A stretch of 64,000 nt of DNA, taken from positions 1 through 64,000 of the IMG/VR virus record IMGVR_UViG_3300047546_001263; one strand, given 5' to 3'. A program made the translations under genes and the position numbers. Below, in pieces: positions 1 to 64,000 of the stretch. The notes under the pieces were generated by a model. The model did not search any database, had not been told where the DNA came from, and saw only the letters and a list, made by a program, of their open reading frames with translations. Each line of letters starts with the position of its first letter. Positions within the stretch are counted from its first letter, which is position 1. The stretch comes from a virus.

Positions 1-211
1 TCTTAGGAACTAATACAATATCTCCTACTTTAGCATTAACTCGAATATAATGTCCAAATTCAGATTGACGTCCTGGTCCTATAGCTATTACTTGACCCAT
101 TTCTGGACGTTCTTTACCCATATCTGGGATTACGATATTACCATACATTTGCTCATCTTCCTCGATAGGTTTAATAAGCACACGGTCATTTTGAGGTTCT
201 AATACTTTCAT
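1..211 (-). CDS. groES: co-chaperonin GroES (3' end runs off the window)
   Basis: Not in ORF track; manual translation MKVLEPQNDRVLIKPIEEDEQMYGNIVIPDMGKERPEMGQVIAIGPGR...VGDIVLVPK matches Cpn10 motifs. Confidence 0.9.
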   Translation of the reverse strand, partial: MKVLEPQNDRVLIKPIEEDEQMYGNIVIPDMGKERPEMGQVIAIGPGRQSEFGHYIRVNAKVGDIVLVPK

Positions 212-237
212 GATGTTTATAACTTGTTTATTAAATT

Positions 238-268
238 TAATATACGAACTATTACTTTAAAATCAAAC
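238..268 (-). promoter_or_regulatory. class A promoter (TTG-N~20-TAnnTTA) upstream of groES
   Basis: Minus strand GTTTGattttaaagtaatagTTCGTATATTA; one of 11 copies. Confidence 0.7.
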
Positions 269-284
269 TCTAGGGCAGAGTTTT

Positions 285-692
285 TTACTTAATTTTTAAA
301 GTTTTTGGTTTAGCTTTTTCCGAAATAGGGATAGCAATTTCTAACAAACCATTTTCAAGCTTAGCTTCTGCTTTACTTAGATCATACTTTGCTGAGATTT
401 TATATCCTAAATCAAAAGAACGTCTTGCTAGACCTCTATGTATTGTTCCGGGATGTAACGTATCATCTTCTTCCGGTTTTTTATAACTAATTTTGAGAAT
501 ATCTTCTTCGATATTCACTTTTACATCTTCCTTTGTAAGACCGGTACATGCGACTTCGAAGTGAAGTTTGTCGTCGGTGTAGAAAATGTTTAAGGGGTGT
601 GGTTGTTTTGCCGTTGCGGCCGAGAGGAATCCACTTGTTGGGTGGAAAAAGTTGTGAAATAAGATGTCGAATTCATTGAAATTTGTACTCAT
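285..692 (-). CDS. small heat-shock protein Hsp20/IbpA family
   Basis: HPLNI...EVACTGLTKEDV...HRGLARRSF...AKLENGLLEI alpha-crystallin motifs. Confidence 0.93.
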   Translation of the reverse strand: MSTNFNEFDILFHNFFHPTSGFLSAATAKQPHPLNIFYTDDKLHFEVACTGLTKEDVKVNIEEDILKISYKKPEEDDTLHPGTIHRGLARRSFDLGYKISAKYDLSKAEAKLENGLLEIAIPISEKAKPKTLKIK

Positions 693-772
693 TTGATTTA
701 CAGTTTGTGAGGTCCTAAGATCCTCGGTTTAACATTTGGTTAATATAACTACTCGCCCTAGAGTCGATTTAA

Positions 773-780
773 TATAAATA
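773..780 (-). promoter_or_regulatory. class B (probably late) promoter motif TATTTATA
   Basis: Recurs upstream of about 15 minus-strand genes, mostly intergenic. Confidence 0.6.
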
Positions 781-782
781 TC

Positions 783-1145
783 TTATGTCCAAAAAACCTG
801 CACACCTATAATAGCGCATGCAAGTAAAAGACATACGAATGTTTTTGTTGTAACCGGTTCATTAAATAGTGCATAACTCATTATATAAAAAACTATAATA
901 CCTATTCCAAACCCTATCAAACGGCTTGGCCATATCTCTCCATTAAAAGCAGCTACAAATTTTTCTACTGATTTAATGAACAGAATAGAAATAGGAATTG
1001 ATATTAATAAGACCCAAAATGGATATTTAGCATACCATCCCCACTTTATATTTCCTTGGAGCTGTAGGAACGTTATGATTTGAGCCAACGTTCCATACAA
1101 TGCTCCTTCTAGTAATAATTTATACATAATAATTTTAGTGCCCAT
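783..1145 (-). CDS. small 4-TM membrane protein (DMT/SMR-like size and topology)
   Basis: Four hydrophobic segments; LFNEPVT..K resembles DMT loop; real start may be a downstream Met. Confidence 0.5.
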   Translation of the reverse strand: MGTKIIMYKLLLEGALYGTLAQIITFLQLQGNIKWGWYAKYPFWVLLISIPISILFIKSVEKFVAAFNGEIWPSRLIGFGIGIIVFYIMSYALFNEPVTTKTFVCLLLACAIIGVQVFWT

Positions 1146-3450
1146 CTCTCCAGTTATCAGAAATCTCTGGTGGTGCTTTTAGGGTTACACCCGGAAGAAC
1201 TGTTGTAGTTTCCATGATGTTTCGTACTATAGGCGCAAACATCTCTGCGTCTTTTTCCGATACGTTTATAATTAACTGGTCATGTACTTGAGCTTGCACT
1301 CTAGCATCAATACCTAGCTCTTTTGCTTTACGGTTAATCTGAACTGCTGCTCGGTTTACTACCGCAGCTGCTAATGATTGTAGTTGAAAGTTGAGACAGT
1401 TATTAAGACCATTACGGTAATCTCTATAAAGAGCCATTACCTCGTCCTTACCGTACTGAGTTGCTAGTTCATTTCTAAACTTCCAATCCATGATCTTTTC
1501 TCCGTATCTATCATAAATTCGTTTTACCTTAGGTAAGTGACGAATACGTCCTACATAGTTAGTAATAAAACCATGCTCTTTAATTTGCTTACGAGAGTTT
1601 TCTCTCCAAGACTTTAATTCAGGGAAGCCATCTAAGTAACCTTGTACGAGCTTCTCTGCTTCTTTCTGAGGAATACCTAACGTCATACCTAAAGCATAAG
1701 CCTCCATACCGTAGGCAATTCCTAGTGAGTATGCTTTAGCCTGGTTACGTTTAACCGGATCTAGTTTTTTAAGATAGTTAGGAGCTTTCTTATCTGGAGA
1801 AACACCTTCTAGTTTCTCAGTCTGAATAGCTACAGTAGAGTAGAAATCCCATCCGTTATTAAAGATCTCTTGGAGTTTAATATCACCTGCTACAGAAGCA
1901 AAACAGTGAGGTTCTAGAGATTCGTAATCGGCATCGATTACTTTACGTCCTTTACCTGCAATCAAAAATGCACGAACGATGTTAGTATATTTTACGATGA
2001 TAGGAGCATCTTCTCCTTCTTCTTTAGGCTTAGGTAATTGTTGAGCATCAGAACCATATCGTCCAGATACAGTACCGTTCTGCTTAAAGTAGAAATAGTA
2101 ACGACCATCTTCTGAACCGTCAATAAAACGGTCAATATAGGTAGACTTGATCTTAAGTAACTTATTATAGATTCGTAGATTTTCTGCCCAAGTATATTCT
2201 TTAGATAAGTCCTCTAACATCTCCATATCAAATTGATCGGTTCCTTTAGTAGTTTTAGACTTAGCCTTGATGCCCATATACTTAAATACAATCTCACCTA
2301 AGTGCTTTTTAGATTGAATGTTAATGTACTCACCGTCATTAGCTTCTTTCCACATCGACATCGAAATACGAGCAACCTCTAATGGATCTAGTAATTTAAC
2401 ATCCCCGGTAAGTAAGAATTCTTTATAGATAGAATCTTCTAGTTCAGAAACAGTCTTATTAGTAATAGAGTATTTACCAGTCTTCTCAGATCGAGGTAAA
2501 GGTAGAGAATACCTTTTACATAGTTCTTGAGCCCAGTTACCTTTATTAGTAGGTGGATAGTTATTGAATGCAGTATCCATAACCCAGTTCTTACCGTCAT
2601 CAGTAGCTAAAAGACTCTTCATTACGATCTTCTTATTCTCAATAAGATCTGCCTGTATCTCAGTGTGTACCTGACGAAGTAAATCCATATCAAGATCAAC
2701 ACCATACTCTTCCATTGGAACAGTAACTTCACGGTAGATAGGCATTACCTCATCTTCAAAGAAAAACTTCTCTAGATTTTCATCTTTAAGTTTCTGGAGG
2801 TATAGGTTACATATACGTAAAGTTAAGTCGGTATCGGCAGCAGCATACTTAGATAAAATCTCCATATCAGCTTTATAGATTTCAAAGCTTTCTTTAGTGA
2901 TACTACCTCCGTTTTTCTTAATAGATTCTTTTAGTTCAATTTGCTCTTGGTTAGCAGCAGTCTCTACATCTAGCCCTAAAGCTTTTTGATTCATAATAGC
3001 AATAGACTTCAATCCAAAAGGATTACCGAAACCAAAAGCACCTTCCTCATAAACTGTATGTACAAGTAAACCTGTATCTACCCAAAGATCTTCTAATAGG
3101 TCAATTCCATAATAATTCTTTACAAATCGAGTATCGAAAGAGGCATTATGCATTACTAATTTCTTACCTTTTAACATAGGAAGAAGCTTCTTAGTAATAC
3201 TATGAGCTCCTTTACCCCCAATAGTACATTCCTCTAATTGCTGTAAAGTAGGATTCCATACCTGAGTTGGTAAGTAGAAACCTATACCTTCTTCTCCTGA
3301 TACTGACCATCCTACAATACTGCCTTTACGCATGTTAAGGGAGTCAGTCTCTGTATCGAATGCTAGCACTTCTGAAGCATTAATATGTTCGATTAGTAGG
3401 TTAACTAACTCTACAGAATCTACGGTGTAGTATTTTTTTTCTATATTCAT
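1135..3450 (-). CDS. polA: family A DNA polymerase with 3'-5' exonuclease
   Basis: ExoI FDTET, ExoII HNASFD, ExoIII YAAAD; motif A DADYESLE, motif B RNQAKAYSLGIAYG, motif C VHDQ. Confidence 0.95.
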   Translation of the reverse strand: MNIEKKYYTVDSVELVNLLIEHINASEVLAFDTETDSLNMRKGSIVGWSVSGEEGIGFYLPTQVWNPTLQQLEECTIGGKGAHSITKKLLPMLKGKKLVMHNASFDTRFVKNYYGIDLLEDLWVDTGLLVHTVYEEGAFGFGNPFGLKSIAIMNQKALGLDVETAANQEQIELKESIKKNGGSITKESFEIYKADMEILSKYAAADTDLTLRICNLYLQKLKDENLEKFFFEDEVMPIYREVTVPMEEYGVDLDMDLLRQVHTEIQADLIENKKIVMKSLLATDDGKNWVMDTAFNNYPPTNKGNWAQELCKRYSLPLPRSEKTGKYSITNKTVSELEDSIYKEFLLTGDVKLLDPLEVARISMSMWKEANDGEYINIQSKKHLGEIVFKYMGIKAKSKTTKGTDQFDMEMLEDLSKEYTWAENLRIYNKLLKIKSTYIDRFIDGSEDGRYYFYFKQNGTVSGRYGSDAQQLPKPKEEGEDAPIIVKYTNIVRAFLIAGKGRKVIDADYESLEPHCFASVAGDIKLQEIFNNGWDFYSTVAIQTEKLEGVSPDKKAPNYLKKLDPVKRNQAKAYSLGIAYGMEAYALGMTLGIPQKEAEKLVQGYLDGFPELKSWRENSRKQIKEHGFITNYVGRIRHLPKVKRIYDRYGEKIMDWKFRNELATQYGKDEVMALYRDYRNGLNNCLNFQLQSLAAAVVNRAAVQINRKAKELGIDARVQAQVHDQLIINVSEKDAEMFAPIVRNIMETTTVLPGVTLKAPPEISDNWRDGH

Positions 3451-3914
3451 TATGCAAATTTTTCGATTAAAGGATTCTTATCTACAGGTAACCATACTCC
3501 AATGCTGCCATCTTTCAAATGAGAGGTCTTAATACTACGATCTTTTAATCGTTTATCAATGTAACCTCTCATCTCATTGACGCTATAAAAGTATATATTC
3601 TTAGTATATACACTATAGCAAAATATCCAGTCAGATTTAGTTGTATTAAACCAACCTAACTTACCGGTGCCTTTATAAAGCTCCATGAACGTAAGTCCTG
3701 ATTCACCGATATTAGCCTTTGCATCACCTCTATCCCAGGTGTTAGTCTTTCGATTAAAGAATTCGAAATCTAAACCTTTTTGTTGATAGCCTTTAAATGC
3801 AGAGTAATCGGTTAGGTCTTTTACTTCTGTAATCTGACTTAGAGCTTGAATAACTGCGTATTCCCCTACTCTACCCTTCTCTAACTTTAATTGAAAATCT
3901 TCTTTTGTAGCCAT
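3450..3914 (-). CDS. putative PD-(D/E)xK nuclease (start reassigned to ATG at 3914)
   Basis: GE..V / GLDF / DAK pattern; track start overlaps a terminator and promoter. Confidence 0.5.
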   Translation of the reverse strand: MATKEDFQLKLEKGRVGEYAVIQALSQITEVKDLTDYSAFKGYQQKGLDFEFFNRKTNTWDRGDAKANIGESGLTFMELYKGTGKLGWFNTTKSDWIFCYSVYTKNIYFYSVNEMRGYIDKRLKDRSIKTSHLKDGSIGVWLPVDKNPLIEKFA

Positions 3915-3938
3915 ATTATAACCTTTATTATTATACCT

Positions 3939-3969
3939 TAATGTACGAAAAAAAAGGGGAAGTTCCAAC
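3939..3969 (-). promoter_or_regulatory. class A promoter driving nuclease-polA
   Basis: GTTGgaacttccccttttttTTCGTACATTA. Confidence 0.65.
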
Positions 3970-3978
3970 TGCTTCCCC
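3948..3978 (-). terminator. intrinsic terminator overlapping the promoter
   Basis: GGGGAAG-cagttggaa-CTTCCCC followed by T8. Confidence 0.75.
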
Positions 3979-3984
3979 TATTAT

Positions 3985-4248
3985 TTAATACTCTCCGTAA
4001 AGATCAAATTTCTCTGGTTCCGGAGGGGTAACTGTGATTTCCTGCTCACGGATTGCGTAAAGCTTTCCGGCAAGTGGATCTAATCTATATGCTCCTTTAA
4101 ACTTAGTCTTACGTAGGTAGGTTGTCAATGTTGGAACCAACCCTTCTATAACAACTCCTAAATCTATGTTCAGCTCCCAGTTATCACCAGGAGGAACACG
4201 GGTAGCAATATGCTCTGTAAATTCTTGTTTAATTACTTCTGTTGCCAT
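3985..4248 (-). CDS. hypothetical protein
   Basis: ORF coupled to queF stop. Confidence 0.6.
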   Translation of the reverse strand: MATEVIKQEFTEHIATRVPPGDNWELNIDLGVVIEGLVPTLTTYLRKTKFKGAYRLDPLAGKLYAIREQEITVTPPEPEKFDLYGEY

Positions 4249-5159
4249 TATTGACGTAACGTTTTAGCGATAGTATATTCTGGATCTGTAAAGAAATCTG
4301 GGATTAAGCTTTGGTGTGTAGCTCGAATAGGATTAATATCTAAACCTCCTCTACGGGTATACAAACAAGCCACCATTAACTGTTCTGGATTGTAAGCATC
4401 AGTTAAATGCTTGAATACCATTTCACAAATCTCTTCATGAAAGTGAGAAACAGTTCTATGGGAAACAATATACTTTGCTAACGATTCAGCAGAAGGTATG
4501 TTATTACCTATAATACGAATATAAACATCACCCCAATCTGGTTGATTTGTTACTCTACAGTTTGAACGTAGTAAATTAGATTTAACTTTCATATCTACAA
4601 GCTGGTCTGATACTCCTGCAACGTCTAACTGAGAAGCATCTGATTTAAAAGAAGTAAAGTCTACTTTATCTAAGTCAGCAGCTTCAGCTAAATCGGTATA
4701 GCCTACAAAAGTTAACGGATTAGCTTCGTCACTAGATGAATAAAAACTAACAGTAGTCTCTGTACTTAGCAATTCATCTAAATCTCTCTTTACTCTAGCT
4801 TCAATACCTGCAATACAATCTGCTGCAGTATCTCCGATACGAGTCATATTGAAAGAGTTTAAATATAACTTAATAGATTTAGATTCTACGTGAAATTCCG
4901 AAGATGCAGGACATACAATCTTTAACATACCTGCTACAGGCTGTCCTTTAGTTGTAATAGCTGAAACTTCATATGCATTCCAAGTATCTACTCCTACAAA
5001 TTCCTTGCCTGTCAACTCATACGCTTCACGGTTTAAGTAACGAGGGATTTTAACTAGTAACTCTGGATCGTAAGTATCTTTATAACCTTCACCACCGACT
5101 TTACCTAAATGCTTACCAGCAATGGCTACTACTGCTTCTTGATTTTTTTCGTTTGACAT
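4248..5159 (-). CDS. queF: NADPH-dependent preQ0 reductase QueF (bimodular)
   Basis: QueF motif VESKSIKLYLNSF; catalytic LLRSNCRVTNQPDWG; FHEE; YTRRGGLDINP. Confidence 0.95.
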   Translation of the reverse strand: MSNEKNQEAVVAIAGKHLGKVGGEGYKDTYDPELLVKIPRYLNREAYELTGKEFVGVDTWNAYEVSAITTKGQPVAGMLKIVCPASSEFHVESKSIKLYLNSFNMTRIGDTAADCIAGIEARVKRDLDELLSTETTVSFYSSSDEANPLTFVGYTDLAEAADLDKVDFTSFKSDASQLDVAGVSDQLVDMKVKSNLLRSNCRVTNQPDWGDVYIRIIGNNIPSAESLAKYIVSHRTVSHFHEEICEMVFKHLTDAYNPEQLMVACLYTRRGGLDINPIRATHQSLIPDFFTDPEYTIAKTLRQ

Positions 5160-5160
5160 A

Positions 5161-5679
5161 TTATTTTATAAAATTTAAAATTTGATCTACTCTTTGCATA
5201 GGTGAACCAGTTATAGTTAAGTAAGGTTGTCTAACTGTTTCTAATTCTGATTTAAAACGTTCATCTATCTTCTTTCTCCACTCTTCATTAACACTTCTCA
5301 CTCCATCATCTACTGATTCGAATTCAATAGGAAAATAAACATAATGTGTATATTCTCCTTTGATTCTATTCCAAGTATCTTGAATAAAGTCATGAGTACC
5401 TCTATCTATACCGTCCATGAAACAAGTATAAACTAAAACGTCCATATAACATCTATCTAAGACTAAGTTATAAGGTTTAAGTAAAGCTTCTAAGTGAAAA
5501 GAACTAATAGCTAACTGAGTAGCATCACTACCATACTCGTTGATAGGAAATCCATAACTTGCTACAGTTCGAGTAGATTCATTTATAAACTCATACTTAG
5601 GTAATTTATTCTTAAGAAGCTCATATACCGTAGTCTTACCTGTACTACTTGCTCCTACTAATGCTATTCTTTTTATCAT
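5161..5679 (-). CDS. P-loop nucleotide kinase-like protein (NadR/AAA_28 type)
   Basis: GASSTGKTT, LDRC..D, DDGVR motifs. Confidence 0.8.
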   Translation of the reverse strand: MIKRIALVGASSTGKTTVYELLKNKLPKYEFINESTRTVASYGFPINEYGSDATQLAISSFHLEALLKPYNLVLDRCYMDVLVYTCFMDGIDRGTHDFIQDTWNRIKGEYTHYVYFPIEFESVDDGVRSVNEEWRKKIDERFKSELETVRQPYLTITGSPMQRVDQILNFIK

Positions 5680-6242
5680 GACAAAACTACTTTTAAAAAC
5701 TTATACCACATATACAATGCCTTATCTCTTAATGTAAGATAAAAAGCTCGTTCATCCAACCCTTCTTGTAAAAATTCTTCATAATCTATAACTTCTCCTT
5801 CGTCAACTCCAGCAGTTACTTTATGTAAAACCGCTCCTGCTGTTACGTATTGCTTAAAAGATCTTTCTTGAGGATCTTTACCTTTTAATTCTGGATACTT
5901 TGTAATAAGCCCTGGGTGTCCGTTAAAGATTCTATATCTATCACAAATCTCAGGAGGCATTACTCTTAACCATCCGTGCAAGGTAACTACTAGTTTCTCA
6001 GGCGGAGCTAGATGATTAAATAGATACTCGTAATCCTGTAATGTAGGTTTATTCGGAGTTACATAGAAAAAAGGTAATTTTAGTATCCTCTCATCTACCT
6101 TACGTAAATGCTCTGGTCTTTCATTAGTCACAATTAAATTAGGCCATCTACCTAATTTCTCAGACAATGCTACTATCTCAGAACCTGTTTGAGAAAAGAA
6201 AGCTACCCACTGATTGCTAGTATTTGGTTGATCCGTTTGCAA
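5676..6242 (-). CDS. PurN-like formyltransferase, probable DpdN-type preQ1 formyltransferase
   Basis: FFSQTGS, NGHPG, AGAVLHKVTAGVDEGEVI formyltransferase motifs; sits between queF and DpdA-like gene. Confidence 0.8.
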   Translation of the reverse strand: MQTDQPNTSNQWVAFFSQTGSEIVALSEKLGRWPNLIVTNERPEHLRKVDERILKLPFFYVTPNKPTLQDYEYLFNHLAPPEKLVVTLHGWLRVMPPEICDRYRIFNGHPGLITKYPELKGKDPQERSFKQYVTAGAVLHKVTAGVDEGEVIDYEEFLQEGLDERAFYLTLRDKALYMWYKFLKVVLS

Positions 6243-7020
6243 ATTGTCTAAATCTTTGAATGTTAAATAATACCTTACTTACGTCTTCTACATTAGCATT
6301 AATCATCTCAAATAATTTTTGAGACTCTTTATCCCATAAACCTTCTTCTTTGTACTCAATGCCCTTAATACCATGAACTACCGGGTTAGACGTATCTAGT
6401 GAATAAATCCAGTCGTAATTTGCATGCTTATAGAATGCAAACTCTTGAGGTAATCCACATCCAAGTAAATGATGAGGTTTATCTACATTAATAACACCGT
6501 CTTTAAGTAGATCTCCAAGTAACTTCACACGTCCTAACATCCAGCTAACATACTTATTAGGATGTGGTACTGATTGTGTATAATACGAGTAGTCAAAAGA
6601 TATAGCTATCATATCTACGTTAGCTACCTTATCCATATGTTGATAACATTCAACTATCTGCTTATAGGTTCTTCCTTGAACTACCCCTATCTTTTTATTT
6701 TTAATTTCTGAATACTTACTATTCCACATATCCATAGAAGCCATAGTTTTAACACTATCTTCTAATACGTCTGGTACTATATACCAAGTAGGGTTTAGTT
6801 TCTTAATCCACCATGCAAATTCTTCTGAATCAAATGCATTTCCTAATTCAAAAATAGAATTATCTAGAATTACCTCTCTACCTTTCTCAATAGCATCATA
6901 AAATAAGTCATAGTACTCATAATCTTCTGCAAATAAATGCACTAAAGCATAATCGTAGTCTGTATACTGTTGAACAGTTTCAAAAATACTTTTTGGAGAT
7001 TCGTGAGCTATCTTAATCAT
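6217..7020 (-). CDS. dpdA: TGT-fold DpdA-like 7-deazaguanine transglycosylase (DpdA3-like)
   Basis: ILDNSIFE, VPDV, GVVQG, HHLLG, SLDTS motifs of the TGT/DpdA barrel; que gene context. Confidence 0.75.
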   Translation of the reverse strand: MIKIAHESPKSIFETVQQYTDYDYALVHLFAEDYEYYDLFYDAIEKGREVILDNSIFELGNAFDSEEFAWWIKKLNPTWYIVPDVLEDSVKTMASMDMWNSKYSEIKNKKIGVVQGRTYKQIVECYQHMDKVANVDMIAISFDYSYYTQSVPHPNKYVSWMLGRVKLLGDLLKDGVINVDKPHHLLGCGLPQEFAFYKHANYDWIYSLDTSNPVVHGIKGIEYKEEGLWDKESQKLFEMINANVEDVSKVLFNIQRFRQFANGSTKY

Positions 7021-7207
7021 TTGTTATATCGTTTAGAGTTTTTTGAACATCTTGCAATTGCTCTGCTAACTTGTCAAGTAAATCATCTGCTTGCTTTGTT
7101 AGGTCAACATTATTTAACAGAGAAATAACTGCCGATAAAGGCACCATTTCAGTCTGGTATGCTTGTACGTAGACAGCATGCTTTTTTACATCTTCTATTA
7201 ACGACAT
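7013..7207 (-). CDS. hypothetical protein
   Basis: Coupled ORF within operon. Confidence 0.55.
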   Translation of the reverse strand: MSLIEDVKKHAVYVQAYQTEMVPLSAVISLLNNVDLTKQADDLLDKLAEQLQDVQKTLNDITND

Positions 7208-7677
7208 TAGAAAAACTTTTTTAGATCTGGTTTAAAATAATTTACCGACTTCATTACCTTTCTATCTCTAGTTCGGTATACAATATAGAAGTCTCCTACC
7301 TTCTCGTAATGACAAGGCTCTCCTTGCTGCTCAGAACGTACATTAACAGTCTCAATAGCCTCTTCTTCTGATTTACAAGCTTTAGACATATTAGATGCTT
7401 GAACTTCCGCATAAGCGTCATTGAACTTATCTTTAAGTCCGTGTAACATTACACCATTACCTAACGATACGTAAGTAATATCACATAAAGCATCTAATAC
7501 TTCTACAATATCACCTTTCTCACATGCTTCTTTATACTCTTCTAGTTCTTCTAGAATAAAGTTATATACAAATTCCCACTCTTTACGTTCAGGTATAACT
7601 GGGGTATAGTTATTTGGTTTACCGAAGGTAGCGTTAAATAGCTCTACTTCGTTCACAAAAGGTACGTTATTTTTCAT
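7207..7677 (-). CDS. MazG-like all-alpha NTP pyrophosphohydrolase (DR2231/PRA-PH type)
   Basis: EELEEY..A.....VEVLDALCDITYV and VQASNMSK. Confidence 0.88.
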   Translation of the reverse strand: MKNNVPFVNEVELFNATFGKPNNYTPVIPERKEWEFVYNFILEELEEYKEACEKGDIVEVLDALCDITYVSLGNGVMLHGLKDKFNDAYAEVQASNMSKACKSEEEAIETVNVRSEQQGEPCHYEKVGDFYIVYRTRDRKVMKSVNYFKPDLKKFF

Positions 7678-7682
7678 ATACT

Positions 7683-7713
7683 TAATTTACGAAATTAATC
7701 AATAGGAAGCAAC
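7683..7713 (-). promoter_or_regulatory. class A promoter driving mazG-dpdA-formyltransferase-kinase-queF
   Basis: GTTGcttcctattgattaatTTCGTAAATTA. Confidence 0.7.
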
Positions 7714-7716
7714 TTA

Positions 7717-8427
7717 TTAGTTGCGACATTTTCCTGCTAATTCTATATTCTTATAGAACTCAGCTCTACAAGAATCTTCTTTTAAGAATGCTCCTGAAAG
7801 TTTAGCTGTCTGCATTGATGCTCCATTATGTTTAGTACCTCGGCAAGATACACAATTATGTGTTGCATCTACCATTACAGCTACTCCTTCGTTACCTTCG
7901 CAGATCTTATCAATAGCATGATGAATAGCTACTGTTAATTGCTCTTGGATAGCTCCTCGACGACCGAAGTATTCTACAATACGGTTTAGTTTAGATAATC
8001 CAATAACCTTACCGTCTTTTCCTGGGATGTAAGCAACACTAACTCGACCTTGAATAGTCTGGTGATGGTGAGAACACATAGAGGTTAGTGGTATATTACT
8101 CTCCTGTACTAACCCGTCATAACCGTCTGATGGAAATGCTGTAATTTCTGGTGGTGCTGAGAATCGACCTGCCCATAAGTCGTTTACATATGCTTTTGCT
8201 ACTCGACGTGGAGTGTCGGATGAGTTTGGATCATTTCTCCAATCACACCCCAAAGCATCTAAGAACTTACCGAATGCTTCTGCAGCGTTTGAGATAATTT
8301 CATATTTCTCAGAGTCGGTAAGATGAACATCTACCATTTTACTAATTTTTTGCTTCTCAGCTAACTGTGTGGATAAACCATTTGCGTAACCTGCTTCGGT
8401 TACCTCTAACGAATACTTCTTCTTCAT
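7717..8427 (-). CDS. folE: GTP cyclohydrolase I
   Basis: DTPRRVAK, SMCSHH, GLSKLNR, IQEQLT, HNCVSCRG. Confidence 0.96.
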   Translation of the reverse strand: MKKKYSLEVTEAGYANGLSTQLAEKQKISKMVDVHLTDSEKYEIISNAAEAFGKFLDALGCDWRNDPNSSDTPRRVAKAYVNDLWAGRFSAPPEITAFPSDGYDGLVQESNIPLTSMCSHHHQTIQGRVSVAYIPGKDGKVIGLSKLNRIVEYFGRRGAIQEQLTVAIHHAIDKICEGNEGVAVMVDATHNCVSCRGTKHNGASMQTAKLSGAFLKEDSCRAEFYKNIELAGKCRN

Positions 8428-8434
8428 TTTATAT

Positions 8435-8464
8435 GTTTGTTTTTAAAGTGGTGCTACGACACTA
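8435..8464 (-). ncRNA. preQ1-I riboswitch-like aptamer in folE leader
   Basis: UAGUG-UCGUAGCAC-CACU-UUAAAAACAAAC between promoter and AUG; second copy at 11759. Confidence 0.7.
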
Positions 8465-8472
8465 CTATAACT

Positions 8473-8502
8473 TAATTTACGAAAACTTAATTTAAGATCC
8501 AA
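8473..8502 (-). promoter_or_regulatory. class A promoter of folE
   Basis: TTGgatcttaaattaagttTTCGTAAATTA. Confidence 0.7.
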
Positions 8503-8503
8503 A

Positions 8504-8926
8504 TTATTTCAAGTAATCTTGAATAGAATCACTATCTTTATTTTCCCAAGGAAATACTAACCACCTAGCATCATCGATTAGTTCGCAATACTTATCCGGA
8601 ACGTACTTACTATTATGTCTAAATGCTAATGCTAAGGTTAAAAATTCATAAGCATCAATTTCTGCAAAAGTAATTCCTGTATCACAAATATCGTCTACAA
8701 CTAGGGTTTTATGTCTTAACCTAGTAGGTAGTAATTTAGCTTCTGCTAAACTTATAAACTTTATTTTATATCTATGAGAAATTAAAACTGCAGGGATTAA
8801 ACCTCCTCTTGGTAAACCGGTAACATACATTACGGGTTCTTGACAATCTAACCACATTCCAATTTTATCAATTTGACTCTCTACCCACTCCCAGGTAAGG
8901 TCTCTCGTGATTATAATTTCTCTCAT
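8504..8926 (-). CDS. type I phosphoribosyltransferase (Gpt/xanthine-guanine PRT-like)
   Basis: GLPRGGLIPA, LVVDDICDTGIT, WLVFPWE. Confidence 0.9.
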   Translation of the reverse strand: MREIIITRDLTWEWVESQIDKIGMWLDCQEPVMYVTGLPRGGLIPAVLISHRYKIKFISLAEAKLLPTRLRHKTLVVDDICDTGITFAEIDAYEFLTLALAFRHNSKYVPDKYCELIDDARWLVFPWENKDSDSIQDYLK

Positions 8927-9351
8927 TAATCCTTTATATCATTCTTACCGTTTGTATAATGCCATAAACTTCCAGAAGGATAACCATATGTAGTCGTGGT
9001 TGTCATACCGCTTAAACCTAAAGGACTGTTTATTGTAGTAATAGATCCTACACCTGGTGTAGTTGTTATAACTCCGGTTCCTCCACCTGTACCATTTGGT
9101 AAAAAAGGGTTATTAATACCGGGTACATCTCCTACATAGTAAGGATTAATTTTATGAGGCTCTTGCCATCTTGGGTACGGTTCATGTACTCTAAATGTAT
9201 TAGGATCTGAAAGTATACCTCCTAATGGGAATGAATCATCTACCTCTTTTAACTTATCTTTTAATGCATCCCATTGTTTTGGAGTTGGTGCGTACTCATG
9301 GCAAGCTTCTACAAAACCTTGCATCCATGTAACAAATTCTTTTGATGTCAT
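8926..9351 (-). CDS. hypothetical protein
   Basis: N-terminal FVTWMQGFVE..TPKQW segment plus low-complexity tail. Confidence 0.6.
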   Translation of the reverse strand: MTSKEFVTWMQGFVEACHEYAPTPKQWDALKDKLKEVDDSFPLGGILSDPNTFRVHEPYPRWQEPHKINPYYVGDVPGINNPFLPNGTGGGTGVITTTPGVGSITTINSPLGLSGMTTTTTYGYPSGSLWHYTNGKNDIKD

Positions 9352-9356
9352 AACTT

Positions 9357-9956
9357 TTAATTACAATTTATTTTATATTCTTGCCATTTTTTAGTAGGCG
9401 GTTGATTCGGAAAATAGTAACATTCGGTTTTACCGCTCTTAGTAAACTTAATCACTTTATAAAATGCATCAGGTACTGTAGCATTTGTAGGTAGTTTAAT
9501 AGACTTATCGCTAAAAATAGCTTTGACTGTTACTTCTAGTACTTCTGTATCTGCCCATACTCTCTCTTGTGCTTCTAATAGTCGCCACTCACCCCTATTT
9601 AATCTTTCGTTCTGTAAAGCAGAATTTAAGTAAGTAAAAGTCTGTTTTAAGTTCTCTTTGGAGTCGGTAAAATGTGCAGCTGGAGCCATATGTCCTTTAT
9701 CGTATATGTTTGCTGCGTAGTCATTATTATCAGATGTATGATAGTCTTTCTCTGTGTAAAAATCTAACCCTTTTCTATCTGCTACTTTTGTTATAGGTCT
9801 TGCAGTGTATTTAACCCAGAGAGGCTGTTCCTTAGTCTCTGAATACATTACTTCAAATATCGGAGTTTTAACTAATACTGAATCTCGTAATTGCCCGTAA
9901 GCAGTTGTTAATGTTAGTAAAAATGCTAAAAGAAGCAAATTCGATTTTCTTCCCAT
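9357..9956 (-). CDS. secreted DNA/RNA non-specific endonuclease (NucA/EndoG family)
   Basis: Signal peptide; YDKGHMAPA, TFTYLN..Q...LNRGEW..LE, VPDAFYK. Confidence 0.9.
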   Translation of the reverse strand: MGRKSNLLLLAFLLTLTTAYGQLRDSVLVKTPIFEVMYSETKEQPLWVKYTARPITKVADRKGLDFYTEKDYHTSDNNDYAANIYDKGHMAPAAHFTDSKENLKQTFTYLNSALQNERLNRGEWRLLEAQERVWADTEVLEVTVKAIFSDKSIKLPTNATVPDAFYKVIKFTKSGKTECYYFPNQPPTKKWQEYKINCN

Positions 9957-10216
9957 CTGTAATTGTTTAACTGTTTATAATCGGTTTCTGATAAAATTGT
10001 AACATTTTGAGTATCTACAGGATGTTCGTCTATGTAGTTAATTAACTCTAGGAAAGTTACAGGACCAAATTCTATTTCGTCGTAATCTTCTGTTATTAAG
10101 TGAAGGTTACCGTTCTGTACTTTGTAATCCCATACAATCAAACCATCTACTAGTATTTCAACATCTCCCATGTTGTCTATACCTACTTCGTATCTTAATA
10201 TATCTTCTAAATTCAT
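9926..10216 (-). CDS. hypothetical acidic protein (start reassigned to 10216)
   Basis: ATG directly downstream of TATTTATA at 10223-10230; track start overlaps queE. Confidence 0.55.
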   Translation of the reverse strand: MNLEDILRYEVGIDNMGDVEILVDGLIVWDYKVQNGNLHLITEDYDEIEFGPVTFLELINYIDEHPVDTQNVTILSETDYKQLNNYRWEENRICFF

Positions 10217-10235
10217 AGTAAATATAAATAGAGGT

Positions 10236-11018
10236 TTACACAGCTCTTTTAGTGTCGAAAGCAATAATATGCTCTCTACCTGTAAATCGGTATGCATTTT
10301 GAGTACACCATTCTATAACTAAAGGATAAACTCTAATTAACTCTTGACGATTATCTCCTGGAGGCATTATAATTACCTTATTTTTAGGTATCTCTAACTC
10401 ATCCAACCAAGCTCTTGTCTCTAACCATTCTTCAGGTCTCTCTACTGGATTAGCTACGATTTTAACGTGGTAATCTTTATGGTATGCCAATGTCTCTTTA
10501 ATTGCTTCTTTATTGAGACGATGCCTGTTGTGCGTGTCAATAAGCTTCTGGTCTGTAACTGCACCTTGAGGAGTAAGTACGCCCAATACAGGCACACTAT
10601 TGGTAAACTTAGGACTAAGACTAATAAGGTCAATAGGATAGTCGGTAGCGAGGAAATGGCTTCCTTCAGTTTCGATGGTAATAATGATACCTCTTTCATG
10701 AGCAAAATGTGTTAATTCGTTAACTAAAGCTGGATGCATTGTTGGTGAACCCCCTGTTAACATCATCTCCTTCACTTCTGGGTTCTCATCGTATATCTTA
10801 ACGATATCGTTGAAATTATAAATACCTTTTTCTGGATGTATACTGGTATACCAAGAGTCGCACCATCCGCCTTCTCCAAAGTAACAACGGTGAGTACAAC
10901 CTGTAGTTCTAATTGCTACAGTTGGATAGCCAGCTCTTGAACCTTCTGATTGTACGCAAGTGTACAATTCTACGATAGGTAACTTTTTACTATAATCTGT
11001 AATTCTTCCTAAACTCAT
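10236..11018 (-). CDS. queE: 7-carboxy-7-deazaguanine synthase QueE (radical SAM)
   Basis: VQSEG, RTTGCTHRC..(insert)..WCDS, LTGGSP, IETEG, SLSPK. Confidence 0.92.
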   Translation of the reverse strand: MSLGRITDYSKKLPIVELYTCVQSEGSRAGYPTVAIRTTGCTHRCYFGEGGWCDSWYTSIHPEKGIYNFNDIVKIYDENPEVKEMMLTGGSPTMHPALVNELTHFAHERGIIITIETEGSHFLATDYPIDLISLSPKFTNSVPVLGVLTPQGAVTDQKLIDTHNRHRLNKEAIKETLAYHKDYHVKIVANPVERPEEWLETRAWLDELEIPKNKVIIMPPGDNRQELIRVYPLVIEWCTQNAYRFTGREHIIAFDTKRAV

Positions 11019-11029
11019 TATTTTTTATT

Positions 11030-11491
11030 TTATGCTTGATAAGATGCAGAATTTCTTTCGTGTTCGTAAACTTCTACTTTTACAGCTTTTACTCGTCCTT
11101 CGGTTTCTGCTTCTAAGAACTCATTAATTTCGTTATACAGATACTCTGCAAATCTTTCACAACCGGTTGCAGGTAAAATACGTAACTGAATAATACCGTC
11201 TTCATCCATCTGTTTAAAGTTCTCTAAATATGGATCATCCTCTGCTACTATTGTAGTATGGTCTAATAAGTAGTTAAAGAAGTCTTTAGGTGAACTACCG
11301 TACATAGTAGTCTTTGCTCTCTTCATTCCTCCAAAGTCCCATACCCAGTTACGTTCGTCTAGTTCTCCTTCGAACCATACTCTAAAAGATACTGCGTATC
11401 CGTGAAGAAACTTACAGTGAGTTCCTTCTGCTTTCCATTGACGAAAACAGGTAGAGTATCCGTCAAATAATTTTGTTGATTGAAATTTCAT
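11030..11491 (-). CDS. queD: 6-carboxytetrahydropterin synthase QueD
   Basis: HCKFLHGY, VWDFG, LDH, VYEHERNSA. Confidence 0.93.
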   Translation of the reverse strand: MKFQSTKLFDGYSTCFRQWKAEGTHCKFLHGYAVSFRVWFEGELDERNWVWDFGGMKRAKTTMYGSSPKDFFNYLLDHTTIVAEDDPYLENFKQMDEDGIIQLRILPATGCERFAEYLYNEINEFLEAETEGRVKAVKVEVYEHERNSASYQA

Positions 11492-11501
11492 ATTGTGTAA
11501 T

Positions 11502-11756
11502 TTAAACTAATTCTTCGTAAATTCCAACTAGTTCGGAAATAATTAACAATACAGCTGCAGTCTCTATTGAAAAGAATAGAGCTATATAACCTGCAATCCT
11601 GATACCGGATTTAAGGAAACTTACTAGTTGGTGTTTTTTTGGATCGGGAAGTTTTTGACCTTTTATTACTAAATCGTCATAAAAAGTTACTGCAGGTTTT
11701 ACTTTTTTACCTTTCAGATTTCGAGATGCGTGTACTACATCATGCGGGTTTGTCAT
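11502..11756 (-). CDS. small membrane protein, first gene of queD-queE unit
   Basis: C-terminal hydrophobic hairpin; directly follows riboswitch-like leader. Confidence 0.6.
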   Translation of the reverse strand: MTNPHDVVHASRNLKGKKVKPAVTFYDDLVIKGQKLPDPKKHQLVSFLKSGIRIAGYIALFFSIETAAVLLIISELVGIYEELV

Positions 11757-11758
11757 GG

Positions 11759-11788
11759 GTGTGTTTTTAAAGTGGTGCTACGACACTA
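11759..11788 (-). ncRNA. preQ1-I riboswitch-like aptamer leading the orf-queD-queE unit
   Basis: UAGUG-UCGUAGCAC-CACU-UUAAAAACACAC, 29/30 identical to folE copy, 2 nt before AUG. Confidence 0.7.
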
Positions 11789-11799
11789 TTGTCTAAAAC

Positions 11800-11830
11800 T
11801 AATGTACGAATAATTATCTTACGAAACAAC
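11800..11830 (-). promoter_or_regulatory. class A promoter of queD/queE unit
   Basis: GTTGtttcgtaagataattaTTCGTACATTA. Confidence 0.7.
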
Positions 11831-11835
11831 TTTTA

Positions 11836-11952
11836 CTAAAAATTCTTATAAATAAAAGGGTCTCTTTTTTTTAATTCTTCTATTTTCTTCTTAAACTCTC
11901 TTTTCCTTTTCCAGTTTTTGAAAAGATTCTTTATAGTATCTAAAAATTTCAT
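11836..11952 (-). CDS. 38-aa basic peptide coupled to carbamoyltransferase
   Basis: Not in track; ATGA overlap; MKFLDTIKNLFKNWKRKREFKKKIEELKKRDPFIYKNF. Confidence 0.6.
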   Translation of the reverse strand: MKFLDTIKNLFKNWKRKREFKKKIEELKKRDPFIYKNF

Positions 11953-13628
11953 TTGTGTTTCATTTTAATAATGAGGTAGTTATCTATTACAAGAAAATCC
12001 ATCTTACTATCCAAAAATCTCTCTACTGCTTGCTTTGGTGTTATAGTAATTGTCTGATCCTTAAAATTAAAAGATGTATTTAAACATATAGGATAACCTG
12101 ATATACGTTTCAATGCTAAAAGCAATTGATAATACCTTGGGTTTTGTTCTTTAGTAACTGTTTGAACTCTTGCTGTATTATCAATATGGGTAATAGAAGG
12201 TAGTCTATGGTTCTTCTTAACTTCTACAACTTGATTCATATAAGGTACCGGTTCTTTTATATCGAAAAACATTTTAGCGTCTTCTTCTATACATGAAGGA
12301 GCGAAAGGTCTAAAGCTTTCCCTCTTTTTAATGACTTTGTTGATTTTATCTTTTATACCTGGATGAAGAGGTGAAGCAAGTATAGATCTATTACCTAAAG
12401 CTCTTGCTCCAAATTCCATATTACCTTGGAACCATCCTACTATATTCCCGCTATGAATTATAGATGCTACCTTATTCAGAAGTCTCTCTTCTGTAGGATA
12501 TCTAAAGTAGTATATCTTGTTACCAAAGTACTCTAATTGAGTACGTATACTTACTTCATTAAAAGAAGGACCTGTGTAAGGAACGCTATTATCCTTTCTA
12601 GGACCTTTATAAGATGCTAAGCATGCACCAATAGCAGAACCTGCATCTGAAGGTGCAAATGGTATATGTATAGATGTATAATGTTTATATGCTTTTGTGT
12701 TAGCTAATCCATTATACGCACATCCACCTCCTAAACAGAGATTATCAGAATTAACTAATTCTTTAGCTTTCTCTAGAATTCTATTAAACTGCTTTTCGTA
12801 AATAAACTGTACAGCGGCGGCTAAATCATAATCATCTTGTGTAATTTCATCTTCCGGAAGGCGAGGACCTCTACCTAATACATTACATAGATCAGAAGTA
12901 AACATTATCTTATCTGAATACTCCCAAGTAAAGTATTCTGGGTAAAATGAAAAAATTGATTCTTTTTCGAATTTAAAAAGCTTATGAAGGAATGGAACAT
13001 ACTTATTAGAATCTCCATATCCAGCCATACCCATAACTTTATATTCACCTTCGTTAGGTTTAAAGCCGAGGAATGCGGTAAAGGTAGAGTAGAATAATCC
13101 TAAAGATTCTGGGAAGTTAATAGCAAATACTTTTTCTATAGAATTGTCTTTTGCTTTTGAAATTGTAACTGTTTCAAACTCTCCAACTCCGTCTATAGTT
13201 ACAATTGCCGCTTCTTTGTAAGGGCTAGTAAAATAGGAAAATGCTGCGTGAGATAAATGGTGTTCAACATACCTAATAGGGCCTTGGTATAGGAAATGTT
13301 TTGCTAATAAAAAGTTAGGATTGTGAAGTTCTTTTCTCTCTTTAAGAAATTTTAATCTTTTAAAGAATGTACGAAAAGGATATTTGTTGAAAGATTTAAG
13401 TACTCTTGCTCTCTTTAATTCTGGAATCTCATACCAGCAAACTTCGTCAATATCGTTTATTGTAAGTTTACTTGCTCTTAAAACCCATTTGATCGCATCT
13501 ATTGGAAAACTATCGTCATGTTTGATACCTGATAGCTTTTCTTGTTCTATGGCATAAAGAACCTTACCGTCTTTAACGATGCATGCTGCAGAGTCGTGGT
13601 AAAATGCTGAAATGCCTAGTTGTATCAT
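11949..13628 (-). CDS. O-carbamoyltransferase (NodU/CmcH family)
   Basis: YHDSAAC, EHHLSHAA, DGVGE, EYKVMGMAGYG, EFGARALGNRS, RESFRPFAP, LNTSFN. Confidence 0.95.
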   Translation of the reverse strand: MIQLGISAFYHDSAACIVKDGKVLYAIEQEKLSGIKHDDSFPIDAIKWVLRASKLTINDIDEVCWYEIPELKRARVLKSFNKYPFRTFFKRLKFLKERKELHNPNFLLAKHFLYQGPIRYVEHHLSHAAFSYFTSPYKEAAIVTIDGVGEFETVTISKAKDNSIEKVFAINFPESLGLFYSTFTAFLGFKPNEGEYKVMGMAGYGDSNKYVPFLHKLFKFEKESIFSFYPEYFTWEYSDKIMFTSDLCNVLGRGPRLPEDEITQDDYDLAAAVQFIYEKQFNRILEKAKELVNSDNLCLGGGCAYNGLANTKAYKHYTSIHIPFAPSDAGSAIGACLASYKGPRKDNSVPYTGPSFNEVSIRTQLEYFGNKIYYFRYPTEERLLNKVASIIHSGNIVGWFQGNMEFGARALGNRSILASPLHPGIKDKINKVIKKRESFRPFAPSCIEEDAKMFFDIKEPVPYMNQVVEVKKNHRLPSITHIDNTARVQTVTKEQNPRYYQLLLALKRISGYPICLNTSFNFKDQTITITPKQAVERFLDSKMDFLVIDNYLIIKMKHK

Positions 13629-13665
13629 ACTCTTATAAATAGAACTTAATTATTTTTACTAGACG

Positions 13666-13739
13666 TGGACCAACCTGGGCTCGAACCAGGGACCTACTGA
13701 TTATGAGTCAGGTGCTCTAACCAACTGAGCTATAAGTCC
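13666..13739 (-). tRNA. tRNA-CAT, Ile2 (lysidine)-type or elongator Met
   Basis: GGACTTATAGCTCAGTTGGTTAGAGC..CTCATAA..GGTTCGAG..GGTCCA cloverleaf. Confidence 0.88.
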
Positions 13740-13744
13740 AAGTG

Positions 13745-13913
13745 CTGTAGGGGAAGGAGTCGAACCTTCACGCGGCGATTCAATAAATGACATTTTTGCT
13801 AGCTAGCGTGTGGTCAACCCATTATCATTTATCTATCTCTTATCCGCACCCTCGAGACGGGAGGGCATGTCTGCCACGACCGGGGACACCCCAATCCATT
13901 CCACCACCCTACA
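13745..13913 (-). ncRNA. expanded tRNA-like RNA (169 nt; GUC in anticodon position; D-loop and variable-arm insertions)
   Basis: Acceptor TGTAGGG/CCCTACA, T arm GAAGG-TTCGACT-CCTTC, anticodon arm CCCTC-CCGTCTC-GAGGG. Confidence 0.75.
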
Positions 13914-13928
13914 ATAAAAAAAGAAACG

Positions 13929-14014
13929 TACCTCGAGCCAGAGTCGAACTGGCACGGGCGTTTCTGCCCACAAGATTTTAAGTCTTGCATGTCTACCTAT
14001 TCCATCATCGAGGC
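13929..14014 (-). tRNA. tRNA-Leu(TAA)
   Basis: Cloverleaf with CAAGA-CTTAAAA-TCTTG and long variable arm. Confidence 0.95.
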
Positions 14015-14029
14015 AGGTACGTTTATTTA

Positions 14030-14890
14030 AGTAAGCCTGAGACTACAGCTCTAACGCTAGATCTTTTGAGGTATTATCTTAATTCCCCTCTTGTCCAGAG
14101 ACTTTTGATCTCTATTCTAGCAATGCTGGTTATTTAGGTGAACCACTCCTTGAGCTACTTATTATTTGGACTACTCTCTCCCTACTCGTCTCTATTCAAA
14201 TCTGCCGACCTGATTAACCCTTGCGAGGCTATAGAACTTTCTAGAGAATCACTCTTGACTTGCGATCTTAAGTGGCACTGAACAGCTCAGTACTATGTAA
14301 GCATCTTTCGTCCGTAGCTGGCAAGCGCTTTTGCTTTTATGATTATGTATTTTTGAAAATGCAATAATTCAAAAGTTAGCGACTTGTGGATTGTAAAGGT
14401 AGCGGCCTGCCCTAAGCTCTCTTAACTTTTGATCAAGAGAATACTTAACTACCTTTTGAAGTGTCCCCACCTCCATACTTTAAGATATCTTCATAACTAA
14501 CATCTTGGTAGATGCTTGCTAAGGTAGATAACAGCACCACCTGTACACCTACTTGCCTTTCAGCTTTAAGATACCTCTTATATTGAGCAACGCAATAATA
14601 TACTTGGATAAGTATACTTCTTGCAAATACCCTACAGGTTAATCTTATTACTCTTCCGAGCTCAACTAAACGACCCACATCGCCTAGTCACTAAACCACT
14701 TTCCCTAAAGTGTTACCCTCAGTACTTAAGGTTTAATGATACCCTGCTTGCATACTTAAGCTCTTGCGAGCCGCAAACTACTTCAGTCAAAGTAGCTCAC
14801 TTTACACCAGTTTCCTGGTTTATTTACCGACTATATGCCGCCGAATGTTATTTATGATTTAGCCGAAGCTTCATCAATGGATAACAATGT
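14030..14890 (-). ncRNA. large structured ncRNA, GOLLD-like (~860 nt; ends approximate)
   Basis: No credible ORF; many GNRA-capped hairpins; own promoter and boxA-like site; upstream of tRNAs. Confidence 0.65.
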
Positions 14891-14892
14891 TT

Positions 14893-14901
14893 TCAAAGAA
14901 C
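14893..14901 (-). promoter_or_regulatory. boxA-like antitermination element GTTCTTTGA
   Basis: At the start of the RNA operon; resembles rrn boxA. Confidence 0.45.
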
Positions 14902-14914
14902 GTTTTATTTAATT

Positions 14915-14945
14915 TAATATACGAACGTTAGTTCTAAATTGCAAC
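14915..14945 (-). promoter_or_regulatory. class A promoter of large ncRNA/tRNA operon
   Basis: GTTGcaatttagaactaacgTTCGTATATTA. Confidence 0.7.
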
Positions 14946-14954
14946 TTTTTTTTA

Positions 14955-15152
14955 TTAAAATTTTCCCGGCCTAAAATACGGGGTATAAACTTTACCTCTT
15001 ATTCGTCTTTGCTGGTAAAAAGGACGTGTTCTGTAGAAATAAGCTCTAACTTTTTTCTTGTGCCAATGGTTTTTTTCATGTTGTGATATTCTCATTGGCA
15101 TACAGCTGGCTAAAAGTAAAACAATACCTGCTAGTAAAAGTAATTTTTTCAT
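14955..15152 (-). CDS. small basic lipoprotein
   Basis: MKKLLLLAGIVLLLASC lipobox. Confidence 0.65.
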   Translation of the reverse strand: MKKLLLLAGIVLLLASCMPMRISQHEKNHWHKKKVRAYFYRTRPFYQQRRIRGKVYTPYFRPGKF

Positions 15153-15154
15153 AA

Positions 15155-16000
15155 TTACAACTGTTTAATATATTCTGGTAATCTGTCTTCTGGTTGCCAT
15201 CCAAGTCTTTCTATAGCGTCTTTATTTTCTCTCAAAGTCTCTCTGTAGTTACCTTTTTGTTCTCTCATGTAGACTTTGACGCAGTTAAATTTTTCTATAA
15301 ACATATCAGCAACTTGATTTATAGAATAATTTTTACCTGTTCCTAATTCCCAAGCATCTTCGTGTTTTTCATCACTCTCTGCAACTTTGATTAATCCATC
15401 TACAATATCTCTTATATGAGTAAAATCTCGTCTCTGTTCTCCATCGCCTACTATAGTGATAGGGTAGTTTTTAGCAACTTGGCCTCTCCATCTACCTATA
15501 ACTGCTGCCCAATCTCCTTCTAAAATTTCATTAGGTCCGTATACATTATAGAATCTTACAATTTCAGCATCTAAATTAAACACCTGCTTATACATCTTTA
15601 CAATTTCTTCCCCCATGTGTTTAGAACATGCATATGGAGACTGTAAAGGGTTATGCCATCTAGAAGAAGATCCTGCATATATAACTTTAGCTTCTATTTG
15701 ATGAGCAAACTTACATACATCCAAAGTTCCTTGAGTATTCACTCTAAAGGTTTCTTGTGGGTTAGCAAAGGAAGGCTGTATTCTACTTAGAGCAGCTAAG
15801 TGGTAGATAAGATCAAAATCTTTATCCATTAAGTCTATTCGCTCTATATCTCCATACCAGTAGTGGCAACCTGGGATTTCGTATTCTTTGAATCCTACAG
15901 AAAGATCATCTAATGAAGTAACAGAATGTCCTTCTATTACTAACCTTTTTATAAGGTTACTTCCTACGAACCCATTACCACCTGTAACTAGTATTTTCAT
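15155..16000 (-). CDS. NAD-dependent nucleotide-sugar epimerase/dehydratase
   Basis: TGGNGFVG, HLAA, SPYACSK, RFYNVYGP, GDGEQRRDF. Confidence 0.93.
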   Translation of the reverse strand: MKILVTGGNGFVGSNLIKRLVIEGHSVTSLDDLSVGFKEYEIPGCHYWYGDIERIDLMDKDFDLIYHLAALSRIQPSFANPQETFRVNTQGTLDVCKFAHQIEAKVIYAGSSSRWHNPLQSPYACSKHMGEEIVKMYKQVFNLDAEIVRFYNVYGPNEILEGDWAAVIGRWRGQVAKNYPITIVGDGEQRRDFTHIRDIVDGLIKVAESDEKHEDAWELGTGKNYSINQVADMFIEKFNCVKVYMREQKGNYRETLRENKDAIERLGWQPEDRLPEYIKQL

Positions 16001-16015
16001 ATAAACCTTATCTAG

Positions 16016-16088
16016 TTGCGAGAGAGGGAATCGAACCCCCGACCTCCAGGTTATGAGCCTGGCGAGCTACCGCTGCTACTATCTCGCG
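16016..16088 (-). tRNA. initiator tRNA-fMet(CAT)
   Basis: C1:A72 mismatch; CCAGG-CTCATAA-CCTGG. Confidence 0.9.
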
Positions 16089-16096
16089 ATATAATG

Positions 16097-16169
16097 TACT
16101 CCGTAGGGGTTTCGAACCCCTAATCTCCTCCGTGAAAGGGAGGCGACTTAACCGTTTGTCCAACGGAGC
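16097..16169 (-). tRNA. tRNA-Glu(TTC)
   Basis: CCTCC-CTTTCAC-GGAGG anticodon arm, full cloverleaf. Confidence 0.92.
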
Positions 16170-16176
16170 GGAATTG

Positions 16177-16559
16177 TGGAGATGGAGGGAGTCGAACCCT
16201 CGTCCAAATACGGATTTAATAAACCTCATTCACAAGCTTAGTTAATTTTTCTAAATTAACAAAATATAAAGTTTGATATATGTGGGAACCAAACTTTCAA
16301 ACAACCTGGTCTCGAAATTATTTAATAGAGCTCCGACCTGTTACTCCAACTCTCACTTCTTTTTAAATTCCCATGAGTGATACGGGAAAGATTAGGCAGC
16401 TACTGCGTAATCAGCACCTACGAAAGCCATAGCGTCTTCGAAAGTGAAAGAAGATAATTCTTCTGCGTTTATTGTTTGATAGGTGTTTAAGGATTTCCAT
16501 CTAATCCTGCTTGCATCAATTGTACCAACTCATCGTACCTGTCAAAACCGGGCATCCCC
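16177..16559 (-). ncRNA. ssrA: tmRNA
   Basis: 5' GGGGATG..TTTGAC; 3' GGTTCGACTCCCTCCATCTCCA with G3:U70; tag ORF 16392-16466 AEELSSFTFEDAMAFVGADYAVAA*. Confidence 0.93.
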
Positions 16560-16564
16560 AATTG

Positions 16565-16636
16565 AGCTTCCTCGAGGAATCGAACCCCGTTATCCTGAGT
16601 ACAAATCAGGCGCATCACCATTTATGCTTAGGAAGC
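16565..16636 (-). tRNA. tRNA-Thr(TGT)
   Basis: CCTGA-TTTGTAC-TCAGG; acceptor GCTTCCT/AGGAAGC; atypical A8 and C38. Confidence 0.85.
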
Positions 16637-16638
16637 AA

Positions 16639-16777
16639 TTTAGGAAAGGAGAAGATGGTTGCGTGGACATCTCCTTTTATGATTGGCATTACTTAGGTGT
16701 ATTTCTCCCAACTCCGATGATATCCGCCAAAATACACTCTCGAGCCATTGATATCATCATTCCCCAATCAACCTAAA
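16639..16777 (-). ncRNA. unassigned structured RNA with pseudoknot
   Basis: Helices TTTAGG/CCTAAA, TGATTGG/CCAATCA, GATGATATC/GATATCATC, crossing GTGTATTT/AAATACAC, plus a 3' hairpin. Confidence 0.6.
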
Positions 16778-16784
16778 AGGTTTT

Positions 16785-16973
16785 TTACTTTACTTCAGTT
16801 TCAGCTTTTGGAGCTTCTTCAGCAGGAATTTCTGCTACTGTAGAATCTGTTGCCGTTACTGCAGCTGTATCTACTGCTACTGCTGTTGAGTCTGTTGCTA
16901 CTGCTTCTGATTTACCGTTACCGCATGATGCTAATGTAACTACTAAAGCTGTTGCTAAGATTACTTTTTTCAT
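16785..16973 (-). CDS. small Ala/Thr-rich lipoprotein
   Basis: LASC lipobox; DST/DTA/DST motifs. Confidence 0.8.
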   Translation of the reverse strand: MKKVILATALVVTLASCGNGKSEAVATDSTAVAVDTAAVTATDSTVAEIPAEEAPKAETEVK

Positions 16974-17016
16974 AATTGTTTTTGTTTTTGTTTAAATTTA
17001 CTGATATATAAATAGT

Positions 17017-17856
17017 TTACTTGATATGTTCTGCTAAAACTTTTTCTACATGGGATTTAGCTACTTCCCATTCAACTGGTCCTGTCTCGTCTTCGTATTG
17101 AACAGGATCTTTACGGCCCAACTTAATAAAAGCTTCAATACGCTCCACAGAGCTAGCAGACTTATAGTCGCTATTACCAGAAGGGTAAGGCTTATATGAA
17201 GTGTTAGTTCTCTTGTACACCTCATCAAAGTCCAAACCGAGTGTTTCACATGCTTTAAGTCCATCTTCTAGAATACCAAATTTATCTGTATCTAAATAGG
17301 GAGTATAAAACTTAACACGTTCTGCATCCCAGTTACCAATTCTAAATGCTTCCATATCTGCATCTCTAAACTCTTGACGACAGTCAGGGTAGATTGCATG
17401 ATCTCCAGCATGGATACCTAGAGAAATAAAGGTATCTTCTTTTGTTTCGTTTGCTACTGATAAAGCTACTGCTTGTACTAGTGAGCTAAAGATCTTATTA
17501 CGATTAGGCACAACAGTATCTTTCATGTTGTCTTGTTCGTAATGACCTTCCGGCACATCTTTACCTCCTTCAACTAATGCTGAATTTAGTAGTTCTTTTA
17601 AACCGTCCAACTTAATAATCTGATGTGTTGGTGGTAAGAAAGAGTAATTTTTATCGTTATCAAACGGTGGATGCATAGCATTCCATTGCTCATTAATATA
17701 CTCTACTAATGATGTTGCACGTTCTAACTCTACTCTATGTTTCTGACCGTAATCAAAAGATAAAGTAGTAACTCTGTAGCCATTTGCTAACAAATGTAGT
17801 AACAAGGTAGAGGAGTCCATCCCTCCAGATAAGGACAATACAGCATTCTTCGCCAT
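17017..17856 (-). CDS. queC: 7-cyano-7-deazaguanine synthase QueC (Zn-cysteine-less variant)
   Basis: SGGMDS, FDYGQKH, VPNRN, YPDCR. Confidence 0.93.
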   Translation of the reverse strand: MAKNAVLSLSGGMDSSTLLLHLLANGYRVTTLSFDYGQKHRVELERATSLVEYINEQWNAMHPPFDNDKNYSFLPPTHQIIKLDGLKELLNSALVEGGKDVPEGHYEQDNMKDTVVPNRNKIFSSLVQAVALSVANETKEDTFISLGIHAGDHAIYPDCRQEFRDADMEAFRIGNWDAERVKFYTPYLDTDKFGILEDGLKACETLGLDFDEVYKRTNTSYKPYPSGNSDYKSASSVERIEAFIKLGRKDPVQYEDETGPVEWEVAKSHVEKVLAEHIK

Positions 17857-17908
17857 AATACGTAAAATTTAAAATATGCCAGGTATTAATAGGATATAGG
17901 CAAATCCT

Positions 17909-18223
17909 TTATTCGAAGGAGACAATATGCTCCATTCTGGTAGTAATTGCATCCCACTTCTGCATATATTCTTTTACAGATGTGTATCTTGTCTTCTCAC
18001 CAGAATTTAATAACTCTTTAGCTACTGTACGTAAAGCACCGTTAAATGTAGAAGGATAGCTTACAGTTCTAATATAAGCAGTATTCTTCTCACCTTTAAT
18101 TACTCTTTCAAAGACAGTAAAGCCACCTGCTCCTGATTTCGCTTTCGAAATAAAGAAAGGTTCCATTGCTGGGTCTTCAATAATAATGTCCTCTTTTGGG
18201 ATCGTGTTTGGATTTCTTAACAT
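17909..18223 (-). CDS. hypothetical protein
   Basis: ORF within operon. Confidence 0.6.
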   Translation of the reverse strand: MLRNPNTIPKEDIIIEDPAMEPFFISKAKSGAGGFTVFERVIKGEKNTAYIRTVSYPSTFNGALRTVAKELLNSGEKTRYTSVKEYMQKWDAITTRMEHIVSFE

Positions 18224-18239
18224 AACTGATTACTTTTAT

Positions 18240-18503
18240 TTAATTAAAGATAAGAACTTTTAGCTCATTTTCCGACAGTCCACCTACTTTTTTTGCAATA
18301 ATTTTTCCCTCTTTAACAACAACTGTTGTCGGTAGGGACATAATCTTATATTCTGCAGCTTTTCCGGAAACATCCTTATCTACATCTACTTCTAGAAACT
18401 CTACTCCGGTTTCTACATTCTCTGTTACAACTTTGTTCCAGATAGGAGCGTATGCTCTACATGGACCACACCATGTTGCGTGGAATCTAATTACTTCTGT
18501 CAT
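18240..18503 (-). CDS. thioredoxin
   Basis: FHATWCGPC, IMSLPT. Confidence 0.93.
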   Translation of the reverse strand: MTEVIRFHATWCGPCRAYAPIWNKVVTENVETGVEFLEVDVDKDVSGKAAEYKIMSLPTTVVVKEGKIIAKKVGGLSENELKVLIFN

Positions 18504-18530
18504 ATATGTTATAATGTACGATTTATATCT

Positions 18531-18561
18531 TAAGATACGAATAAATACTCAGAAAAGCAAC
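18531..18561 (-). promoter_or_regulatory. class A promoter of trx-orf-queC
   Basis: GTTGcttttctgagtatttaTTCGTATCTTA. Confidence 0.7.
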
Positions 18562-18562
18562 T

Positions 18563-19897
18563 TTATAATGCAAATCTACTACCTATCGTAAAGTTATAGG
18601 AAGGATTTTGATTGAATCCGGTATCTCCAATAACTAATGCACCAAAGTTTACTTTAAACCTTCTGGAGAGGTTAAAATCAAAGTTACTTCCTAAAATGTA
18701 GTTATAAGTTTCTACTCCTATTACTGTTTTTGAATCAACCATATAAAGGGATCCTAAATTCGACCAGGCAAACATAGGGGAGATAGTAACTCTCTTAGTT
18801 ACAAACGGTTTAGTAACAAATGCTGTAGCAATTTGTGCAATGCTAGTATTATCTTTTACAAAAGTACCTGCAAAAGTTAATGCATAACCACCTACTATTC
18901 CTTTTGGCCCCATTAAAATTAAACTATTCGTTACGTTAGGGCTAAAAACTCCGAACATACTTGCTGCTGATACACTACTTGAGAGTATCATTACCGGTTT
19001 GTAATCTTGATCTAAGAATATCTTAGAGTAGTTAAGAGATAAGTTAAATTGCTGAAGATTATCCCATAACATAAAAGTAGCTCCGTAAGATTCTAAGCCA
19101 GTTAGACTACTTTTTGACACTCCCATTGTCATCATATTAGTAAATTTACCATCTGGTGTTAATCCAGAAGCTATATTTGCACTAACAATAGGAGGATTTA
19201 TTGGTCTCTTTTTTTCTTCTTTCTTTTCTTCTTTTTTCTCCTCTTTCTTTTCTTCTTTTGATTCTTCCTTCTTTTCTTCTTTTTTCTCTTCTGATTTTGA
19301 CTCTTCTTTTTTCTCTTCGCTCTTAGATTCAGTTTTCTTTTCTTCAGTTTTACTTTCTGTCTTAGATTCAGTTTTAGTTTCAGTTTTAGTCTCTGATGAA
19401 GAACTGCTGCTACTACCAGATGATGAACTACTAGATGAAGAAGATCCTCCACTTGCTGGTGGGGGTGTAGAAGACCCGCTACTTGATGCTGGAGGTGTTA
19501 CTGGTGGAGGTGGTGGGGGTACAGTAGCAGCGGCTGTAGCAGCAGCATTTGATGCAGAAGCGGCTGCTTGAGAAGCAGTACTAGCTGCTTGCGTTACTGT
19601 ATTCTGTATAACTTGTGTTACTACAGTACTGGTTGGGCAAGGTCTATTCTGTACCTCTAGTATTGTTTTGTTTATCCAAGATTGTGCAACCCCTTGTTGT
19701 ACTTCTTGTGCTGTAAAAGTCCTTACTTGATCATAAAAAGCTACAATAGCACTACCACTAACATAAGTAGTAGTCACTGTTTTAACCTGACCTGAACATT
19801 TATCTATATACGTTTGTACTACAACTTGACCATTAGCGGTTTTGGTTGCTAGTAAAACTATAACTAATATCGTAAACTTGGTTATCCATTTTCTCAT
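18563..19897 (-). CDS. exported protein with Pro/Ser/Glu-Lys linker and C-terminal beta-barrel-like domain
   Basis: Signal peptide; alternating beta pattern; ends YNFTIGSRFAL. Confidence 0.6.
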   Translation of the reverse strand: MRKWITKFTILVIVLLATKTANGQVVVQTYIDKCSGQVKTVTTTYVSGSAIVAFYDQVRTFTAQEVQQGVAQSWINKTILEVQNRPCPTSTVVTQVIQNTVTQAASTASQAAASASNAAATAAATVPPPPPPVTPPASSSGSSTPPPASGGSSSSSSSSSGSSSSSSSETKTETKTESKTESKTEEKKTESKSEEKKEESKSEEKKEEKKEESKEEKKEEKKEEKKEEKKRPINPPIVSANIASGLTPDGKFTNMMTMGVSKSSLTGLESYGATFMLWDNLQQFNLSLNYSKIFLDQDYKPVMILSSSVSAASMFGVFSPNVTNSLILMGPKGIVGGYALTFAGTFVKDNTSIAQIATAFVTKPFVTKRVTISPMFAWSNLGSLYMVDSKTVIGVETYNYILGSNFDFNLSRRFKVNFGALVIGDTGFNQNPSYNFTIGSRFAL

Positions 19898-20032
19898 TAT
19901 GTCATACTACCATAACCGTGAGGTTATGTTGCTGTTATCTGTTAATAAATTAATAACACATAAACCTAGCTTTTTACTAGTACAACATTTTAAATTTTTA
20001 CAACTTAGCTATATTAAACGTAAACTTCTTAA

Positions 20033-20755
20033 TTAATTTTTAAAAATTCCTTTTTTTACCATTCTATCTAGAATTCTAGCACAAGCTATATCTAGAGCTT
20101 TCTTAGTTGCTATTGAAATAGTAGATTGGTTAAATTTAACTTCATCTACTGTTGCATCTGAAAGTAAAGTCAATTCTCTTGTAGTTTTTGCTTCTCCTAA
20201 ACCTGATGCACTAAATACTACTCCAGTTTCAGCATTTGTAAAGCGAACTTGTAAACCTAAACGAGTAACTACCATGTTTTTTACTCCATCCTTTAAGTTA
20301 ATAGTTTCATCTTCTGAAATTGAGTAATCATACACCTCTATTGTAACAAAATACTCAGCTAAATTGATTTTACCTCTACCGTCAAGTTTATTTTCAGATA
20401 TTCCTGCTTGAGAAGCCTGAAATTGTTTAACCATACGGTTTTTAATCTCAGTTTTATCTTCTGTAAACTTAAATCGATTAAGGTTCTCAAGATACTCCAT
20501 TGTAATGTTTGCTACACCTAATCCTACGCGTTTCTCTTTAAGTTCTGGGTACATTTCATATACTTCATCACTAATACCAGCTTTTAGTATCTGGATAGGG
20601 ATTTGAGGCCCTTCGTAGTCTAAGAACTTACTAATATCAATTGCGGTTTCGAATGATGCTTTGTATTGCTCAGTTTGAGTTTTACCTACTGTTTGAGCAA
20701 TGACACCTACACTGCTTAATAAAAAGCAGCTTAATAATAGACTTAATCTTTTCAT
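20033..20755 (-). CDS. CsgG/HfaB-like exported protein
   Basis: Signal peptide; GLGVANI..EYL...NRF, LGLQVRFTNAETG.V...SGLGEA. Confidence 0.65.
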   Translation of the reverse strand: MKRLSLLLSCFLLSSVGVIAQTVGKTQTEQYKASFETAIDISKFLDYEGPQIPIQILKAGISDEVYEMYPELKEKRVGLGVANITMEYLENLNRFKFTEDKTEIKNRMVKQFQASQAGISENKLDGRGKINLAEYFVTIEVYDYSISEDETINLKDGVKNMVVTRLGLQVRFTNAETGVVFSASGLGEAKTTRELTLLSDATVDEVKFNQSTISIATKKALDIACARILDRMVKKGIFKN

Positions 20756-20763
20756 ACATTGTT

Positions 20764-20991
20764 TTATTTTTCTGGTCCTTCATATCCCCAGTTTCTAGGA
20801 TCATGGGTGTACCTTCCATCAATTCTAACTGTAAGTTCGTCTGTTACAACAGATAGCTTTTCTTCTTGACCAAGAGCCATTCCGGCAACAAAGTAAAGTT
20901 GAAAACTAAGTGCGAAACACACCCAACATAACACTAGACCTACTGATGCGTAGGCTACTAAATTTCCGATTTTGGATAACATCTTTTTCAT
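20764..20991 (-). CDS. small membrane protein
   Basis: One TM segment. Confidence 0.55.
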   Translation of the reverse strand: MKKMLSKIGNLVAYASVGLVLCWVCFALSFQLYFVAGMALGQEEKLSVVTDELTVRIDGRYTHDPRNWGYEGPEK

Positions 20992-21011
20992 ATACGTTTT
21001 TTTTTAATTGT

Positions 21012-21347
21012 TTACTCTTCTGTTGATGCTGCTGCTCCTCCTGTGTTAGATAAAGAAACTCCGTCTTCTTCGTCCATTTTTTGAACTAACATCTTATCTT
21101 TATCTGTATCAGAGAACCAGTAGTCTATAATTTTACCATACGACCCAATGAAAGCTCCTAATAAAAGTAAAAGAAGTTCTTTCCATTCCTGTCCAACAAC
21201 TGTTTCCATGTGTATTGATAATACAATACCAAATGTTGTGAACATAAAAGTAACTAAGACGATTAAAGTCATTAACCATCTTCTTTTCATCATTAAGTTT
21301 AGCAGGTCTTTGAATCCGCTTGGTTGATTTTCCATATTATTTACCAT
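21012..21347 (-). CDS. 2-TM membrane protein (holin-like topology)
   Basis: Two TM helices then IIDYWF and an acidic tail. Confidence 0.55.
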   Translation of the reverse strand: MVNNMENQPSGFKDLLNLMMKRRWLMTLIVLVTFMFTTFGIVLSIHMETVVGQEWKELLLLLLGAFIGSYGKIIDYWFSDTDKDKMLVQKMDEEDGVSLSNTGGAAASTEE

Positions 21348-21670
21348 TTAGGGGCTTCTTCTTTAAATTCATCTCCTTCCTTTTTCTTAGGTTTAGGTTC
21401 TGCTTTAGCAGCTGGATTAGCAGCTGGTTTTTCAATTACTCTTTCTTTGATGATAGTATTAGTACCACCTGCAGCTTGTTGCTGTTGGTTAGAGTTTGTA
21501 ATGTTAATTACTGGAGCTGCTTGTTGTACTGGAGCTGGTTCATCACCACCTGTTAATTGGGTTACTCCCCAAGTACCAACACCCATAATAGCGGTAGTTG
21601 CTACACCGATAATGGTCTTTTTTAATCCAGACCAAGTACCGTCATTGTTTTGTTCTAATTCTTCTGACAT
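21341..21670 (-). CDS. single-TM protein with low-complexity tail
   Basis: TIIGVATTAIMGVGTWGV TM. Confidence 0.6.
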   Translation of the reverse strand: MSEELEQNNDGTWSGLKKTIIGVATTAIMGVGTWGVTQLTGGDEPAPVQQAAPVINITNSNQQQQAAGGTNTIIKERVIEKPAANPAAKAEPKPKKKEGDEFKEEAPKW

Positions 21671-21682
21671 TTTTATTAATTT

Positions 21683-22048
21683 TTAAAGTTTGTTAAAATC
21701 TGTTATTCCTAATTGATTATTATTTGAATCAAATAGTCCAATTCTGTAAGCTGATGAAGGTAATGCTGAAGTGTATACTTTAAGTATATTATCACCTGCT
21801 TTTACCATCATAGTTTCTTTAGATACTACCTTATTGGATATATCAAAGATTTTTATTGTTACTAATTGTGAAACCTCCATCTTAACATTCATCGCAACTT
21901 CTGTTGTTACGAATGCAGATTCTAATTTGATACCAACTGCATCTTTAATTTGCAATTGTTCCTTAACTTGTTGTTCAGGTAATATATCATCTTTGTAACA
22001 ACCTGTTAAACTAAGCATTACTAATGCTACTAAAGTTAATTTTCTCAT
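21683..22048 (-). CDS. lipoprotein with T9SS C-terminal-domain-like Ig fold
   Basis: LTGC lipobox; KIFDISNKVV..GDNILKV..LPSSAY pattern. Confidence 0.6.
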   Translation of the reverse strand: MRKLTLVALVMLSLTGCYKDDILPEQQVKEQLQIKDAVGIKLESAFVTTEVAMNVKMEVSQLVTIKIFDISNKVVSKETMMVKAGDNILKVYTSALPSSAYRIGLFDSNNNQLGITDFNKL

Positions 22049-22049
22049 C

Positions 22050-22391
22050 TTATTTAATTATTATTGTTGTTTTACTTATCTCTTTTTTAGTAACATCTTC
22101 TAGTAACAAATATAAATACGTAGACTGTATTGAGTTCGTGTAAATCTTCTTAACATTTTCCCCAAGCTGTCCTATAAACTTCTCTCTACTTACTACTTGC
22201 CCGCTTTCTTTATCAATTAATGTTAATGTATATGTTCCAGCAGATGGTAAATCAAAGTAAATTGACTGTCCGTTTACCACTCTACTTTCACCAACACTAA
22301 ATATCTTTTCAACAGGTGGAGTTGGAGTTGGTAATTCCGGTTTAGTACACCCTACTAATAAAATTAACGATATGTAAAGTATGTATTTCAT
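22050..22391 (-). CDS. lipoprotein, paralogous Ig/CTD-like domain
   Basis: LVGC lipobox; LIDKESGQVVSREK..GENVKKIYT similar to neighbour. Confidence 0.6.
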   Translation of the reverse strand: MKYILYISLILLVGCTKPELPTPTPPVEKIFSVGESRVVNGQSIYFDLPSAGTYTLTLIDKESGQVVSREKFIGQLGENVKKIYTNSIQSTYLYLLLEDVTKKEISKTTIIIK

Positions 22392-24688
22392 TAGTTTAAC
22401 TTAATTTTTAACTGCTTACCGTCTTTATTTACTGCATCAGTATTTGAAACTGAGGTTAATCCTAATATCCCGTTTAATCCAATTAATGGTAAAAATGTAA
22501 TTTTATATTCAGTCGTCTTATCTAATACAGTAGATCCATCTGTTATTAATGATCCTAATGTTATATAAGAACCTCTATCAGTACCAAAGTTTGTTGGATT
22601 CCCTTTTGTATTGAATTCTACTTTTTCAAATTTCAAAGCAGTATTATCATAGTTTATATTGAACTGCGTTCCAACTAACTCTTGCTGCACTGGGTCTACT
22701 GATAGTGTTACAACTAACTTACCGCCTATGTTTTCACTTATTAGGTACGCGTTGATTTGATTAGAAACGGTATTTACTGTTGAGCTCATACTTCTTACTG
22801 AATTGCTCGCTACAGTACTTACGCTTTGCTGTGCTGAATGTGATAAGTTTACATCACCTAACCAGGTTACGCTTATGTTATAAGTGTTATTGAGGTTTCC
22901 TAACGTAAAGGGTATTAAATTACGGGTAGAGTTAAATTGAGTTCTCCAATTTGATACTGTTATTGCATCATATTCTGACTTATTGTACAACTTCATTAGA
23001 TAAGTTAGTGCAGTAGATTGAGATAACGGCTGTACGCCTGTAAGATGTTGTAATAACTTATAGGTATCTGCTTCATTAAATACCCCGTTTCCGTCAACAT
23101 CTGCGTTTAAGTATTGAATACCGTTTGTTAAACCTAATCCACTTTGATTACCAAATATACCACCGTCTGCTAATTCCTTAAATGCCAAATATACATCCGA
23201 TACACCAACTATATTACTATATAATGTGTTTAGTTCCGTTTGATTAGAATGAGTTAATTCCATTCCATGTGGCTTGTATGCTAATATAGGTGAGAATGTA
23301 AATTCAGCCTGTAATCCATAAAATCCATTTCCTGCTCTTATGTTTGATGCAAAAGATGAACCACTAAAATTAAATTGAGTTGCAGTATAAACATACACCT
23401 CTGTCCAACCATTTGGGTCATATGAATTAAATGTTACAGGACCATTCCATAAATCAAATAATTGTAAACTACTAATTTTGGTTGGGTCTGTTAAAATACC
23501 ATTTACTTCTCTACTATCGATTCCAATTCTATATCTTTGATTGGCTACATCATATTGATAAACCACACACCACTCAACTTGTCCAGATGTAGTTATTGCT
23601 CTAACTCCATTTCCTACTCTGGCTGTATCTAGTAAACTAGTCAAATCTACCTTACCTAATCCACTTAATTGCCTAGCAGTTCCATTTACTACATTCCAAG
23701 TGTTATTAGTGTATGTATATCCTTTTGCTGTAAATTTAGTTTCATCTACATTACCACCGAAATCTATATTGAATGCTGCTCTCAATACTTCTCCGTTTGA
23801 ATGGGTTACACTATTAGTATAGAATTCAGTAAATGTTGCATCATCAGGATTAGTCCAAGTTCCAAATTCAATTACATATGCACAACTAAAATTATTAGGT
23901 AAATCATTCCATTGAGAACCCCCACCCCATTTAGTTACAGCATAATCTTCGTTACCACTATTGTTTGGTTCACCGCCTGCCCAGTTGTTATACTGCCCTT
24001 GTATGTTTCCAGCAGTTTGTCCATTTGCTGTTTTAATAAGAGTTCCTGCTTCAGGACCAGCATCAATTCTCCATTGACCTTCTACCACTTCATCGGTAAG
24101 AGCAAACCATATATTGGCTTGTGGAACATTATTAAAAATAAATTGGTCTTCTGATGATGATGTTATTGTTACCAAATATCCTTGTTGACCTTTAAATGTT
24201 TGTTGAGAAGATAATGTTCTTGCGTTTGTATAAGTTGCTCCGGCTGATATTGGTCTATAAAAGTGTCCATTAACACCATTATAAAAATAACCAACAGGGT
24301 TTACGGTTGCGGCAACTGATAATTGAACGTTACCAACTACTGAACCTGTATTTACTTTTAGATTTGCTAATGCTATATTGATATTAGCCATTGTACCTGT
24401 TACCACTAATCTGGTTTTATTACCAGGTAGAGTAAATCCACTTGCCGGTGTTAATCCATCTAATCTGTCTAAATAGAATGTAGTACCGGTTGATGGATTA
24501 ATTAAACTGATTGAAGCAAGTAGTGTTGAAGTTGAATTAAATCCACTCAATACAAATCCACTTGCATCCTGTCCATTTGTAGATGGAGTAAAGGATTTAG
24601 AGTCTGGAGCAGATACACTCTGTCCAAACCCCAAAAATGGTGTTAATGATAACAGTAATATAACTAATAAGTTTTTCATACTATTCAA
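22391..24688 (-). CDS. exported protein: C-type lectin + dockerin-like + C-terminal cohesin-like domain
   Basis: YNNWAGGEPNNSGNEDY..WND; ADVDGNGVFNEADTYKLLQHL; ELVGTQFNINYDNTALKFEKV. Confidence 0.72.
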   Translation of the reverse strand: MNSMKNLLVILLLSLTPFLGFGQSVSAPDSKSFTPSTNGQDASGFVLSGFNSTSTLLASISLINPSTGTTFYLDRLDGLTPASGFTLPGNKTRLVVTGTMANINIALANLKVNTGSVVGNVQLSVAATVNPVGYFYNGVNGHFYRPISAGATYTNARTLSSQQTFKGQQGYLVTITSSSEDQFIFNNVPQANIWFALTDEVVEGQWRIDAGPEAGTLIKTANGQTAGNIQGQYNNWAGGEPNNSGNEDYAVTKWGGGSQWNDLPNNFSCAYVIEFGTWTNPDDATFTEFYTNSVTHSNGEVLRAAFNIDFGGNVDETKFTAKGYTYTNNTWNVVNGTARQLSGLGKVDLTSLLDTARVGNGVRAITTSGQVEWCVVYQYDVANQRYRIGIDSREVNGILTDPTKISSLQLFDLWNGPVTFNSYDPNGWTEVYVYTATQFNFSGSSFASNIRAGNGFYGLQAEFTFSPILAYKPHGMELTHSNQTELNTLYSNIVGVSDVYLAFKELADGGIFGNQSGLGLTNGIQYLNADVDGNGVFNEADTYKLLQHLTGVQPLSQSTALTYLMKLYNKSEYDAITVSNWRTQFNSTRNLIPFTLGNLNNTYNISVTWLGDVNLSHSAQQSVSTVASNSVRSMSSTVNTVSNQINAYLISENIGGKLVVTLSVDPVQQELVGTQFNINYDNTALKFEKVEFNTKGNPTNFGTDRGSYITLGSLITDGSTVLDKTTEYKITFLPLIGLNGILGLTSVSNTDAVNKDGKQLKIKLN

Positions 24689-26342
24689 TTACTAAGTCTA
24701 TTTTGTTTCCTTTAGCATCTACTGCGTCAGATAATACAAAGTAGAATAATCCTGCAGTATTACTTAACTGTACTTTAGGAGTAAATACTAACTTATATGG
24801 AGTGCCTGTCTTAATTCTAGATGTTTTAACTTGGTCAATAGAACCAAATGTTAATCTACCGTTTTTGTCTGTTGAAAAGTTTGTGATAGTAGAACCTGCA
24901 TCAAATATGATATTATCTAAAGTTAATTTAGATTCATCATAATTCATAATAACTTCTAATCCTGCTAATTCCTCTTTTGTTAAAGTAGTTGTTAATACAA
25001 CTTTTCCATTCTCTAATGTAGATGTTACGCTTAATTTTGCAGTTTCAGCTGCTTTATTTTGATAAGCCATTACTATATTAGAAGATGTAGACATACTCTT
25101 AACAACTAATGCGTCTGTTTTATTTGCTGCATTTGTGTATATACCGCTACTTATTCTACTTGCTATTACTGCCGGATCTGATGAATGTGACCAGTTCAAA
25201 TCTCCACCCCATGCAAATACTGCATGAACTTCTTTTGTAGGTGAATCTATTAATACTTTATTTTTAACAACACCATCTAACCAACTTTGATTAAGTAGAC
25301 CACTATACCATCTAACTGAAGTTGACGTACTTGAAGGAATCATAGCTGGTGTATCTACATTAACACCCATTACGTGTGCAAATAAGTAGTATGAATCATT
25401 TTCGCTGAATTCAGTTTTATTTTTTGTGATAAGACCAACCTTCTTTTCTAAGTTCGGATAAGTAAAGAAGTTAGCAGTTCCGTTGATATCAGTCTGTGAG
25501 TGTCCTAAAAATGCTTTATAAGCATCAGATACAGTTACTATGTTATTCATCCAGCTCTTTTGAAATGCTGGACCTACAAACACACCTACTGAATCACCTA
25601 CTTTAACTTGTGTAGTAAATAAAGCCTCACCACTAGCATCTAATGGTAATTGAGCAATAGGAGGTAATGACCAATTTATGTCTCCGCTACCGTCAGTTTT
25701 TAATCTCATCAATTGAACACTATGATCAGTAATCGTATATCCTTGTGGGAATAATACTTTTACTTTAAATTGAGAGGTATTACCTGTTATACCGGTTAGG
25801 GATATATTTGTATTACTTCTAGTTACAGGGGAAATGTACGTCCCATCAGTATTAATAGAGTATGCTAAGTCTAGCTTATGAATATCGTTATATGTGTTCT
25901 GATCTTTTAATACAAACTTTTGAGTTGCTATATCTCCATCTATAGATGCATCGGTTCTTTGAATAGTCAACTGTCCAACGTTCCAGTCATTATTTACTGT
26001 ATATGCCCAAGGAGTAGCTTGGTACTGTTGATATAAGCTAGTAACAGCAACATTTGATGCTGGAGTAAACGAGTAGTTATTCCATCCTGTATAAAATGTT
26101 TGAACAGAAGTTCCTTGTGAGAATACTGTACTATTTGGCACCATAGCCAAAGCTTTGTTATTAAACGAGTATCTCAACCAGAAATAACGAGGTGCTGTAG
26201 TACCTTTTGTCACAGTATATTTTACTGTTAAGGTATCCCCTACTTTCAGATTAGTTGTTGGACTAATAGTTTGGTTAACTGAAAGTTGTGCAAATGAGTT
26301 TAATGATGTAAATAAAGCTAGAATTACTAAAAGGTTCTTCAT
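24681..26342 (-). CDS. exported protein with cohesin-like domains at both ends (paralogous to neighbour)
   Basis: KVGDTLTV..YFWLRYSFNNKAL; VTVSDAYKAF; GDLNWSHS; ELAGLEVIMNYDESKLTLDNI. Confidence 0.62.
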   Translation of the reverse strand: MKNLLVILALFTSLNSFAQLSVNQTISPTTNLKVGDTLTVKYTVTKGTTAPRYFWLRYSFNNKALAMVPNSTVFSQGTSVQTFYTGWNNYSFTPASNVAVTSLYQQYQATPWAYTVNNDWNVGQLTIQRTDASIDGDIATQKFVLKDQNTYNDIHKLDLAYSINTDGTYISPVTRSNTNISLTGITGNTSQFKVKVLFPQGYTITDHSVQLMRLKTDGSGDINWSLPPIAQLPLDASGEALFTTQVKVGDSVGVFVGPAFQKSWMNNIVTVSDAYKAFLGHSQTDINGTANFFTYPNLEKKVGLITKNKTEFSENDSYYLFAHVMGVNVDTPAMIPSSTSTSVRWYSGLLNQSWLDGVVKNKVLIDSPTKEVHAVFAWGGDLNWSHSSDPAVIASRISSGIYTNAANKTDALVVKSMSTSSNIVMAYQNKAAETAKLSVTSTLENGKVVLTTTLTKEELAGLEVIMNYDESKLTLDNIIFDAGSTITNFSTDKNGRLTFGSIDQVKTSRIKTGTPYKLVFTPKVQLSNTAGLFYFVLSDAVDAKGNKIDLVIE

Positions 26343-26812
26343 TATAAAAGTTGGTTTATTATTCCTTCACAAGTTTTTTTCAAAGCAGCTGAGATGTCTG
26401 AATCAGATATCTTACCTCCTTTGTCGAGAATAACAACAGACGTAACTAATGTCTTAGCCTGTTCTTTTATAATAACGCTTTTCTTTTTCTTACCGTTTTC
26501 GTATAACGTACCCTTTGCAATGATTTCAGTGATATCAGAAGTTTTTCCGTATACTGCAATCTGTGTAGTCACTTTTTTAACATCAAAATATAACAACTCA
26601 ACTTGTAGAGTTATAGTTGCATTTGGTGCTAAATCAAAACCTTTATCTTGAATAACTTCTTCTAGAATATTTTTTACCCCAAAAGAAAGGTCTCTGCTTC
26701 CGGCATGAGGACCCATTAAAATTTTATTTTCTACGTCTCCTACTTTAACTGCATTTTGAGCATATAAAGCACTATTGAAGATCAATAGAAAACTTATTAA
26801 CAAAAATTTCAT
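26342..26812 (-). CDS. exported protein, possibly CsgG/LptE-like fold
   Basis: Signal peptide; FGVKNILEEV, SAALKKTC similar to 20033-20755. Confidence 0.5.
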   Translation of the reverse strand: MKFLLISFLLIFNSALYAQNAVKVGDVENKILMGPHAGSRDLSFGVKNILEEVIQDKGFDLAPNATITLQVELLYFDVKKVTTQIAVYGKTSDITEIIAKGTLYENGKKKKSVIIKEQAKTLVTSVVILDKGGKISDSDISAALKKTCEGIINQLL

Positions 26813-26910
26813 AAGTATATGTTATGTTAGCTGTTAGCACAACGATTCTTACGAAACTTTTAGTCTAGTATAAATATCGAGGATTTGTGTTTACCGGGGT
26901 GTTTTTTTGA

Positions 26911-27666
26911 TTAAGAAACACAAGTAAATCCGTAGTTTATTGAATAAGTACAGCCACCGAATGTATTAACATACCCGCCAACAACACATACATTTTGAGA
27001 TTGGTAAGCTCCTAAGTAATAACTTTGATAAGATCCACCGCAAGCTGTATATGCAACAAAGCCTCCACAGGTTCCTCCGTTTACTTGCATATAATAGCAA
27101 ACTTGAGTAGTTGGTGCTCCGTATCCTGAAGGAGGAGCGACTGGTGAAGGTGTTGGGCTTGGAGTAACTGGACTAGGTGTTACCGGAGCTGCTGTTGGTG
27201 CTGCTGTTGGTGACGGAGTTACAGGTGCTGCTGTCGGAGCTGCAGTAGGACTAGGGGTTACCGGTGCGGCTGTTGGACTAGCTGTTGGACTAGCTGTAGG
27301 ACTAGGAGTAGGAGATTCAGACGGTGGAGCTGTTGGACTAGGAGTCGGTGATGGTGTTACTGGAGCGGCAGTTGGGGCAGGTGTTGGAGCTGGTGTTACT
27401 GGAGCGGCAGTTGGAGCGGCTGTTGGAGCAGGTGTAGGTACTATAGAATACACAAATAAATCTTCTGTACTACATTTACCTGTACTTTTAACATATAACA
27501 CATGGTACAGAGTATCTACATCTATATAATACCCGTCTACTAATTGCTGTCTTGTTACTCCAGTTGCAATTCTATTAGGGGCTGATATAGCTGTATGATA
27601 TACATCAAAAGGTCCTACTGTAGATCCTGCTGTTGTAATCTGTATTTTTAATGTTCTATTTGCCAT
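26911..27666 (-). CDS. Pro/Thr/Ala/Ser-rich protein with Cys-rich C-terminal domain (probable virion fibre/decoration)
   Basis: N-domain [12 protein letters not shown] shared with neighbour; [10 protein letters not shown] repeats. Confidence 0.7.
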
Positions 27667-27673
27667 TTAATTA

Positions 27674-28447
27674 CTATTGAATAGCTTCTACTTGACCTGA
27701 TCCTGGGGCTGGAGTTTCGCCTCCATAGCCTATAGTTGGTGCGAATCCACCACCACCACCTCCTCCACCTCCGGTAGGTGCTGGTGCGGTTGGTTCAGGT
27801 GTAACTGGACTAGGTGTTACAGGGCTAGGAGTAACTGGTGCTGGGTAAGTTGGACTAGGAGCTGGTGCTACTGGATTACTTACCGGGCTTGATACTGGTG
27901 ATGCATATACAGGAGCAGGGTTAGGTGCTGTAGTAGGTGCTGCTGTTGGTTCCGGAGTTACTGGTGCTGGAGTAACTGGAGCAGGAGTAACTGGAGCAGG
28001 AGTAGTTGGTTCCGGAGTTACTGGACTAGGTGTTACCGGAGCTGCTGTTGGTTCCGGAGTTACTGGTGCAGGAGTAACTGGTGCTGGAGTTACAGGAGCT
28101 GGAGTTACAGGAGCTGGAGTAACTGGTGCTGCTGTAGGGCTAGCAGTCGGGCTAGGAGTCGGAGCTGCTGTTGGACTAGGAGTAGGAGCTGCTGTAGGTG
28201 CAGCTGTAGGTGCACCTGTTGGTACAGTTAAATTAGCTACTCCTGTATTCCCACATACACCATTACTAACTACATAGAAGTCGTTTGTACCATCTGGTAC
28301 AGTTATATTAAATGGAGTAGTCATCTGGGTTCTTGTAAGTCCAGAGATTACTAGGTTAGACGGATTATTTGGATCAGTATGATAGAGTGAAAACGGACCT
28401 GCGTCTGTTCCTATCGATGTTCCTGTTATAGTTACTGTTATTGGCAT
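27674..28447 (-). CDS. Pro/Thr/Ala/Ser-rich protein
   Basis: N-domain IGTDAGPFSLYHT; VTPAP repeats. Confidence 0.7.
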   Translation of the reverse strand: MPITVTITGTSIGTDAGPFSLYHTDPNNPSNLVISGLTRTQMTTPFNITVPDGTNDFYVVSNGVCGNTGVANLTVPTGAPTAAPTAAPTPSPTAAPTPSPTASPTAAPVTPAPVTPAPVTPAPVTPAPVTPEPTAAPVTPSPVTPEPTTPAPVTPAPVTPAPVTPEPTAAPTTAPNPAPVYASPVSSPVSNPVAPAPSPTYPAPVTPSPVTPSPVTPEPTAPAPTGGGGGGGGGFAPTIGYGGETPAPGSGQVEAIQ

Positions 28448-28490
28448 CTTTCTTTATTTAATATAACGATTTCTAATAAATAGTCAAACT

Positions 28491-28706
28491 TTAAATTGCT
28501 GAAAGTATCTCAGCTTTTTTAGCTATGTATTCTTCCTCTGTTGCAGTTATAAAAGGTCCTTGTGCTAATACATTATCGTATAATGTAGAATTACCTCCAT
28601 CATGTCTGATTAACATCTGACCTTCTTTGACTAAACATACTGTCAAGCTTTTTGTTTCGTCGTCTAATTTTATTACTCTATCTGAGTCTTTTAAGTATTG
28701 TATCAT
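28491..28706 (-). CDS. hypothetical protein
   Basis: ORF within operon. Confidence 0.55.
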   Translation of the reverse strand: MIQYLKDSDRVIKLDDETKSLTVCLVKEGQMLIRHDGGNSTLYDNVLAQGPFITATEEEYIAKKAEILSAI

Positions 28707-28721
28707 ATCTTTAGTTTAATT

Positions 28722-31622
28722 TTATGCAAATTCTTCAGGTCCGCCACCACAAGATACACAAGAGTAATCACATGGTCCTACTTGAGCTTGACATCCATAT
28801 CCACAATCACAGTTATAATATCCTCCTGTTGGTGGTGGTATGTAAATTGGGGCTGCTTGTGGTGCTGGGGTATTTCCACAGAAGAACATACAATCTGCAA
28901 AAGAAGTAAATTCTCCTGCTCCTGGGTTAGAATAACAGTTTCCATTTCCATCACATGACCAGTCGTAAGTTACTACTGGAGCTGCTGTAGGTGAAGCTGT
29001 CGGACTAGCTGTTGGACTAGCTGTAGGAGCTGGATATGGAGCTGGTGTTACAGGAGCGGCTGTAGGGCTAGCTGTCGGACTAGGAGTCGGAGCGGCTGTA
29101 GGGCTAGCAGTTGGCGCTGGTGTAACTGGTGCTGCTGTAGGAGCTGCTGTAGGAGCTGGTGTTACAGGAGCGGCAGTAGGTGCAGCTGTTGGTGCCGGAG
29201 TCACAGGAGCGGCAGTAGGTGCAGCTGTTGGTGCCGGAGTCACAGGAGCTGCTGTAGGTGCACTGGTTGGGCTAGCTGTAACTGGAGCTGGATATACCGG
29301 ACTAGGTGTAGTTGGAGCTGCTGTAGGAGCTGCCGTTGGACTAGCTGTAGGTGAAGGAGTTACAGGAGCTGGAGTAACTGGTGCTGGAGTAACTGGTGCT
29401 GGAGTTACAGGAGCGGCTGTTGGAGCTGCTGTTGGTTCAGCAGTCGGACTAGGTGTAACTGGTGCTGCTGTAGGTTCTGAAGTCACAATTGGACTAGGTG
29501 TTACAGGAGATCCTCCACCTCCTTCAAATCCGGCTGGTGCAGGGTTAAATCCTCCGCATGAACCTAAACATTCATTATAGGTATAGCTACCAACTCCTGG
29601 TCCCATATAAACACAGCTACCGTTTATACAGTCATAATCAAATGATGAAAATGGTGCTGAAATCGGAGCTGAAACTGGTGCTGCTGTTGGTTCAGCAGTC
29701 GGACTAGGAGTTGGACTAGGTGTTACCGGTGAAGGATATACTGGGCTAGGTGTTACCGGTGATGGAGTAACTGGTGCTGCTGTAGGTGCTGCTGTAGGAG
29801 AAGCTGTCGGACTAGGAGTCGATACCGGAGCTGGATATCCAGGGGCAGGTGTTACTGGTGCTGGTGTTACTGGACTAGGAGTCGGTGCGGCTGTTGGTGA
29901 AGCTGTAATTGCAACACAATATTGACTACATTCTTGTAATGTACTATAAGATCCTGCTCCTGGTCCCATATAAGTACATTGACCATCTACGCAATCCCAA
30001 TCAAAAGAAGAGGCTGTAGGACTTGGTACAACTGTTGGTTCAGGTGTTACAGGAGCTGCTGTCGGACTAGGAGTCGGACTAGGTGTTACTGGTGAAGCAT
30101 ATGAAGGACTAGATACCGGAGCCGATACTGGGCTAGGGGTTACTGGTGCTGGTGTTGTAGGAGCAGGTGTTACGTCAGTAGGGGCTGGAGTTGTAGGAGA
30201 TGGTGTTACTGGTGAAGCATATGAAGGACTAGATACCGGAGCCGATACCGGACTAGGGGTAGTAGGAGCTGGTGTAACTCCAGTAGGTGCTGGAGTTGTA
30301 GGAGATGATACCGGTGATACATAAGTAGGACTAGGTGTTACTGGTGATGGAGTAACTGGTGATGGAGTAACTGGTGATGGAGTAACTGGTGCTGGTGTTG
30401 GACTAACTATTAAACATCCACCATCAGTAGTACAAGTACCACCTTGTTCAAATATGTAAGCTCCACCTGTTACTTCTACACCTCCTTGAATAAAGACTGG
30501 GATATTATATGGAGAAGTTAAGCTTACGCAAATTCCAGCAGTATACGTACCGTCTCCATTATCCATAGTATCTAAACTATTGATTAACCGATCTGTTACT
30601 ATATCATCATAAGATGTTCTATATCTTACATATAAGTCATTCGGTACAGTACTGTATGTTATTGTATAGCAATTACCTGTAGGTAATACCGGAGCCGGTG
30701 TTGGACTAGGAGTCGGTGCAGCTGTCGGTGCTGCTGTAGGAGCTGGTGTTACTGGTGCAGCGGTAGGTTCAGCAGTTGGTGACGGAGTCACAGGAGCTGG
30801 TGTTACCGGAGCTGGTGTTACTGGAGCATTAGTTGGAGCAGCAGTAGGTTCTGCAGTCGGACTAGGAGTTACCGGTGCGGCAGTAGGTTCAGCAGTTGGT
30901 GACGGAGTCACAGGAGCTGCTGTTGGAGCATTAGTCGGTGCTGGTGTTGGACTAGGAGTAGGAGCTGTAGTAGGACTAGGAGTTGGTGCAGCAGTAGGAG
31001 CGCTAGTTGGTGCTGCTGTCGGGGCAGGGGTATTTAATAAAGCAATAAACTTAATATCACATTCTGCTCCTGTTATATCTAAGGTACAATCTCTTTCAAA
31101 TACAGCATATAAAGTATTAATACTACTACTATAAGGTACGTTAATTAAATGGTTGGTTGAATAAGTAGGAAAGTTAATATCAAATGCAGCAGCTCCTTGA
31201 GGGCGTGCTGAGTTCCATTTTCTACCTGTTACCCATTTCTTAAGTACAAAGCCTGCTGATCCGGTAGCTAAATAACTAGCAGACGGGTAAGGTTCATAAA
31301 TAAAAACTTTATTAGATCCAGAAATACCACCTTCGTATTGTTGTGCATATGAAGAAGTAAGTGCTGGACCTACTAATCTAACTGCTCCTGTTGGAAACAT
31401 TACTGCAGATCCGTCTGTGTCTGAACCTGTTACAAATGCATTGAAGTAGAAGCCCCATTTACCGCGAAAATAATCCATATCATCTTCGACTGTATAAAAG
31501 CCTTGTCTAGCTGGCCAGACATGTGAATGCAGACCCTGTAAATCATTTTCAACAAGAAAATCATTTAAGTGATCGTCAACATTTATTCCACTACCGGTAT
31601 TGGGGAACTGATAACTTGGCAT
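28722..31622 (-). CDS. large PAST-rich extensin/mucin-like protein with three Cys-rich modules
   Basis: Extensive AP/TP/SP repeats; [WY]xC..G.C....PG.G.[YF]....C...C three times; no signal peptide. Confidence 0.75.
29164..29249. repeat. perfect 39-bp tandem repeat (2.2 copies) within PAST-rich gene
   Basis: acaggagcggcagtaggtgcagctgttggtgccggagtc x2. Confidence 0.85.
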
Positions 31623-31659
31623 CTACCTATACTAATTAATTATATTTTATAAATAGCAA

Positions 31660-32631
31660 TTAAGACTCTATTTTACTTGCTATCCATTTATAAGTTTCAG
31701 TTAAACCTATATGTAGAGGTTGAGATGGTGCCCAACCTAACTTCTCTTTAATCAAAGTGTTGTCTGATGTTCTACCTCTCACTCCTTGTGGGCCTGGTAT
31801 ATTCTTAATTTCAATATTCTTATTTGCTAGACTAGCTACTAACTTAGCTAACCCGTTCATTGAGATAATCTCTTCTGATCCTATATTAATAGGTTCTTTA
31901 TAGTCCGAATTCATCAATCGTCGAACGCCTTCTACAGCTTCATCTATATAGAGGAACGAACGGGTTTGTAAACCATCACCCCACACTTCGATTTCGCCAT
32001 TTGTAGGGGTTTTAGCAACCTTGCGACATATTGCTGCTGGTGCTTTCTCTTTTCCTCCGTCAAATGTACCTTCTGGTCCAAATATATTATGGAAACGAGC
32101 GATTCGTATATCTATACCGTAGTTTCGGTTATAAGTTGCGTATAAACGTTCTGAAAATAGCTTTTCCCATCCATACTCTGAATCAGGTTGTGCTGGGTAA
32201 ACTGAATCTTCTTTGCAGTTTGGATTTTCAGGGTCTAACTGGTTATGCTCGTTATAAACACAAGCAGATGATGCATAGAATATCTTTTTAACGTTTTTCT
32301 TTTGTGCTTCGTTTAAAACGTTCAGATTTATTAACATAGAGTTGTGAACTACATCTGCATCATGATCTCCGGTGTTGATATAACCTGCTCCTCCCATATC
32401 TGCTGCTAATTGGTAAACCTCATCAAAAGGTTCTTGGAAAGGTGCGTACATTATAACTGATGTCTTCAAAGGATCTCGCAAATCAGCAATAACAAAGTCA
32501 TCTGCTGTTGAATCTGAGAAGTCTGGGTATTTAATATCTACTCCTCTCACCCAGTATCCTTCTGATTTTAATCTTGTAACTAAATGTGAACCGATAAAAC
32601 CACCGGCACCTAATACTAATGCTGTTTTCAT
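31660..32631 (-). CDS. GDP-mannose 3,5-epimerase-like SDR
   Basis: GAGGFIG, LAADMGGAGYI, ASSACVY, YGWEKLFSE, GGKEKAPAAICRK, GPQGVRGR. Confidence 0.88.
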   Translation of the reverse strand: MKTALVLGAGGFIGSHLVTRLKSEGYWVRGVDIKYPDFSDSTADDFVIADLRDPLKTSVIMYAPFQEPFDEVYQLAADMGGAGYINTGDHDADVVHNSMLINLNVLNEAQKKNVKKIFYASSACVYNEHNQLDPENPNCKEDSVYPAQPDSEYGWEKLFSERLYATYNRNYGIDIRIARFHNIFGPEGTFDGGKEKAPAAICRKVAKTPTNGEIEVWGDGLQTRSFLYIDEAVEGVRRLMNSDYKEPINIGSEEIISMNGLAKLVASLANKNIEIKNIPGPQGVRGRTSDNTLIKEKLGWAPSQPLHIGLTETYKWIASKIES

Positions 32632-32635
32632 TTTA

Positions 32636-34198
32636 TTATTTTTTAATATAGTAATCTTCTAATACTAATCCATCCATTTGTGTGTTATTCAACATCCAAA
32701 CTGCGTCTTTGTAGCTGTTTAGTATTGGCTTACCTCCTATATTAAAGGAAGTATTTAATAACACACCTACACCTGTTCTTTCATGTATTAAAGTTAATAA
32801 GTTGTAAAGGAATGGATTCTGTTCTTTAGTAACTGTCTGTACTCTAGCTGTTCCATCTACGTGAGTAACAGCTTTCAAGACATCTCTATACTCTTCTCTA
32901 ACTTTAGGACAAAAAGACATCCATCTAGACTCCTGATCGAATTCAAAATACTTGTTTACATCTTCTAGTCTAACCACTGGTGCGAAAGGTCTGTAGTATT
33001 CTCTATTTTTTACCTTAGCATTCAAAGTATCTTTCATACCCGGTAAGCAAGGATTGCATAAAATACTTCTGTTACCTAACGCTCGTGGTCCTACTTCTGA
33101 TCTACCTCTAACTACTCCTATTATTCTACCTTTTATAATCTCGTCTGCTAAAGCTTCAGTAACTTTTTCTGCTTTATAGCTTTGTACGTAGTCTTGAAGT
33201 TGAAACTTATCCCAAGCTTCCGGACCTGCGTATGTTGCATCAAAGGCTTCTTTAGGTTTAAGAAAATCTAACATAAACCCTAATGAAAGCCCACAGTCAC
33301 TTGGGTTTGGTGGTATAAAAGTCTTTGTTATGTTGTTTAATTTTGTATTATTAAGAATATTTAAACCACATCCTCCAGCGATTGCTAAATTATTATTAGC
33401 TTTTGCTATATCATCTTTACTTACTTCGAAAAAAATATCTTCAAATACTTTTTGAGAAGTAGCTGCTATATCTAACTCTAGTTGACCAGTAAGTTCATCT
33501 GGGAATCCTAAAGCTTCTTTCATTTTATTGTAATTAAACTCTCTTAATTCCCTAGTACCGTGGTGTCCTGTGTAAAACTCTCTCATAACAGGAATAAATT
33601 CTTCTCGAATATTTCCATATCCACATAATCCCATTAACTTACCTGCATAAACTAGGTAAGCTTTAACCCAATCTTCACGTTTAATAGAAGAACAATAATG
33701 TCCTATTTCAGCATACTTTTCTCCGATATTATAATCGTAATTCATCCAAGAAAATTTAACTCCTTCTTCTCTAGTAGCTGTATAAAAATTAAAACATCCA
33801 TCGTTTCCTCCGCCGTCGTATGTAATTATTACAGCTTCTTGTAGGTCTGATTGGTAAAAAGCTCCTGAAGCATGACCAAACTGGTGAAATACTTCTACTA
33901 ATTTCTTAGCATTAAAAAAAGATAAAAACTTACTTTCACTTCCTAAGTAGTTTATATAGGTACGGGTATCTTCTTGATTGCAAATTAAATGTTCGTATTC
34001 TTCTGCTCCGTACTTATCTTTAAAATACTTTAGAATATCTTTTATTACATTAAAAGGTTCGTGAGCAGGTAAATACCAAATTAAACCTCCGTTTTTGATA
34101 TTAGTGTAACGTTCTACTTCTAATACTTCTAGTATCTTCCCATCTTTAGCTAAAGTGAGAGAAGCGTTATGTCCTGAATATAGTGCTAAATTATACAT
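32636..34198 (-). CDS. carbamoyltransferase (NodU/CmcH family)
   Basis: GHNAS, HQFGHA, DGGG, AGKLMGL, GPRALGNRS, RPFAP, LNTSFN. Confidence 0.92.
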   Translation of the reverse strand: MYNLALYSGHNASLTLAKDGKILEVLEVERYTNIKNGGLIWYLPAHEPFNVIKDILKYFKDKYGAEEYEHLICNQEDTRTYINYLGSESKFLSFFNAKKLVEVFHQFGHASGAFYQSDLQEAVIITYDGGGNDGCFNFYTATREEGVKFSWMNYDYNIGEKYAEIGHYCSSIKREDWVKAYLVYAGKLMGLCGYGNIREEFIPVMREFYTGHHGTRELREFNYNKMKEALGFPDELTGQLELDIAATSQKVFEDIFFEVSKDDIAKANNNLAIAGGCGLNILNNTKLNNITKTFIPPNPSDCGLSLGFMLDFLKPKEAFDATYAGPEAWDKFQLQDYVQSYKAEKVTEALADEIIKGRIIGVVRGRSEVGPRALGNRSILCNPCLPGMKDTLNAKVKNREYYRPFAPVVRLEDVNKYFEFDQESRWMSFCPKVREEYRDVLKAVTHVDGTARVQTVTKEQNPFLYNLLTLIHERTGVGVLLNTSFNIGGKPILNSYKDAVWMLNNTQMDGLVLEDYYIKK

Positions 34199-35117
34199 TA
34201 ACTAGTTTTTTATTTATAAAATCAATACCTGCATAATCTGCGTATTGTTGTAATGTTCTCTGTGTTCCTAATCCGTACTTACCTAAATCTCCTCCTTCTA
34301 TTAACATCCTAAGCCTTTCTATTGCAGCTCTATGTCTTGTATGTGCCTCTATGCTAGGTGCTGTATTGTAGTGTTTTTTAGGTACTGCATTATGTGTTCT
34401 ATGCCATGCAACTATTTGCGAAGGTGTATATAAGTCATAACCGTGAGTATAAGACCTGATAGCTAAAGCAAACTCTTCCCCTGTATAATAGTGTTCTGGG
34501 TCTTGCTCAACCTTAACTACCCATTCACCGTCTGTAAATATAAAACCTCCGTATAATAATATAATACTTTTTGGCTGAAATCCAATGTTTATTTCATTTT
34601 CGTATCCCCCATAGTTAGGCCAGTATTCTGCTGTTAAGCTTGCAATCTTAGGAATGTTCATTCTATCTAAATTATTAAAATGTCGATATGAATGATCTAC
34701 TCCAGTTTCATCATCTCTATGATAAGGTGGTGGTAAGAAAGATAGTAATGGTTTAATTCCTGTAGAAGCTAAAGCTTCGTAATCTTTTATAAGAATCTCA
34801 TCCCAATCTTGTATAAACCGAGTATGTGAATCTACCTGTAAACTATATTTCTCTCCATTATAGTTAGACTGTGCAATCTGTCTCGCCCAACATCCACCTT
34901 TTGATTCTTCATAAGGAAATTTTATAACTTTTAAATTATAAAAATCTACAAGATCGTCTATACAACTCTTTCCTGTTTTAACTTTATCGTCGTACTGAAG
35001 GCATACTGAGAAGTGCAAGTTTTCAGGGTACTTAGCAGTCCTTATACAGTCTAAGATTGTGAAACGTATTTCATAATCTAAGTAACTAGCAATAGCTATA
35101 AAAATTGTATTATCCAT
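34191..35117 (-). CDS. GT60/Gnt1-like (Skp1-hydroxyproline GlcNAc-transferase-like) glycosyltransferase
   Basis: IFIAIASYLD, SKGGCWAR, LQVDSHTRF..DWD, YTGEE...RSYTHGYDLY.P. Confidence 0.82.
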   Translation of the reverse strand: MDNTIFIAIASYLDYEIRFTILDCIRTAKYPENLHFSVCLQYDDKVKTGKSCIDDLVDFYNLKVIKFPYEESKGGCWARQIAQSNYNGEKYSLQVDSHTRFIQDWDEILIKDYEALASTGIKPLLSFLPPPYHRDDETGVDHSYRHFNNLDRMNIPKIASLTAEYWPNYGGYENEINIGFQPKSIILLYGGFIFTDGEWVVKVEQDPEHYYTGEEFALAIRSYTHGYDLYTPSQIVAWHRTHNAVPKKHYNTAPSIEAHTRHRAAIERLRMLIEGGDLGKYGLGTQRTLQQYADYAGIDFINKKLVNV

Positions 35118-36657
35118 TCTTCTTAATATAATAGTCTTCTAATAAAAGAGCATCCATTTGTTTATTATCCAAAACCCAAAGTGCATCTTCATACGTATTC
35201 AGAATTGGTTTTCCTGCTATATTAAAAGATGTATTTAAAATTACTCCTATACCTTTTTGGTTATGCATTTCAGTCAACAAGTCGTATAGAAATTCATTTT
35301 GTTTTCTTGTAACCGTCTGTACTCTAGCAGTTCCGTCAACATGAGTAATAGCTTTTAAAATATCTTTATATTCGTCTTTAACTTCAGGACAAAAAGACAT
35401 CCATCTTGATTCTTTATCCCAGTTAAAGTACTTATTTACATCTTCTAATCTAACTACTGGTGCGAAAGGTCTGTAGTATTCCCGTCCTTTCACTTTAGCA
35501 TTTAGAGTATCTTTCATCTCTCCAATAGTTGGATCACATATGATACTTCTATTTCCTAAAGCTCTTGGACCGTGCTCTGATCTACCTCTAACTACACCAA
35601 CTATTTCTCCTTTTATTAATTTCTGAACTAGTTCTGCTATTTCAATCTTAGTACCTTTTCTCTCATAAAGTAATTTAGGAAGTAACTTTCTATCCCAAAC
35701 TTCCGGACCTAGATAAGTTGTGTCTACCGGTACGTGTGGTCTCATTTTACTACAAACTAACCCTACTGCTAATCCTGTATCGTTTGGATTAGGAGTCACA
35801 AAAGTCTCTCTCTTCAGAGCTAGTTTAGTGTTTAGTAGTATATTTAACCCACATCCTCCGGTAATAATAAGCGGTAAGTCGTTATGGAGTTCTAAGATAT
35901 TTCTTGTTTCTTCTTCAAATAACTGCTCAAAGACATACTGATTAGTTGCAGCTAAGTTCTTTGCATAGTTACCTTCATATCGTATCTGTTCCGATTCTAT
36001 GTTGAATATCTTCATAAAGCGAGTTAATGCTTCACTTATATTATCTGTTGTATTAGAAGCATAGAATTCTCGAAAAGGTTGTACTAAAGAATCATCTACT
36101 TTTCCAAAACCAGCTAATCCCATTAATTTTCCAGCATATACTAGATTACCTGTATAAATCCATTCTTGTTTTATATCTGAGATGAAGTGAGCAGGCATCA
36201 TATAAGAAACAGCGTAGTCTTTTTTACCTACGTATATCTTCTCTATAGGAGTTTCACTTCTTTTATCCCCTAAGTAAATGTTAAAGAAACCTTCGTCACT
36301 TCCTCCATCAAAAGAAATAATTAAAGCTTTTTCAAAGTTTGATTGGTATAGTCCGGAATATGCATGAGCTTCGTGATGAGGTAACCACTGGTAATTACCG
36401 GCTGGGAATATCTTCCACATCTCTTTATCTACCGAGTTGTATACTACATTATCGTATTTTTCTACTCCGTATTTTGTCTTAAAATAGTCTTTAATTTCTG
36501 TAAGTAGTTCAACTATATTCTCATGATGCCCCCAATAAAAAAAAGCAGCATTTTTTACATTTATTAATCGCTCTAACTCTACTACTTCTAAAACTTCTCC
36601 TTTGTAGGAAATAGCTAAGCTAGCATTATGCGACCCAAAAAAACCTAAATTAAACAT
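35110..36657 (-). CDS. carbamoyltransferase (NodU/CmcH family), paralog of 32636-34198
   Basis: GSHNAS, HHEAHA, DGG, AGKLMGL, GPRALGNRS, LNTSFN. Confidence 0.92.
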   Translation of the reverse strand: MFNLGFFGSHNASLAISYKGEVLEVVELERLINVKNAAFFYWGHHENIVELLTEIKDYFKTKYGVEKYDNVVYNSVDKEMWKIFPAGNYQWLPHHEAHAYSGLYQSNFEKALIISFDGGSDEGFFNIYLGDKRSETPIEKIYVGKKDYAVSYMMPAHFISDIKQEWIYTGNLVYAGKLMGLAGFGKVDDSLVQPFREFYASNTTDNISEALTRFMKIFNIESEQIRYEGNYAKNLAATNQYVFEQLFEEETRNILELHNDLPLIITGGCGLNILLNTKLALKRETFVTPNPNDTGLAVGLVCSKMRPHVPVDTTYLGPEVWDRKLLPKLLYERKGTKIEIAELVQKLIKGEIVGVVRGRSEHGPRALGNRSIICDPTIGEMKDTLNAKVKGREYYRPFAPVVRLEDVNKYFNWDKESRWMSFCPEVKDEYKDILKAITHVDGTARVQTVTRKQNEFLYDLLTEMHNQKGIGVILNTSFNIAGKPILNTYEDALWVLDNKQMDALLLEDYYIKKNG

Positions 36658-36658
36658 A

Positions 36659-39412
36659 TTACCTTTTTAACTTTATATTAAAATAACTTTCTAAATCTTC
36701 TACCGTTCTAACATGTGTTTGTTTCAACAGAAAATCATTTACTAATTCTCGTGCATAGTCTTCTACATAATACTTACCGTTGTGTTCTCTATAAGGTTTA
36801 TCAGTTGCTGCTACCTTAAAGTTGTAATTATGCCATACTGTAGCTAAAGATGTTACTTTTAAATTCCACCCTTTTAAATAACTTAAAAAAGTTTGAAAGT
36901 CTTCTTCTCCATTAAACCTAATGTTATCAGGTAATCTTACTTCTTCTATCCACTGTCTTCTAGTAAATAAAAATCCTGCCGCTGCCCATCGAGTATCAAC
37001 TACTTCGTAGTCATTTAAGGTAGGTAGGTTTTCAGCTATACATCTATTATCATCCGGACTTGTTTCTAGTAAAAATTTCCTAATACGTAAAGGTGTGTTA
37101 TTAGGTTTATTTAAGTACTGCTTTTCGTAATCTGGAACGTCGAAATGATTAGGGTATGTTGTTAGTATTACTTTGTCTTGCTCAATACTGTTATACTGGT
37201 TTATTAGTATTGCATCCCAGGCTTGTCTAAATCTACTATGTGAATCTACTTGAAGAAAGTAATCTTCGTTTCTCACAAGCTCATTCTTTATTCTATTTCT
37301 TGCATATACAACCCCTTTAGCTTGCTCTTTAGGTGTAAAAATAATTCTTAAATTTGGAAAGTTATACTCTTTCAATTTAGTATAAGCTTCTTCTGTGTCT
37401 TGTATATTTACTCCTACAAAAACTCTACTAGGGTCAATAGCTTCTTCATATAAACTTTTTAAAGTATCTATAAGTTGAGAATCGCAGTAACTTGCTATTG
37501 ATACGAATATGTTACCATTTCCAAAACTCCAACTATCGTTATACTCTCTAAACCAGTTACCTTTAAAATGACACTCTGCAATAAATGGTATTTGATGTCC
37601 TAGGTTAAATTTTTCAGTATTAATATAGTAATTTTTATCCTCAATGTCAGACATATATCCTCTCATTCTATAAATGTAAGAAGACAGTGTTGAATGACTA
37701 TTACCTATAAACTTAATACTACGAGTACATATAAACTGCTCAATAATAGGAATCCAGTTATTATCAAATTCATTATAGATACTAACTTGATTCTTTAAAT
37801 CTTCATAGAAAGAAACTCGATAAAGACCCATAAGAGGTCTAAAAAATTCTTTATCTCTATGGTCTGTTGCAATGTAAAGCTTACTTCCCTGAGGGATTAT
37901 ATCTTTTATATTCTCTAAAATTTGCTCACAGCTAATAAATAATTCTTTATATTGAAAGTCATTTCTACGAATATGAATAGAGTAGTAATCTCTATCTCCT
38001 AACTTATTAATAAATTGCCAAGCTAAATCAAAAATATCTGTACGATATCTTACATGTTTAGCGATAAGTTTTTTGATCTCTACATCTAAACTTGTAAACA
38101 AGGTCTGATGAGTAACACCTAGAAGATTAGATTCAAGGAAAATAAATTCTTCATCTGTAAAGTATTCTTCACTTCTTAATACTGGGCGGTGTTTATGAAA
38201 CTTAACAGGCGGGTTAATTTTTTCAAAATTCATAACGTGTAAAACTGCATCATAATCTAATACTTTACAAATACTTTTTACACTGTCGTAATTATGTTCT
38301 AATCCTTTTTCTTCACAGAACTTACTAAACGGTATGGAAATTACTCCTAAATCTGAAGTATCAAAAAAAGATTCCATACTAGAGTTCCCTTCTAGTAAGT
38401 ACATTTTATATTCTGGTGTTAAAACAAGCTTTCGATTAGTTAAGTATGCTATACATACTGCTAACTCTAACGACATTCTTATATTGTTGAAACCACCAGG
38501 CCAAGGTCTAAATAAAATATAACCTTTACTACCATCATAGAATTTAAAGATGCTAGAAAAATCCCACTTATTGTAGTATATATAATCTGTTCTATACTGA
38601 TCTACACTCGTAACCATCTTATTACTTGCTTCGCTTATTATATTTGATAAATCGTATTTTTGTGTTTGATCAAAGGTATGATCTTGCTTAAAGAACAGCT
38701 TGTTTCCTTGCTTATCTGAAATTACATTAGGGTAATGTAGTATACTTCCTATTGTAGACCTACCGGTATCGTTCCATGCAGTACAGGTTCCAATATCCTC
38801 AACTAAATCAACTTTTATATTAGAATCTTTAATTGCATAATCTAATCCCCACATTTCTGCTTCCCATCTTCCTTCTTTCTTTCTGATCTGCTCACAATAC
38901 TCTGTATATTTTTTGTAAAATTTCTTTAGAGTATTAAACTTTAAAGCAAATGGGTACATTATCCCTTGTGCATTATGGATATCTTTTTCTCGATCTTCCC
39001 ATCCGTTTAGTGGAACAAAGTGAATGAACTTTTGACCGATGATATGATTGTCTTCTAATTCAAAATCAACTGCTTTTATAAACAGCATATCTGGGTCCAG
39101 GAATAATAACTTATCATTATCTTGGAAGTAGTTATTTTCGCATAACCATTCTACAGATTTATATTTATTAGGGATACCACCCCACCAGTCATCGTTAGCT
39201 GTTTGCCAATTATGAGCATAGTCTGGTTGATCTATTACTATAGCGTCAGATAAAAAACTAAAATCTGGGTTTTCATGTCTGTGTCCGTAATCTCCGGAGA
39301 GTAGAACGACTAATTTACCTTTTTGATTTACCTTCTTTAAGGACCAGTGTAATAGTTTTAACTGCCATGCTTGATACTCACATCTACTAGTTCCGACAAC
39401 AATATAGTCCAT
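36659..39412 (-). CDS. three-domain glycosyltransferase: HPAT/SGT1-like + O-fucosyltransferase-like + GT60-like
   Basis: N: YQAWQ..NK....WL..LFLDPDMLF..WEAEMWG; middle: GGFNNIRM, HIRRNDF, YIATD, IEQFIC, STLS; C: IFVSIASY, QVDSHSRF, FNGEE. Confidence 0.75.
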   Translation of the reverse strand: MDYIVVGTSRCEYQAWQLKLLHWSLKKVNQKGKLVVLLSGDYGHRHENPDFSFLSDAIVIDQPDYAHNWQTANDDWWGGIPNKYKSVEWLCENNYFQDNDKLLFLDPDMLFIKAVDFELEDNHIIGQKFIHFVPLNGWEDREKDIHNAQGIMYPFALKFNTLKKFYKKYTEYCEQIRKKEGRWEAEMWGLDYAIKDSNIKVDLVEDIGTCTAWNDTGRSTIGSILHYPNVISDKQGNKLFFKQDHTFDQTQKYDLSNIISEASNKMVTSVDQYRTDYIYYNKWDFSSIFKFYDGSKGYILFRPWPGGFNNIRMSLELAVCIAYLTNRKLVLTPEYKMYLLEGNSSMESFFDTSDLGVISIPFSKFCEEKGLEHNYDSVKSICKVLDYDAVLHVMNFEKINPPVKFHKHRPVLRSEEYFTDEEFIFLESNLLGVTHQTLFTSLDVEIKKLIAKHVRYRTDIFDLAWQFINKLGDRDYYSIHIRRNDFQYKELFISCEQILENIKDIIPQGSKLYIATDHRDKEFFRPLMGLYRVSFYEDLKNQVSIYNEFDNNWIPIIEQFICTRSIKFIGNSHSTLSSYIYRMRGYMSDIEDKNYYINTEKFNLGHQIPFIAECHFKGNWFREYNDSWSFGNGNIFVSIASYCDSQLIDTLKSLYEEAIDPSRVFVGVNIQDTEEAYTKLKEYNFPNLRIIFTPKEQAKGVVYARNRIKNELVRNEDYFLQVDSHSRFRQAWDAILINQYNSIEQDKVILTTYPNHFDVPDYEKQYLNKPNNTPLRIRKFLLETSPDDNRCIAENLPTLNDYEVVDTRWAAAGFLFTRRQWIEEVRLPDNIRFNGEEDFQTFLSYLKGWNLKVTSLATVWHNYNFKVAATDKPYREHNGKYYVEDYARELVNDFLLKQTHVRTVEDLESYFNIKLKR

Positions 39413-40666
39413 TTATTGAGGTACAAATTTATAATCTGCTAATGTATAATGTAAAAAGAAATTTCTAAAGAATTCTCCTTCAAAAGGTTCAATACGTCCA
39501 TGTTTGTTAGTAGCAGATTCATATAGAATCATTTCCCCTGGTTCTGCATAAACTTTATGCCATCTACCTAAATGGTCTTGAATATCTAATGGCCAATCTC
39601 TATCTACCTGCTTATCTATTATTACTATAGATGATATGTGGTGAGTTACTAAAGTATCTGTATGTGGTTCTAGTATAGCCCCTCTTTTATAAGATCTGAT
39701 ACCGTAAATCCATTTCGGTACTAAACGTTCTTTATTACCTATAAACTCTTCGTGGATAGGTTGTAACTCTTCTGCAATAATCTCTCTAATACGGGTAAAA
39801 GCATCCATACTAAAGATTTCTACCGGTGCATTACCTTGATTATCGTGTATAAAATCAGTAATACCGTTCCAATGTTCTGCTCGTACTGTAGGTTTCAGTA
39901 AGTTGTATGCTTCTGTAATCAACTGGAAGGTCTTTTCAGGTACTTTTACAACTTTAAATCCTAGTTCAGAAAGCTTTGGTAAATCTTCTTTCTTTGAAAA
40001 TACTTTTTGTACTGGTTGCTGTGGTTGTGTCATTTCTTGATATTCTTTTGCAAGTCTAGCATCTTCAGCACTATTGAATACATTTTCTCTAAACCATTTT
40101 GTAATAATTACTTTTCTACCTTTTCTTACAGGTAAACCTGCATGTAAAGCGGCTGAGTTTTCAGTTCCTGTACCGTTAGAGTTTTTCCAAACTACTGCAG
40201 TACCTTTTACTGGTGTAAATGTCTTTTGTAAGGTAGGAAAATCTGTTTCACCTCCTTCTTCAACATCATTAAGGTATATCATAAACGTCCATGTTCTTTG
40301 GCCGCTAGACAAACAATGGTTATGGTATGCTTCTTTTCCAAAAGCATCTTGGTGGTGTCTAAATTCTTGACCTACCTCATATATTTGACCTTGTGTTGGT
40401 TCTGAATAAGGAGCTTCTATTCCTAATTCTGTATACATTTTTTGATTAACACTACTGATAATCGGATCTGTATCATGTAAAACTGCTGTAGAACTAGTAC
40501 GGCCTTCGTCGTATTTTACAGATTGGGCTCCACTACCTGCTACGCTTGATCGAACACTTCCGTGTTCTGTTAGTCTTACAATATGATCACATTCTTCGTT
40601 TGTTAAGAACTGAGGGATTGTGAATATTTCCAATCCATGGCTGTTTTCTATATATACTCTTTCCAT
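39413..40666 (-). CDS. prolyl 4-hydroxylase fused to a second 2OG-Fe(II) oxygenase domain
   Basis: FLTNEEC, RTSS, HQD, GQRTWTFMIYLNDVEEGGETDFP, LHAGLPV..GRK...TKW; second domain HTD...HGR. Confidence 0.88.
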   Translation of the reverse strand: MERVYIENSHGLEIFTIPQFLTNEECDHIVRLTEHGSVRSSVAGSGAQSVKYDEGRTSSTAVLHDTDPIISSVNQKMYTELGIEAPYSEPTQGQIYEVGQEFRHHQDAFGKEAYHNHCLSSGQRTWTFMIYLNDVEEGGETDFPTLQKTFTPVKGTAVVWKNSNGTGTENSAALHAGLPVRKGRKVIITKWFRENVFNSAEDARLAKEYQEMTQPQQPVQKVFSKKEDLPKLSELGFKVVKVPEKTFQLITEAYNLLKPTVRAEHWNGITDFIHDNQGNAPVEIFSMDAFTRIREIIAEELQPIHEEFIGNKERLVPKWIYGIRSYKRGAILEPHTDTLVTHHISSIVIIDKQVDRDWPLDIQDHLGRWHKVYAEPGEMILYESATNKHGRIEPFEGEFFRNFFLHYTLADYKFVPQ

Positions 40667-40683
40667 ATAAGGGTGTTTTATTA

Positions 40684-42399
40684 TTAACCATCACAAGCTA
40701 CACAATCTTCTGCAGTTCTACTACCAATGTCTCCGTTAATTACAGAATCTGTTCTTAGATAATATAAGGTTTTTATACCTAACTTCCAAGCCGTCTGGTG
40801 AACTAAGTTGATAAATCTTGGACTATCAGTTGGATCAAATGCTAAGTTTAAAGACTGAGTCTGATCGATATACTGCTGGCGGATTGCAGCTTGTTCTACC
40901 AACTGTAGCTGGTTAATTTCAGCAAATGTTAAGAAGATTGGTTTATCCTCTGCAGGCATAACATCTTCTGGTAAATTTGCAATAGAACCTCTATCTTTCA
41001 TAATCTGGTCCCATACTTCTTCTGTATTATGACCTCTTTCTAATAAATAGTTTTCTAGTTCAGGATTTTTACGAATAAAAGTTCCCTTTCCTGAATTAAA
41101 TGTGTAGATATTCGCCGGTAATGGTTCAATACCTGCTGATACACCTCCTGATATAGTTGAATTTGAAACTGTTGGTGCAATTGCAAGCAAGTGAGTGTTT
41201 CTCATACCTGTACCTTTACACCATACTGGTTCTCCATATTCATCAGCTAACTTTCTAGAAGCAGCTTCTGCTTGTGACTTAATTTGAGAGAATATCTGAT
41301 GTGTAAAGCTATTTGCTGCAATACTAATAAAAGGTATCTTCTTTTGTTGTAATAATGTATGCCATCCTAGAACTCCTAACCCAATAGCTCTACCTTTCTT
41401 AGCTGAACGATGTGCTCTGATTAAAGACTCTTTTCCGTTGGTCTTTACTAAAAACTCTTCCATTACTCCATCTAAGAAGTAGATTGCAGTTTCAATTAAA
41501 TCAGTAGATTTCCATTCATCCCATTTAGCTAAGTTAACCGAACTTAAGCAGCAAATAAAACTGTGCTCTTCGTCAGTATGTAAAGTAATCTCTGAACATA
41601 TATTAGTCATTGTTACTTCTAAATTATTCTTAATATATGCCGGAGGGTTAGCATTGTTTACATTATCTTTAAACATAATATAAGGTTCCCCTGTCTCAAC
41701 TCTAGCCTTTAGTATTTCTACCCAGACTTCCATTGCCTCAGGGTCTCTACGCTCGATCTTTTGCATAAAGTTATCATCCACTACAACGCATTGATGTAGG
41801 TTAAGACACTGTCTATTCGGATCTCCTTTAGGTCGTCTAATCTGTAAAAATTCCTTAATATCTGGATGGTTAATGTCTAGATTTACGGAAGCCGCTCCTC
41901 TTCGAACTGCTCCTTGATTTGTTGCAATAATAGTAGAATCGTAAATCTTAGCCCAAGGAATAACTCCTTCTGACTGTCCTAGATCTCCGTTACCAATTTT
42001 GGAACCTCTTCCTCTAATTTTAGAAAGACCAATACCTACACCACCTCCTAACGAAGTCAATCTCATCAATTCAGCATTTGTTAATCCAATACCTCTAATA
42101 GAGTCTGGAGTATCAATACCAAAGCAGGAAATAGGTAGTCCTTTGTCTGTACCCGTGTTAGATAAAACTGGAGAAGCTAAATTCAACCAACCTTTCCACA
42201 TATACTTAAAAAACTTGGCTGCTAAATCAGGTCGATCTAATCTTGCTGCAACTGTATCTGATACTCTCTTATATGCTTTTCGAGGAGTCTCTCCTGGAAG
42301 GAGATATCCTTTAGATATTGTTGATAAAGAAATTTCGTTCATCCATTCAGGATAATCTTTTCCTGCTTCCCATGCGGAAGTATCTACTTGTAGTGCCAT
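40684..42399 (-). CDS. nrdA: class I ribonucleotide reductase alpha subunit (no ATP cone)
   Basis: PISCF, GGGVG, TNICSEI, AIAPT, KTLYY, C-terminal CVAC. Confidence 0.96.
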   Translation of the reverse strand: MALQVDTSAWEAGKDYPEWMNEISLSTISKGYLLPGETPRKAYKRVSDTVAARLDRPDLAAKFFKYMWKGWLNLASPVLSNTGTDKGLPISCFGIDTPDSIRGIGLTNAELMRLTSLGGGVGIGLSKIRGRGSKIGNGDLGQSEGVIPWAKIYDSTIIATNQGAVRRGAASVNLDINHPDIKEFLQIRRPKGDPNRQCLNLHQCVVVDDNFMQKIERRDPEAMEVWVEILKARVETGEPYIMFKDNVNNANPPAYIKNNLEVTMTNICSEITLHTDEEHSFICCLSSVNLAKWDEWKSTDLIETAIYFLDGVMEEFLVKTNGKESLIRAHRSAKKGRAIGLGVLGWHTLLQQKKIPFISIAANSFTHQIFSQIKSQAEAASRKLADEYGEPVWCKGTGMRNTHLLAIAPTVSNSTISGGVSAGIEPLPANIYTFNSGKGTFIRKNPELENYLLERGHNTEEVWDQIMKDRGSIANLPEDVMPAEDKPIFLTFAEINQLQLVEQAAIRQQYIDQTQSLNLAFDPTDSPRFINLVHQTAWKLGIKTLYYLRTDSVINGDIGSRTAEDCVACDG

Positions 42400-42421
42400 T
42401 ATGTAATTTAATTAAATGTTT

Positions 42422-43399
42422 TTAAAATGCTTTTGACCAATCCATATGACCCTTAGAGTAGTTTGTTACTCTACTTGCAAAAAAGTCAGTATGCTGTTTG
42501 CCTGCAATTACTGCATCAAACCACTTCATTGTCTTTAATGCTCCTGCATCAATCTGGTCAGAAGGGATCAAAGGTTTTAAGCCTAGATCTCCCATTTTAG
42601 TATTAACCCTATGTTTAATAAAGTTTTTAAGATCATCTTTAGATAAATTCTCTAGATCTCCTAATTCAAAAACTTTATCGATAAAATCGAACTCTAATTT
42701 TAAAGCTAAGTGAGCTGCTGTTTCGATTTCACCTTGTAACTTTTCTGTATTAATCTCTGGGTACTCTGAAAGTAGCTGACGGAATAACCAACAACCTGCT
42801 TCTGAGTGTAGAGATTCATCTCGTACGGACCATTCAACAATCTGTCCAATACCTTTCAATTTATTTCTCATCTTAAACGATAATAATACCGCGAAAGAAG
42901 AAAATAAATTAACTCCTTCAGTAAATGCTGAGAAGATAGCTAAAGATTTAGCTCGTTCATGCCAATCTGGAGTACCGTCATGACTATCTCTAACATTCAT
43001 TAGAGATTCAATCTTTGCTTTAGTAGCTTCGTCTTCTAAGAATTCTGCAAAGTTATCTAAACCTAACTGCTCGTTAAGTAGAGAATAAGCTTCTGCATGT
43101 ATAGTTTCAAAAGATCCAAAAGTAACACCCATCATAATAATCTCAGGCTTTCTAAACCAGCTAGTTACTAGTCCTGTCCAGTAATCGTTAACTACCGTCT
43201 CAGTCTGAGCAAAGCCTTTTAATATACCGCCGACTACATTCTTCTCGTGATCTTTTAGATTAGATTTCCAATCTGTAACATCTTGTGCCATTGGTACTTC
43301 TGTGTGTAGCCAATGAGCTTGTTGTTGCTTTAACCAATAATCATACGCCTTTGGGTATTCAAATGGTTTATAAACAACTCTTTCATCTCTTAGTCCCAT
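42422..43399 (-). CDS. nrdB: class I ribonucleotide reductase beta subunit
   Basis: ETIHAEAY, EGVNLFSSF, RDESLH, DFFASRVTNY. Confidence 0.96.
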   Translation of the reverse strand: MGLRDERVVYKPFEYPKAYDYWLKQQQAHWLHTEVPMAQDVTDWKSNLKDHEKNVVGGILKGFAQTETVVNDYWTGLVTSWFRKPEIIMMGVTFGSFETIHAEAYSLLNEQLGLDNFAEFLEDEATKAKIESLMNVRDSHDGTPDWHERAKSLAIFSAFTEGVNLFSSFAVLLSFKMRNKLKGIGQIVEWSVRDESLHSEAGCWLFRQLLSEYPEINTEKLQGEIETAAHLALKLEFDFIDKVFELGDLENLSKDDLKNFIKHRVNTKMGDLGLKPLIPSDQIDAGALKTMKWFDAVIAGKQHTDFFASRVTNYSKGHMDWSKAF

Positions 43400-43500
43400 A
43401 GTATATTTTTAGTGTGTTAAATAATAAAATCCCCGGTTGAGTTTAGCAGAAAATGCTTCCGGGGATGTAGAAATAAATAGCATCTTCCTCTAAGTTGGTC

Positions 43501-44835
43501 TTAATTTTCTTCAAAAAATTTCTTAGCAATCTCAAAATGTGTACCTTGAGAACTGCTACCTCCTTCATCTAGAATAGCTTTACTCTCTATCTCGATATGA
43601 CCATTATTTGTATCCATTTTAACATTATAAGTCATACCGTCTTGTCCGTATCTATTCTTCATAACGTGAAGTCGACCTGTACCTAATACCTTGTCTTCTT
43701 TCTGTCTAGATAAAGATAAGCATATATCGGCCACCATCATCTTATCATAAGAACCTGCTGCTTTATCACCTTCAATTACATTATCTTTAGCACCCATTCG
43801 GTTTACCTGAGATGGTGTAAGTATAGGTATTTTTAATTCTTTAGCTAAGCTCTTTGTAGCAATGAATACATCATCAATTTCATCCTTACGTTCAGAGAAT
43901 TTACCTCGTGACGGTGCTTTAAGATAGTCGACATAGTCGATGACAATCATGTCAGGTTTATGTCCCATATCAATACACTTCTGAACGTGACTCTTAATGT
44001 TATTTACTGTCGCTGCTTTAGGAGCATATTCTTTTACGATAAGCTTACCTTTCAAATTATTTATTTGAGCTTCTACGTCCTTTCTATGCTTATTTACTTC
44101 GTCGATAGAATAGCCTGTAAAGTAGCAGTCAAATCGTTTACCTACGTAATCTTCTCCTAACTCTAAGGTATAATAGTTTACCTTGAAGCCTAACTTTACA
44201 GCATGTGCTGCTGCTGCCACCATCGTCCAAGATTTACCGCCACCTGGGTTACCGAATACGATAATCAAATCACCAGGGCCCCATCCTCCTTGAATTGTTT
44301 CATTCATAGCAGGCCATGGTGTAGGTATAGTAGGTCTATAGTCTGTTCTATATCTAGACTCTACATCTTTATCATACTCATGTCCGATATTTTTATCCAT
44401 AGCAGCTTTCATAGCTTTTTCGATAAGGTTTCTGATACCTTCGAAATCGCTTTGCTTTAACAAGTCTGCTGAGGATAGAATAGCAGCTTTCATTTCTTGA
44501 TTCTTACAGAAGGTAGTAAACTCCTCTTCTACGTAAGCTAAATCATCTTGAGAAGCTGCATAAGAATTTCTTAACTCTTCTTTTAATGCAACCTGTAATA
44601 CTTCGTTATCTACTTTTTGTAACTCTACTTTTAATACATCCATAGTAACGGTAGTATGGTACTTATCGAAGTACTTTATAATCTGCCCTACAATCCATTT
44701 ATGTGTATCAGCATCAAAATACTCCTCTCTCAAAACATCTCTTACCGTAAGTAAGAAACCTTTATCTGTTAGTAAGGCGCCGATAACTTTAATTTGAAAA
44801 GCTTTACCGTACTGTGTTAACTTCTGCAATGTCAT
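43501..44835 (-). CDS. DnaB/T4 gp41-like replicative helicase
   Basis: GNPGGGKS, IDYVD, SQVNR, KNRYG. Confidence 0.93.
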   Translation of the reverse strand: MTLQKLTQYGKAFQIKVIGALLTDKGFLLTVRDVLREEYFDADTHKWIVGQIIKYFDKYHTTVTMDVLKVELQKVDNEVLQVALKEELRNSYAASQDDLAYVEEEFTTFCKNQEMKAAILSSADLLKQSDFEGIRNLIEKAMKAAMDKNIGHEYDKDVESRYRTDYRPTIPTPWPAMNETIQGGWGPGDLIIVFGNPGGGKSWTMVAAAAHAVKLGFKVNYYTLELGEDYVGKRFDCYFTGYSIDEVNKHRKDVEAQINNLKGKLIVKEYAPKAATVNNIKSHVQKCIDMGHKPDMIVIDYVDYLKAPSRGKFSERKDEIDDVFIATKSLAKELKIPILTPSQVNRMGAKDNVIEGDKAAGSYDKMMVADICLSLSRQKEDKVLGTGRLHVMKNRYGQDGMTYNVKMDTNNGHIEIESKAILDEGGSSSQGTHFEIAKKFFEEN

Positions 44836-44840
44836 ATAAC

Positions 44841-45863
44841 TTATTGTTTAAAAACCGTTAATGTTCTAAAATTCTCTAACCAGCCTTCCGTGTTCTTAGT
44901 TATACCTTCTATCTTATCTATGTCTAGTAGGTGTAAAAAAGCTCCTGTTTGTAGAGGTGGAATAGGCTCTTTTAGTACACTTAATATATGAAGAATTTCT
45001 TTATCATCCAACTGGCCTTCATGTAAATTCATCAGTTGGTAGTTAGTTTTTACCCGATCCCAATTGTGTATAATTTTAGCAAAAATAGATTTACCGTCTA
45101 AGTTCTGCTCACATACTGAATAGATATCTTGTAGTTCGTAGTTAGGATTAGTAAGTAATCCTGGGAACTCTTTTGTTAGTGTTTTTAACCCCAATCCTTT
45201 TACTCCAGAAAGATTATCTGAATTATCTCCTAGTAAGGCCTTCACTATGTTATAGTTTTGTGGAAGTACTTCTAATTCTTGTACGATATTTTCCTTTGTG
45301 TATAAAGTTTTCTTAATAGGAGAGTATACTGAGATACATCCATCAATCAACTGTAAGAAGTCTTTATCTGAAGATACAATTGTAACCTGTTTCCCAGATG
45401 CTGAAGCACCTAAAGCTAAGTCTGCAATAATATCATCTGCCTCTAACTTCTCCATTGTTAGACTCTGTACTGGTAAGCATTCAAGATAGTCTTTTAATCT
45501 ATCTAATTGAGCAGAAAGTGATTCATACTCTTCTTGCTTATTCTCATACATACCCCAATTAGTAATCCTTGTATGTTGTCTTTGTGCTTTATAGTTTGGA
45601 TCTATATTCTTTCTATTAGTAGAAGAACCTTTACCATCAAACACGCAAACTACTCTTGTAGGGTCTACTGTACGTACTAAAAATCCTAGAGATCTAAGGA
45701 AGCCTACAAGACCACCGATATGGTGGCCTTGAGGATTCATTGCTCTGAGTGTTGAGAAGCTACGAATAAATGTATTCATAGAATCTATGATCAAGATATG
45801 ATCGTTTAACTCTCTAGGCGGGGACTCTTTAAGGTTGTTTATAATTTTGCTATAGTCTGTCAT
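44841..45863 (-). CDS. 5'-3' exonuclease / flap endonuclease (T4 RNase H-like)
   Basis: VFDG, YKAQR, EADD, SSDKDFLQL, GDNSDNL.G. Confidence 0.93.
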   Translation of the reverse strand: MTDYSKIINNLKESPPRELNDHILIIDSMNTFIRSFSTLRAMNPQGHHIGGLVGFLRSLGFLVRTVDPTRVVCVFDGKGSSTNRKNIDPNYKAQRQHTRITNWGMYENKQEEYESLSAQLDRLKDYLECLPVQSLTMEKLEADDIIADLALGASASGKQVTIVSSDKDFLQLIDGCISVYSPIKKTLYTKENIVQELEVLPQNYNIVKALLGDNSDNLSGVKGLGLKTLTKEFPGLLTNPNYELQDIYSVCEQNLDGKSIFAKIIHNWDRVKTNYQLMNLHEGQLDDKEILHILSVLKEPIPPLQTGAFLHLLDIDKIEGITKNTEGWLENFRTLTVFKQ

Positions 45864-46936
45864 TAATCGTCTAATAGGTTTGGTAGGATTTCATCTTCTT
45901 CCATGTCACCTTCTTCGACTAGACTAAAATCAATAGATCCTAAAAGTTTCAACCAGTGATCCTTATGAGAATCTTTATATTTATCGATTGCTTTCTTATC
46001 GTCTGCAATAAAACCATGAGGGGTCATTACAATTCGTCCTCTTGTCTGTACACCTTCAATATGATTCTTTTCGATTTGTATATTTGTTCTTTTAGCAAAT
46101 TCAACCTGTAAGCCACTTTTAATAGCTTTAATCTTAGAAGTTCCTGGGTTAGTGATGTTACCGAATGTAATTACTAATGTTGCATCATACCACATCGACA
46201 TACCGCCTTTATTTTGTAATTTTGGCTGTGACATCGGTGAGTCTGGTTTCTGTGTCCATACTTTATTAATAGCTACTAGAGTATTAGTGTATGGAGATCC
46301 TTCTTTTCGAGATAATAGAATCTTCTGATTGAGGTTATTACCAAACTGAGTAGACATTGCACCTGCGTTCCATTCGTTATTATTCTTATTAGATCTAACA
46401 GATAGATCACACGGTACAGATCCTACTGAATCCCAGAAGAAACATAAATCATGAGGTAGGTTTCCTTTAGCTTGTTCGTCTAAAAGGTCTGCTATGTACG
46501 ATGCTACATCTTCAATAGTATTTAACGTACCTCTATCAGCGTAAAGGAAAAAACCTTCGTAGTCTGTAATCTCACCAGTTGCTTGATCTACAACTTCTTC
46601 AAACTGTAGACCCATTTCTTTAGCGTGACTCCAAGACCATTTCATCTCAGTGATGATTAATACCGGGAGTATTCCCATCTTTTGAGCGGATACTGCTGCT
46701 TCAAGTAATGCAGTAGTCTTGCCGGTGTCGCTATGCCCACGGAGCAGGGTAATATGCCCCGTAGGTATGCCCGGTATAGACGTAATGTCTTGAAAAGCTT
46801 TTGATAGAGGAATCCATCCTTGCTCTTTGAACTTTACCGAAGCATTAGCGAAACCTTTTTTCTTCTTAAAATTTCCTAAGTTAAATCCACCCTTTACTAT
46901 AGCAGATGCTTTTTCTGCTGTTGCGCTTTTTGCCAT
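45863..46936 (-). CDS. RecA/UvsX-like recombinase
   Basis: GHSDTGKTT Walker A, FWDSVG, KGG...YDA. Confidence 0.85.
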   Translation of the reverse strand: MAKSATAEKASAIVKGGFNLGNFKKKKGFANASVKFKEQGWIPLSKAFQDITSIPGIPTGHITLLRGHSDTGKTTALLEAAVSAQKMGILPVLIITEMKWSWSHAKEMGLQFEEVVDQATGEITDYEGFFLYADRGTLNTIEDVASYIADLLDEQAKGNLPHDLCFFWDSVGSVPCDLSVRSNKNNNEWNAGAMSTQFGNNLNQKILLSRKEGSPYTNTLVAINKVWTQKPDSPMSQPKLQNKGGMSMWYDATLVITFGNITNPGTSKIKAIKSGLQVEFAKRTNIQIEKNHIEGVQTRGRIVMTPHGFIADDKKAIDKYKDSHKDHWLKLLGSIDFSLVEEGDMEEDEILPNLLDD

Positions 46937-46941
46937 TTATT

Positions 46942-47742
46942 TTATTCGTTAAAAAGGTCATCAAATTTACTTACCGTGTCTTTCAAACCAGGAGCTGCAG
47001 TTTCTAAAGTAAAGTCAGTTGAATGACTACCTAAAGTCTGAGTCAGGTTGTCTGCTGGAGGAGCTGCTGGAGTTTCCTCATCTGCTGAACCAGGAGTTAA
47101 GTAATTTTGTAATTGCTTTTTAATGAACTCATAATCGTATTGAGTATGAATCTCAACAGGGTGTGGTTGGTTCTTTAACCATAAGTCAACTTGTGCTGCA
47201 TTATCTGATAATGGAGTTTGCTTAGGTCGAATACGAACCGATGTGGTTGGGTATGGGTTACCAGCAGCAACTTCTACTACTAAGTCCCATCCATTCATTA
47301 CGTCTGTGTAATCTCCTACCTCTTCGTCTTGAGCTAATGCTAATAACGCTTTGTAGATCGTCACACCAAATCCCCATAAACGAACACCTTTCTCTTCTTC
47401 ACCTTTTACGATTACTGGAGCGAAAATACGTGTCTTGGGGTTAAGTTTACCGGCTAATGTCCAGTTATCCTTATCTGAAGTCTTCTTTAATTCCTTAATG
47501 AATTCTTCAATAGGATCTTGTTTTCCGAAGTTAGATAAAGCGGCCATAGGGTATTTACCAATTCCATAGTGAAACTTTACTTCCTTAAATGGAAGATTAG
47601 GATCATACATAGAAGGTACAATACGAATAGTGCTTTTTCCAATTTCAGGTTTCCAGAAGGTAGCTGAATAGTCTACTTTCTCTCTTTCTTGTCCGCCGTT
47701 ATTCAACGCAGACAGCTTTGCTTTGATTGCATCTAGATTCAT
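46942..47742 (-). CDS. T4 gp32-like ssDNA-binding protein
   Basis: FWKP..G...IRIVP, LWGFG, acidic FDDLF C-terminus. Confidence 0.85.
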   Translation of the reverse strand: MNLDAIKAKLSALNNGGQEREKVDYSATFWKPEIGKSTIRIVPSMYDPNLPFKEVKFHYGIGKYPMAALSNFGKQDPIEEFIKELKKTSDKDNWTLAGKLNPKTRIFAPVIVKGEEEKGVRLWGFGVTIYKALLALAQDEEVGDYTDVMNGWDLVVEVAAGNPYPTTSVRIRPKQTPLSDNAAQVDLWLKNQPHPVEIHTQYDYEFIKKQLQNYLTPGSADEETPAAPPADNLTQTLGSHSTDFTLETAAPGLKDTVSKFDDLFNE

Positions 47743-47770
47743 AATATAACTTTAATTGTTTATAACTTAT

Positions 47771-47802
47771 TAAATATACGAAATTACTCTCAATTCTCCA
47801 AC
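47771..47802 (-). promoter_or_regulatory. class A promoter of SSB-recA-exo-helicase operon
   Basis: GTTGgagaattgagagtaatTTCGTATATTTA. Confidence 0.7.
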
Positions 47803-48248
47803 TCTACGATCTTAAATAATTTAGTATTTACTCTTTTTAATTCCGGACCTTTCGTTAATAGAATACAATTCTTGTAATCAGTCCAGTTAATCTTAAAAGA
47901 AGTATCTAACACTCCGTTATTAAGTTCTTTGATTAGGGTATTAAGTGCGTTAATCGTATAAAGGGTATTTGCTTCTTTCTTGCGATGTACTAGAATAGTA
48001 TTATCGATGAAGTTAGAAACGTTGCCAAAATCTACATTATAAGTACAGATGTATTCATCTTGGCTTTTTGAATATAAAACAAATATCTTATTGTAGATTA
48101 TTCTATATTTTTGTACTATATTTTCTATTGTTGCATCCAATTCCTCTCCTGTGGAGAAAGTGCAGAACAGTTTATTACTCATATCCTCAGTTAAATATAT
48201 TTGATCGATATCGTAATCGAATCGACTTTGAGACATAACATTTTCCAT
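47790..48248 (-). CDS. hypothetical protein
   Basis: KLFCTF, TILVHRKK..NTLYTINALN. Confidence 0.7.
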   Translation of the reverse strand: MENVMSQSRFDYDIDQIYLTEDMSNKLFCTFSTGEELDATIENIVQKYRIIYNKIFVLYSKSQDEYICTYNVDFGNVSNFIDNTILVHRKKEANTLYTINALNTLIKELNNGVLDTSFKINWTDYKNCILLTKGPELKRVNTKLFKIVELEN

Positions 48249-48274
48249 TGTGTAATTATAAATATTAAAAGGTT

Positions 48275-49597
48275 TTACAAAACCAGGTTTTCTGATGTTT
48301 TTATTTTAACTGGGTATTTCTTATTTTCGCTTAGTATCAATGCTAATTCGTTAAGTATATGCTCTCCATCTTCTTTAGCATAGTCAAAAAGTATTGCATC
48401 GTAAGTATATAAAGCTATTTTAGTCTTTTTATCTCTAAGATACTTTAACACTTCTTTTAATATAAGGACATTTCTTGCAGTTTCCAACGATTGCATAATA
48501 TAATTCATAAGTTTCTGCGGATGCATATCTTTTAGATTCTGATTAAACGGCTTATTGCTGATAGGAGTACGTGCTTCTCCTTTAGAAAACTCACTCCATA
48601 AGTAGTTAATATAATTTTGAATCTTGATAAAAATCTCTAAATTTTTATATCCTTCTGGTATTCTACCGTAGATAGCCTGGAAGTTTATCTGTTTAGCTTC
48701 CTGGTATTCTTCTTGAGTAATATCTTCTTTACCAAAGTAGTACTTTCCTAAGGCTTTGTGAGCTGATTCTCCTTCTATCTTAAAGTCAATCTGCTCTGAT
48801 AATAATCGTAGATGGTACCCGTCAAAATCAAATTCAACAAAGCAATCATATTGAGGAATAATAGCTTTTCTATACTCTTCTTCTTTAGGTATAGCTGCAA
48901 AGTTTACACTATTAAATGCGTTAGTAGGTCTTGAAGTACTATTATATAGGTTGTAGTATGTATAAGCTATATTATCCTGTATATTAAACCGTGGTGTATT
49001 TGGTTTAAATAAGTCTATAAACGGTTGATATATAACTCTTAATCCATGCTGTTCTAGTAAGTAAAATACCTTAACAGCAACATCGTTATAGAACTTAAAA
49101 GTCTCTTCTTTAGGTTCTTCAATATACTTCTCTATTACATCAAATACTTTTTCACTCTGTTCATGTAGTTTAGATAAAGGTATTATCTGATTTACATTAT
49201 CAAAGTCTTTAAACTTATTATAGAACCAATTTATTGTTGATAATTTACTAGGTAGTTCAAGCTTTTCGTAATACCAGAAAGCTCTCCAAAGGTTAATATC
49301 AATTGCGTCTATAAGCGGAAAATGATACAGTAGGTTCTTTTTATCTAAAACATAGACTTTCCTGTAAGTCTTAAGTATCTCAAATACTTCTGCTTTTTCT
49401 ACGTTTAATCCTTCATCATGGTTTATAGGGATAATGTACCCTCCGGTATCATCCAAGGGCCTAATGTAGACTGCTACAGTTGTAGTAAGTTTGGGATGGA
49501 AGTTATCGTTAGATGAAATTACATCTACATAAACATCGGTATCCGGATAGCTTCGCAGTCTATCTAGCTGCTGCTTATTTTCTACTATATAAAACAT
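48275..49597 (-). CDS. second, shortened family A polymerase-like protein
   Basis: TSRPTN; motif A FDFDGYHLRLL; motif B EAKQINFQAIYG; motif C YTYDAILFD; degenerate exo domain. Confidence 0.82.
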   Translation of the reverse strand: MFYIVENKQQLDRLRSYPDTDVYVDVISSNDNFHPKLTTTVAVYIRPLDDTGGYIIPINHDEGLNVEKAEVFEILKTYRKVYVLDKKNLLYHFPLIDAIDINLWRAFWYYEKLELPSKLSTINWFYNKFKDFDNVNQIIPLSKLHEQSEKVFDVIEKYIEEPKEETFKFYNDVAVKVFYLLEQHGLRVIYQPFIDLFKPNTPRFNIQDNIAYTYYNLYNSTSRPTNAFNSVNFAAIPKEEEYRKAIIPQYDCFVEFDFDGYHLRLLSEQIDFKIEGESAHKALGKYYFGKEDITQEEYQEAKQINFQAIYGRIPEGYKNLEIFIKIQNYINYLWSEFSKGEARTPISNKPFNQNLKDMHPQKLMNYIMQSLETARNVLILKEVLKYLRDKKTKIALYTYDAILFDYAKEDGEHILNELALILSENKKYPVKIKTSENLVL

Positions 49598-49615
49598 TTA
49601 TTATAACCTTTTACT

Positions 49616-49646
49616 TAAGATACGAACTATTTTGTTAAGATCAAAC
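49616..49646 (-). promoter_or_regulatory. class A promoter of second polA-like gene
   Basis: GTTTGatcttaacaaaatagTTCGTATCTTA. Confidence 0.7.
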
Positions 49647-50801
49647 TTAACATTGTTTTATATCATAAAGTTTTCCGTCTCTATCAATCTTTGCAGTATA
49701 GTCTCCATATCCTTCTACGCGAATAGTGTAGTAGAGGTTGTAAGATTCTGGTGACTGTATCTTTGGGTTGATATTAGGTATCCTTCTAACCGGGTAGTAT
49801 ACGTTCCCGCTAACGGCATTTTTAGTTCTGTAGTACTTAACATCTTTCTTAGGATTACCTTCATCATCTAATAAAGGTCCTTCTTGATTGTATATCTTCA
49901 TACTTACTGGAACGAAAGAACCACATGATCTTTCGGCACTAGGATTTCCTACTTGAGCCTGATACCATGTTAATGATTTAGCGTATGCTGATGTTGAATC
50001 GGCACTTTGTGCTCCTTCGTTTGCAGCTGCTTCTCCAGCATTGGCTTCTGATTGAGGAAGCTCAGGAAGCGGAGGTAATTCTTCTTGCTCTATTACTTTT
50101 TTATTAGATGCGTTGACTACAGTAAGTCCTCTAGTCTCTAAGGTAGTAACTTCGTTCTTTTCTTTCTTTAATTGCTTGAATTTAGAAGCTTCTTCAACTA
50201 CAAATTGTTTTAGGTCTGATAAAAAGTCTGTCATACCGGGTATAACTTCTTCAGCTTGTAATACAACGTCTCTATTCCTTGCTATTGCTCCAGGATATAT
50301 GTACCCATTTACTGTTTCATCTTCGGAGGGTCCTAGGAGGTTCCACTCTAACTTAGTTCTTCTATAGTAGCCCTTATCCGCTATACTCCTATATGTTTCT
50401 GATGTTATTTCTTTTATTTCTCCGTTTCTAACATCTTGTAAAAAATACCTTCTAAAAGTTCCTTGTATATAATCTTCTTCAGTTGGTTTTGGGTAGTAGA
50501 AAGCTTCTGTTGATTTATTCTTTATACCCGGAGGGACCATGTTGTATGCAGGGTTAGATCCTACATTTTCTAGGAGTAATGTAGCTTTCGCAAAGTTACC
50601 TTTTAGTAGATCTTCTAAAGCTACCTTATATTTACTTCCCCAAGAAGTTGCTACCCCTACTAAGTCATCAACTGGTTTATTTAGTATATCAGTATACTTA
50701 GCATAATCATTAGATGCTTCTCCTGTAGCTTGTCCAAGTGCTTCAATAACATATTGAGAACCGGGTACGTAGCTTAATATATCGCTTTTAATATCTGCCA
50801 T
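49647..50801 (-). CDS. hypothetical, probably baseplate-associated
   Basis: YYPKPTEEDY..G.F.RYF segment; position in tail module. Confidence 0.55.
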   Translation of the reverse strand: MADIKSDILSYVPGSQYVIEALGQATGEASNDYAKYTDILNKPVDDLVGVATSWGSKYKVALEDLLKGNFAKATLLLENVGSNPAYNMVPPGIKNKSTEAFYYPKPTEEDYIQGTFRRYFLQDVRNGEIKEITSETYRSIADKGYYRRTKLEWNLLGPSEDETVNGYIYPGAIARNRDVVLQAEEVIPGMTDFLSDLKQFVVEEASKFKQLKKEKNEVTTLETRGLTVVNASNKKVIEQEELPPLPELPQSEANAGEAAANEGAQSADSTSAYAKSLTWYQAQVGNPSAERSCGSFVPVSMKIYNQEGPLLDDEGNPKKDVKYYRTKNAVSGNVYYPVRRIPNINPKIQSPESYNLYYTIRVEGYGDYTAKIDRDGKLYDIKQC

Positions 50802-50803
50802 CT

Positions 50804-53749
50804 CTACAATACTATTTCTTTGTTGTTAAGTAATACGTAAGAAAATTTATTCGATTTAGTAGCTTTTTGACTCTTATTCGACAATTCCATTAGTCTGTTA
50901 TGTTGCTTTTCATTTGCAAATACTTGACAACCTGCTGACCAGTTATCTACAGTTTTATTAGCTGCTGTAGATGCTCCTGAGTTGTGTAGTTGCATACCGC
51001 CACCGTCTTGGAATAAACCTGCTAGATTTGCACCTAAGCTTCCTTGTGGGGTAACTGCTAAAGTTAACCAGTTATCGCTATAGTTTTTATCTCTATGAGC
51101 AGATTGGGAAGACACTGATCGTAAAGCAAGGTGCGGCTTAGCACTTCCACCATGGTGCATACCAGGAGTATACTGATTAATATATTGCTTTTCTTTCATT
51201 ATACCTACTCCATTTGCATTTTTTGATTGAGCAGCAAATTTACTATTAGTAGATAAAGAGAAACTTGCCCCCGGTACTGTAGTAGCAGGATAACTTTCAG
51301 CAAACTTTTGACCGTTTTCTATCCATGCAACTATTACTATATCGGTAAATCTATTAGTAAGTGGATGCTTAACTCCACCTGCTCCATCACTAACTTGTCC
51401 GGACGTATTTCTTACTCCTACTATGTTTAACTGCAATTCTCCGCTAAACCATTGATATTTCTTTCTTTCAACAGCTGCTTTTACTTTATCATAAGAAACG
51501 TTTGTTCCTAATGCTGTTTGAGTCTGTAACTTATCTGTAGCATTTGGATCTGCTGCTGCTGCATCTGCAGGTACAGGTTTTGTTTGTGGTTGAGTTGTAC
51601 CACCTGAGGCTGATGCTTTATTTAAGACAGAGGTATCCACCCCTGTAATTTTTTTCAAATTATACATTAATGCTCCAACTTCGGTTTTCCAACCTCCATC
51701 ACCTATACTATGGTCAACCCTTGTAATAATAAACCCTATATTTCCTCCAGAATATGCCTTAGGAAGCACTTTCATGGAATTAGCAGAAAGTTTAAATACT
51801 TCTCCTATTCTGAATCCTCCAATTCCATGTAATGTAAAGGATAATTCTACCGGGATTGTACCAGGTGCTGGCATACCTTCTTGGCTGCATATAGCTGGAA
51901 CCATTGCTGCCTGGTATTTCTGATGACCTGATTGAATACCTTTAAATAAATCCGGATCATATTGCTGGTCTGTAAACCATCCGGTTCCGTTAAATTTTTC
52001 AAATGCTTCTTTGCATCTATCGTTCCATTCTGCTTTTTCGTCTGCTTCTTTTGCAGTTACATCTTCCGTAGGTGAGGCTTGTGTTGCGCCTTCATTTTTT
52101 CGTGGAAAAATTCTATCAGAATGTCCTCTATTCCACTGCAACATTTCAGCTACGTTTTGTTTAGTTCCAGTACCGCTAGCTTGAGCTGCTATAGAAACCT
52201 GGCTTGCTAATTTATTAGTAATTTTAGATTCAGTCTTAATATCATAAGCAAATGAACCTAAACCTATTAAATCTATCTCTTTTACAGAATCTAAAGCTTC
52301 TCCTTTAATTTTACATTTTCTATCTACTATAGCCCATTCATCTTTATCTTCATCATAGTTTACATCAAATTCATTAACTCCTCCTAATGCTTCATTGAGT
52401 CCTCCTAGTATTGCCTTTACTACATCTAAGACACCTGGTTCATTTTCTTTTGCCTGGTCATCATCGTATATTGCATCTAGTTTTTCATAGAGGTATAAGT
52501 TAGAGACACAGATATTTAAGACGTCATCTGATGGTGTAAGAGCGGCAGTTATTCCTGGGTGTAGTGCTATACCGGCTGGTTTAGATTCCCATTGACTATT
52601 CTTAGGATTAAGATTAGGAGTAACACATACAAAAGGGTTTATACTATGGTGCTGTGCGTGTGTGAAAAATCCGTTATACTCTTCTTTACTTGTCTTGAAT
52701 TTTACAGCTCTTTGATCATTACCCACCCACATCATTGATGTATTTAAAACAGCTAAAACCGTTCTCAACGAAATATAAATAAAAGTAGTCTTATCATCAA
52801 AAAAGCTTGTAGGTGATTTAATATCAAACCCAGGTGCTGCTGCTGCGTAACATTCTTCAGGTTTTAATAAAGCTGCTAATCCAGGTGCTTTACCTGTTTT
52901 AAGTGCAGATATAACTCCTTCCCCATTCATTTCTCCTGATTTCTGGGATAGTTCTATTCGTTTACAGAAAAAGTGTAGCAAACTTTTTCTTTCAGATTTA
53001 TCATTAAAACCAGCTGCCAAATTTCCAGCATTCTTCTCTACCATAGCTGGGTCAAAAGATGACTTAATAGATTCTATCACCTCACCTTTTGATATCAACA
53101 TTAGGTTTATATCATATGTACCGTCGGCATTAAAAGTCCAATTGAAGTTTTTACATATTGCTACTATAGCATCATAATTATAGTTCGTACTAACTCTAGC
53201 AGATCTAATAGACTCCATAATAGAGTCATACTTAGCACCAGCTAAAAATTTGTTAGCAGCTTCTCTATGTTGCATAGTTTTTTGATTACCTGAATCGTCT
53301 ATGTACATAGAATGTCCCCATTCTAACAAGAAGCTAAAACCTGGGCGACAATAAAGATCGTAGATAATATCAAGGTCGCCTACATTATAAGCTTTAACTG
53401 TAATCTCTACATCTCTTAAAGCACCAAAAGTTCCTTTTGTTTTGACTTTAGCATCTATAATACCTGGACGTGGAGTAAAAAGTCTTTCATCATCCCCGGC
53501 TGCGGTTAATTTGTAACCTACCGGGTCGCCTGTTTTAATATCGTTTTGAAAAGCTAATCCTCCTTCTAACTTAAAATCACTTGTACTATAAGTAGGGTGA
53601 ACTACGCTTGAATATAAATTTAAAAAAGGGTTGTTACCGTGTAAAGCAGAAAGTCCATCCTTATAACTGTCGCCTCTAAGGAACTTAGATCTTGCGTTTA
53701 ACTGGGTTGATACGCCAGGTTGTAAACTACCTCCTAAAAACTTTGCCAT
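50804..53749 (-). CDS. baseplate hub-like protein with C-terminal Cys/His peptidoglycan-active domain
   Basis: PRPGI, LLEWG, NFNW; C-terminal LHN...NWSAGCQV. Confidence 0.65.
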   Translation of the reverse strand: MAKFLGGSLQPGVSTQLNARSKFLRGDSYKDGLSALHGNNPFLNLYSSVVHPTYSTSDFKLEGGLAFQNDIKTGDPVGYKLTAAGDDERLFTPRPGIIDAKVKTKGTFGALRDVEITVKAYNVGDLDIIYDLYCRPGFSFLLEWGHSMYIDDSGNQKTMQHREAANKFLAGAKYDSIMESIRSARVSTNYNYDAIVAICKNFNWTFNADGTYDINLMLISKGEVIESIKSSFDPAMVEKNAGNLAAGFNDKSERKSLLHFFCKRIELSQKSGEMNGEGVISALKTGKAPGLAALLKPEECYAAAAPGFDIKSPTSFFDDKTTFIYISLRTVLAVLNTSMMWVGNDQRAVKFKTSKEEYNGFFTHAQHHSINPFVCVTPNLNPKNSQWESKPAGIALHPGITAALTPSDDVLNICVSNLYLYEKLDAIYDDDQAKENEPGVLDVVKAILGGLNEALGGVNEFDVNYDEDKDEWAIVDRKCKIKGEALDSVKEIDLIGLGSFAYDIKTESKITNKLASQVSIAAQASGTGTKQNVAEMLQWNRGHSDRIFPRKNEGATQASPTEDVTAKEADEKAEWNDRCKEAFEKFNGTGWFTDQQYDPDLFKGIQSGHQKYQAAMVPAICSQEGMPAPGTIPVELSFTLHGIGGFRIGEVFKLSANSMKVLPKAYSGGNIGFIITRVDHSIGDGGWKTEVGALMYNLKKITGVDTSVLNKASASGGTTQPQTKPVPADAAAADPNATDKLQTQTALGTNVSYDKVKAAVERKKYQWFSGELQLNIVGVRNTSGQVSDGAGGVKHPLTNRFTDIVIVAWIENGQKFAESYPATTVPGASFSLSTNSKFAAQSKNANGVGIMKEKQYINQYTPGMHHGGSAKPHLALRSVSSQSAHRDKNYSDNWLTLAVTPQGSLGANLAGLFQDGGGMQLHNSGASTAANKTVDNWSAGCQVFANEKQHNRLMELSNKSQKATKSNKFSYVLLNNKEIVL

Positions 53750-54051
53750 TATCGTTCTCTATTTACCTTTTCAAAAGACAGTAATACAGCATTTTTATCA
53801 TGAGGTATTCTTAACTGTACTCCTGGTGTTGGTATTAAATTAAATCTACTATGTGTATTAGCACTTGCAATAATCCACCATAATGAAGCATCTTTATAAT
53901 ACTGTAAGGCAAGAGTATCGTAGCGATCTCCTCCTGTTGTTATAACATAAAAATCATCCTCATGTTCTGGTATATCTGGGTAGATAGGATTGCGTTTATA
54001 TCGCATTCCTTCTGCTGTTTTATATTCCTTAATATGAGTATATCTATCCAT
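53749..54051 (-). CDS. LysM-like baseplate wedge protein (gp53/P2 X-like)
   Basis: GDRYDTLALQYYKDASLWWIIASAN. Confidence 0.85.
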   Translation of the reverse strand: MDRYTHIKEYKTAEGMRYKRNPIYPDIPEHEDDFYVITTGGDRYDTLALQYYKDASLWWIIASANTHSRFNLIPTPGVQLRIPHDKNAVLLSFEKVNRER

Positions 54052-54056
54052 TATCT

Positions 54057-54086
54057 TAATTTACGAAATTTATCGCTTAAATCCAA
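54057..54086 (-). promoter_or_regulatory. class A promoter
   Basis: TTGgatttaagcgataaatTTCGTAAATTA. Confidence 0.6.
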
Positions 54087-55848
54087 AATATTCCTTACCT
54101 GTTTGTGCTACTTTAGGAGTAAATGTATGAATTACTGTCATATCAAGAGCTACAGATAACATATGTGGTACTTCTTCGAATCCTTTTAGTTCAAAATCTA
54201 TTTCCCAAGGTGTGCTAACATCCCAGGTTAACCCGACACTATTTAAAAGTACCGGTTGGTTATAAAAATACGTACCAATGTCTAGTATAACATAAGTACC
54301 TCTCATGAAAATATTACCTGAACCGTAAGTTGGTGCTGTAGCAGAAGCTAATTTGTTTAGTCTCTCATAATACATCATCAACTCTTTTTGATTCTTACCA
54401 GCCATTTTAAAACCTAAAGAAGCTTTTCTCTCAAATCCTCCGTAGTTGTAGAACTGTTCACCACGGCCTACATATCTTTGTCCGTTCCATGTAGCATTAA
54501 AGTTATCACTTAAGCTATCTAAGTAAGCCCAAAAATGTAATGTTTCTTTTGCTTCTGGGGTTACTATGGTAAAAGTAAAAGGAATCATTTCATCGTTCCT
54601 TTGTACATCAGTACCGTTAGGTTCTTCTAACTTACTACCTTTACCTTGAACTGCTATACTCTTTGTTGTATAATCACCAGCTCCTCCTGATCCTTTTTGT
54701 CTAGAATCTCTCTTAGGTGATTCACCTCCTACGTAAGACTTACCTCCTCCAAATCCTAATTCAGAAGGTTTTTTACCCGGTGCTGTATCTCCTTGTAAAG
54801 GTTCTCCTCCAGGTTGTAGGTAGGGCTGTAGTTTATTTTCTTTTACAGTAGCACCTACTTTAGGTGTCTTAGTACTTGTGACTGCTCCTGTACCTGTTCC
54901 TCCATCTGCCTCTTGTGGATTTAGTTTATTTGTAGATTTCTGGAAAGGGTCTTTATTATCTCTATTTCTAGCAGCTGTGACATCATACCCTTCTTCTTTA
55001 TCTACTTTTAAATCTGCTAAAGGTGATTGGAATTTATCTACTACTTCAGTAGGATCATCATCAATTCTAACAGGTACATTTGCATCTATACTAGTACCTT
55101 CTGTTCCTTTAATTAATACCCTACCATCCTGTCTCAGATAGGTATCATCAATGTTTGTTTTTAATTCTTGATCAACTCTATCTAAACCTTCATTAGCGGT
55201 TCTGTAACCATCTAAACCAGTATTATCAGGTATTACTTTTCCATTCTCTTTTGCAAGTACTTTTCCTTCTTGTTTGATATAAGATTGTGCTATATCAATA
55301 GGACGGGCATCTTTAAACTCAATCTCATCTGTAAATTGAGTATCTATCATAGGTCTATAACCCTCTTCACCTCTGTGATCGAGAATTACATTCTTACCGT
55401 TTAAGACAGATTTAGCTCCATTTACTCCTCCGGTGCCTGCGGTAGTTTTTAAGAACCTATCTAACCAGGTACTTCTTTGACCACCTTGCTTTAAATACTC
55501 GTTTCCTCCAAAGCCAATAACAAAGTGAGTACCTGTTCCATTTACAGGTACTTGCGCTAAAGTACTTCCGATGACTTTTGCAGTATTGCCGAGGCTGTTT
55601 AGTAATTTTCTCCCAAAGCCTTTCTTTTCATTAAAAGCAAAGTTTAACTCTGCTTGATGTAAAGTCCACTTTAATCCAGGAGTGTCAACAAGTAGTTTAC
55701 TTATTCTTCTAAGATCATCTACTCGTGCAGTTACTTCGTTACCTAAGACATTATACCGAGGAGGATTATTTATATCTTTTTCAATATAAGGTCCTGCATC
55801 GCCGTACTTTAAACTCTTAAGATTTGTCTGAAGAGGTAGTAAAGGCAT
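54070..55848 (-). CDS. tail tube initiator/baseplate protein
   Basis: C-terminal F.AYLDSLSDNF.A.W...YVGRGE.FY.Y.GF.R domain; downstream of tape measure. Confidence 0.65.
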   Translation of the reverse strand: MPLLPLQTNLKSLKYGDAGPYIEKDINNPPRYNVLGNEVTARVDDLRRISKLLVDTPGLKWTLHQAELNFAFNEKKGFGRKLLNSLGNTAKVIGSTLAQVPVNGTGTHFVIGFGGNEYLKQGGQRSTWLDRFLKTTAGTGGVNGAKSVLNGKNVILDHRGEEGYRPMIDTQFTDEIEFKDARPIDIAQSYIKQEGKVLAKENGKVIPDNTGLDGYRTANEGLDRVDQELKTNIDDTYLRQDGRVLIKGTEGTSIDANVPVRIDDDPTEVVDKFQSPLADLKVDKEEGYDVTAARNRDNKDPFQKSTNKLNPQEADGGTGTGAVTSTKTPKVGATVKENKLQPYLQPGGEPLQGDTAPGKKPSELGFGGGKSYVGGESPKRDSRQKGSGGAGDYTTKSIAVQGKGSKLEEPNGTDVQRNDEMIPFTFTIVTPEAKETLHFWAYLDSLSDNFNATWNGQRYVGRGEQFYNYGGFERKASLGFKMAGKNQKELMMYYERLNKLASATAPTYGSGNIFMRGTYVILDIGTYFYNQPVLLNSVGLTWDVSTPWEIDFELKGFEEVPHMLSVALDMTVIHTFTPKVAQTGKEYFGFKR

Positions 55849-55850
55849 AC

Positions 55851-56057
55851 TTAAACTGGAGGATTATCTAAATACTTAGCAGGTGTAGCACCGTTTAAGT
55901 CTAGACCTGAAGTTGCTTTTGTAAACTCCGGTATGTTGTTAATAGAAGAAGTCTTGTGTTGAGTAGATTTTCCAGTTGCACCTACCGGTACTTTTGGAGT
56001 CTTACCCTTCAATCCTAATCTAGAATTTGGAGTTTGATTGTCTAAAATTCCTTTCAT
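55851..56057 (-). CDS. small hypothetical virion protein
   Basis: LDLNGATP.KY.DNPP; class B promoter at 56081. Confidence 0.55.
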   Translation of the reverse strand: MKGILDNQTPNSRLGLKGKTPKVPVGATGKSTQHKTSSINNIPEFTKATSGLDLNGATPAKYLDNPPV

Positions 56058-56096
56058 TGTTTTTAATTTATTAGTTCGTTTATAAATAGTTTGTTA

Positions 56097-59000
56097 TTAC
56101 GTATTGGTAGCAGCTACAGCTAATGTACCGCCTACCTTTCTACCGTCCATATTGATATTCTTACCTTGTTTAACTGCAACAATTAATTCGTCGATTTTTG
56201 CAATAAGTTTCTCATTACTTTCTGATTTTCCTGATTCTTCTCCACCACCGGCGATACCTGAAATCATATCTCCTATTGCACCTGCAGCGGCTATTGCTGG
56301 AGCAGCGAAAGCTGTAGTCATTATCAGACCTTGCATTTCATCTAATTTCTCAGTATCCATTGTTGCTAAAGCAGCTCCAATTCCACCTAAAGCGGCAGCT
56401 ATTGCTGTTAAAGAACCAGCTACTGATTGTAATGGACCGGCCATTGCTGCTAAATTCTGAAGATCTTCCATTATTCCACCACCTGTAAACAATGATGTAA
56501 GTCCTGATACTAAACTTCCGCCTGCTAAAGCTGCGGCAAAGACTGCTAATCCTCCTGCAGCTGCTATTAATCCAACACCCGCCATCATTAAACCAGGCCC
56601 CATTTCAGCTAACATTGAAAGCTTATCAACTACTCCTTGTATATCTGCTCCGGCCATAATACCAAATGCTGTTGCTGCTGGTATCAAAGCTAAACCTAAT
56701 ACTGTTAATGCAGCAGCGCCTGCCATTATAAATGGAGCTACGAATCCTAATCCTGCAGTAGCTAATGCTAATAAAGGTAGTGCAATTGAGAATGCCATAA
56801 TTGAAGCTGTATCTACCCCCTGTAATAAACTAAAGGCGAATGCTGCTGGTATCATCGCCATAGCTAATATACCTATTGCGGCGGCTCCTGCTAATACCAT
56901 TGGACCTGTCATTCCAATAAGTGCTGCTGCTCCTCCTAATACTACTAAACTAGCTACCATGGCTGTTATTGCCATTGGATCAACAGAACCTAGTAAACTA
57001 AATGCATAGGCTGCCGGAATCATAGCTAGTGCTAATACTCCTATTGCAGCTGCGCCTGCTAATACCATTGGACCTGTCATACCCATTATCGCGGCGGCTG
57101 CTCCTAATGCTATTAAACTTCCTGTCATAGCTATAACTGCCATTGGGTCTACGCTTCCTAAAAGGCTAAATGCATAAGCTGCTGGTATTAAAGCTAATGC
57201 TAAGATACCTAGAGCTAATGCTCCCATAATTATCTGTCCTCCTAAGTTACCCATAAGAGCTGCAGCGATACCTAAAGCTATTAAGCTTCCAGATAAAGCA
57301 ACTACTGACATTGGATCAACTCCTGCCATAAGACTAAATGCATAAGCTGCTGGGATCAAGGCAACGCCTGCTATACCCATTGCTATAGCTCCTTTGATTG
57401 CGTCATTTCCTAACTTACCTACTAATGCTAACGAAGCTCCAAAAATTCCTATAGAACCGGCAAATGCTAACATAGTGACTGGATCAACATCTTGTACCAT
57501 TTTAAGTGCTAATGCAAATGAACCGCCTAGTGCTAGACCGGCAATACCTAATGCTAATGCACCTTTTACCACATCGCCAAACTGTTTACCAATTGAAGCT
57601 AAACCGTCGCCAAGTCCTTTTAAAAATCCACCTGGTCCGTCACCTTTTGCATCTTTTGTTTTATCTGCTAAATCACCTGTTTGGTCTGCGGCTTTTTCTG
57701 TTAACTTATCTTTTGCTTTACTAGCTACATCAGCAGCCTTATCTTTACCTTTACCTAATAACTTATCTTTTAATCCACCTGCCATCTTACCTATGCCGCC
57801 AAAATTCTTTTTTAGGTTTTCAAAGAATCCTCCAGCAACTGATGGATTAAATGCGTCTTTGAGAGATTTTGCAATCAGTAAAATACCTCCTCCAACAGCA
57901 AGTTTAGTTACTATTGATAATATTTCTCCAAAAGTACCTCCAATTCCTTTCAATGCATCAGCCCATTTCATTAAGTAACCTATAGGGGTTGCAATCATTC
58001 TGATTATAGTACCTAATACCTCTGCTATCGGTACTAGTATTTCCAACATAGGGGCAATAGCTTGTGAAAGTTTATCTAGAGATTTTTGAAGATTCTCTTG
58101 AATATCCATTCGTTTTGACTCTTCTAAAGTCACCCCTCTAATCTTTGCTTTTTCTTCATCTGACATTCCGTTAAGTATTCCTTTCTGGATAGCCATTTCA
58201 GCTAGCTGGTCTCTAGACATTCCTAAAGATTTAGCATATGCTTCTTGTTGAATTCGATTCATCTTACCGAATTCCGTTACATCTTGAGCATTTTTAAATA
58301 ACTCATTAGCAACTCCTTCTATATCATTAGACAAAGCTAACTCTCTAGCTTTGTTTAAATTTAATTCTTTACCTGTTAATAATTCTGCTTCCATCTCAGC
58401 AGCGATAGAATCTTCGAAATTTAGCAAACCGTCCATTATACCTTCCATATCCTTCAACTCCATACCAATCTTACGAGCAGCAGCTGCGGCTTTTGCTAAA
58501 CCTCCTGGATATTGTGAGAACTGAGCTTGTACTGCTTTACTTGCCTTACCCATATCTCGGATTACTTGAGTACTAGATACTGCAGAATCTGTTGTATTGT
58601 TAAATTCATCTGTTGCAGCTTGTACTTGGCTTTCTAAACCTTCCATAGACATACCTGCAAGTTTAGCATTAACTGCTAACATACCAGCGTTTTCCGCAGA
58701 AAGTCCTAATTCGTTTTTAAGTCCGGCTGCTGCTGCTACAAGATCTGGTCCTAACGCTACTACAGCATTAGTTCCTATCTGAGTAGATAGTTCACCAGCT
58801 GTTTGTAAAAAATCCACTGATGTAGCAAGTTCTGAGTTTGCACCAGCTAGAGCGTCAGCATTCATACCTGTTTGCTGTTGGAACTTAGTTCCGGCTTTGT
58901 TCAACTCAAAGAAACTACTTACTATTTTTCCTAGTACTACAGCAGGATCTGTTAATCCTTTTGCAAGTGTACCTATAAGGGGACCTAATCCCTTCATAGC

Positions 59001-59834
59001 TACTTCCATTTTAGAAACTTCCTTACCTGAACGAGCTGCCTCATCGGCAAACTCTTCCATAGCTTTTTCAGCTTTACTAAGACCATCGGATACTGATGTG
59101 CTATCGAAACCTAATTTTGACATCAATCCACCAGCACTTTTTACAAGATCCCCTGTGATACCCATTTTTTCATTGATATCTTTTTGAATCTCTCCTTCTT
59201 TTGTAGTTATGTCAACATTTTTTTGAGCCTGTTGAACTAACTGTGTTGCTAGTGATAAACGTTGAGTATCTGCATCAGCTAGTTTTAAATGTGTATCTAA
59301 ACTAGATTCTACAGATGCTAATTGATCTTCTCTCTTAGCTATATCCTCTTTTAACTTCTTTGCTGCTTCCTCATCAGCTGTTGCAAGCTTATCATACAGA
59401 TCATCGATTTCTGAAATGATTTCTTGACGTTTGAGCTGAGCTTTTGCTATTTTATCAGCTGCTTGTATTTGTACAGCATTTAACCCTTTGGCATTTATTA
59501 ACTGTTCTCTTCTAGCGCTTTCTAAAATTTTCTCGTTTTTGAGAATTTCTTTAGATATTTCTTTATTACGACCTAACTCTACTGCGTTTTTTTGAGCTTG
59601 TGTAGTGATATCTCTTGATAATCCTAATAATGCCTTATCGTAGTCGTTTCTCTGTCTAGAAAGTCCTAGCATATCACGAAGCTCCTGACCTAGATTTCTA
59701 GTCTGTTCTGTTGTTTCAGCAGCTATTTTTCTACCTAATTCAAGAAATTTATTCTCTTCAGCTGAAAGACGATTAGTCTCAGCTTTAGCTTTATTAAGAT
59801 CTTGTTGGTTCTTTATGTCGTCTTTATTAGCCAT
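56097..59834 (-). CDS. tail tape measure protein
   Basis: 1245 aa helical/Ala-Gly rich; follows tube and chaperone; LLNFEDSI.AE.EAELLTG. Confidence 0.88.
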   Translation of the reverse strand: MANKDDIKNQQDLNKAKAETNRLSAEENKFLELGRKIAAETTEQTRNLGQELRDMLGLSRQRNDYDKALLGLSRDITTQAQKNAVELGRNKEISKEILKNEKILESARREQLINAKGLNAVQIQAADKIAKAQLKRQEIISEIDDLYDKLATADEEAAKKLKEDIAKREDQLASVESSLDTHLKLADADTQRLSLATQLVQQAQKNVDITTKEGEIQKDINEKMGITGDLVKSAGGLMSKLGFDSTSVSDGLSKAEKAMEEFADEAARSGKEVSKMEVAMKGLGPLIGTLAKGLTDPAVVLGKIVSSFFELNKAGTKFQQQTGMNADALAGANSELATSVDFLQTAGELSTQIGTNAVVALGPDLVAAAAGLKNELGLSAENAGMLAVNAKLAGMSMEGLESQVQAATDEFNNTTDSAVSSTQVIRDMGKASKAVQAQFSQYPGGLAKAAAAARKIGMELKDMEGIMDGLLNFEDSIAAEMEAELLTGKELNLNKARELALSNDIEGVANELFKNAQDVTEFGKMNRIQQEAYAKSLGMSRDQLAEMAIQKGILNGMSDEEKAKIRGVTLEESKRMDIQENLQKSLDKLSQAIAPMLEILVPIAEVLGTIIRMIATPIGYLMKWADALKGIGGTFGEILSIVTKLAVGGGILLIAKSLKDAFNPSVAGGFFENLKKNFGGIGKMAGGLKDKLLGKGKDKAADVASKAKDKLTEKAADQTGDLADKTKDAKGDGPGGFLKGLGDGLASIGKQFGDVVKGALALGIAGLALGGSFALALKMVQDVDPVTMLAFAGSIGIFGASLALVGKLGNDAIKGAIAMGIAGVALIPAAYAFSLMAGVDPMSVVALSGSLIALGIAAALMGNLGGQIIMGALALGILALALIPAAYAFSLLGSVDPMAVIAMTGSLIALGAAAAIMGMTGPMVLAGAAAIGVLALAMIPAAYAFSLLGSVDPMAITAMVASLVVLGGAAALIGMTGPMVLAGAAAIGILAMAMIPAAFAFSLLQGVDTASIMAFSIALPLLALATAGLGFVAPFIMAGAAALTVLGLALIPAATAFGIMAGADIQGVVDKLSMLAEMGPGLMMAGVGLIAAAGGLAVFAAALAGGSLVSGLTSLFTGGGIMEDLQNLAAMAGPLQSVAGSLTAIAAALGGIGAALATMDTEKLDEMQGLIMTTAFAAPAIAAAGAIGDMISGIAGGGEESGKSESNEKLIAKIDELIVAVKQGKNINMDGRKVGGTLAVAATNT
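56660..57540. repeat. 56-codon (168-bp) hydrophobic repeats in tape measure, about 5 copies (ends approximate)
   Basis: ALIPAAYAFSL..VDPM recurs every 56 aa. Confidence 0.8.
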
Positions 59835-59875
59835 TAATAGAGTTACTTATATTATATAAATAGGTAAAGCTCGCT

Positions 59876-60136
59876 TTATGGGCGAGCCTTAGTACTATAA
59901 GATGGTTTTCTTACTGCAGGTCCTTTTGGAGCTGATTTGCTAGGTGCTTTACTCTTAGCTTTATTCATAGCTTCCTGTTCCTTTTCGTAATATTCATTCA
60001 TTTTTTGATAAGTGAAATTACGTAACCATATAGGCATTGCATAAACAGTATCATGATCATACCCTCCCTTTCCGTGGAAAACTATTTCATGAATCTGATT
60101 GAAGATGCTTGCTCTATACGTTGGCGTCAGGCCAAA
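59876..60136 (-). CDS. tail assembly chaperone C-terminal segment, probably reached by frameshift
   Basis: FFGLT..YR..IF.QIHEIVFHG.GG....VYAMPIWLR; no in-frame ATG before this segment; overlaps upstream gene end. Confidence 0.6.
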   Translation of the reverse strand, partial: FGLTPTYRASIFNQIHEIVFHGKGGYDHDTVYAMPIWLRNFTYQKMNEYYEKEQEAMNKAKSKAPSKSAPKGPAVRKPSYSTKARP

Positions 60137-60854
60137 GAAAGTTAACCCCGATTGGAATGTCAACCCCTCCTTCTGGTCCATTTTCAGGATAGAATCTCAA
60201 ATCTACATCTGGTTGAAATTCTGCAACATATTTTCTGAATGCACGTGTATCTCTCGCTAGGAAATGGTTGTCTACGAAATCTCTAATACTCTTAGAATCG
60301 TTAGCTCCATTTACAGAAGTAATCATGTGTTTTAACCTAGTTGATAATTCTGGAGAAGAGTCTTTATGTATCTTCTTAAGTCCTTTTACTTCTTGTTGAA
60401 TTTTTTGTTCATCACCATGAGTAAGTAACTTAAAAGTAATTGTGTTGCCAGTAGAAGGTAATTCGAAAGAAAATTCATTCTTTCTATCTTGGAATAAACT
60501 TTCATCAAAAACTTTATTCTCAATTAAAGATAAATCTACAGTCTCAACCTGTCCTTGATAATTGAATTCATAATCTTTACCGTACCCTAGTACTCTTGCT
60601 GCAATTAAGATAGCATTCTTGTCACCTACTAAAAGATCATCATAGTTAAACTTGGTTACAATCAAAGACTGTAATAGCTTATCAATTACTACTCCTCTTT
60701 CAATAAAGCCTTGGTTAGTTAAGATGTCCTCTTCTTTAGCTGTCATGTACTTCATTTCTACTGTACCTGATGCTAGTGGATGGTCTATCGGGTAAAGTAA
60801 CCCTTTAGAAGGTAGGTCTACAATTTCTGTAGGGAATTTTTGTGCTTGTTCCAT
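60114..60854 (-). CDS. tail/baseplate assembly chaperone (T4 gp26-like)
   Basis: LPSKG, MTAKEEDIL, GDKNAILIAAR..YG, ends NFLWP. Confidence 0.8.
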   Translation of the reverse strand: MEQAQKFPTEIVDLPSKGLLYPIDHPLASGTVEMKYMTAKEEDILTNQGFIERGVVIDKLLQSLIVTKFNYDDLLVGDKNAILIAARVLGYGKDYEFNYQGQVETVDLSLIENKVFDESLFQDRKNEFSFELPSTGNTITFKLLTHGDEQKIQQEVKGLKKIHKDSSPELSTRLKHMITSVNGANDSKSIRDFVDNHFLARDTRAFRKYVAEFQPDVDLRFYPENGPEGGVDIPIGVNFLWPDANV

Positions 60855-60882
60855 AAATTTTATTTTGAATAACGTTATTTCA

Positions 60883-60916
60883 TATAAATATACGAAAAAT
60901 AACTTTTGATAACAAC
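60883..60916 (-). promoter_or_regulatory. overlapping class A and class B promoter motifs
   Basis: GTTGttatcaaaagttatttTTCGTATATTTATA. Confidence 0.65.
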
Positions 60917-60945
60917 AAAAAACCCGGAAATATTTCTCCGGGTTC
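60917..60945 (-). terminator. intrinsic terminator after tail tube gene
   Basis: AACCCGG-agaaatattt-CCGGGTT followed by a T run. Confidence 0.85.
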
Positions 60946-60968
60946 TTTTTTTATATATTTCAGGCAGA

Positions 60969-61454
60969 TTAGTAGTTAAGTACGCAGTAGTCCATCGCTA
61001 CAGTAATTGTTAATTCAACACCATCGCTAGTTGACCAGTCCAAAGAACCTTGGGCCATGTTTACGATAAATGCTCCTTTAACAATCCACTCTGATACGAT
61101 ATCACCTACTGGACCTAAAAGATTCAAAGTCAAATCTTTTTTATAGAAATCTGAATAACCAGCTCTACCGGTTACTGATTCGTATGATTGACGAGCCCAG
61201 TCCATTACTGCTTGAGCGCCTGATGGGTTAATTGGATCGTACAATGTCATATCCATGTTTTCCCAGTTTCTTTTCCCACGAATCTTTCTATAAGAGTTGA
61301 TGTGATCTAATTTGATCTCCTCATCTGTGAAAGATGGTGCAGTTACCGCCTTAACCATGAATGATGGTATAGCGTCACTGTATAGGATAAATCTATTCTG
61401 TACCTTCGGTTCGAAGGCTCTGAACATAATTTCGTTAGAATCTAATACTGCCAT
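60969..61454 (-). CDS. tail tube protein (gp19-like)
   Basis: FEPKVQNRF, LYDPI.PSGAQAVMDW, YSDFYKK, MDYCVLNY. Confidence 0.9.
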   Translation of the reverse strand: MAVLDSNEIMFRAFEPKVQNRFILYSDAIPSFMVKAVTAPSFTDEEIKLDHINSYRKIRGKRNWENMDMTLYDPINPSGAQAVMDWARQSYESVTGRAGYSDFYKKDLTLNLLGPVGDIVSEWIVKGAFIVNMAQGSLDWSTSDGVELTITVAMDYCVLNY

Positions 61455-61491
61455 TTTATTATCTGTTTTATATAAATATCAATTATTTTAA

Positions 61492-63237
61492 TTATGCTAC
61501 AAATGTTGCACCTGTTGGTTCAATTGTGAAGTCAAGTACTACGAATTCTGCAGTCTTAGCTGGTTGGATAAAGATCTGACCAACAATCTGATTTCTGTCT
61601 ACGATATCAGCTGTGTTGTTAGAGTCATCCATTACAACTCTGTAAGCATATAAACCTTGACGTTGAACTACTGATTCTAAGTAAGGGTTAACGATTGCTA
61701 AGAATTTGTTTCTTGTAGCTATTGTGTTTTGTTCGAATACTAAGTTATTTGCCTGACCACCGATGAAGCGTTTCAATTCGATTAATAAACGGCGAACGTT
61801 TACTCTATCTAAAGCTGAAGCTTTCTTCTGTAAAGTCTTCTGACCGTATACTGCAATACCTTGTCCAGGGAATGTAGCAATTGGGTTAACATTAGAGCGA
61901 TATAATAAATCACGTTGCTCACGGCTAACTTTACGTTCTGCTTGGATTACGTTAGGAATACCTCCCTTAACTAAACCTGCTGGAGCAAACCATGGAGCTG
62001 CTGCACTATCAGTGAAGGCATACACACCTGGGATAACTGTTGAAGCAGGAACCCATTCGTTCTTACCTGTAGCAGATTGTGTTTGTAACCAAGGCCAGTA
62101 AGCTGCTGCATAAGAAGAGTTTACTGTACCAGCTGCTGCTGTTACGTTTGATACTGTAGCACCGTATTGTTCTAAATCAATTACTGCAATTGCATCTCCT
62201 CTACCCTCTACTAATGAGATGATAGAATCTAATTGTGTCTTATGAGTACCGAAGTCATAGATAAGACCTGGAGCAGTAACGATATTAAATTGATACTCGT
62301 CTTTATTATTTAAGATTGAGATAGCGTCTGCATAGTTGCTAGCTACTAAACCTTGTGTATCTGTATTACTAATGTTCTTGAAGAACTTAGCTACTTTTCC
62401 TGTTGGGAATGCTGTTCCGGTTGCATTGTAGAATGAACCTGATTGAGCTACTGGTAAATAGTTGTTGTAGCTATTGTTTACTGTAACGCCGTCGTTAGCT
62501 AAGTAGTTAAGTGTAGGATGATTTACTGCTTTAACTCTAATATAGTTAGATTTATTAGCATACTCTCCTGTTACTGATACGAATACTTCTGAACCCTCTA
62601 CTGTTTTAGAAACAGCTTGGTTACCGATTACTCTTTCAATGTAGTTTTCTGAGTTTGGATCTAAAGATAAATCGTTGAAAGTTTCTAAGATAATCTTATT
62701 CTTTCTACTATCATCACCTCTACGTACTAACAATGAGAATGTACCAGAACTACTATTAACGTTTGTAATTTCAAATCTGATATTATCAGCTTTACCTAAA
62801 GCGATTGAACCATCTGCATTATGAGCTGCTGTTGTATGAGCAGATCCTGTAGCGTTATTGTAGATATCACCTTTACCTATTGTTTCTAATTTGAAAGGAT
62901 TAGTGATAGATCCACCTACTGTAATTAAAGTTGTGTTCTCTGCTGCTGTATAAGAGCCAGATACTACTCTAGTAACTAATGCTGTGTTTCCTCCTTGTTC
63001 AAAGTAACTCTTTACTGCGATTGATGTTAAATACTCATAGCTATTAGAACCAGAAGTAATTGTGGTTCCAAATAATCTTTGGTACTGTCCGTAAGAAGTT
63101 ACTACTGTAGGTTGCTCTACCGGGCCTTTTACTGTTGGACCAATAAACGCTGCACCTACTGCAGCCGCTTGTGGTTGGATAAACGAAATATCATTTTCTC
63201 TCGTTAATACACCTGGTGAAATTAATGTTTCTGCCAT
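61492..63237 (-). CDS. tail sheath protein
   Basis: LISPGV..REND, GPTVKGP, WFAPAG, GQKTLQ..SALDRVNVRRLL. Confidence 0.95.
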   Translation of the reverse strand: MAETLISPGVLTRENDISFIQPQAAAVGAAFIGPTVKGPVEQPTVVTSYGQYQRLFGTTITSGSNSYEYLTSIAVKSYFEQGGNTALVTRVVSGSYTAAENTTLITVGGSITNPFKLETIGKGDIYNNATGSAHTTAAHNADGSIALGKADNIRFEITNVNSSSGTFSLLVRRGDDSRKNKIILETFNDLSLDPNSENYIERVIGNQAVSKTVEGSEVFVSVTGEYANKSNYIRVKAVNHPTLNYLANDGVTVNNSYNNYLPVAQSGSFYNATGTAFPTGKVAKFFKNISNTDTQGLVASNYADAISILNNKDEYQFNIVTAPGLIYDFGTHKTQLDSIISLVEGRGDAIAVIDLEQYGATVSNVTAAAGTVNSSYAAAYWPWLQTQSATGKNEWVPASTVIPGVYAFTDSAAAPWFAPAGLVKGGIPNVIQAERKVSREQRDLLYRSNVNPIATFPGQGIAVYGQKTLQKKASALDRVNVRRLLIELKRFIGGQANNLVFEQNTIATRNKFLAIVNPYLESVVQRQGLYAYRVVMDDSNNTADIVDRNQIVGQIFIQPAKTAEFVVLDFTIEPTGATFVA

Positions 63238-63365
63238 GTCTCTATTATTTGTTAGTTGGGTTCTAAAATAAATATCTTAATAAATTCGAAACCCTTTTCA
63301 AAAGATTTAATTTAACTACGTATATAAATAGGTGTATTCGGCTGAAACACTCTACTCATTATTTT

Positions 63366-63623
63366 TTAAGCTTCTGTTATATCTCCTGTTTCTAAATTAA
63401 GGTGGACTTTCTGAAATCCGTATTTAATTTGTAAATCTGAAGCTATATTTTTTTCTGCTTCCTTCAAAGAATTATAAAAATTTTCAGCTGCTTGTCTGCG
63501 AGTATTCAATTCAAATTCTGCTAACGAAATAGCTGCTAATTCTTCGTTTAATTTAATCTTTTGAGTCTGTATCATTTTGATACTATCAATCTCTTCTTGT
63601 TGTAACTTTTGATCTGTTGACAT
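63366..63623 (-). CDS. hypothetical coiled-coil protein
   Basis: KYG...LNLETG C-terminus. Confidence 0.6.
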   Translation of the reverse strand: MSTDQKLQQEEIDSIKMIQTQKIKLNEELAAISLAEFELNTRRQAAENFYNSLKEAEKNIASDLQIKYGFQKVHLNLETGDITEA

Positions 63624-63634
63624 TTTTATAACTT

Positions 63635-64000
63635 TTAGTTTTTACAATTTGGTAATTTGAGAGTTAGGTCTTGTATTATTCCTAGCTTTCTTTCTTTTAT
63701 ATAATTAGTCCAAAGGATGCTCCCTTCGTACTTTTGTGTATACTTTTTTTCAAGATAAGAATTAAGTGCATATATATCATCAAAAAAATCAGTATAACTT
63801 CTTTTAAATAACTTCTCAATTCCTTCTGGGTAAGTAGTAAACATTCTCTCGTCTAATGTCTTATATAGATATCTTCCGTATATAAAGTCTTCTTTCTTTC
63901 TTCCATTTAATAAAGGGTGTGCATGAATAGCTGCTTCTTGAAAATACTGCTCTACATTCTTATCGTATTCTATACGTCTTGTTTCTAAGTCTGGTTTAAA
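63635..64000 (-). CDS. hypothetical protein, 5' end outside window
   Basis: Frame of the 63635-63844 track ORF stays open to the window edge (FKPDLETRRIEY...). Confidence 0.6.
   Translation of the reverse strand, partial: FKPDLETRRIEYDKNVEQYFQEAAIHAHPLLNGRKKEDFIYGRYLYKTLDERMFTTYPEGIEKLFKRSYTDFFDDIYALNSYLEKKYTQKYEGSILWTNYIKERKLGIIQDLTLKLPNCKN

Follow-up and report, generated by a model that had tools for sequence, protein, structure and literature searches.

The leaders of folE and of the orf84-queD-queE unit of a freshwater Flavobacterium-type phage carry two copies of a short element which, judged by its conservation in related sequences, is maintained as an RNA-level structure, and which we consider quite likely to be a compact, type II-like preQ1-I translational OFF switch. 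Because the element matches the preQ1 ligand pocket, metabolite-sensing control is probable, i.e., the phage probably throttles its 7-deazaguanine pathway by means of a metabolite-sensing RNA. The initial annotation had described a 30-nt element present twice, with 29 of 30 positions identical, lying 7 and 2 nt before the start codons of folE and of an orf-queD-queE unit, and both the element and the gene calls held when the sequence was checked. Both copies are on the minus strand, here the coding strand. Copy 1 (8464..8435) is followed by AUAUAAA and the folE AUG at 8427, and copy 2 (11788..11759) by CC and the AUG of orf84-queD-queE at 11756, the only difference between them being A versus C at the third position from the end. 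In the window (the whole analysed stretch of 64,000 nt), a search for the 27-nt core with up to three mismatches returned these two copies only (expected number 0, from 100 shuffles), as did a search with up to six mismatches across the whole 101,260-bp record. The "pocket descriptor", a sequence-free pattern in which a G-C-closed stem of 4 bp carries a 9-nt loop U....G.AC and precedes an A-tract with a C behind it, matched exactly copies 1 and 2, with 0.005 matches per shuffled genome.

The candidate aptamer of copy 1, in the folE leader (8436..8463, minus strand; 53.3 bits with model R1), consists of the P1 strands AGUG (5', 8463..8460) and CACU (3', 8450..8447), the loop UCGUAGCAC (8459..8451), an A-rich L3 of UUAAAAA (8446..8440), the tail C at 8439 and a proposed partner of loop U9 at 8436. 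In the candidate aptamer of copy 2, in the orf84-queD-queE leader (11760..11787, minus strand; 50.7 bits with R1), the P1 strands are at 11787..11784 (5') and 11774..11771 (3'), the loop at 11783..11775, L3 at 11770..11764, the tail C at 11763 and the U9 partner at 11760. At 8 to 11 nt upstream of each 30-nt copy there is a promoter-like motif, TTCGTAnATTA (8483..8473 and 11810..11800): TTCGTAAATTA (8473..8483, minus strand) lies 9 nt 5' of the P1 of copy 1, or 8 nt from the 30-nt element, and TTCGTACATTA (11800..11810, minus strand) lies 12 nt 5' of the P1 of copy 2, or 11 nt from the element. What was annotated as a class A promoter is a genuine repeated motif 5' of both copies, found at about 12 coding-strand sites, about ten of which precede other same-strand genes, all without the hairpin; its function as a promoter is presumed.

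All pathway genes of the phage given here are on the minus strand. Directly behind copy 1 lies folE (GTP cyclohydrolase I; 7717..8427; PF01227, 9.2e-44), and downstream of folE and mazG follows dpdA, without an aptamer of its own, encoding the DNA guanine transglycosylase DpdA (6217..7020; 73% identity to DpdA of phage immuto). Directly behind copy 2 lies orf84 (11502..11756), encoding a small protein with a C-terminal hydrophobic helix; its position before queD is conserved in relatives, a search of Pfam and PHROG gave no family, and its homologues are hypothetical phage proteins only. It is followed by genes of a queD-like 6-carboxytetrahydropterin synthase of the PTPS fold (11030..11491; PF01242, 1.7e-15) and a queE-like radical SAM enzyme, 7-carboxy-7-deazaguanine synthase (10236..11018), annotated as QueE in the immuto relative. 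A two-domain nitrile reductase gene, queF (preQ0 to preQ1; 4248..5159), and a match to queC (preQ0 synthase; 17122..17844; PF06508, 1.6e-38) have no aptamer. A formyltransferase-like protein (5676..6242; PF00551) may have a DpdN-like role, by analogy with the work of Cui et al. 2023, and the end product of the phage is probably a preQ1 derivative in DNA. In four RNA-library studies of freshwater, contigs were present for parts of folE, queD and queE, one of them spanning copy 1 (7823-8522), although such contigs cannot reveal transcript start, strand or level, and DNA carry-over is possible.

Among 80 IMG/VR loci picked by FolE similarity alone, the element precedes folE in 61, with a second copy further upstream in 38, and each copy sampled there heads either folE-mazG-dpdA or orf84-queD-queE. 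Nineteen of the 80 loci do not have the element, and the 7-deazaguanine-making Cellulophaga phage phiST (Cui et al. 2023) has none before folE, queD or queE; the element is therefore dispensable. Phage immuto, in whose DNA formyl-preQ1 replaces G (Cui et al. 2023), carries it before folE and has none before its queD block. A 26-bit match of model R1 in the phiST locus was rejected as spurious. In an IMG/VR pattern scan that constrained just one of the four P1 pairs, 92 matches were obtained; all full-stem intergenic matches precede folE or queD-queE blocks, and the stemless ones are within long ORFs. Occurrence before unrelated genes, which was named at the outset as a possible refutation, was not seen, the element being confined to folE and queD-queE leaders.

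The check for covariation across the folE and queD leaders of related phages, as first suggested, gave a clear result for P1. Pair 1 (n = 78) is AU in 48, GC in 11, CG in 10 and UA in 9 sequences, pair 2 (n = 78) is GC in 68 and CG in 10, pair 3 is UA in 65 and AU in 13, and GC closes the stem in all 77 and all 78 sequences of two alignments. Between 99.4 and 100% of the P1 cells are paired and three of the four pairs are changed on both sides, where the main alignments were collected with P1 pairing required and the pattern scan is unbiased for only three of the four pairs. When the partners are shifted by one to three columns, pairing is lost. The loop UCGUAG(A/C)AC and the tail AAAAACA stay constant while the 4-bp P1 varies by compensatory substitutions.

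Every position that contacts preQ1 in the solved class I aptamers is conserved in the element. P1 closes with G-C, U is the first loop base, the specificity cytosine stands in its "AC" context, the A-tract keeps its final A, and the bases of the G-C ceiling pair, of C7-G11-C30 type, are present (for recognition positions and roles, see PMC11625349). In alignment A3, C15, T7 and A26 (the specificity C, the L1 U and the L3 A beside the tail C) are invariant columns; in class I aptamers, O6 of the floor G binds the 7-aminomethyl group of preQ1 (PMC11625349). The initial annotation was right that the UCGYAG loop, the specificity C and the A-rich tail are kept, and these pocket positions match PMC11625349. 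As in type II aptamers (PMC11625349), the specificity C is preceded by A, A14 and C15 being invariant, and the loop begins with UC in 74 of 76 unique elements and with UU in two. The type I signature, which binds two ligands, consists of "UC" before the P1 3' strand, a UU motif and a C-interrupted A-tail; here, the last two loop bases are AC, and most copies have an unbroken A-tract. The type III features (UU motif, pyrimidine-rich loop, AAGG in P2) are absent as well, since the loop reads UCGUAGMAC and AAGG does not occur in the tail. The location is that of a preQ1-I leader, before folE and orf84-queD-queE in phages and before queC/D/E in 19 bacterial genomes.

The pseudoknot helix P2 is suggested by one invariant pair and one pair with limited covariation. 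Loop G and tail C are both invariant, so that their pair is uninformative for P2. The best partner of loop position 9 is the base 3 nt past the tail C, which is the register of C9-G33 in Thermoanaerobacter tengcongensis (Tte). This pairing is present in 61 of 78 sequences, whereas shuffles average 54.5 and 1 of 2000 is as high; the signal includes 17 U-G pairs and may reflect few independent events. Sequences with a non-U position 9 pair at +3 in 10 of 10 cases and no other column pairs well; five position-9 A variants show no pairing at +3. Of the proposal that a U-A pair replaces C9-G33, the register stands, as the sole covariation signal in the tail, but its support for P2 is weak. The RNA of a copy alone folds weakly (-2.4 kcal/mol; z-score not significant) and its minimum-energy fold is a competing hairpin, GUGU/GCAC; as the pseudoknot would be ligand-dependent, thermodynamic folding is uninformative.

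It had been predicted that standard models would miss the element, and they did, also at relaxed threshold. The Rfam model RF00522 (PreQ1; gathering cut-off 39 bits) matched neither copy when the window was searched at gathering, gave no PreQ1 match at E<=10 in 3.5 kb and 61 nt around copy 1, and in a search of the phage's own genome returned four other weak sites only. In 13 Thalassospira genomes, queC-queD-queE is preceded by the same loop and tail on a CCUG/CAGG stem, and in 6 Vibrio or Marinomonas genomes the CCUG/CAGG-stem core lies before queD(-queE), so that it is que-linked in 19/19 in all. Since this core is also present at the head of que operons of marine Proteobacteria, this type of aptamer is not found in phages only. 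The proteobacterial aptamers share the identical loop UCGUAGCAC, the 4-bp P1 and the 7-nt L3, and the Thalassospira and Marinomonas copies the tail CACGAA, with the Vibrio tails diverging after a common CA. They differ in the G+C-rich stem, in an additional hairpin between aptamer and AUG in Vibrio and Marinomonas, and in being chromosomal and serving tRNA queuosine synthesis. RF00522 gave no match at five proteobacterial loci (E<=1) or in the Thalassospira leader (gathering and E<=10), and its best matches in five proteobacterial genomes are sites other than que leaders. In four Bacteroidota genomes, model R1 found none among the 150 candidates scored out of thousands, and a pattern search across 401 Flavobacteriaceae genomes yielded 35 matches against about 27 in a reversed control, which is chance level.

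Among the closest counterparts are the type II preQ1-I aptamers of Tte and Bacillus subtilis (Bsu) queC (sequences in PMC10639078; features in PMC11625349). Shared with them are the proposed H-type pseudoknot plan, the closing G-C floor, "AC" before the P1 3' strand, an A-rich L3, the putative tail C/loop G pair and a candidate position-9 partner three bases on, and with Tte also the loop start UCG.AG (UCGCAG in Tte); Tte is under translational control, with P2 extending into the initiation region. In contrast, the phage P1 has 4 bp instead of 5, the loop 9 nt (Tte 10, Bsu 12) and L3 7 nt (Tte 9, Bsu 8), and the phage element hides no Shine-Dalgarno sequence, is not scored by RF00522, is borne by a phage and is linked to DNA rather than tRNA modification. 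The Escherichia coli type III aptamer (PDB 8fza; PMC10622847), which binds preQ1 at about 52 nM and was called the smallest natural aptamer, is similarly compact and gives the phage geometry a precedent among solved structures: a 9-nt loop follows from its floor pair G5-C15, L1 consists of one U and L2 of 3 nt, and the whole aptamer has about 30 nt. However, its UU motif, pyrimidine-rich loop, A-U ceiling and buried AAGG Shine-Dalgarno set it apart from the phage element, where the motif is UC, the loop contains purines, the ceiling is G-C and there is no Shine-Dalgarno. In one of 61 sampled genomes of Flavobacteriaceae, the likely host family, a canonical preQ1-I riboswitch with the type I signature precedes a YhhQ/Vut_1 transporter gene; it also has an A-rich tail near the AUG and no clear Shine-Dalgarno, but since it differs in P1 (6 bp), loop (12 nt, UU start, UC end) and RF00522 score (50 bits), the phage aptamer is not its copy. 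Streptococcus phage Dp-1 reportedly carries a preQ1 riboswitch; its first 16 kb (que cluster) showed no riboswitch annotation and no Rfam match at gathering, and Dp-1 is therefore not counted as a precedent here. Other metabolite-sensing RNAs borne by phages are c-di-GMP-I in Clostridioides difficile prophages and glutamine riboswitches in cyanophages (McCown et al. 2017, PMC5473149), which belong to other classes with other ligands, none of them on a DNA-modification pathway.

We propose that each copy would act as a preQ1 class I aptamer of about 28 nt, folding as an H-type pseudoknot at or near the mRNA 5' end. The trigger would be build-up of a free 7-deazaguanine base from the phage pathway, most likely preQ1, with preQ0 probably binding too. 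The ligand would be sandwiched between the closing G-C of P1 as floor and the loop-G:tail-C pair as ceiling. Three bases would read it, namely the cytosine before the P1 3' strand, the U that opens the loop and the final A of the A-tract. Upon binding, the A-rich tail would be locked in the P1 groove and P2 would form, reaching to within 3 nt of the AUG in copy 2 and 8 nt in copy 1, which on these A-rich leaders without Shine-Dalgarno sequences would exclude the 30S subunit. The outcome would be less translation of folE and orf84-queD-queE, which together account for the first three steps, from GTP to 7-carboxy-7-deazaguanine.

A short, weak stem with a strictly conserved loop is also typical of protein-bound hairpins, and together with the thin evidence for P2 and the missing Rfam match this would suit an RNA operator, where a phage or host protein binds the hairpin and A-rich tail and represses or times translation without sensing a small molecule. 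We regard this as unlikely, since the conserved positions correspond one for one to the preQ1 pocket of solved class I aptamers and the same core is present at que operons of Proteobacteria with no obvious phage protein in common. Furthermore, there is no co-occurring candidate protein (orf84 encodes a small membrane protein), and immuto has the folE copy yet none before the queD block. A riboswitch of the same fold for another base (preQ0 only, 7-carboxy-7-deazaguanine, 7-deazaguanine, the formyl-preQ1 base or guanine) would agree with the probable end product, with an L2 of 3 nt, shorter than in type II aptamers, and with the altered-ligand variants known in other classes (PMC11625349). It is nevertheless improbable, as all ligand-reading positions, floor G included, are of preQ1 type, the identical core is found at ordinary bacterial tRNA-queuosine operons, and phiST, the phage making 7-deazaguanine, is without the element. 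An inverted repeat serving as operator or promoter part in DNA would fit the position just downstream of the promoter-like motif, but is hardly credible, because stem bases vary with complementarity kept, so that base identity is not what is read, conservation is strand-asymmetric with loop and tail on one side only, all copies are on the coding strand, about ten sites of the same promoter motif lack the element, and the U-G pairs in the candidate P2 are possible in RNA only.

Beyond the preQ1-I OFF switch itself, it is conceivable, and we put this forward tentatively, that the element represents an unmodelled "mini" class I preQ1 subtype (4-bp P1, 9-nt loop, about 28 nt, smaller than the 30-nt E. 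coli type III construct of PMC10622847), common to Flavobacteriia phages and marine Proteobacteria, which in phages would gate DNA hypermodification by occluding the A-rich standby region of leaders without Shine-Dalgarno sequences. Such a subtype may be tuned to preQ0 or another phage intermediate. Phage riboswitches are reported to be rare (PMC5473149), and Cui et al. 2023, who described the 7-deazaguanine chemistry of the closest cultured phage, do not mention regulation. In the literature searched, no paper was found that ties a riboswitch to a phage DNA-modification pathway, in agreement with what was stated in the initial annotation. The RF00522 model has a blind spot, the same aptamer being missed in que operons of Thalassospira, Vibrio and Marinomonas. 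For ligand-controlled expression in Bacteroidota the element offers a compact candidate part, and it is a marker for phages with 7-deazaguanine DNA. If preQ1 or preQ0 is bound, a class I aptamer can work with a 4-bp P1, a translation switch is possible in a lineage largely without Shine-Dalgarno pairing, and the phage would meter a costly, GTP-consuming pathway that replaces all G through a cis-acting sensor of about 28 nt.

Both copies of the 30-nt element lie on the minus strand, which is the coding strand for all genes in this region, and a single base separates them. Copy 1 (8464..8435) is followed after 7 nt by the AUG of a 236-aa ORF assigned by Pfam to GTP cyclohydrolase I (folE), and copy 2 (11788..11759) is followed after 2 nt by the AUG of an 84-aa ORF (orf84). 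The two ORFs after orf84 encode a PTPS/QueD-type protein and then a radical SAM protein (Pfam), the counterpart of the latter being annotated as QueE in immuto, the closest cultured phage relative. The two near-identical elements that the initial annotation placed before folE and the orf-queD-queE unit were recovered at the same coordinates and with the same AUG spacing. No third copy of the 27-nt core occurs in the window at up to 3 mismatches (0 expected), or in the whole 101,260-bp record at up to 6. A pocket descriptor consisting of a 4-bp stem with a closing G-C pair, a 9-nt loop U....G.AC, and an A-tract then C, with the stem sequence otherwise free, matches exactly copies 1 and 2, while shuffled genomes give 0.005 matches each.

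The element was compared with the published preQ1-I aptamers of Thermoanaerobacter tengcongensis (Tte) and the Bacillus subtilis queC leader (Bsu) (PMC10639078), and with the class I rules of a 2024 review (PMC11625349). In class I, the cytosine directly before the P1 3' strand pairs with the ligand, the other edge of which is read by L1 U6 and the last L3 adenine; the floor is the P1 closing G-C pair, where G O6 binds the aminomethyl group, and the ceiling in Tte is the C7-G11-C30 triple (PMC11625349). Each class I pocket position coincides with an invariant column of the alignment, and the claim that the loop start, the specificity C and the A-rich tail are retained holds. The three types are told apart by 'AC' before the P1 3' strand (type II), by 'UC' plus 'UU' (type I), and by 'UU' plus 'AC' together with a pyrimidine-rich loop and a buried AAGG (type III) (PMC11625349). 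The phage element shares the type II signature and opens its loop much as Tte does (UCGUAG against UCGCAG), and it is smaller than the Tte and Bsu aptamers, with a P1 of 4 bp against 5, a loop of 9 nt against 10 or 12, and an L3 of 7 nt against 9 or 8. A solved precedent for such dimensions is the E. coli type III aptamer (floor pair G5-C15, single-nucleotide L1, 3-nt L2), which, as a 30-mer lacking one P1 pair, has an affinity for preQ1 of about 52 nM (PMC10622847). As had been anticipated for standard models, the Rfam PreQ1 model (RF00522), searched at relaxed threshold, reports neither copy at any threshold allowed, and the element therefore does not qualify as an Rfam member.

Among 80 IMG/VR loci retrieved solely by FolE similarity (69-96%), the element was found within 90 nt upstream of folE in 61, a second copy 2-3 kb farther upstream in 38, and both copies in 34; local BLAST of the downstream ORFs showed that every sampled copy heads either folE-mazG-...-dpdA or orf84-queD-queE. 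A FolE-independent scan of IMG/VR, with fixed positions in the loop and in a portion of the tail and with three P1 pairs out of four left unconstrained, gave 92 matches. Those that are intergenic and have a complete stem all precede folE or the queD block, and none lies upstream of an unrelated gene, a placement named at the outset as contrary to the proposal. Three of these intergenic matches are truncated by a locus end, but begin with FolE-like or orf84-like residues, and about 26 stemless matches inside long ORFs were dismissed as chance. Phage immuto carries GGAG-UCGUAGAAC-CUCC-AUAAAAACA 16 nt ahead of folE; the element was not found in Cellulophaga phage phiST.

Across the 77 unique phage elements, 99.4% of P1 cells are paired, and three pairs vary on both sides. 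In an alignment of 78 phage and bacterial copies, each with an L3 of 7 nt, the first pair is AU in 48, GC in 11, CG in 10 and UA in 9, the second GC in 68 and CG in 10, the third UA in 65 and AU in 13, and the closing pair GC in all 78. Covariation, suggested earlier as a check across the folE and queD leaders of related phages, is thus present as compensatory change in P1 pairs 1-3, and shifting the 3' partners by 1-3 columns lowers pairing to 28-62%. Both alignments were gathered under a pairing requirement, so the IMG/VR scan with three free P1 pairs is the fairer evidence for this stem. Invariant columns comprise the closing G-C, loop U1, C2, A5 and G6, the loop-final AC, the A-tract and the tail CA; L3 measures 7 nt in 61/76 unique elements (range 5-9).

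For the proposed pseudoknot helix P2, the loop G and tail C are both invariant and that candidate pair is uninformative. The best partner of loop position 9 is the base three positions past the tail C, with which it pairs in 61/78 sequences; shuffling gives 54.5 on average, and 1/2000 shuffles is equally high. Pairing at that column extends to each of the ten sequences whose position 9 is C or G (C-G in 8, G-C in 1, G-U in 1), and 0-4 of the same ten pair at any other tail column. The eight C-G cases belong to a variant of the queD copy, recovered by the covariance model, in which the loop reads UCACAG. This UCACAG(C/U)AC loop, found in queD leaders at L065:1360-1396, L071:2215-2251, L027:1695-1731, L076:2120-2156, L046:1048-1084, L045:1235-1271 and L041:2073-2109 (retrieved phage loci), is always accompanied by a CACG tail, giving a C-G pair in the register of Tte C9-G33. 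Since these cases may represent few independent events, and position 9 is an A left unpaired at this column in five variants, the alignment is only suggestive of P2; of the initial claim that U-A replaces Tte C9-G33, the register carries a pairing signal, while the A9 variants do not follow it. The isolated RNA has a weak predicted fold. A competing 4-bp hairpin, GUGU/GCAC around CGUA (8451-8462 and 11775-11786, minus strand), is the predicted minimum-energy fold of the CAC-loop versions; it would sequester the ceiling G, and is not kept in the GAG/AAC variants.

When the IMG/VR pattern was re-run over one genome per prokaryote species, most matches were chance, and in 19 the same loop and tail accompany a CCUG/CAGG stem (13 Thalassospira genomes and 6 Vibrio or Marinomonas genomes), with que genes downstream in 19/19. 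In Thalassospira queC-queD-queE begins about 25 nt past the tail, as in the queC leader L210 (CCUG-UCGUAGCAC-CAGG-UUAAAAACA, 1032-1060, plus strand), and in Vibrio and Marinomonas queD(-queE) follows, with an extra hairpin between; like sites are in L219, L241, L245, L256, L263, L285, L308 and other loci. RF00522 gave no match at E<=1 on five bacterial loci, and on L210 none at gathering and none when 53 nt were searched at E<=10. Because the same core stands before que genes in 19 bacterial genomes, the aptamer type is not phage-only, and these copies are independent support for a core that would sense a queuosine precursor. We consider it probable that the element is a compact type II-like preQ1-I variant, missed by Rfam and used twice by this Flavobacterium-type phage to gate entry to 7-deazaguanine DNA modification; the main rival, an operator bound by a protein, seems improbable to us. 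In the likely host family no copies above chance were found in 401 genomes, and 1/61 sampled Flavobacteriaceae genomes has a canonical type I preQ1-I aptamer before a Vut_1/YhhQ transporter (L368:1500-1545, minus strand, loop UUCGCAAUUCUC, 50 bits), with an AUG close behind its A-rich tail and without a clear Shine-Dalgarno sequence. Its type I signature and 6-bp P1 rule out the phage element as a copy of it.

The record encodes a complete pathway leading from GTP to a DNA-borne preQ1 derivative, with folE, queD, queE, queC and a two-domain queF among the genes, and a formyltransferase-like protein gene adjoins dpdA. Immuto has the same gene set and all its dG is replaced by formyl-dPreQ1 (Cui et al. 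2023); the words riboswitch and regulation are absent from the text of that paper. The best DNA matches of the record are Flavobacterium and Cellulophaga phages, and the sequencing runs containing the stretch are freshwater metagenomes. The orf84 product (11502-11756, minus strand) combines a basic N-terminus with a hydrophobic helix at the C-terminus, is without a known family, and has counterparts of 51-88 aa preceding queD in relatives. The queD-queE block runs on into an Endonuclease_NS non-specific endonuclease and a small phosphoribosyltransferase-like protein (8504-8926 and 9357-9956, minus strand), the latter a pathway neighbour in immuto too. Immediately upstream of the putative queD-leader promoter lies a 559-aa carbamoyltransferase (Carbam_trans_N and Carbam_trans_C; 11949-13628, minus strand). 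Near its gene, just upstream of a tRNA, is a full-length GOLLD RNA match (14034-14456, minus strand; RF02032, 271.5 bits, model positions 1-416), and a complete tmRNA (16174-16559, minus strand; RF00023, 116 bits) is flanked by tRNA genes; the tRNAs are at 13666-13739, 16016-16088, 16097-16169 and 16565-16636, all on the minus strand.

The promoter proposed before each copy corresponds to a repeated promoter-like TTCGTAnATTA, 8-11 nt upstream of both (minus-strand starts 8483 and 11810). It also precedes about 10 further coding-strand genes, including mazG directly behind folE (among the starts 248, 3949, 7693, 14925, 47782, 54067 and 60896, minus strand, and 76157 in G000); since the hairpin was found at none of these other sites, it is separate from the motif. 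The motif starting at 7693 ends just 5 nt ahead of the mazG AUG, a spacing which suggests that some phage mRNAs have very short leaders or none. In the folE and orf84-queD-queE mRNAs the hairpin would be located at the 5' end or close to it.

A search of the full-text literature turned up no account of a preQ1 riboswitch carried by a phage or controlling a DNA-modification pathway, in agreement with the novelty claimed; riboswitches are rarely found in phages, with c-di-GMP-I and glutamine as examples (McCown et al. 2017, PMC5473149). The observation made in the initial annotation is confirmed and its interpretation is supported. The interval from aptamer to AUG has no room for a terminator, the proposed P2 stops 3 nt short of the start codon in copy 2 and 8 nt short of it in copy 1, and both leaders are A-rich and without a Shine-Dalgarno sequence. 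A translational OFF switch is the most economical reading, in which binding of the ligand, presumably preQ1 with preQ0 likely binding as well, would fold the A-tail onto P1 and close P2, and the single-stranded landing region of the 30S subunit would be lost. No copy of the element stands at queC, queF, dpdA or the formyltransferase-like gene, and the switch would govern only the first three enzymes of the pathway, which may serve to curb the drain on GTP when the base pool outstrips insertion by DpdA.

What the first reader, a model, noticed from the sequence alone, without database searches (positions are those of the whole stretch)
26911..40666. Phage-encoded hydroxyproline-rich glycoprotein system: extensin/AGP-like substrates plus their modifying enzymes
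Seen in one contiguous 14-kb block: three proteins dominated by AP/TP/SP repeats with no signal peptide, a prolyl-4-hydroxylase, a GT with HPAT/SGT1-like, O-fucosyltransferase-like and Gnt1-like domains, a second Gnt1-like GT, two carbamoyltransferases and a GDP-mannose 3,5-epimerase. Known: in plants and algae P4H converts Pro in such repeats to Hyp, which HPAT (GT95) glycosylates while SGT1 (GT96) modifies adjacent Ser; Gnt1 (GT60) adds GlcNAc to Hyp of Skp1; GME makes GDP-L-galactose/L-gulose; NodU enzymes carbamoylate sugars. Inference: the phage hydroxylates and densely glycosylates its own fibre/decoration proteins in the cytoplasm, forming stiff polyproline-II bottle-brush stalks. These could shield the virion or mimic algal wall glycoprotein to engage the glycan-uptake receptors of a Bacteroidota host. 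I know of no description of such a substrate-plus-enzyme module in a bacteriophage.
Basis: partly seen in the sequence, partly recalled or inferred. Interest (0 to 1): 0.93.

Follow-up and report, generated by a model that had tools for sequence, protein, structure and literature searches.

The report
Phage proline-hydroxylase and protein-glycosylation module
A freshwater phage encodes three proline/alanine/threonine/serine-repeat proteins next to a prolyl hydroxylase, protein-type sugar transferases and sugar-tailoring enzymes, so it probably gives its own fibre-like proteins a plant-like sugar coat, though no chemistry has been measured.

Summary
The block 26911-40666 (minus strand) of a 101-kb freshwater myovirus-type contig holds three signal-less Pro/Ala/Thr/Ser-repeat ("PAST") proteins and seven enzyme activities. 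These are a two-domain 2OG oxygenase (collagen/algal-type P4H plus a second oxygenase), a 917-aa triple glycosyltransferase (HPAT-like, POFUT-like and GT60 domains), a separate GT60, two O-carbamoyltransferases and a GDP-mannose 3,5-epimerase.

Comparative evidence links enzymes to repeats:
- The P4H-GT917 pair is a fixed cassette, and PAST genes stay beside it through rearrangements in other phages.
- The combination recurs in diverged bacterial loci, where the PAST proteins carry Tat-like signals.
- 37 of 75 viral GT60 loci hold a PT-repeat ORF, against 0 of 116 arbitrary loci.
- Ala-Pro-rich repeats go with P4H; Thr-Pro repeats go with GT60 alone.
- The epimerase occurs only with the POFUT-bearing enzyme.
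- In other lineages the cassette abuts tail-fibre and sheath genes.

Cytoplasmic hydroxylation and O-glycosylation of the phage's own PAST proteins is the best reading (about 0.6). The linkage type, the sugars and a virion location are inferred. No paper in the held library describes this. The scan has flagged the same kind of module on other genomes before.

The parts
39413..40666 (-). Two-domain 2OG-Fe(II) oxygenase (417 aa). Its stop codon abuts the start codon of the GT917 gene.
   Evidence: PF13640 62.9 bits. AlphaFold2 model pLDDT 82.8. Found as a fixed pair with GT917 in every P4H-bearing viral locus fetched (L024-L100).
40052..40666 (-). N-domain (aa 1-205): collagen/algal-type prolyl 4-hydroxylase.
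   Evidence: phmmer: 3itq E=1.5e-24, 7zsc 1e-19, 5c5t 3e-17, 2jig 6e-17. VIA-align: Chlamydomonas P4H 2jij Z=22.4, rmsd 1.9, 172 aligned; PBCV-1 vCPH 5c5t Z=18.9. H105, D107, H175 and K185 are invariant in 13 homologs.
39416..39979 (-). C-domain (aa 230-417): second double-stranded beta-helix (DSBH) 2OG oxygenase, substrate unknown.
   Evidence: No Pfam or PDB sequence hit. Fold: 6n1f Z=15.3, 2rg4 14.2, then SnoK, AviO1, AspH and PhyH at Z 11-13. H335, D337, H389 and R401 are invariant. A homolog sits beside an O-FucT gene in cyanophage S-SCSM1.
38543..39412 (-). GT917 domain 1 (aa 1-290): HPAT (GT95)-like retaining-type GT-A.
   Evidence: The window's own sequence has no Pfam hit. Orthologs pass PF23452 HPAT: L032 41.9, L100 36.1, L031 31.9 and L034 27.6 bits against a cut-off of 23.9, covering HMM positions 3-257 of 307. 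The nearest ESM Atlas clusters carry PF23452. Fold: glycogenin 1zcu Z=15.3, Skp1 alpha-GalT 6mw8 Z=14.3. D106-P-D108 is invariant.
37541..38530 (-). GT917 domain 2 (aa 295-624): protein O-fucosyltransferase-like GT-B, a GDP-sugar user.
   Evidence: PF10250 86.6 bits against a cut-off of 31.5. The HxRRxD and FIG..ST.S motifs align to POFUT2 4ap6. Fold: POFUT2 5foe/4ap6 Z=17.3, 289 aligned; POFUT1 Z=13.9.
36662..37534 (-). GT917 domain 3 (aa 627-917): GT60 (Gnt1 / polypeptide HexNAc-transferase)-like GT-A.
   Evidence: PF11397 134.6 bits. Best fold match is mucin-type polypeptide GalNAc-T1 8v9q, Z=17.8, 255 aligned. The D-x-H motif (D723, H725) is invariant.
35110..36657 (-). O-carbamoyltransferase b (515 aa).
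   Evidence: PF16861 209 bits plus PF02543. phrog_1601. NodU-like at 174 bits, below the equivalog cut-off.
34191..35117 (-). Stand-alone GT60-like glycosyltransferase (308 aa). Overlaps both flanking carbamoyltransferase genes by 8 nt.
   Evidence: PF11397 156.8 bits. D96-S-H98 is invariant. More than 474 relatives in viral contigs.
32636..34198 (-). O-carbamoyltransferase a (520 aa).
   Evidence: PF16861 215 bits plus PF02543. NovN 9s2t E=3e-49, TobZ 3ven E=1e-45.
31660..32631 (-). GDP-mannose 3,5-epimerase (GME; 323 aa).
   Evidence: Arabidopsis GME 2c59 E=1e-97, 330 bits; the next-best short-chain dehydrogenase scores 96 bits. GME-like genes occur in 8 of 18 GT917 loci and 0 of 59 GT60-only loci, and also in L346, L347 and L352.
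28722..31622 (-). PAST3 (966 aa): orphan N-domain (aa 1-190), PAST stretches spanning aa 191-318, 407-540 (two overlapping scan segments), 570-661 and 705-889, a ~90-aa globular insert, three paralogous 4-Cys modules (aa 540-569, 661-689, 886-915) and a Cys-rich C-terminus.
   Evidence: Length varies among close relatives (739 aa in L007 and 841 and 792 aa in P0009 and P0010, against 966 aa here). Contigs of relatives often end inside it.
27674..28447 (-). PAST2 (257 aa): ~70-aa N-domain, PAST repeats aa 68-226, poly-Gly tail.
   Evidence: The N-domain is paralogous to that of PAST1 (37% over 62 aa, E=7e-11).
26911..27666 (-). PAST1 (251 aa): ~72-aa N-domain, PAST repeats aa 71-187, 65-aa Cys/Gly/Tyr-rich C-domain.

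Best explanation
The block is a co-directional, largely translationally coupled module. With it, the phage most likely modifies its own Pro/Ala/Thr/Ser-repeat proteins in the host cytoplasm.

Shown here (family and fold level): a collagen/algal-type prolyl 4-hydroxylase fused to a second 2OG oxygenase; a triple glycosyltransferase with HPAT-like, POFUT-like and GT60 domains; a further GT60; a GDP-mannose 3,5-epimerase; and two O-carbamoyltransferases.

Inferred sequence of events:
1. The P4H domain hydroxylates Pro in the X-Pro repeats, especially Ala-Pro, which has no other hydroxyl to carry sugar.
2. The HPAT-like domain puts a first sugar on Hyp, while the GT60 domains put HexNAc on Thr/Ser (or Hyp), as their protist relatives do on mucin-like repeats and on Skp1.
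3. The POFUT-like domain adds L-galactose (or L-gulose), made from host GDP-mannose by the phage epimerase.
4. The carbamoyltransferases O-carbamoylate sugar hydroxyls.
5. The second oxygenase domain performs a further, unknown oxidation of the protein or glycan.

The product would be mucin/AGP-like glycoprotein stalks that link small Cys-containing globular modules. They are probably displayed on the virion as fibre-like appendages, and they are released by lysis, so no export signal is needed.
For: Enzyme identities.

Coupling: gene gaps run from -8 to +37 nt from the P4H through PAST3.

Conserved linkage through rearrangement:
- Window group: P4H-GT917-CarbT-GT60-CarbT-GME-PAST3-PAST2-PAST1.
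- L028 and L031: PAST-P4H-GT917-GT60(-x)-CarbT.
- L033: PAST, PAST-x-P4H-GT917::GT60 fusion-CarbT.
- L100: PAST-x-P4H-GT917-x-CarbT-GT60.
- L035: PAST-GME-GT917-GT60-CarbT-CarbT.

Independent diverged loci at 27-36% identity and GC 0.35-0.53:
- L348 (a complete gammaproteobacterial chromosome), L350, L352 and L353 again combine PAST ORFs with the double oxygenase, GT917-like and GT60 genes, GME or CarbT.
- Their PAST proteins carry twin-arginine (Tat)-like signals. Tat exports proteins already folded or modified in the cytoplasm.
- L350 adds PqqD peptide-recognition domains, one of them fused to a P4H-like oxygenase.

Statistics: PT-repeat ORFs occur in 37 of 75 GT60 loci against 0 of 116 arbitrary viral loci (Fisher p=8e-19; the loci are not phylogenetically independent). 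GT60 occurs in 8 of 120 (Thr-Pro)5 loci against 0 of 116.

Adjacency: a PT-repeat gene lies directly upstream of GT60 in 20 of 57 P4H-less loci.

Repeat chemistry tracks enzymes: AP makes up 36% of X-Pro dipeptides in P4H-positive loci and 26-34% in the bacterial P4H-positive loci, about 4% in GT917-only loci and 0% (median) in GT60-only loci, where TP is 90%.

GME goes only with the POFUT-bearing enzyme.

Structural context: tail-fibre, baseplate and tail-sheath genes flank the cassette in L028, L031, L033 and L100.

No export signals on the enzymes or PAST proteins.
Against: - No chemistry of any kind: no Hyp, no glycan, no virion proteome.
- The L034-L036 lineage has PAST, GME, GT917, GT60 and CarbT genes but no P4H in 94-115-kb records that are about 50% complete. 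Hydroxylation may therefore be dispensable, or the gene lies in the missing half.
- Four P4H-GT917 lineages show no PAST ORF within the fetched flank.
- Most (Thr-Pro)5 loci in viral contigs (112 of 120) have no GT60 within about 5 kb, so PT repeats are often plain linkers.
- The PT-to-GT60 adjacency collapses into one clade at 60% single linkage. It is conserved synteny, not many independent events.
- Cultured phages with parts of the enzyme set (S-SCSM1, XacN1, Xoo-sp13) show no PAST neighbour. Comparable cyanophage islands could just as well serve cell-surface glycan metabolism (my own knowledge; nothing tested here rules it out).
- In this window the block lies between replication genes and exported-protein genes, not in the tail module.
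- The window's own N-domain does not reach the HPAT Pfam threshold.
Confidence: 0.6

Rival explanations
1. The enzymes are an auxiliary-metabolism island that builds or remodels a host cell-surface glycan (LPS, capsule or another envelope polysaccharide) during infection. The PAST proteins are unmodified linker-rich proteins that merely sit next to it.
For: A comparable island lies beside the ribonucleotide reductase genes of cyanophage S-SCSM1, with 2OG oxygenases, O-FucT, carbamoyltransferase, NDP-sugar epimerases and many GTs but no PAST ORF. XacN1 and Xoo-sp13 have GT60 plus carbamoyltransferase without PAST neighbours. NodU/TobZ-type enzymes and GME act on sugars, not proteins.
Against: The characterised relatives of the matched families (P4H, HPAT, POFUT, GT60) all act on proteins (family knowledge; matches). 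PAST genes stay linked to the cassette through several rearrangements and in diverged bacterial loci. Ala-Pro content tracks P4H. GT60 and PT-repeat ORFs are associated compared with a random control. None of the enzymes has a membrane segment, as lipid-linked glycan assembly would usually require.
Confidence: 0.17
2. The P4H (and perhaps the second oxygenase) hydroxylates a host protein such as EF-Tu or a ribosomal protein to reprogram translation. The GTs act on other targets.
For: The best sequence and Foldseek matches include Bacillus anthracis P4H, deposited as modifying EF-Tu (5v7y). Pseudomonas PPHD in complex with EF-Tu matches at Z=15.8 (4iw3). The two-DSBH layout recalls Tpa1/OGFOD1, which hydroxylate ribosomal protein S23.
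Against: The best structural match is the algal P4H, whose relative 3gze was solved with a (Ser-Pro)5 peptide, together with the chlorovirus P4H (Z=22.4 and 18.9, against 15.8 for the EF-Tu hydroxylase). The P4H is always fused head-to-tail in an operon with the HPAT-like GT. Ala-Pro-rich repeats co-occur with it. Unlike the non-catalytic C-domain of Tpa1/OGFOD1, the C-domain here keeps HxD...H...R.
Confidence: 0.08
3. The glycosyltransferases and carbamoyltransferases hypermodify phage DNA bases, as in glucosyl-hydroxymethyl pyrimidine systems.
For: The block abuts ribonucleotide reductase and replication genes. The phage has a 7-deazaguanine pathway and a third carbamoyltransferase among those genes. 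Weak TAGT (TET-associated GT) matches occur in five GT917 homologs. In XacN1 the GT60-carbamoyltransferase pair lies near the DNA polymerase.
Against: All TAGT matches are below the curated cut-off (22 bits or less against 27.5) and fall on the generic GT-A part of the GT60 domain. The oxygenase is P4H-type, not TET/JBP (NgTET1 only Z=10.9 against 22.4 for the algal P4H). No hydroxymethylase or TET-like gene was seen in the block. The linkage to PAST genes has no explanation under this reading.
Confidence: 0.05

Closest known systems
Plant and green-algal hydroxyproline-rich glycoprotein pathway (P4H, then HPAT/GT95 and further GTs, on AGP/extensin repeats)
   Same: A collagen/algal-type P4H: best fold match is Chlamydomonas P4H-1, Z=22.4. 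An HPAT-family GT-A domain in the orthologs. Substrates with non-contiguous AP/SP/TP repeats, as in AGPs. GME supplies L-galactose, as in plants.
   Different: Cytoplasmic, with no signal peptides or membrane anchors, rather than in the ER/Golgi. Extensin-type SPPPP motifs are absent, and PP is 5% or less of X-Pro in the three window proteins. The P4H is fused to a second oxygenase. HPAT is fused to POFUT-like and GT60 domains. Carbamoyltransferases have no counterpart in the plant pathway (my own knowledge). The sugars are unknown.
Skp1 prolyl-hydroxylation and glycosylation pathway of Dictyostelium and Toxoplasma (PhyA P4H, Gnt1/GT60, then further cytoplasmic GTs)
   Same: Cytoplasmic P4H plus a GT60 enzyme acting on a protein, and multi-domain soluble GTs. 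The Skp1 alpha-GalT 6mw8 matches GT917 domain 1 at Z=14.3.
   Different: The P4H here is collagen-type, not PHD/PhyA-type (Dictyostelium PhyA 6t8m Z=14.2 against 22.4). The target would be hundreds of repeat prolines rather than one Pro of Skp1. There is no Skp1 homolog.
Protist GT60 polypeptide alpha-GlcNAc-transferases that start mucin-type chains on Thr/Ser (Trypanosoma cruzi, Dictyostelium); my own knowledge of the family
   Same: Two PF11397 domains with the D-x-H motif. The closest solved fold is mucin-type GalNAc-T1. Thr/Pro-repeat proteins are encoded right beside GT60 in many phages.
   Different: The protist enzymes are Golgi membrane proteins; these are soluble. Donor and acceptor are untested.
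Chlorovirus PBCV-1 prolyl 4-hydroxylase and the virus's Pro-rich repeat ORFs
   Same: A virus-encoded collagen-type P4H: 5c5t E=3e-17 and Z=18.9. It is active on Pro-rich repeat peptides (PMC7019647, citing Eriksson et al. 1999).
   Different: PBCV-1 infects a eukaryotic alga, its P4H's role is unknown, and no Hyp was found in virions (PMC7019647). It has no adjacent HPAT/GT60 cassette or substrate genes. Here the enzyme sits in an operon with GTs and candidate substrates in a bacteriophage.
Mycobacteriophage virion glycosylation (Freeman et al. 2023, Cell Host Microbe; paper not held, cited in PMC12801897; content from my own knowledge)
   Same: A phage-encoded GT modifies the phage's own structural proteins in the cytoplasm.
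   Different: Different GT families, short C-terminal extensions of capsid and tail-tube proteins rather than long PAST repeats, no prolyl hydroxylase, and no carbamoylation or GME.

Membership tests
Collagen-type prolyl 4-hydroxylase (P4Hc; PF13640 2OG-FeII_Oxy_3) | Sequence match above the curated threshold, with closest relatives being bona fide P4Hs | tested here: met
   PF13640 62.9 bits against a cut-off of 27. 3itq E=1.5e-24, 7zsc 1e-19, 5c5t 3e-17, 2jig 6e-17.
Collagen-type prolyl 4-hydroxylase (P4Hc; PF13640 2OG-FeII_Oxy_3) | Fe(II) triad HxD...H and the 2OG-binding Lys | tested here: met
   H105, D107, H175 and K185 are invariant in 13 homologs and aligned to the B. anthracis P4H motif.
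Collagen-type prolyl 4-hydroxylase (P4Hc; PF13640 2OG-FeII_Oxy_3) | DSBH fold of the P4H type | tested here: met
   2jij Z=22.4, rmsd 1.9, 172 aligned; 7zsc Z=19.6; 5c5t Z=18.9.
Collagen-type prolyl 4-hydroxylase (P4Hc; PF13640 2OG-FeII_Oxy_3) | Formation of 4-Hyp in X-Pro repeat peptides | not testable with these tools
   Needs an enzyme assay or mass spectrometry.
HPAT / CAZy GT95 (PF23452) | Match to the family HMM above the curated cut-off (23.9 bits) | tested here: inconclusive
   The window's N-domain gives no hit even at E<=10. Four orthologs that are 36-50% identical and aligned over their full length pass: 41.9, 36.1, 31.9 and 27.6 bits over HMM positions 3-257 of 307. The nearest ESM Atlas clusters carry PF23452.
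HPAT / CAZy GT95 (PF23452) | GT-A fold with a DxD motif | tested here: met
   Fold matches to retaining GT-A enzymes, Z=14-15 over aa 1-231. D106-P-D108 is invariant.
HPAT / CAZy GT95 (PF23452) | Transfer of L-arabinofuranose to peptidyl-Hyp | not testable with these tools
   Donor and acceptor are unknown. No UDP-arabinose genes were sought.
SGT1 / CAZy GT96 (peptidyl-Ser alpha-galactosyltransferase) | Sequence relationship to SGT1 | not tested
No SGT1 model or sequence was available.
Protein O-fucosyltransferase family (PF10250; GT65/GT68-like GT-B) | HMM match above cut-off and conserved GDP-sugar motifs | tested here: met
   86.6 bits against 31.5. HxRRxD and the C-terminal ST.S motif align to POFUT2. 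Fold: POFUT2 Z=17.3, 289 aligned, 20% identity. All 14 homologs match.
Protein O-fucosyltransferase family (PF10250; GT65/GT68-like GT-B) | Acceptor is a folded EGF or TSR Cys-knot module (POFUT1/2) | not testable with these tools
   PAST3 has three small 4-Cys modules, but no relation to EGF or TSR was shown. PF10250 also covers plant wall-polysaccharide GTs (my own knowledge).
GT60 (PF11397, Gnt1 / polypeptide GlcNAc-transferase) | HMM match above cut-off and the D-x-H metal motif | tested here: met
   156.8 bits (308-aa protein) and 134.6 bits (GT917 domain 3) against a cut-off of 21. D-S-H is invariant. Best fold match is GalNAc-T1, Z=17.8.
GDP-mannose 3,5-epimerase | Specific similarity to characterised GME well above other SDR epimerases | tested here: met
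   2c59 E=1e-97, 330 bits, over aa 6-322; the next family (UDP-GlcA decarboxylase) scores 96 bits. No NCBIfam equivalog passes.
NodU/CmcH/TobZ O-carbamoyltransferases (PF02543 + PF16861) | Both family domains present | tested here: met
   NovN E=3e-49 and TobZ E=1e-45. The NodU equivalog cut-off is not reached (155-174 against 1000 bits), so this is family-level membership only.
Plant extensins | Ser-(Pro)3-5 repeats and a secretory signal peptide | tested here: not met
   PP dipeptides number 0-2 per protein. No signal peptide.
TET-associated glycosyltransferase (TAGT, PF20691; DNA base GT) | HMM match above the curated cut-off (27.5 bits) | tested here: not met
   The best score in any homolog is 22.2 bits, on the GT60 domain. 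The window protein gives none.

The most novel reading that the evidence does not exclude
Phages and some bacteria own a genuine hydroxyproline-based protein O-glycosylation pathway homologous to the plant/algal P4H-HPAT system. It makes cytoplasmically assembled, L-galactose-containing, carbamoylated mucin/AGP-like glycoproteins, which are displayed on virions in phages and exported by the Tat pathway in bacteria. This would be a prokaryotic and viral class of hydroxyproline-rich glycoproteins. The second oxygenase domain would add a further, so far unknown, oxidative modification.
Probability: 0.35. Interest if true: 0.9.

Novelty: new variant of a known kind. Interest (0 to 1): 0.78.

Why it matters
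Hydroxyproline-linked protein glycosylation is textbook biology for plants, algae and a few protists. Phage virion glycosylation is so far known from mycobacteriophages, with different enzymes.

- **A new home for the pathway.** A phage and bacterial module combining a true P4H, an HPAT-family domain, a POFUT-like and GT60 domains, GME and carbamoyltransferases with their probable substrates would extend that chemistry to prokaryotic viruses and bacteria.
- **Evolution.** It would give a possible relative or source of the plant GT95 family.
- **Phage biology.** It would explain a widespread class of uncharacterised phage Thr/Pro-repeat proteins and "P4H-like" auxiliary genes.
- **Applications.** It offers soluble, cytoplasmic enzymes for making mucin/AGP-like glycoproteins in bacteria.
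- **Ecology.** The phage group is common in freshwater: near-identical DNA occurs in runs of at least 14 studies. A glycan coat on its fibres could therefore matter for adsorption, grazing or particle stickiness.

Tried and rejected
- **Close cultured relatives.** A near-identity DNA search of INPHARED phages with the enzyme block found nothing.
- **PAST proteins.** Pfam and PHROGs give nothing real: only a sub-threshold Lysostaphin_N repeat match. phrog_15511 matches in other phages cover only the repeats.
- **PAST3 N-domain.** The ESM Atlas has no usable hit and structural rows are all below TM 0.35. The word-based homolog search found only two close relatives.
- **GT917 N-domain.** The word-based search returned only close fragments and no named HPAT or SGT1. 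PF23452 run on the window's own genome gave no match.
- **P4H C-domain.** No Pfam or PDB sequence hit. The PHROG label 'ferrochelatase' (phrog_2954 and 3531) is contradicted by the 2OG-oxygenase fold and is probably a propagated misannotation.
- **Dereplication.** A first pass using one representative per cluster hid the PT-to-GT60 adjacency, so it was redone per member. At 60% single linkage all adjacency falls in one clade, so I do not claim many independent origins.
- **RNA runs.** RNA-library contigs from three studies cover parts of the enzyme genes at 99% identity or more. Contigs cannot show transcription or exclude carry-over DNA, so this is not used as evidence.
- **Promoter and terminator scan.** At shuffle level, so uninformative.
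- **Literature.** Seven searches found no description of a phage or bacterial P4H plus GT plus repeat-substrate module. The library lacks most subscription journals.
- **Not attempted.** No complex prediction was run, because enzyme-substrate pairs are a poor use of that tool.

Full report
**What the window is.** The window is the first 64 kb of a 101,260-bp IMG/VR viral record, estimated about 58% complete. Nearly all genes are on the minus strand. PHROG matches show a tail sheath (61492-63237), DNA polymerase, DnaB, a UvsX-like recombinase, both ribonucleotide reductase subunits and 7-deazaguanine genes (GTP cyclohydrolase, a QueC-like gene). It is therefore a large myovirus-type phage. Near-identical DNA occurs in freshwater, river, reservoir and drinking-water metagenomes of at least 14 studies.

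**Observation.**
- The three PAST proteins (26911-27666, 27674-28447, 28722-31622) have repeat segments that are 80% or more P+A+S+T.
- Their Pro is non-contiguous. Among X-Pro dipeptides, AP is 35-39%, TP 28-30%, SP 17-28% and PP 0-5%.
- The DNA repeats are imperfect, and every period is a multiple of three.
- Neither the PAST proteins nor the enzymes have a signal peptide or membrane segment.
- Such ORFs are rare: none in 116 arbitrary viral loci totalling 1.05 Mb. In the whole 101-kb record they are only these three genes plus one linker in 18563-19897.
- Gene spacing from the P4H through PAST3 is -8 to +37 nt, so the array is a tightly coupled unit.

**The hydroxylase.**
- The 417-aa protein's N-half is a collagen/algal-type P4H by sequence: B. 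anthracis P4H E=1.5e-24, human C-P4H alpha-2 1e-19, PBCV-1 3e-17, Chlamydomonas 6e-17.
- It is also one by fold: Chlamydomonas P4H-1 Z=22.4, rmsd 1.9 Å; PBCV-1 Z=18.9.
- H105, D107, H175 and K185 are invariant in 13 homologs.
- New relative to the finding, the C-half (aa 230-417) is a second 2OG-Fe(II) oxygenase. It has no Pfam or PDB sequence hit, but a DSBH fold (6n1f Z=15.3; PhyH-, AspH- and EvdO-like enzymes at Z 11-13) and invariant H335, D337, H389 and R401.
- Both halves always travel together.
- A stand-alone homolog of the C-half lies beside an O-FucT gene in cyanophage S-SCSM1. The PHROG label 'ferrochelatase' for this domain is probably wrong.

**The triple glycosyltransferase (917 aa).**
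- Domain 3 is GT60: PF11397 134.6 bits, D-x-H motif, best fold match mucin-type GalNAc-T1 at Z=17.8.
- Domain 2 is POFUT-like: PF10250 86.6 bits, HxRRxD and ST.S motifs aligned to POFUT2, Z=17.3.
- Domain 1 has no Pfam hit in the window's own sequence. However, four full-length orthologs pass the curated HPAT threshold of PF23452 (41.9 to 27.6 bits against 23.9), and the nearest ESM Atlas clusters carry that family.
- The domain 1 fold is a retaining-type GT-A (glycogenin Z=15.3, Skp1 alpha-GalT Z=14.3) with an invariant DPD.
- The 'HPAT-like' call is therefore supported through orthologs. 'SGT1-like' was not tested.
- Weak TAGT (DNA glycosyltransferase) hits are below cut-off and fall on the GT60 domain.

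**The remaining enzymes.**
- 34191-35117 is a stand-alone GT60 (156.8 bits).
- 31660-32631 is a GDP-mannose 3,5-epimerase (Arabidopsis GME E=1e-97, against 96 bits for the next SDR family).
- The two carbamoyltransferases belong to the TobZ/NovN/NodU O-carbamoyltransferase family.
- GME-like genes occur in 8 of 18 GT917 loci and in 0 of 59 GT60-only loci, and again in L346, L347 and L352.
- L-fucose is 6-deoxy-L-galactose. The simplest inference is that GME supplies GDP-L-galactose (or L-gulose) to the POFUT-like domain.

**Are the PAST proteins the substrates? Five independent lines say probably yes.**

1. *Linkage survives rearrangement.*
   - Window group: enzymes, then GME, then PAST3-PAST2-PAST1 (conserved in 19 loci of 83-99% identity).
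   - L028 and L031: PAST-P4H-GT917-GT60.
   - L033: two PAST genes upstream of the P4H and a GT917::GT60 fusion.
   - L100: PAST-x-P4H-GT917.
   - L035: PAST-GME-GT917-GT60-CarbT-CarbT.
2. *The combination recurs in very diverged loci from cellular assemblies (27-36% identity, GC 0.35-0.53).*
   - L348, in a complete gammaproteobacterial chromosome: PAST, the double oxygenase, GT917-like, GT60.
   - L350, in a 712-kb Paraglaciecola scaffold: two PAST genes, GT917-like, GT60, the double oxygenase.
   - L352: GT60, PAST, HPAT/O-FucT, the double oxygenase, GME.
   - L353: PAST, a P4Hc-type oxygenase, O-FucT, CarbT, PAST.
   - The PAST proteins in L348, L350 and L352 begin with twin-arginine (Tat)-like signals. 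Tat exports proteins that were folded or modified in the cytoplasm, which is what soluble modifying enzymes would need.
   - L350 also holds PqqD peptide-recognition domains, one fused to a P4H-like oxygenase, next to an Mrp-antiporter/NADH:quinone-oxidoreductase-type membrane subunit gene (PF00361). L348 holds a giant multi-GT protein and an MBOAT. These are cellular loci, not prophages.
3. *Association statistics (loci not phylogenetically independent).*
   - PT-repeat ORFs occur in 37 of 75 GT60 loci against 0 of 116 arbitrary loci (Fisher p=8e-19).
   - GT60 occurs in 8 of 120 (Thr-Pro)5 loci against 0 of 116 (p=0.007).
   - In 20 of 57 P4H-less GT60 loci, the co-directional gene directly upstream is a PT-repeat protein (background 4.3% of genes). 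All of these fall in one broad clade at 60% linkage.
   - Those proteins are modular, carrying RCC1 propellers or P-domain beta-sandwiches.
4. *Repeat chemistry tracks enzyme content.* AP is a median 36% of X-Pro dipeptides in P4H-positive phage loci and 26-34% in the bacterial P4H-positive loci. It is about 4% in GT917-only loci and 0% (median) in GT60-only loci, where TP is 90%. Ala-Pro offers no hydroxyl unless the Pro is hydroxylated.
5. *Structural context.* L028 has a long-tail-fibre/baseplate-type protein directly before PAST. L031 has a virion structural protein and a tail-fibre protein just upstream of PAST, with one 240-aa gene between. L033 has a fibre-type protein downstream. L100 has the tail sheath and tape measure a few genes on.

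**Anatomy of the candidate substrates.**
- PAST1 and PAST2 share a paralogous ~70-aa N-domain (E=7e-11).
- PAST3 has an orphan ~190-aa N-domain, PAST stretches, a ~90-aa insert and three paralogous 4-Cys modules.
- PAST3 length varies from 739 to 966 aa among close relatives. Assemblies often break in its repeats.

**Caveats.**
- No chemistry exists.
- The L034-L036 lineage lacks a P4H in records that are about 50% complete.
- Four P4H lineages show no PAST gene in the fetched flank.
- Most PT-repeat loci lack GT60.
- Cultured phages with partial enzyme sets (S-SCSM1, XacN1, Xoo-sp13) have no PAST neighbour. A host-glycan role for some family members remains possible.
- In this window the block lies between replication genes and an exported-protein block, not in the tail module. 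Virion display rests on synteny in other lineages.
- Host assignment is weak. GT917 homologs at 48-50% identity lie on short contigs binned into Saprospiraceae MAGs and on a contig of a Bacteroidetes single-cell genome.

**Comparison with the known.** It works like a hybrid of three systems: the plant/algal HRGP pathway (P4H plus HPAT), the protist cytoplasmic Skp1 pathway (P4H plus GT60) and mucin-type initiation by GT60. It differs in several ways:
- It is soluble and cytoplasmic.
- The P4H is fused to a second oxygenase.
- Three GT families are fused in one chain.
- It adds GME and carbamoyltransferases.
- It encodes its probable substrates alongside.

PBCV-1 has a viral P4H of unknown role, and no Hyp has been detected in its virions (PMC7019647). 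Mycobacteriophage virion glycosylation uses other enzymes and other targets. Seven literature searches found no description of such a module in phages or bacteria.

**Earlier notes of this scan.** They describe the same kind of cassette on other genomes. They agree with this reading but are not independent evidence.

**Verdict.** The best reading, at about 0.6, is cytoplasmic prolyl hydroxylation and O-glycosylation of the phage's own PAST proteins. It is a new variant of known kinds of system, of high interest, and directly testable by co-expression and mass spectrometry.

Noticed in passing
window 28494-28706 (-): A small ORF of about 71 aa lies in the 274-nt gap between PAST3 and PAST2, followed by a promoter-like TTGACT-16-TATATT site just upstream of PAST2. 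Its function is unknown.
   Followed up: no
window 18563-19897 (-): The only other ORF in the 101-kb record with a PAST segment (aa 103-161). It lies in the block of signal-peptide-bearing genes at 18.5-26.8 kb.
   Followed up: no
window 11949-13628 and 15155-16000 (-): A third NodU/TobZ-type carbamoyltransferase and a second NDP-sugar epimerase/dehydratase sit among the 7-deazaguanine (GTP cyclohydrolase, QueC-like) genes, away from the block. Their targets are unknown.
   Followed up: partly
L350 (Paraglaciecola MAG scaffold) 3929-17738: A bacterial version of the module. It has two small PAST proteins with Tat-like signals (NRRDFV and TRRDFV), a GT917-like gene, GT60, a nucleotidyltransferase, a PqqD-domain protein and a P4H-like oxygenase fused to PqqD. 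It resembles a RiPP-style leader-guided modification system.
   Followed up: partly
L348 (Ca. Azotimanducaceae chromosome) 734-18661: A chromosomal locus with a Tat-signal PAST protein, the double oxygenase, a GT917-like gene, a 1319-aa protein carrying GT92, GT2, GT10 and GT25 domains, an MBOAT acyltransferase and a GT60.
   Followed up: partly
L104 (XacN1) 9001-12718; L105 (Xoo-sp13) 8998-12693: In cultured Xanthomonas jumbo phages a GT60-like gene is directly followed by a 765-aa carbamoyltransferase, near the DNA polymerase and RNase H. No PAST ORF lies within 9 kb. GT60 plus carbamoyltransferase is a recurrent pair: 23 of 75 viral GT60 loci.
   Followed up: partly
L227 (Synechococcus phage S-SCSM1) 9425-25011: A cyanophage island beside the ribonucleotide reductase genes, with four 2OG oxygenases, O-FucT, carbamoyltransferase, mannose-6-P isomerase, three epimerases and five GTs. 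Genes annotated 'ferrochelatase' there, and in phrog_2954 and 3531, look like 2OG oxygenases of the P4H C-domain type.
   Followed up: partly
L009, L012, L013, L038 (about 9174-9998 of L038): In some close relatives, the stand-alone GT60 and carbamoyltransferase a are replaced by variants only 48-51% identical. In these and in the 99%-identical L005, an extra gene (274 aa in L038) lies between carbamoyltransferase b and GT60. The rest of the block stays 83-99% identical, which suggests cassette swapping inside the module.
   Followed up: no
L344-L347, L351 (Saprospiraceae MAG contigs, Bacteroidetes SAG AG-470-E04): P4H plus GT917::GT60 fusions (1218-1533 aa) at 48-50% identity, on low-GC contigs assigned to Saprospiraceae/Bacteroidota. 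These are probably phage contigs binned with, or sequenced from, host cells, which gives a host hint for this phage group.
   Followed up: partly
L112 (297-kb viral contig IMGVR_UViG_3300002835_000001): An ORF with weak similarity to the PAST1 N-domain (E=1.4e-5) in a jumbo-phage contig that also carries several (Thr-Pro)n stretches.
   Followed up: no
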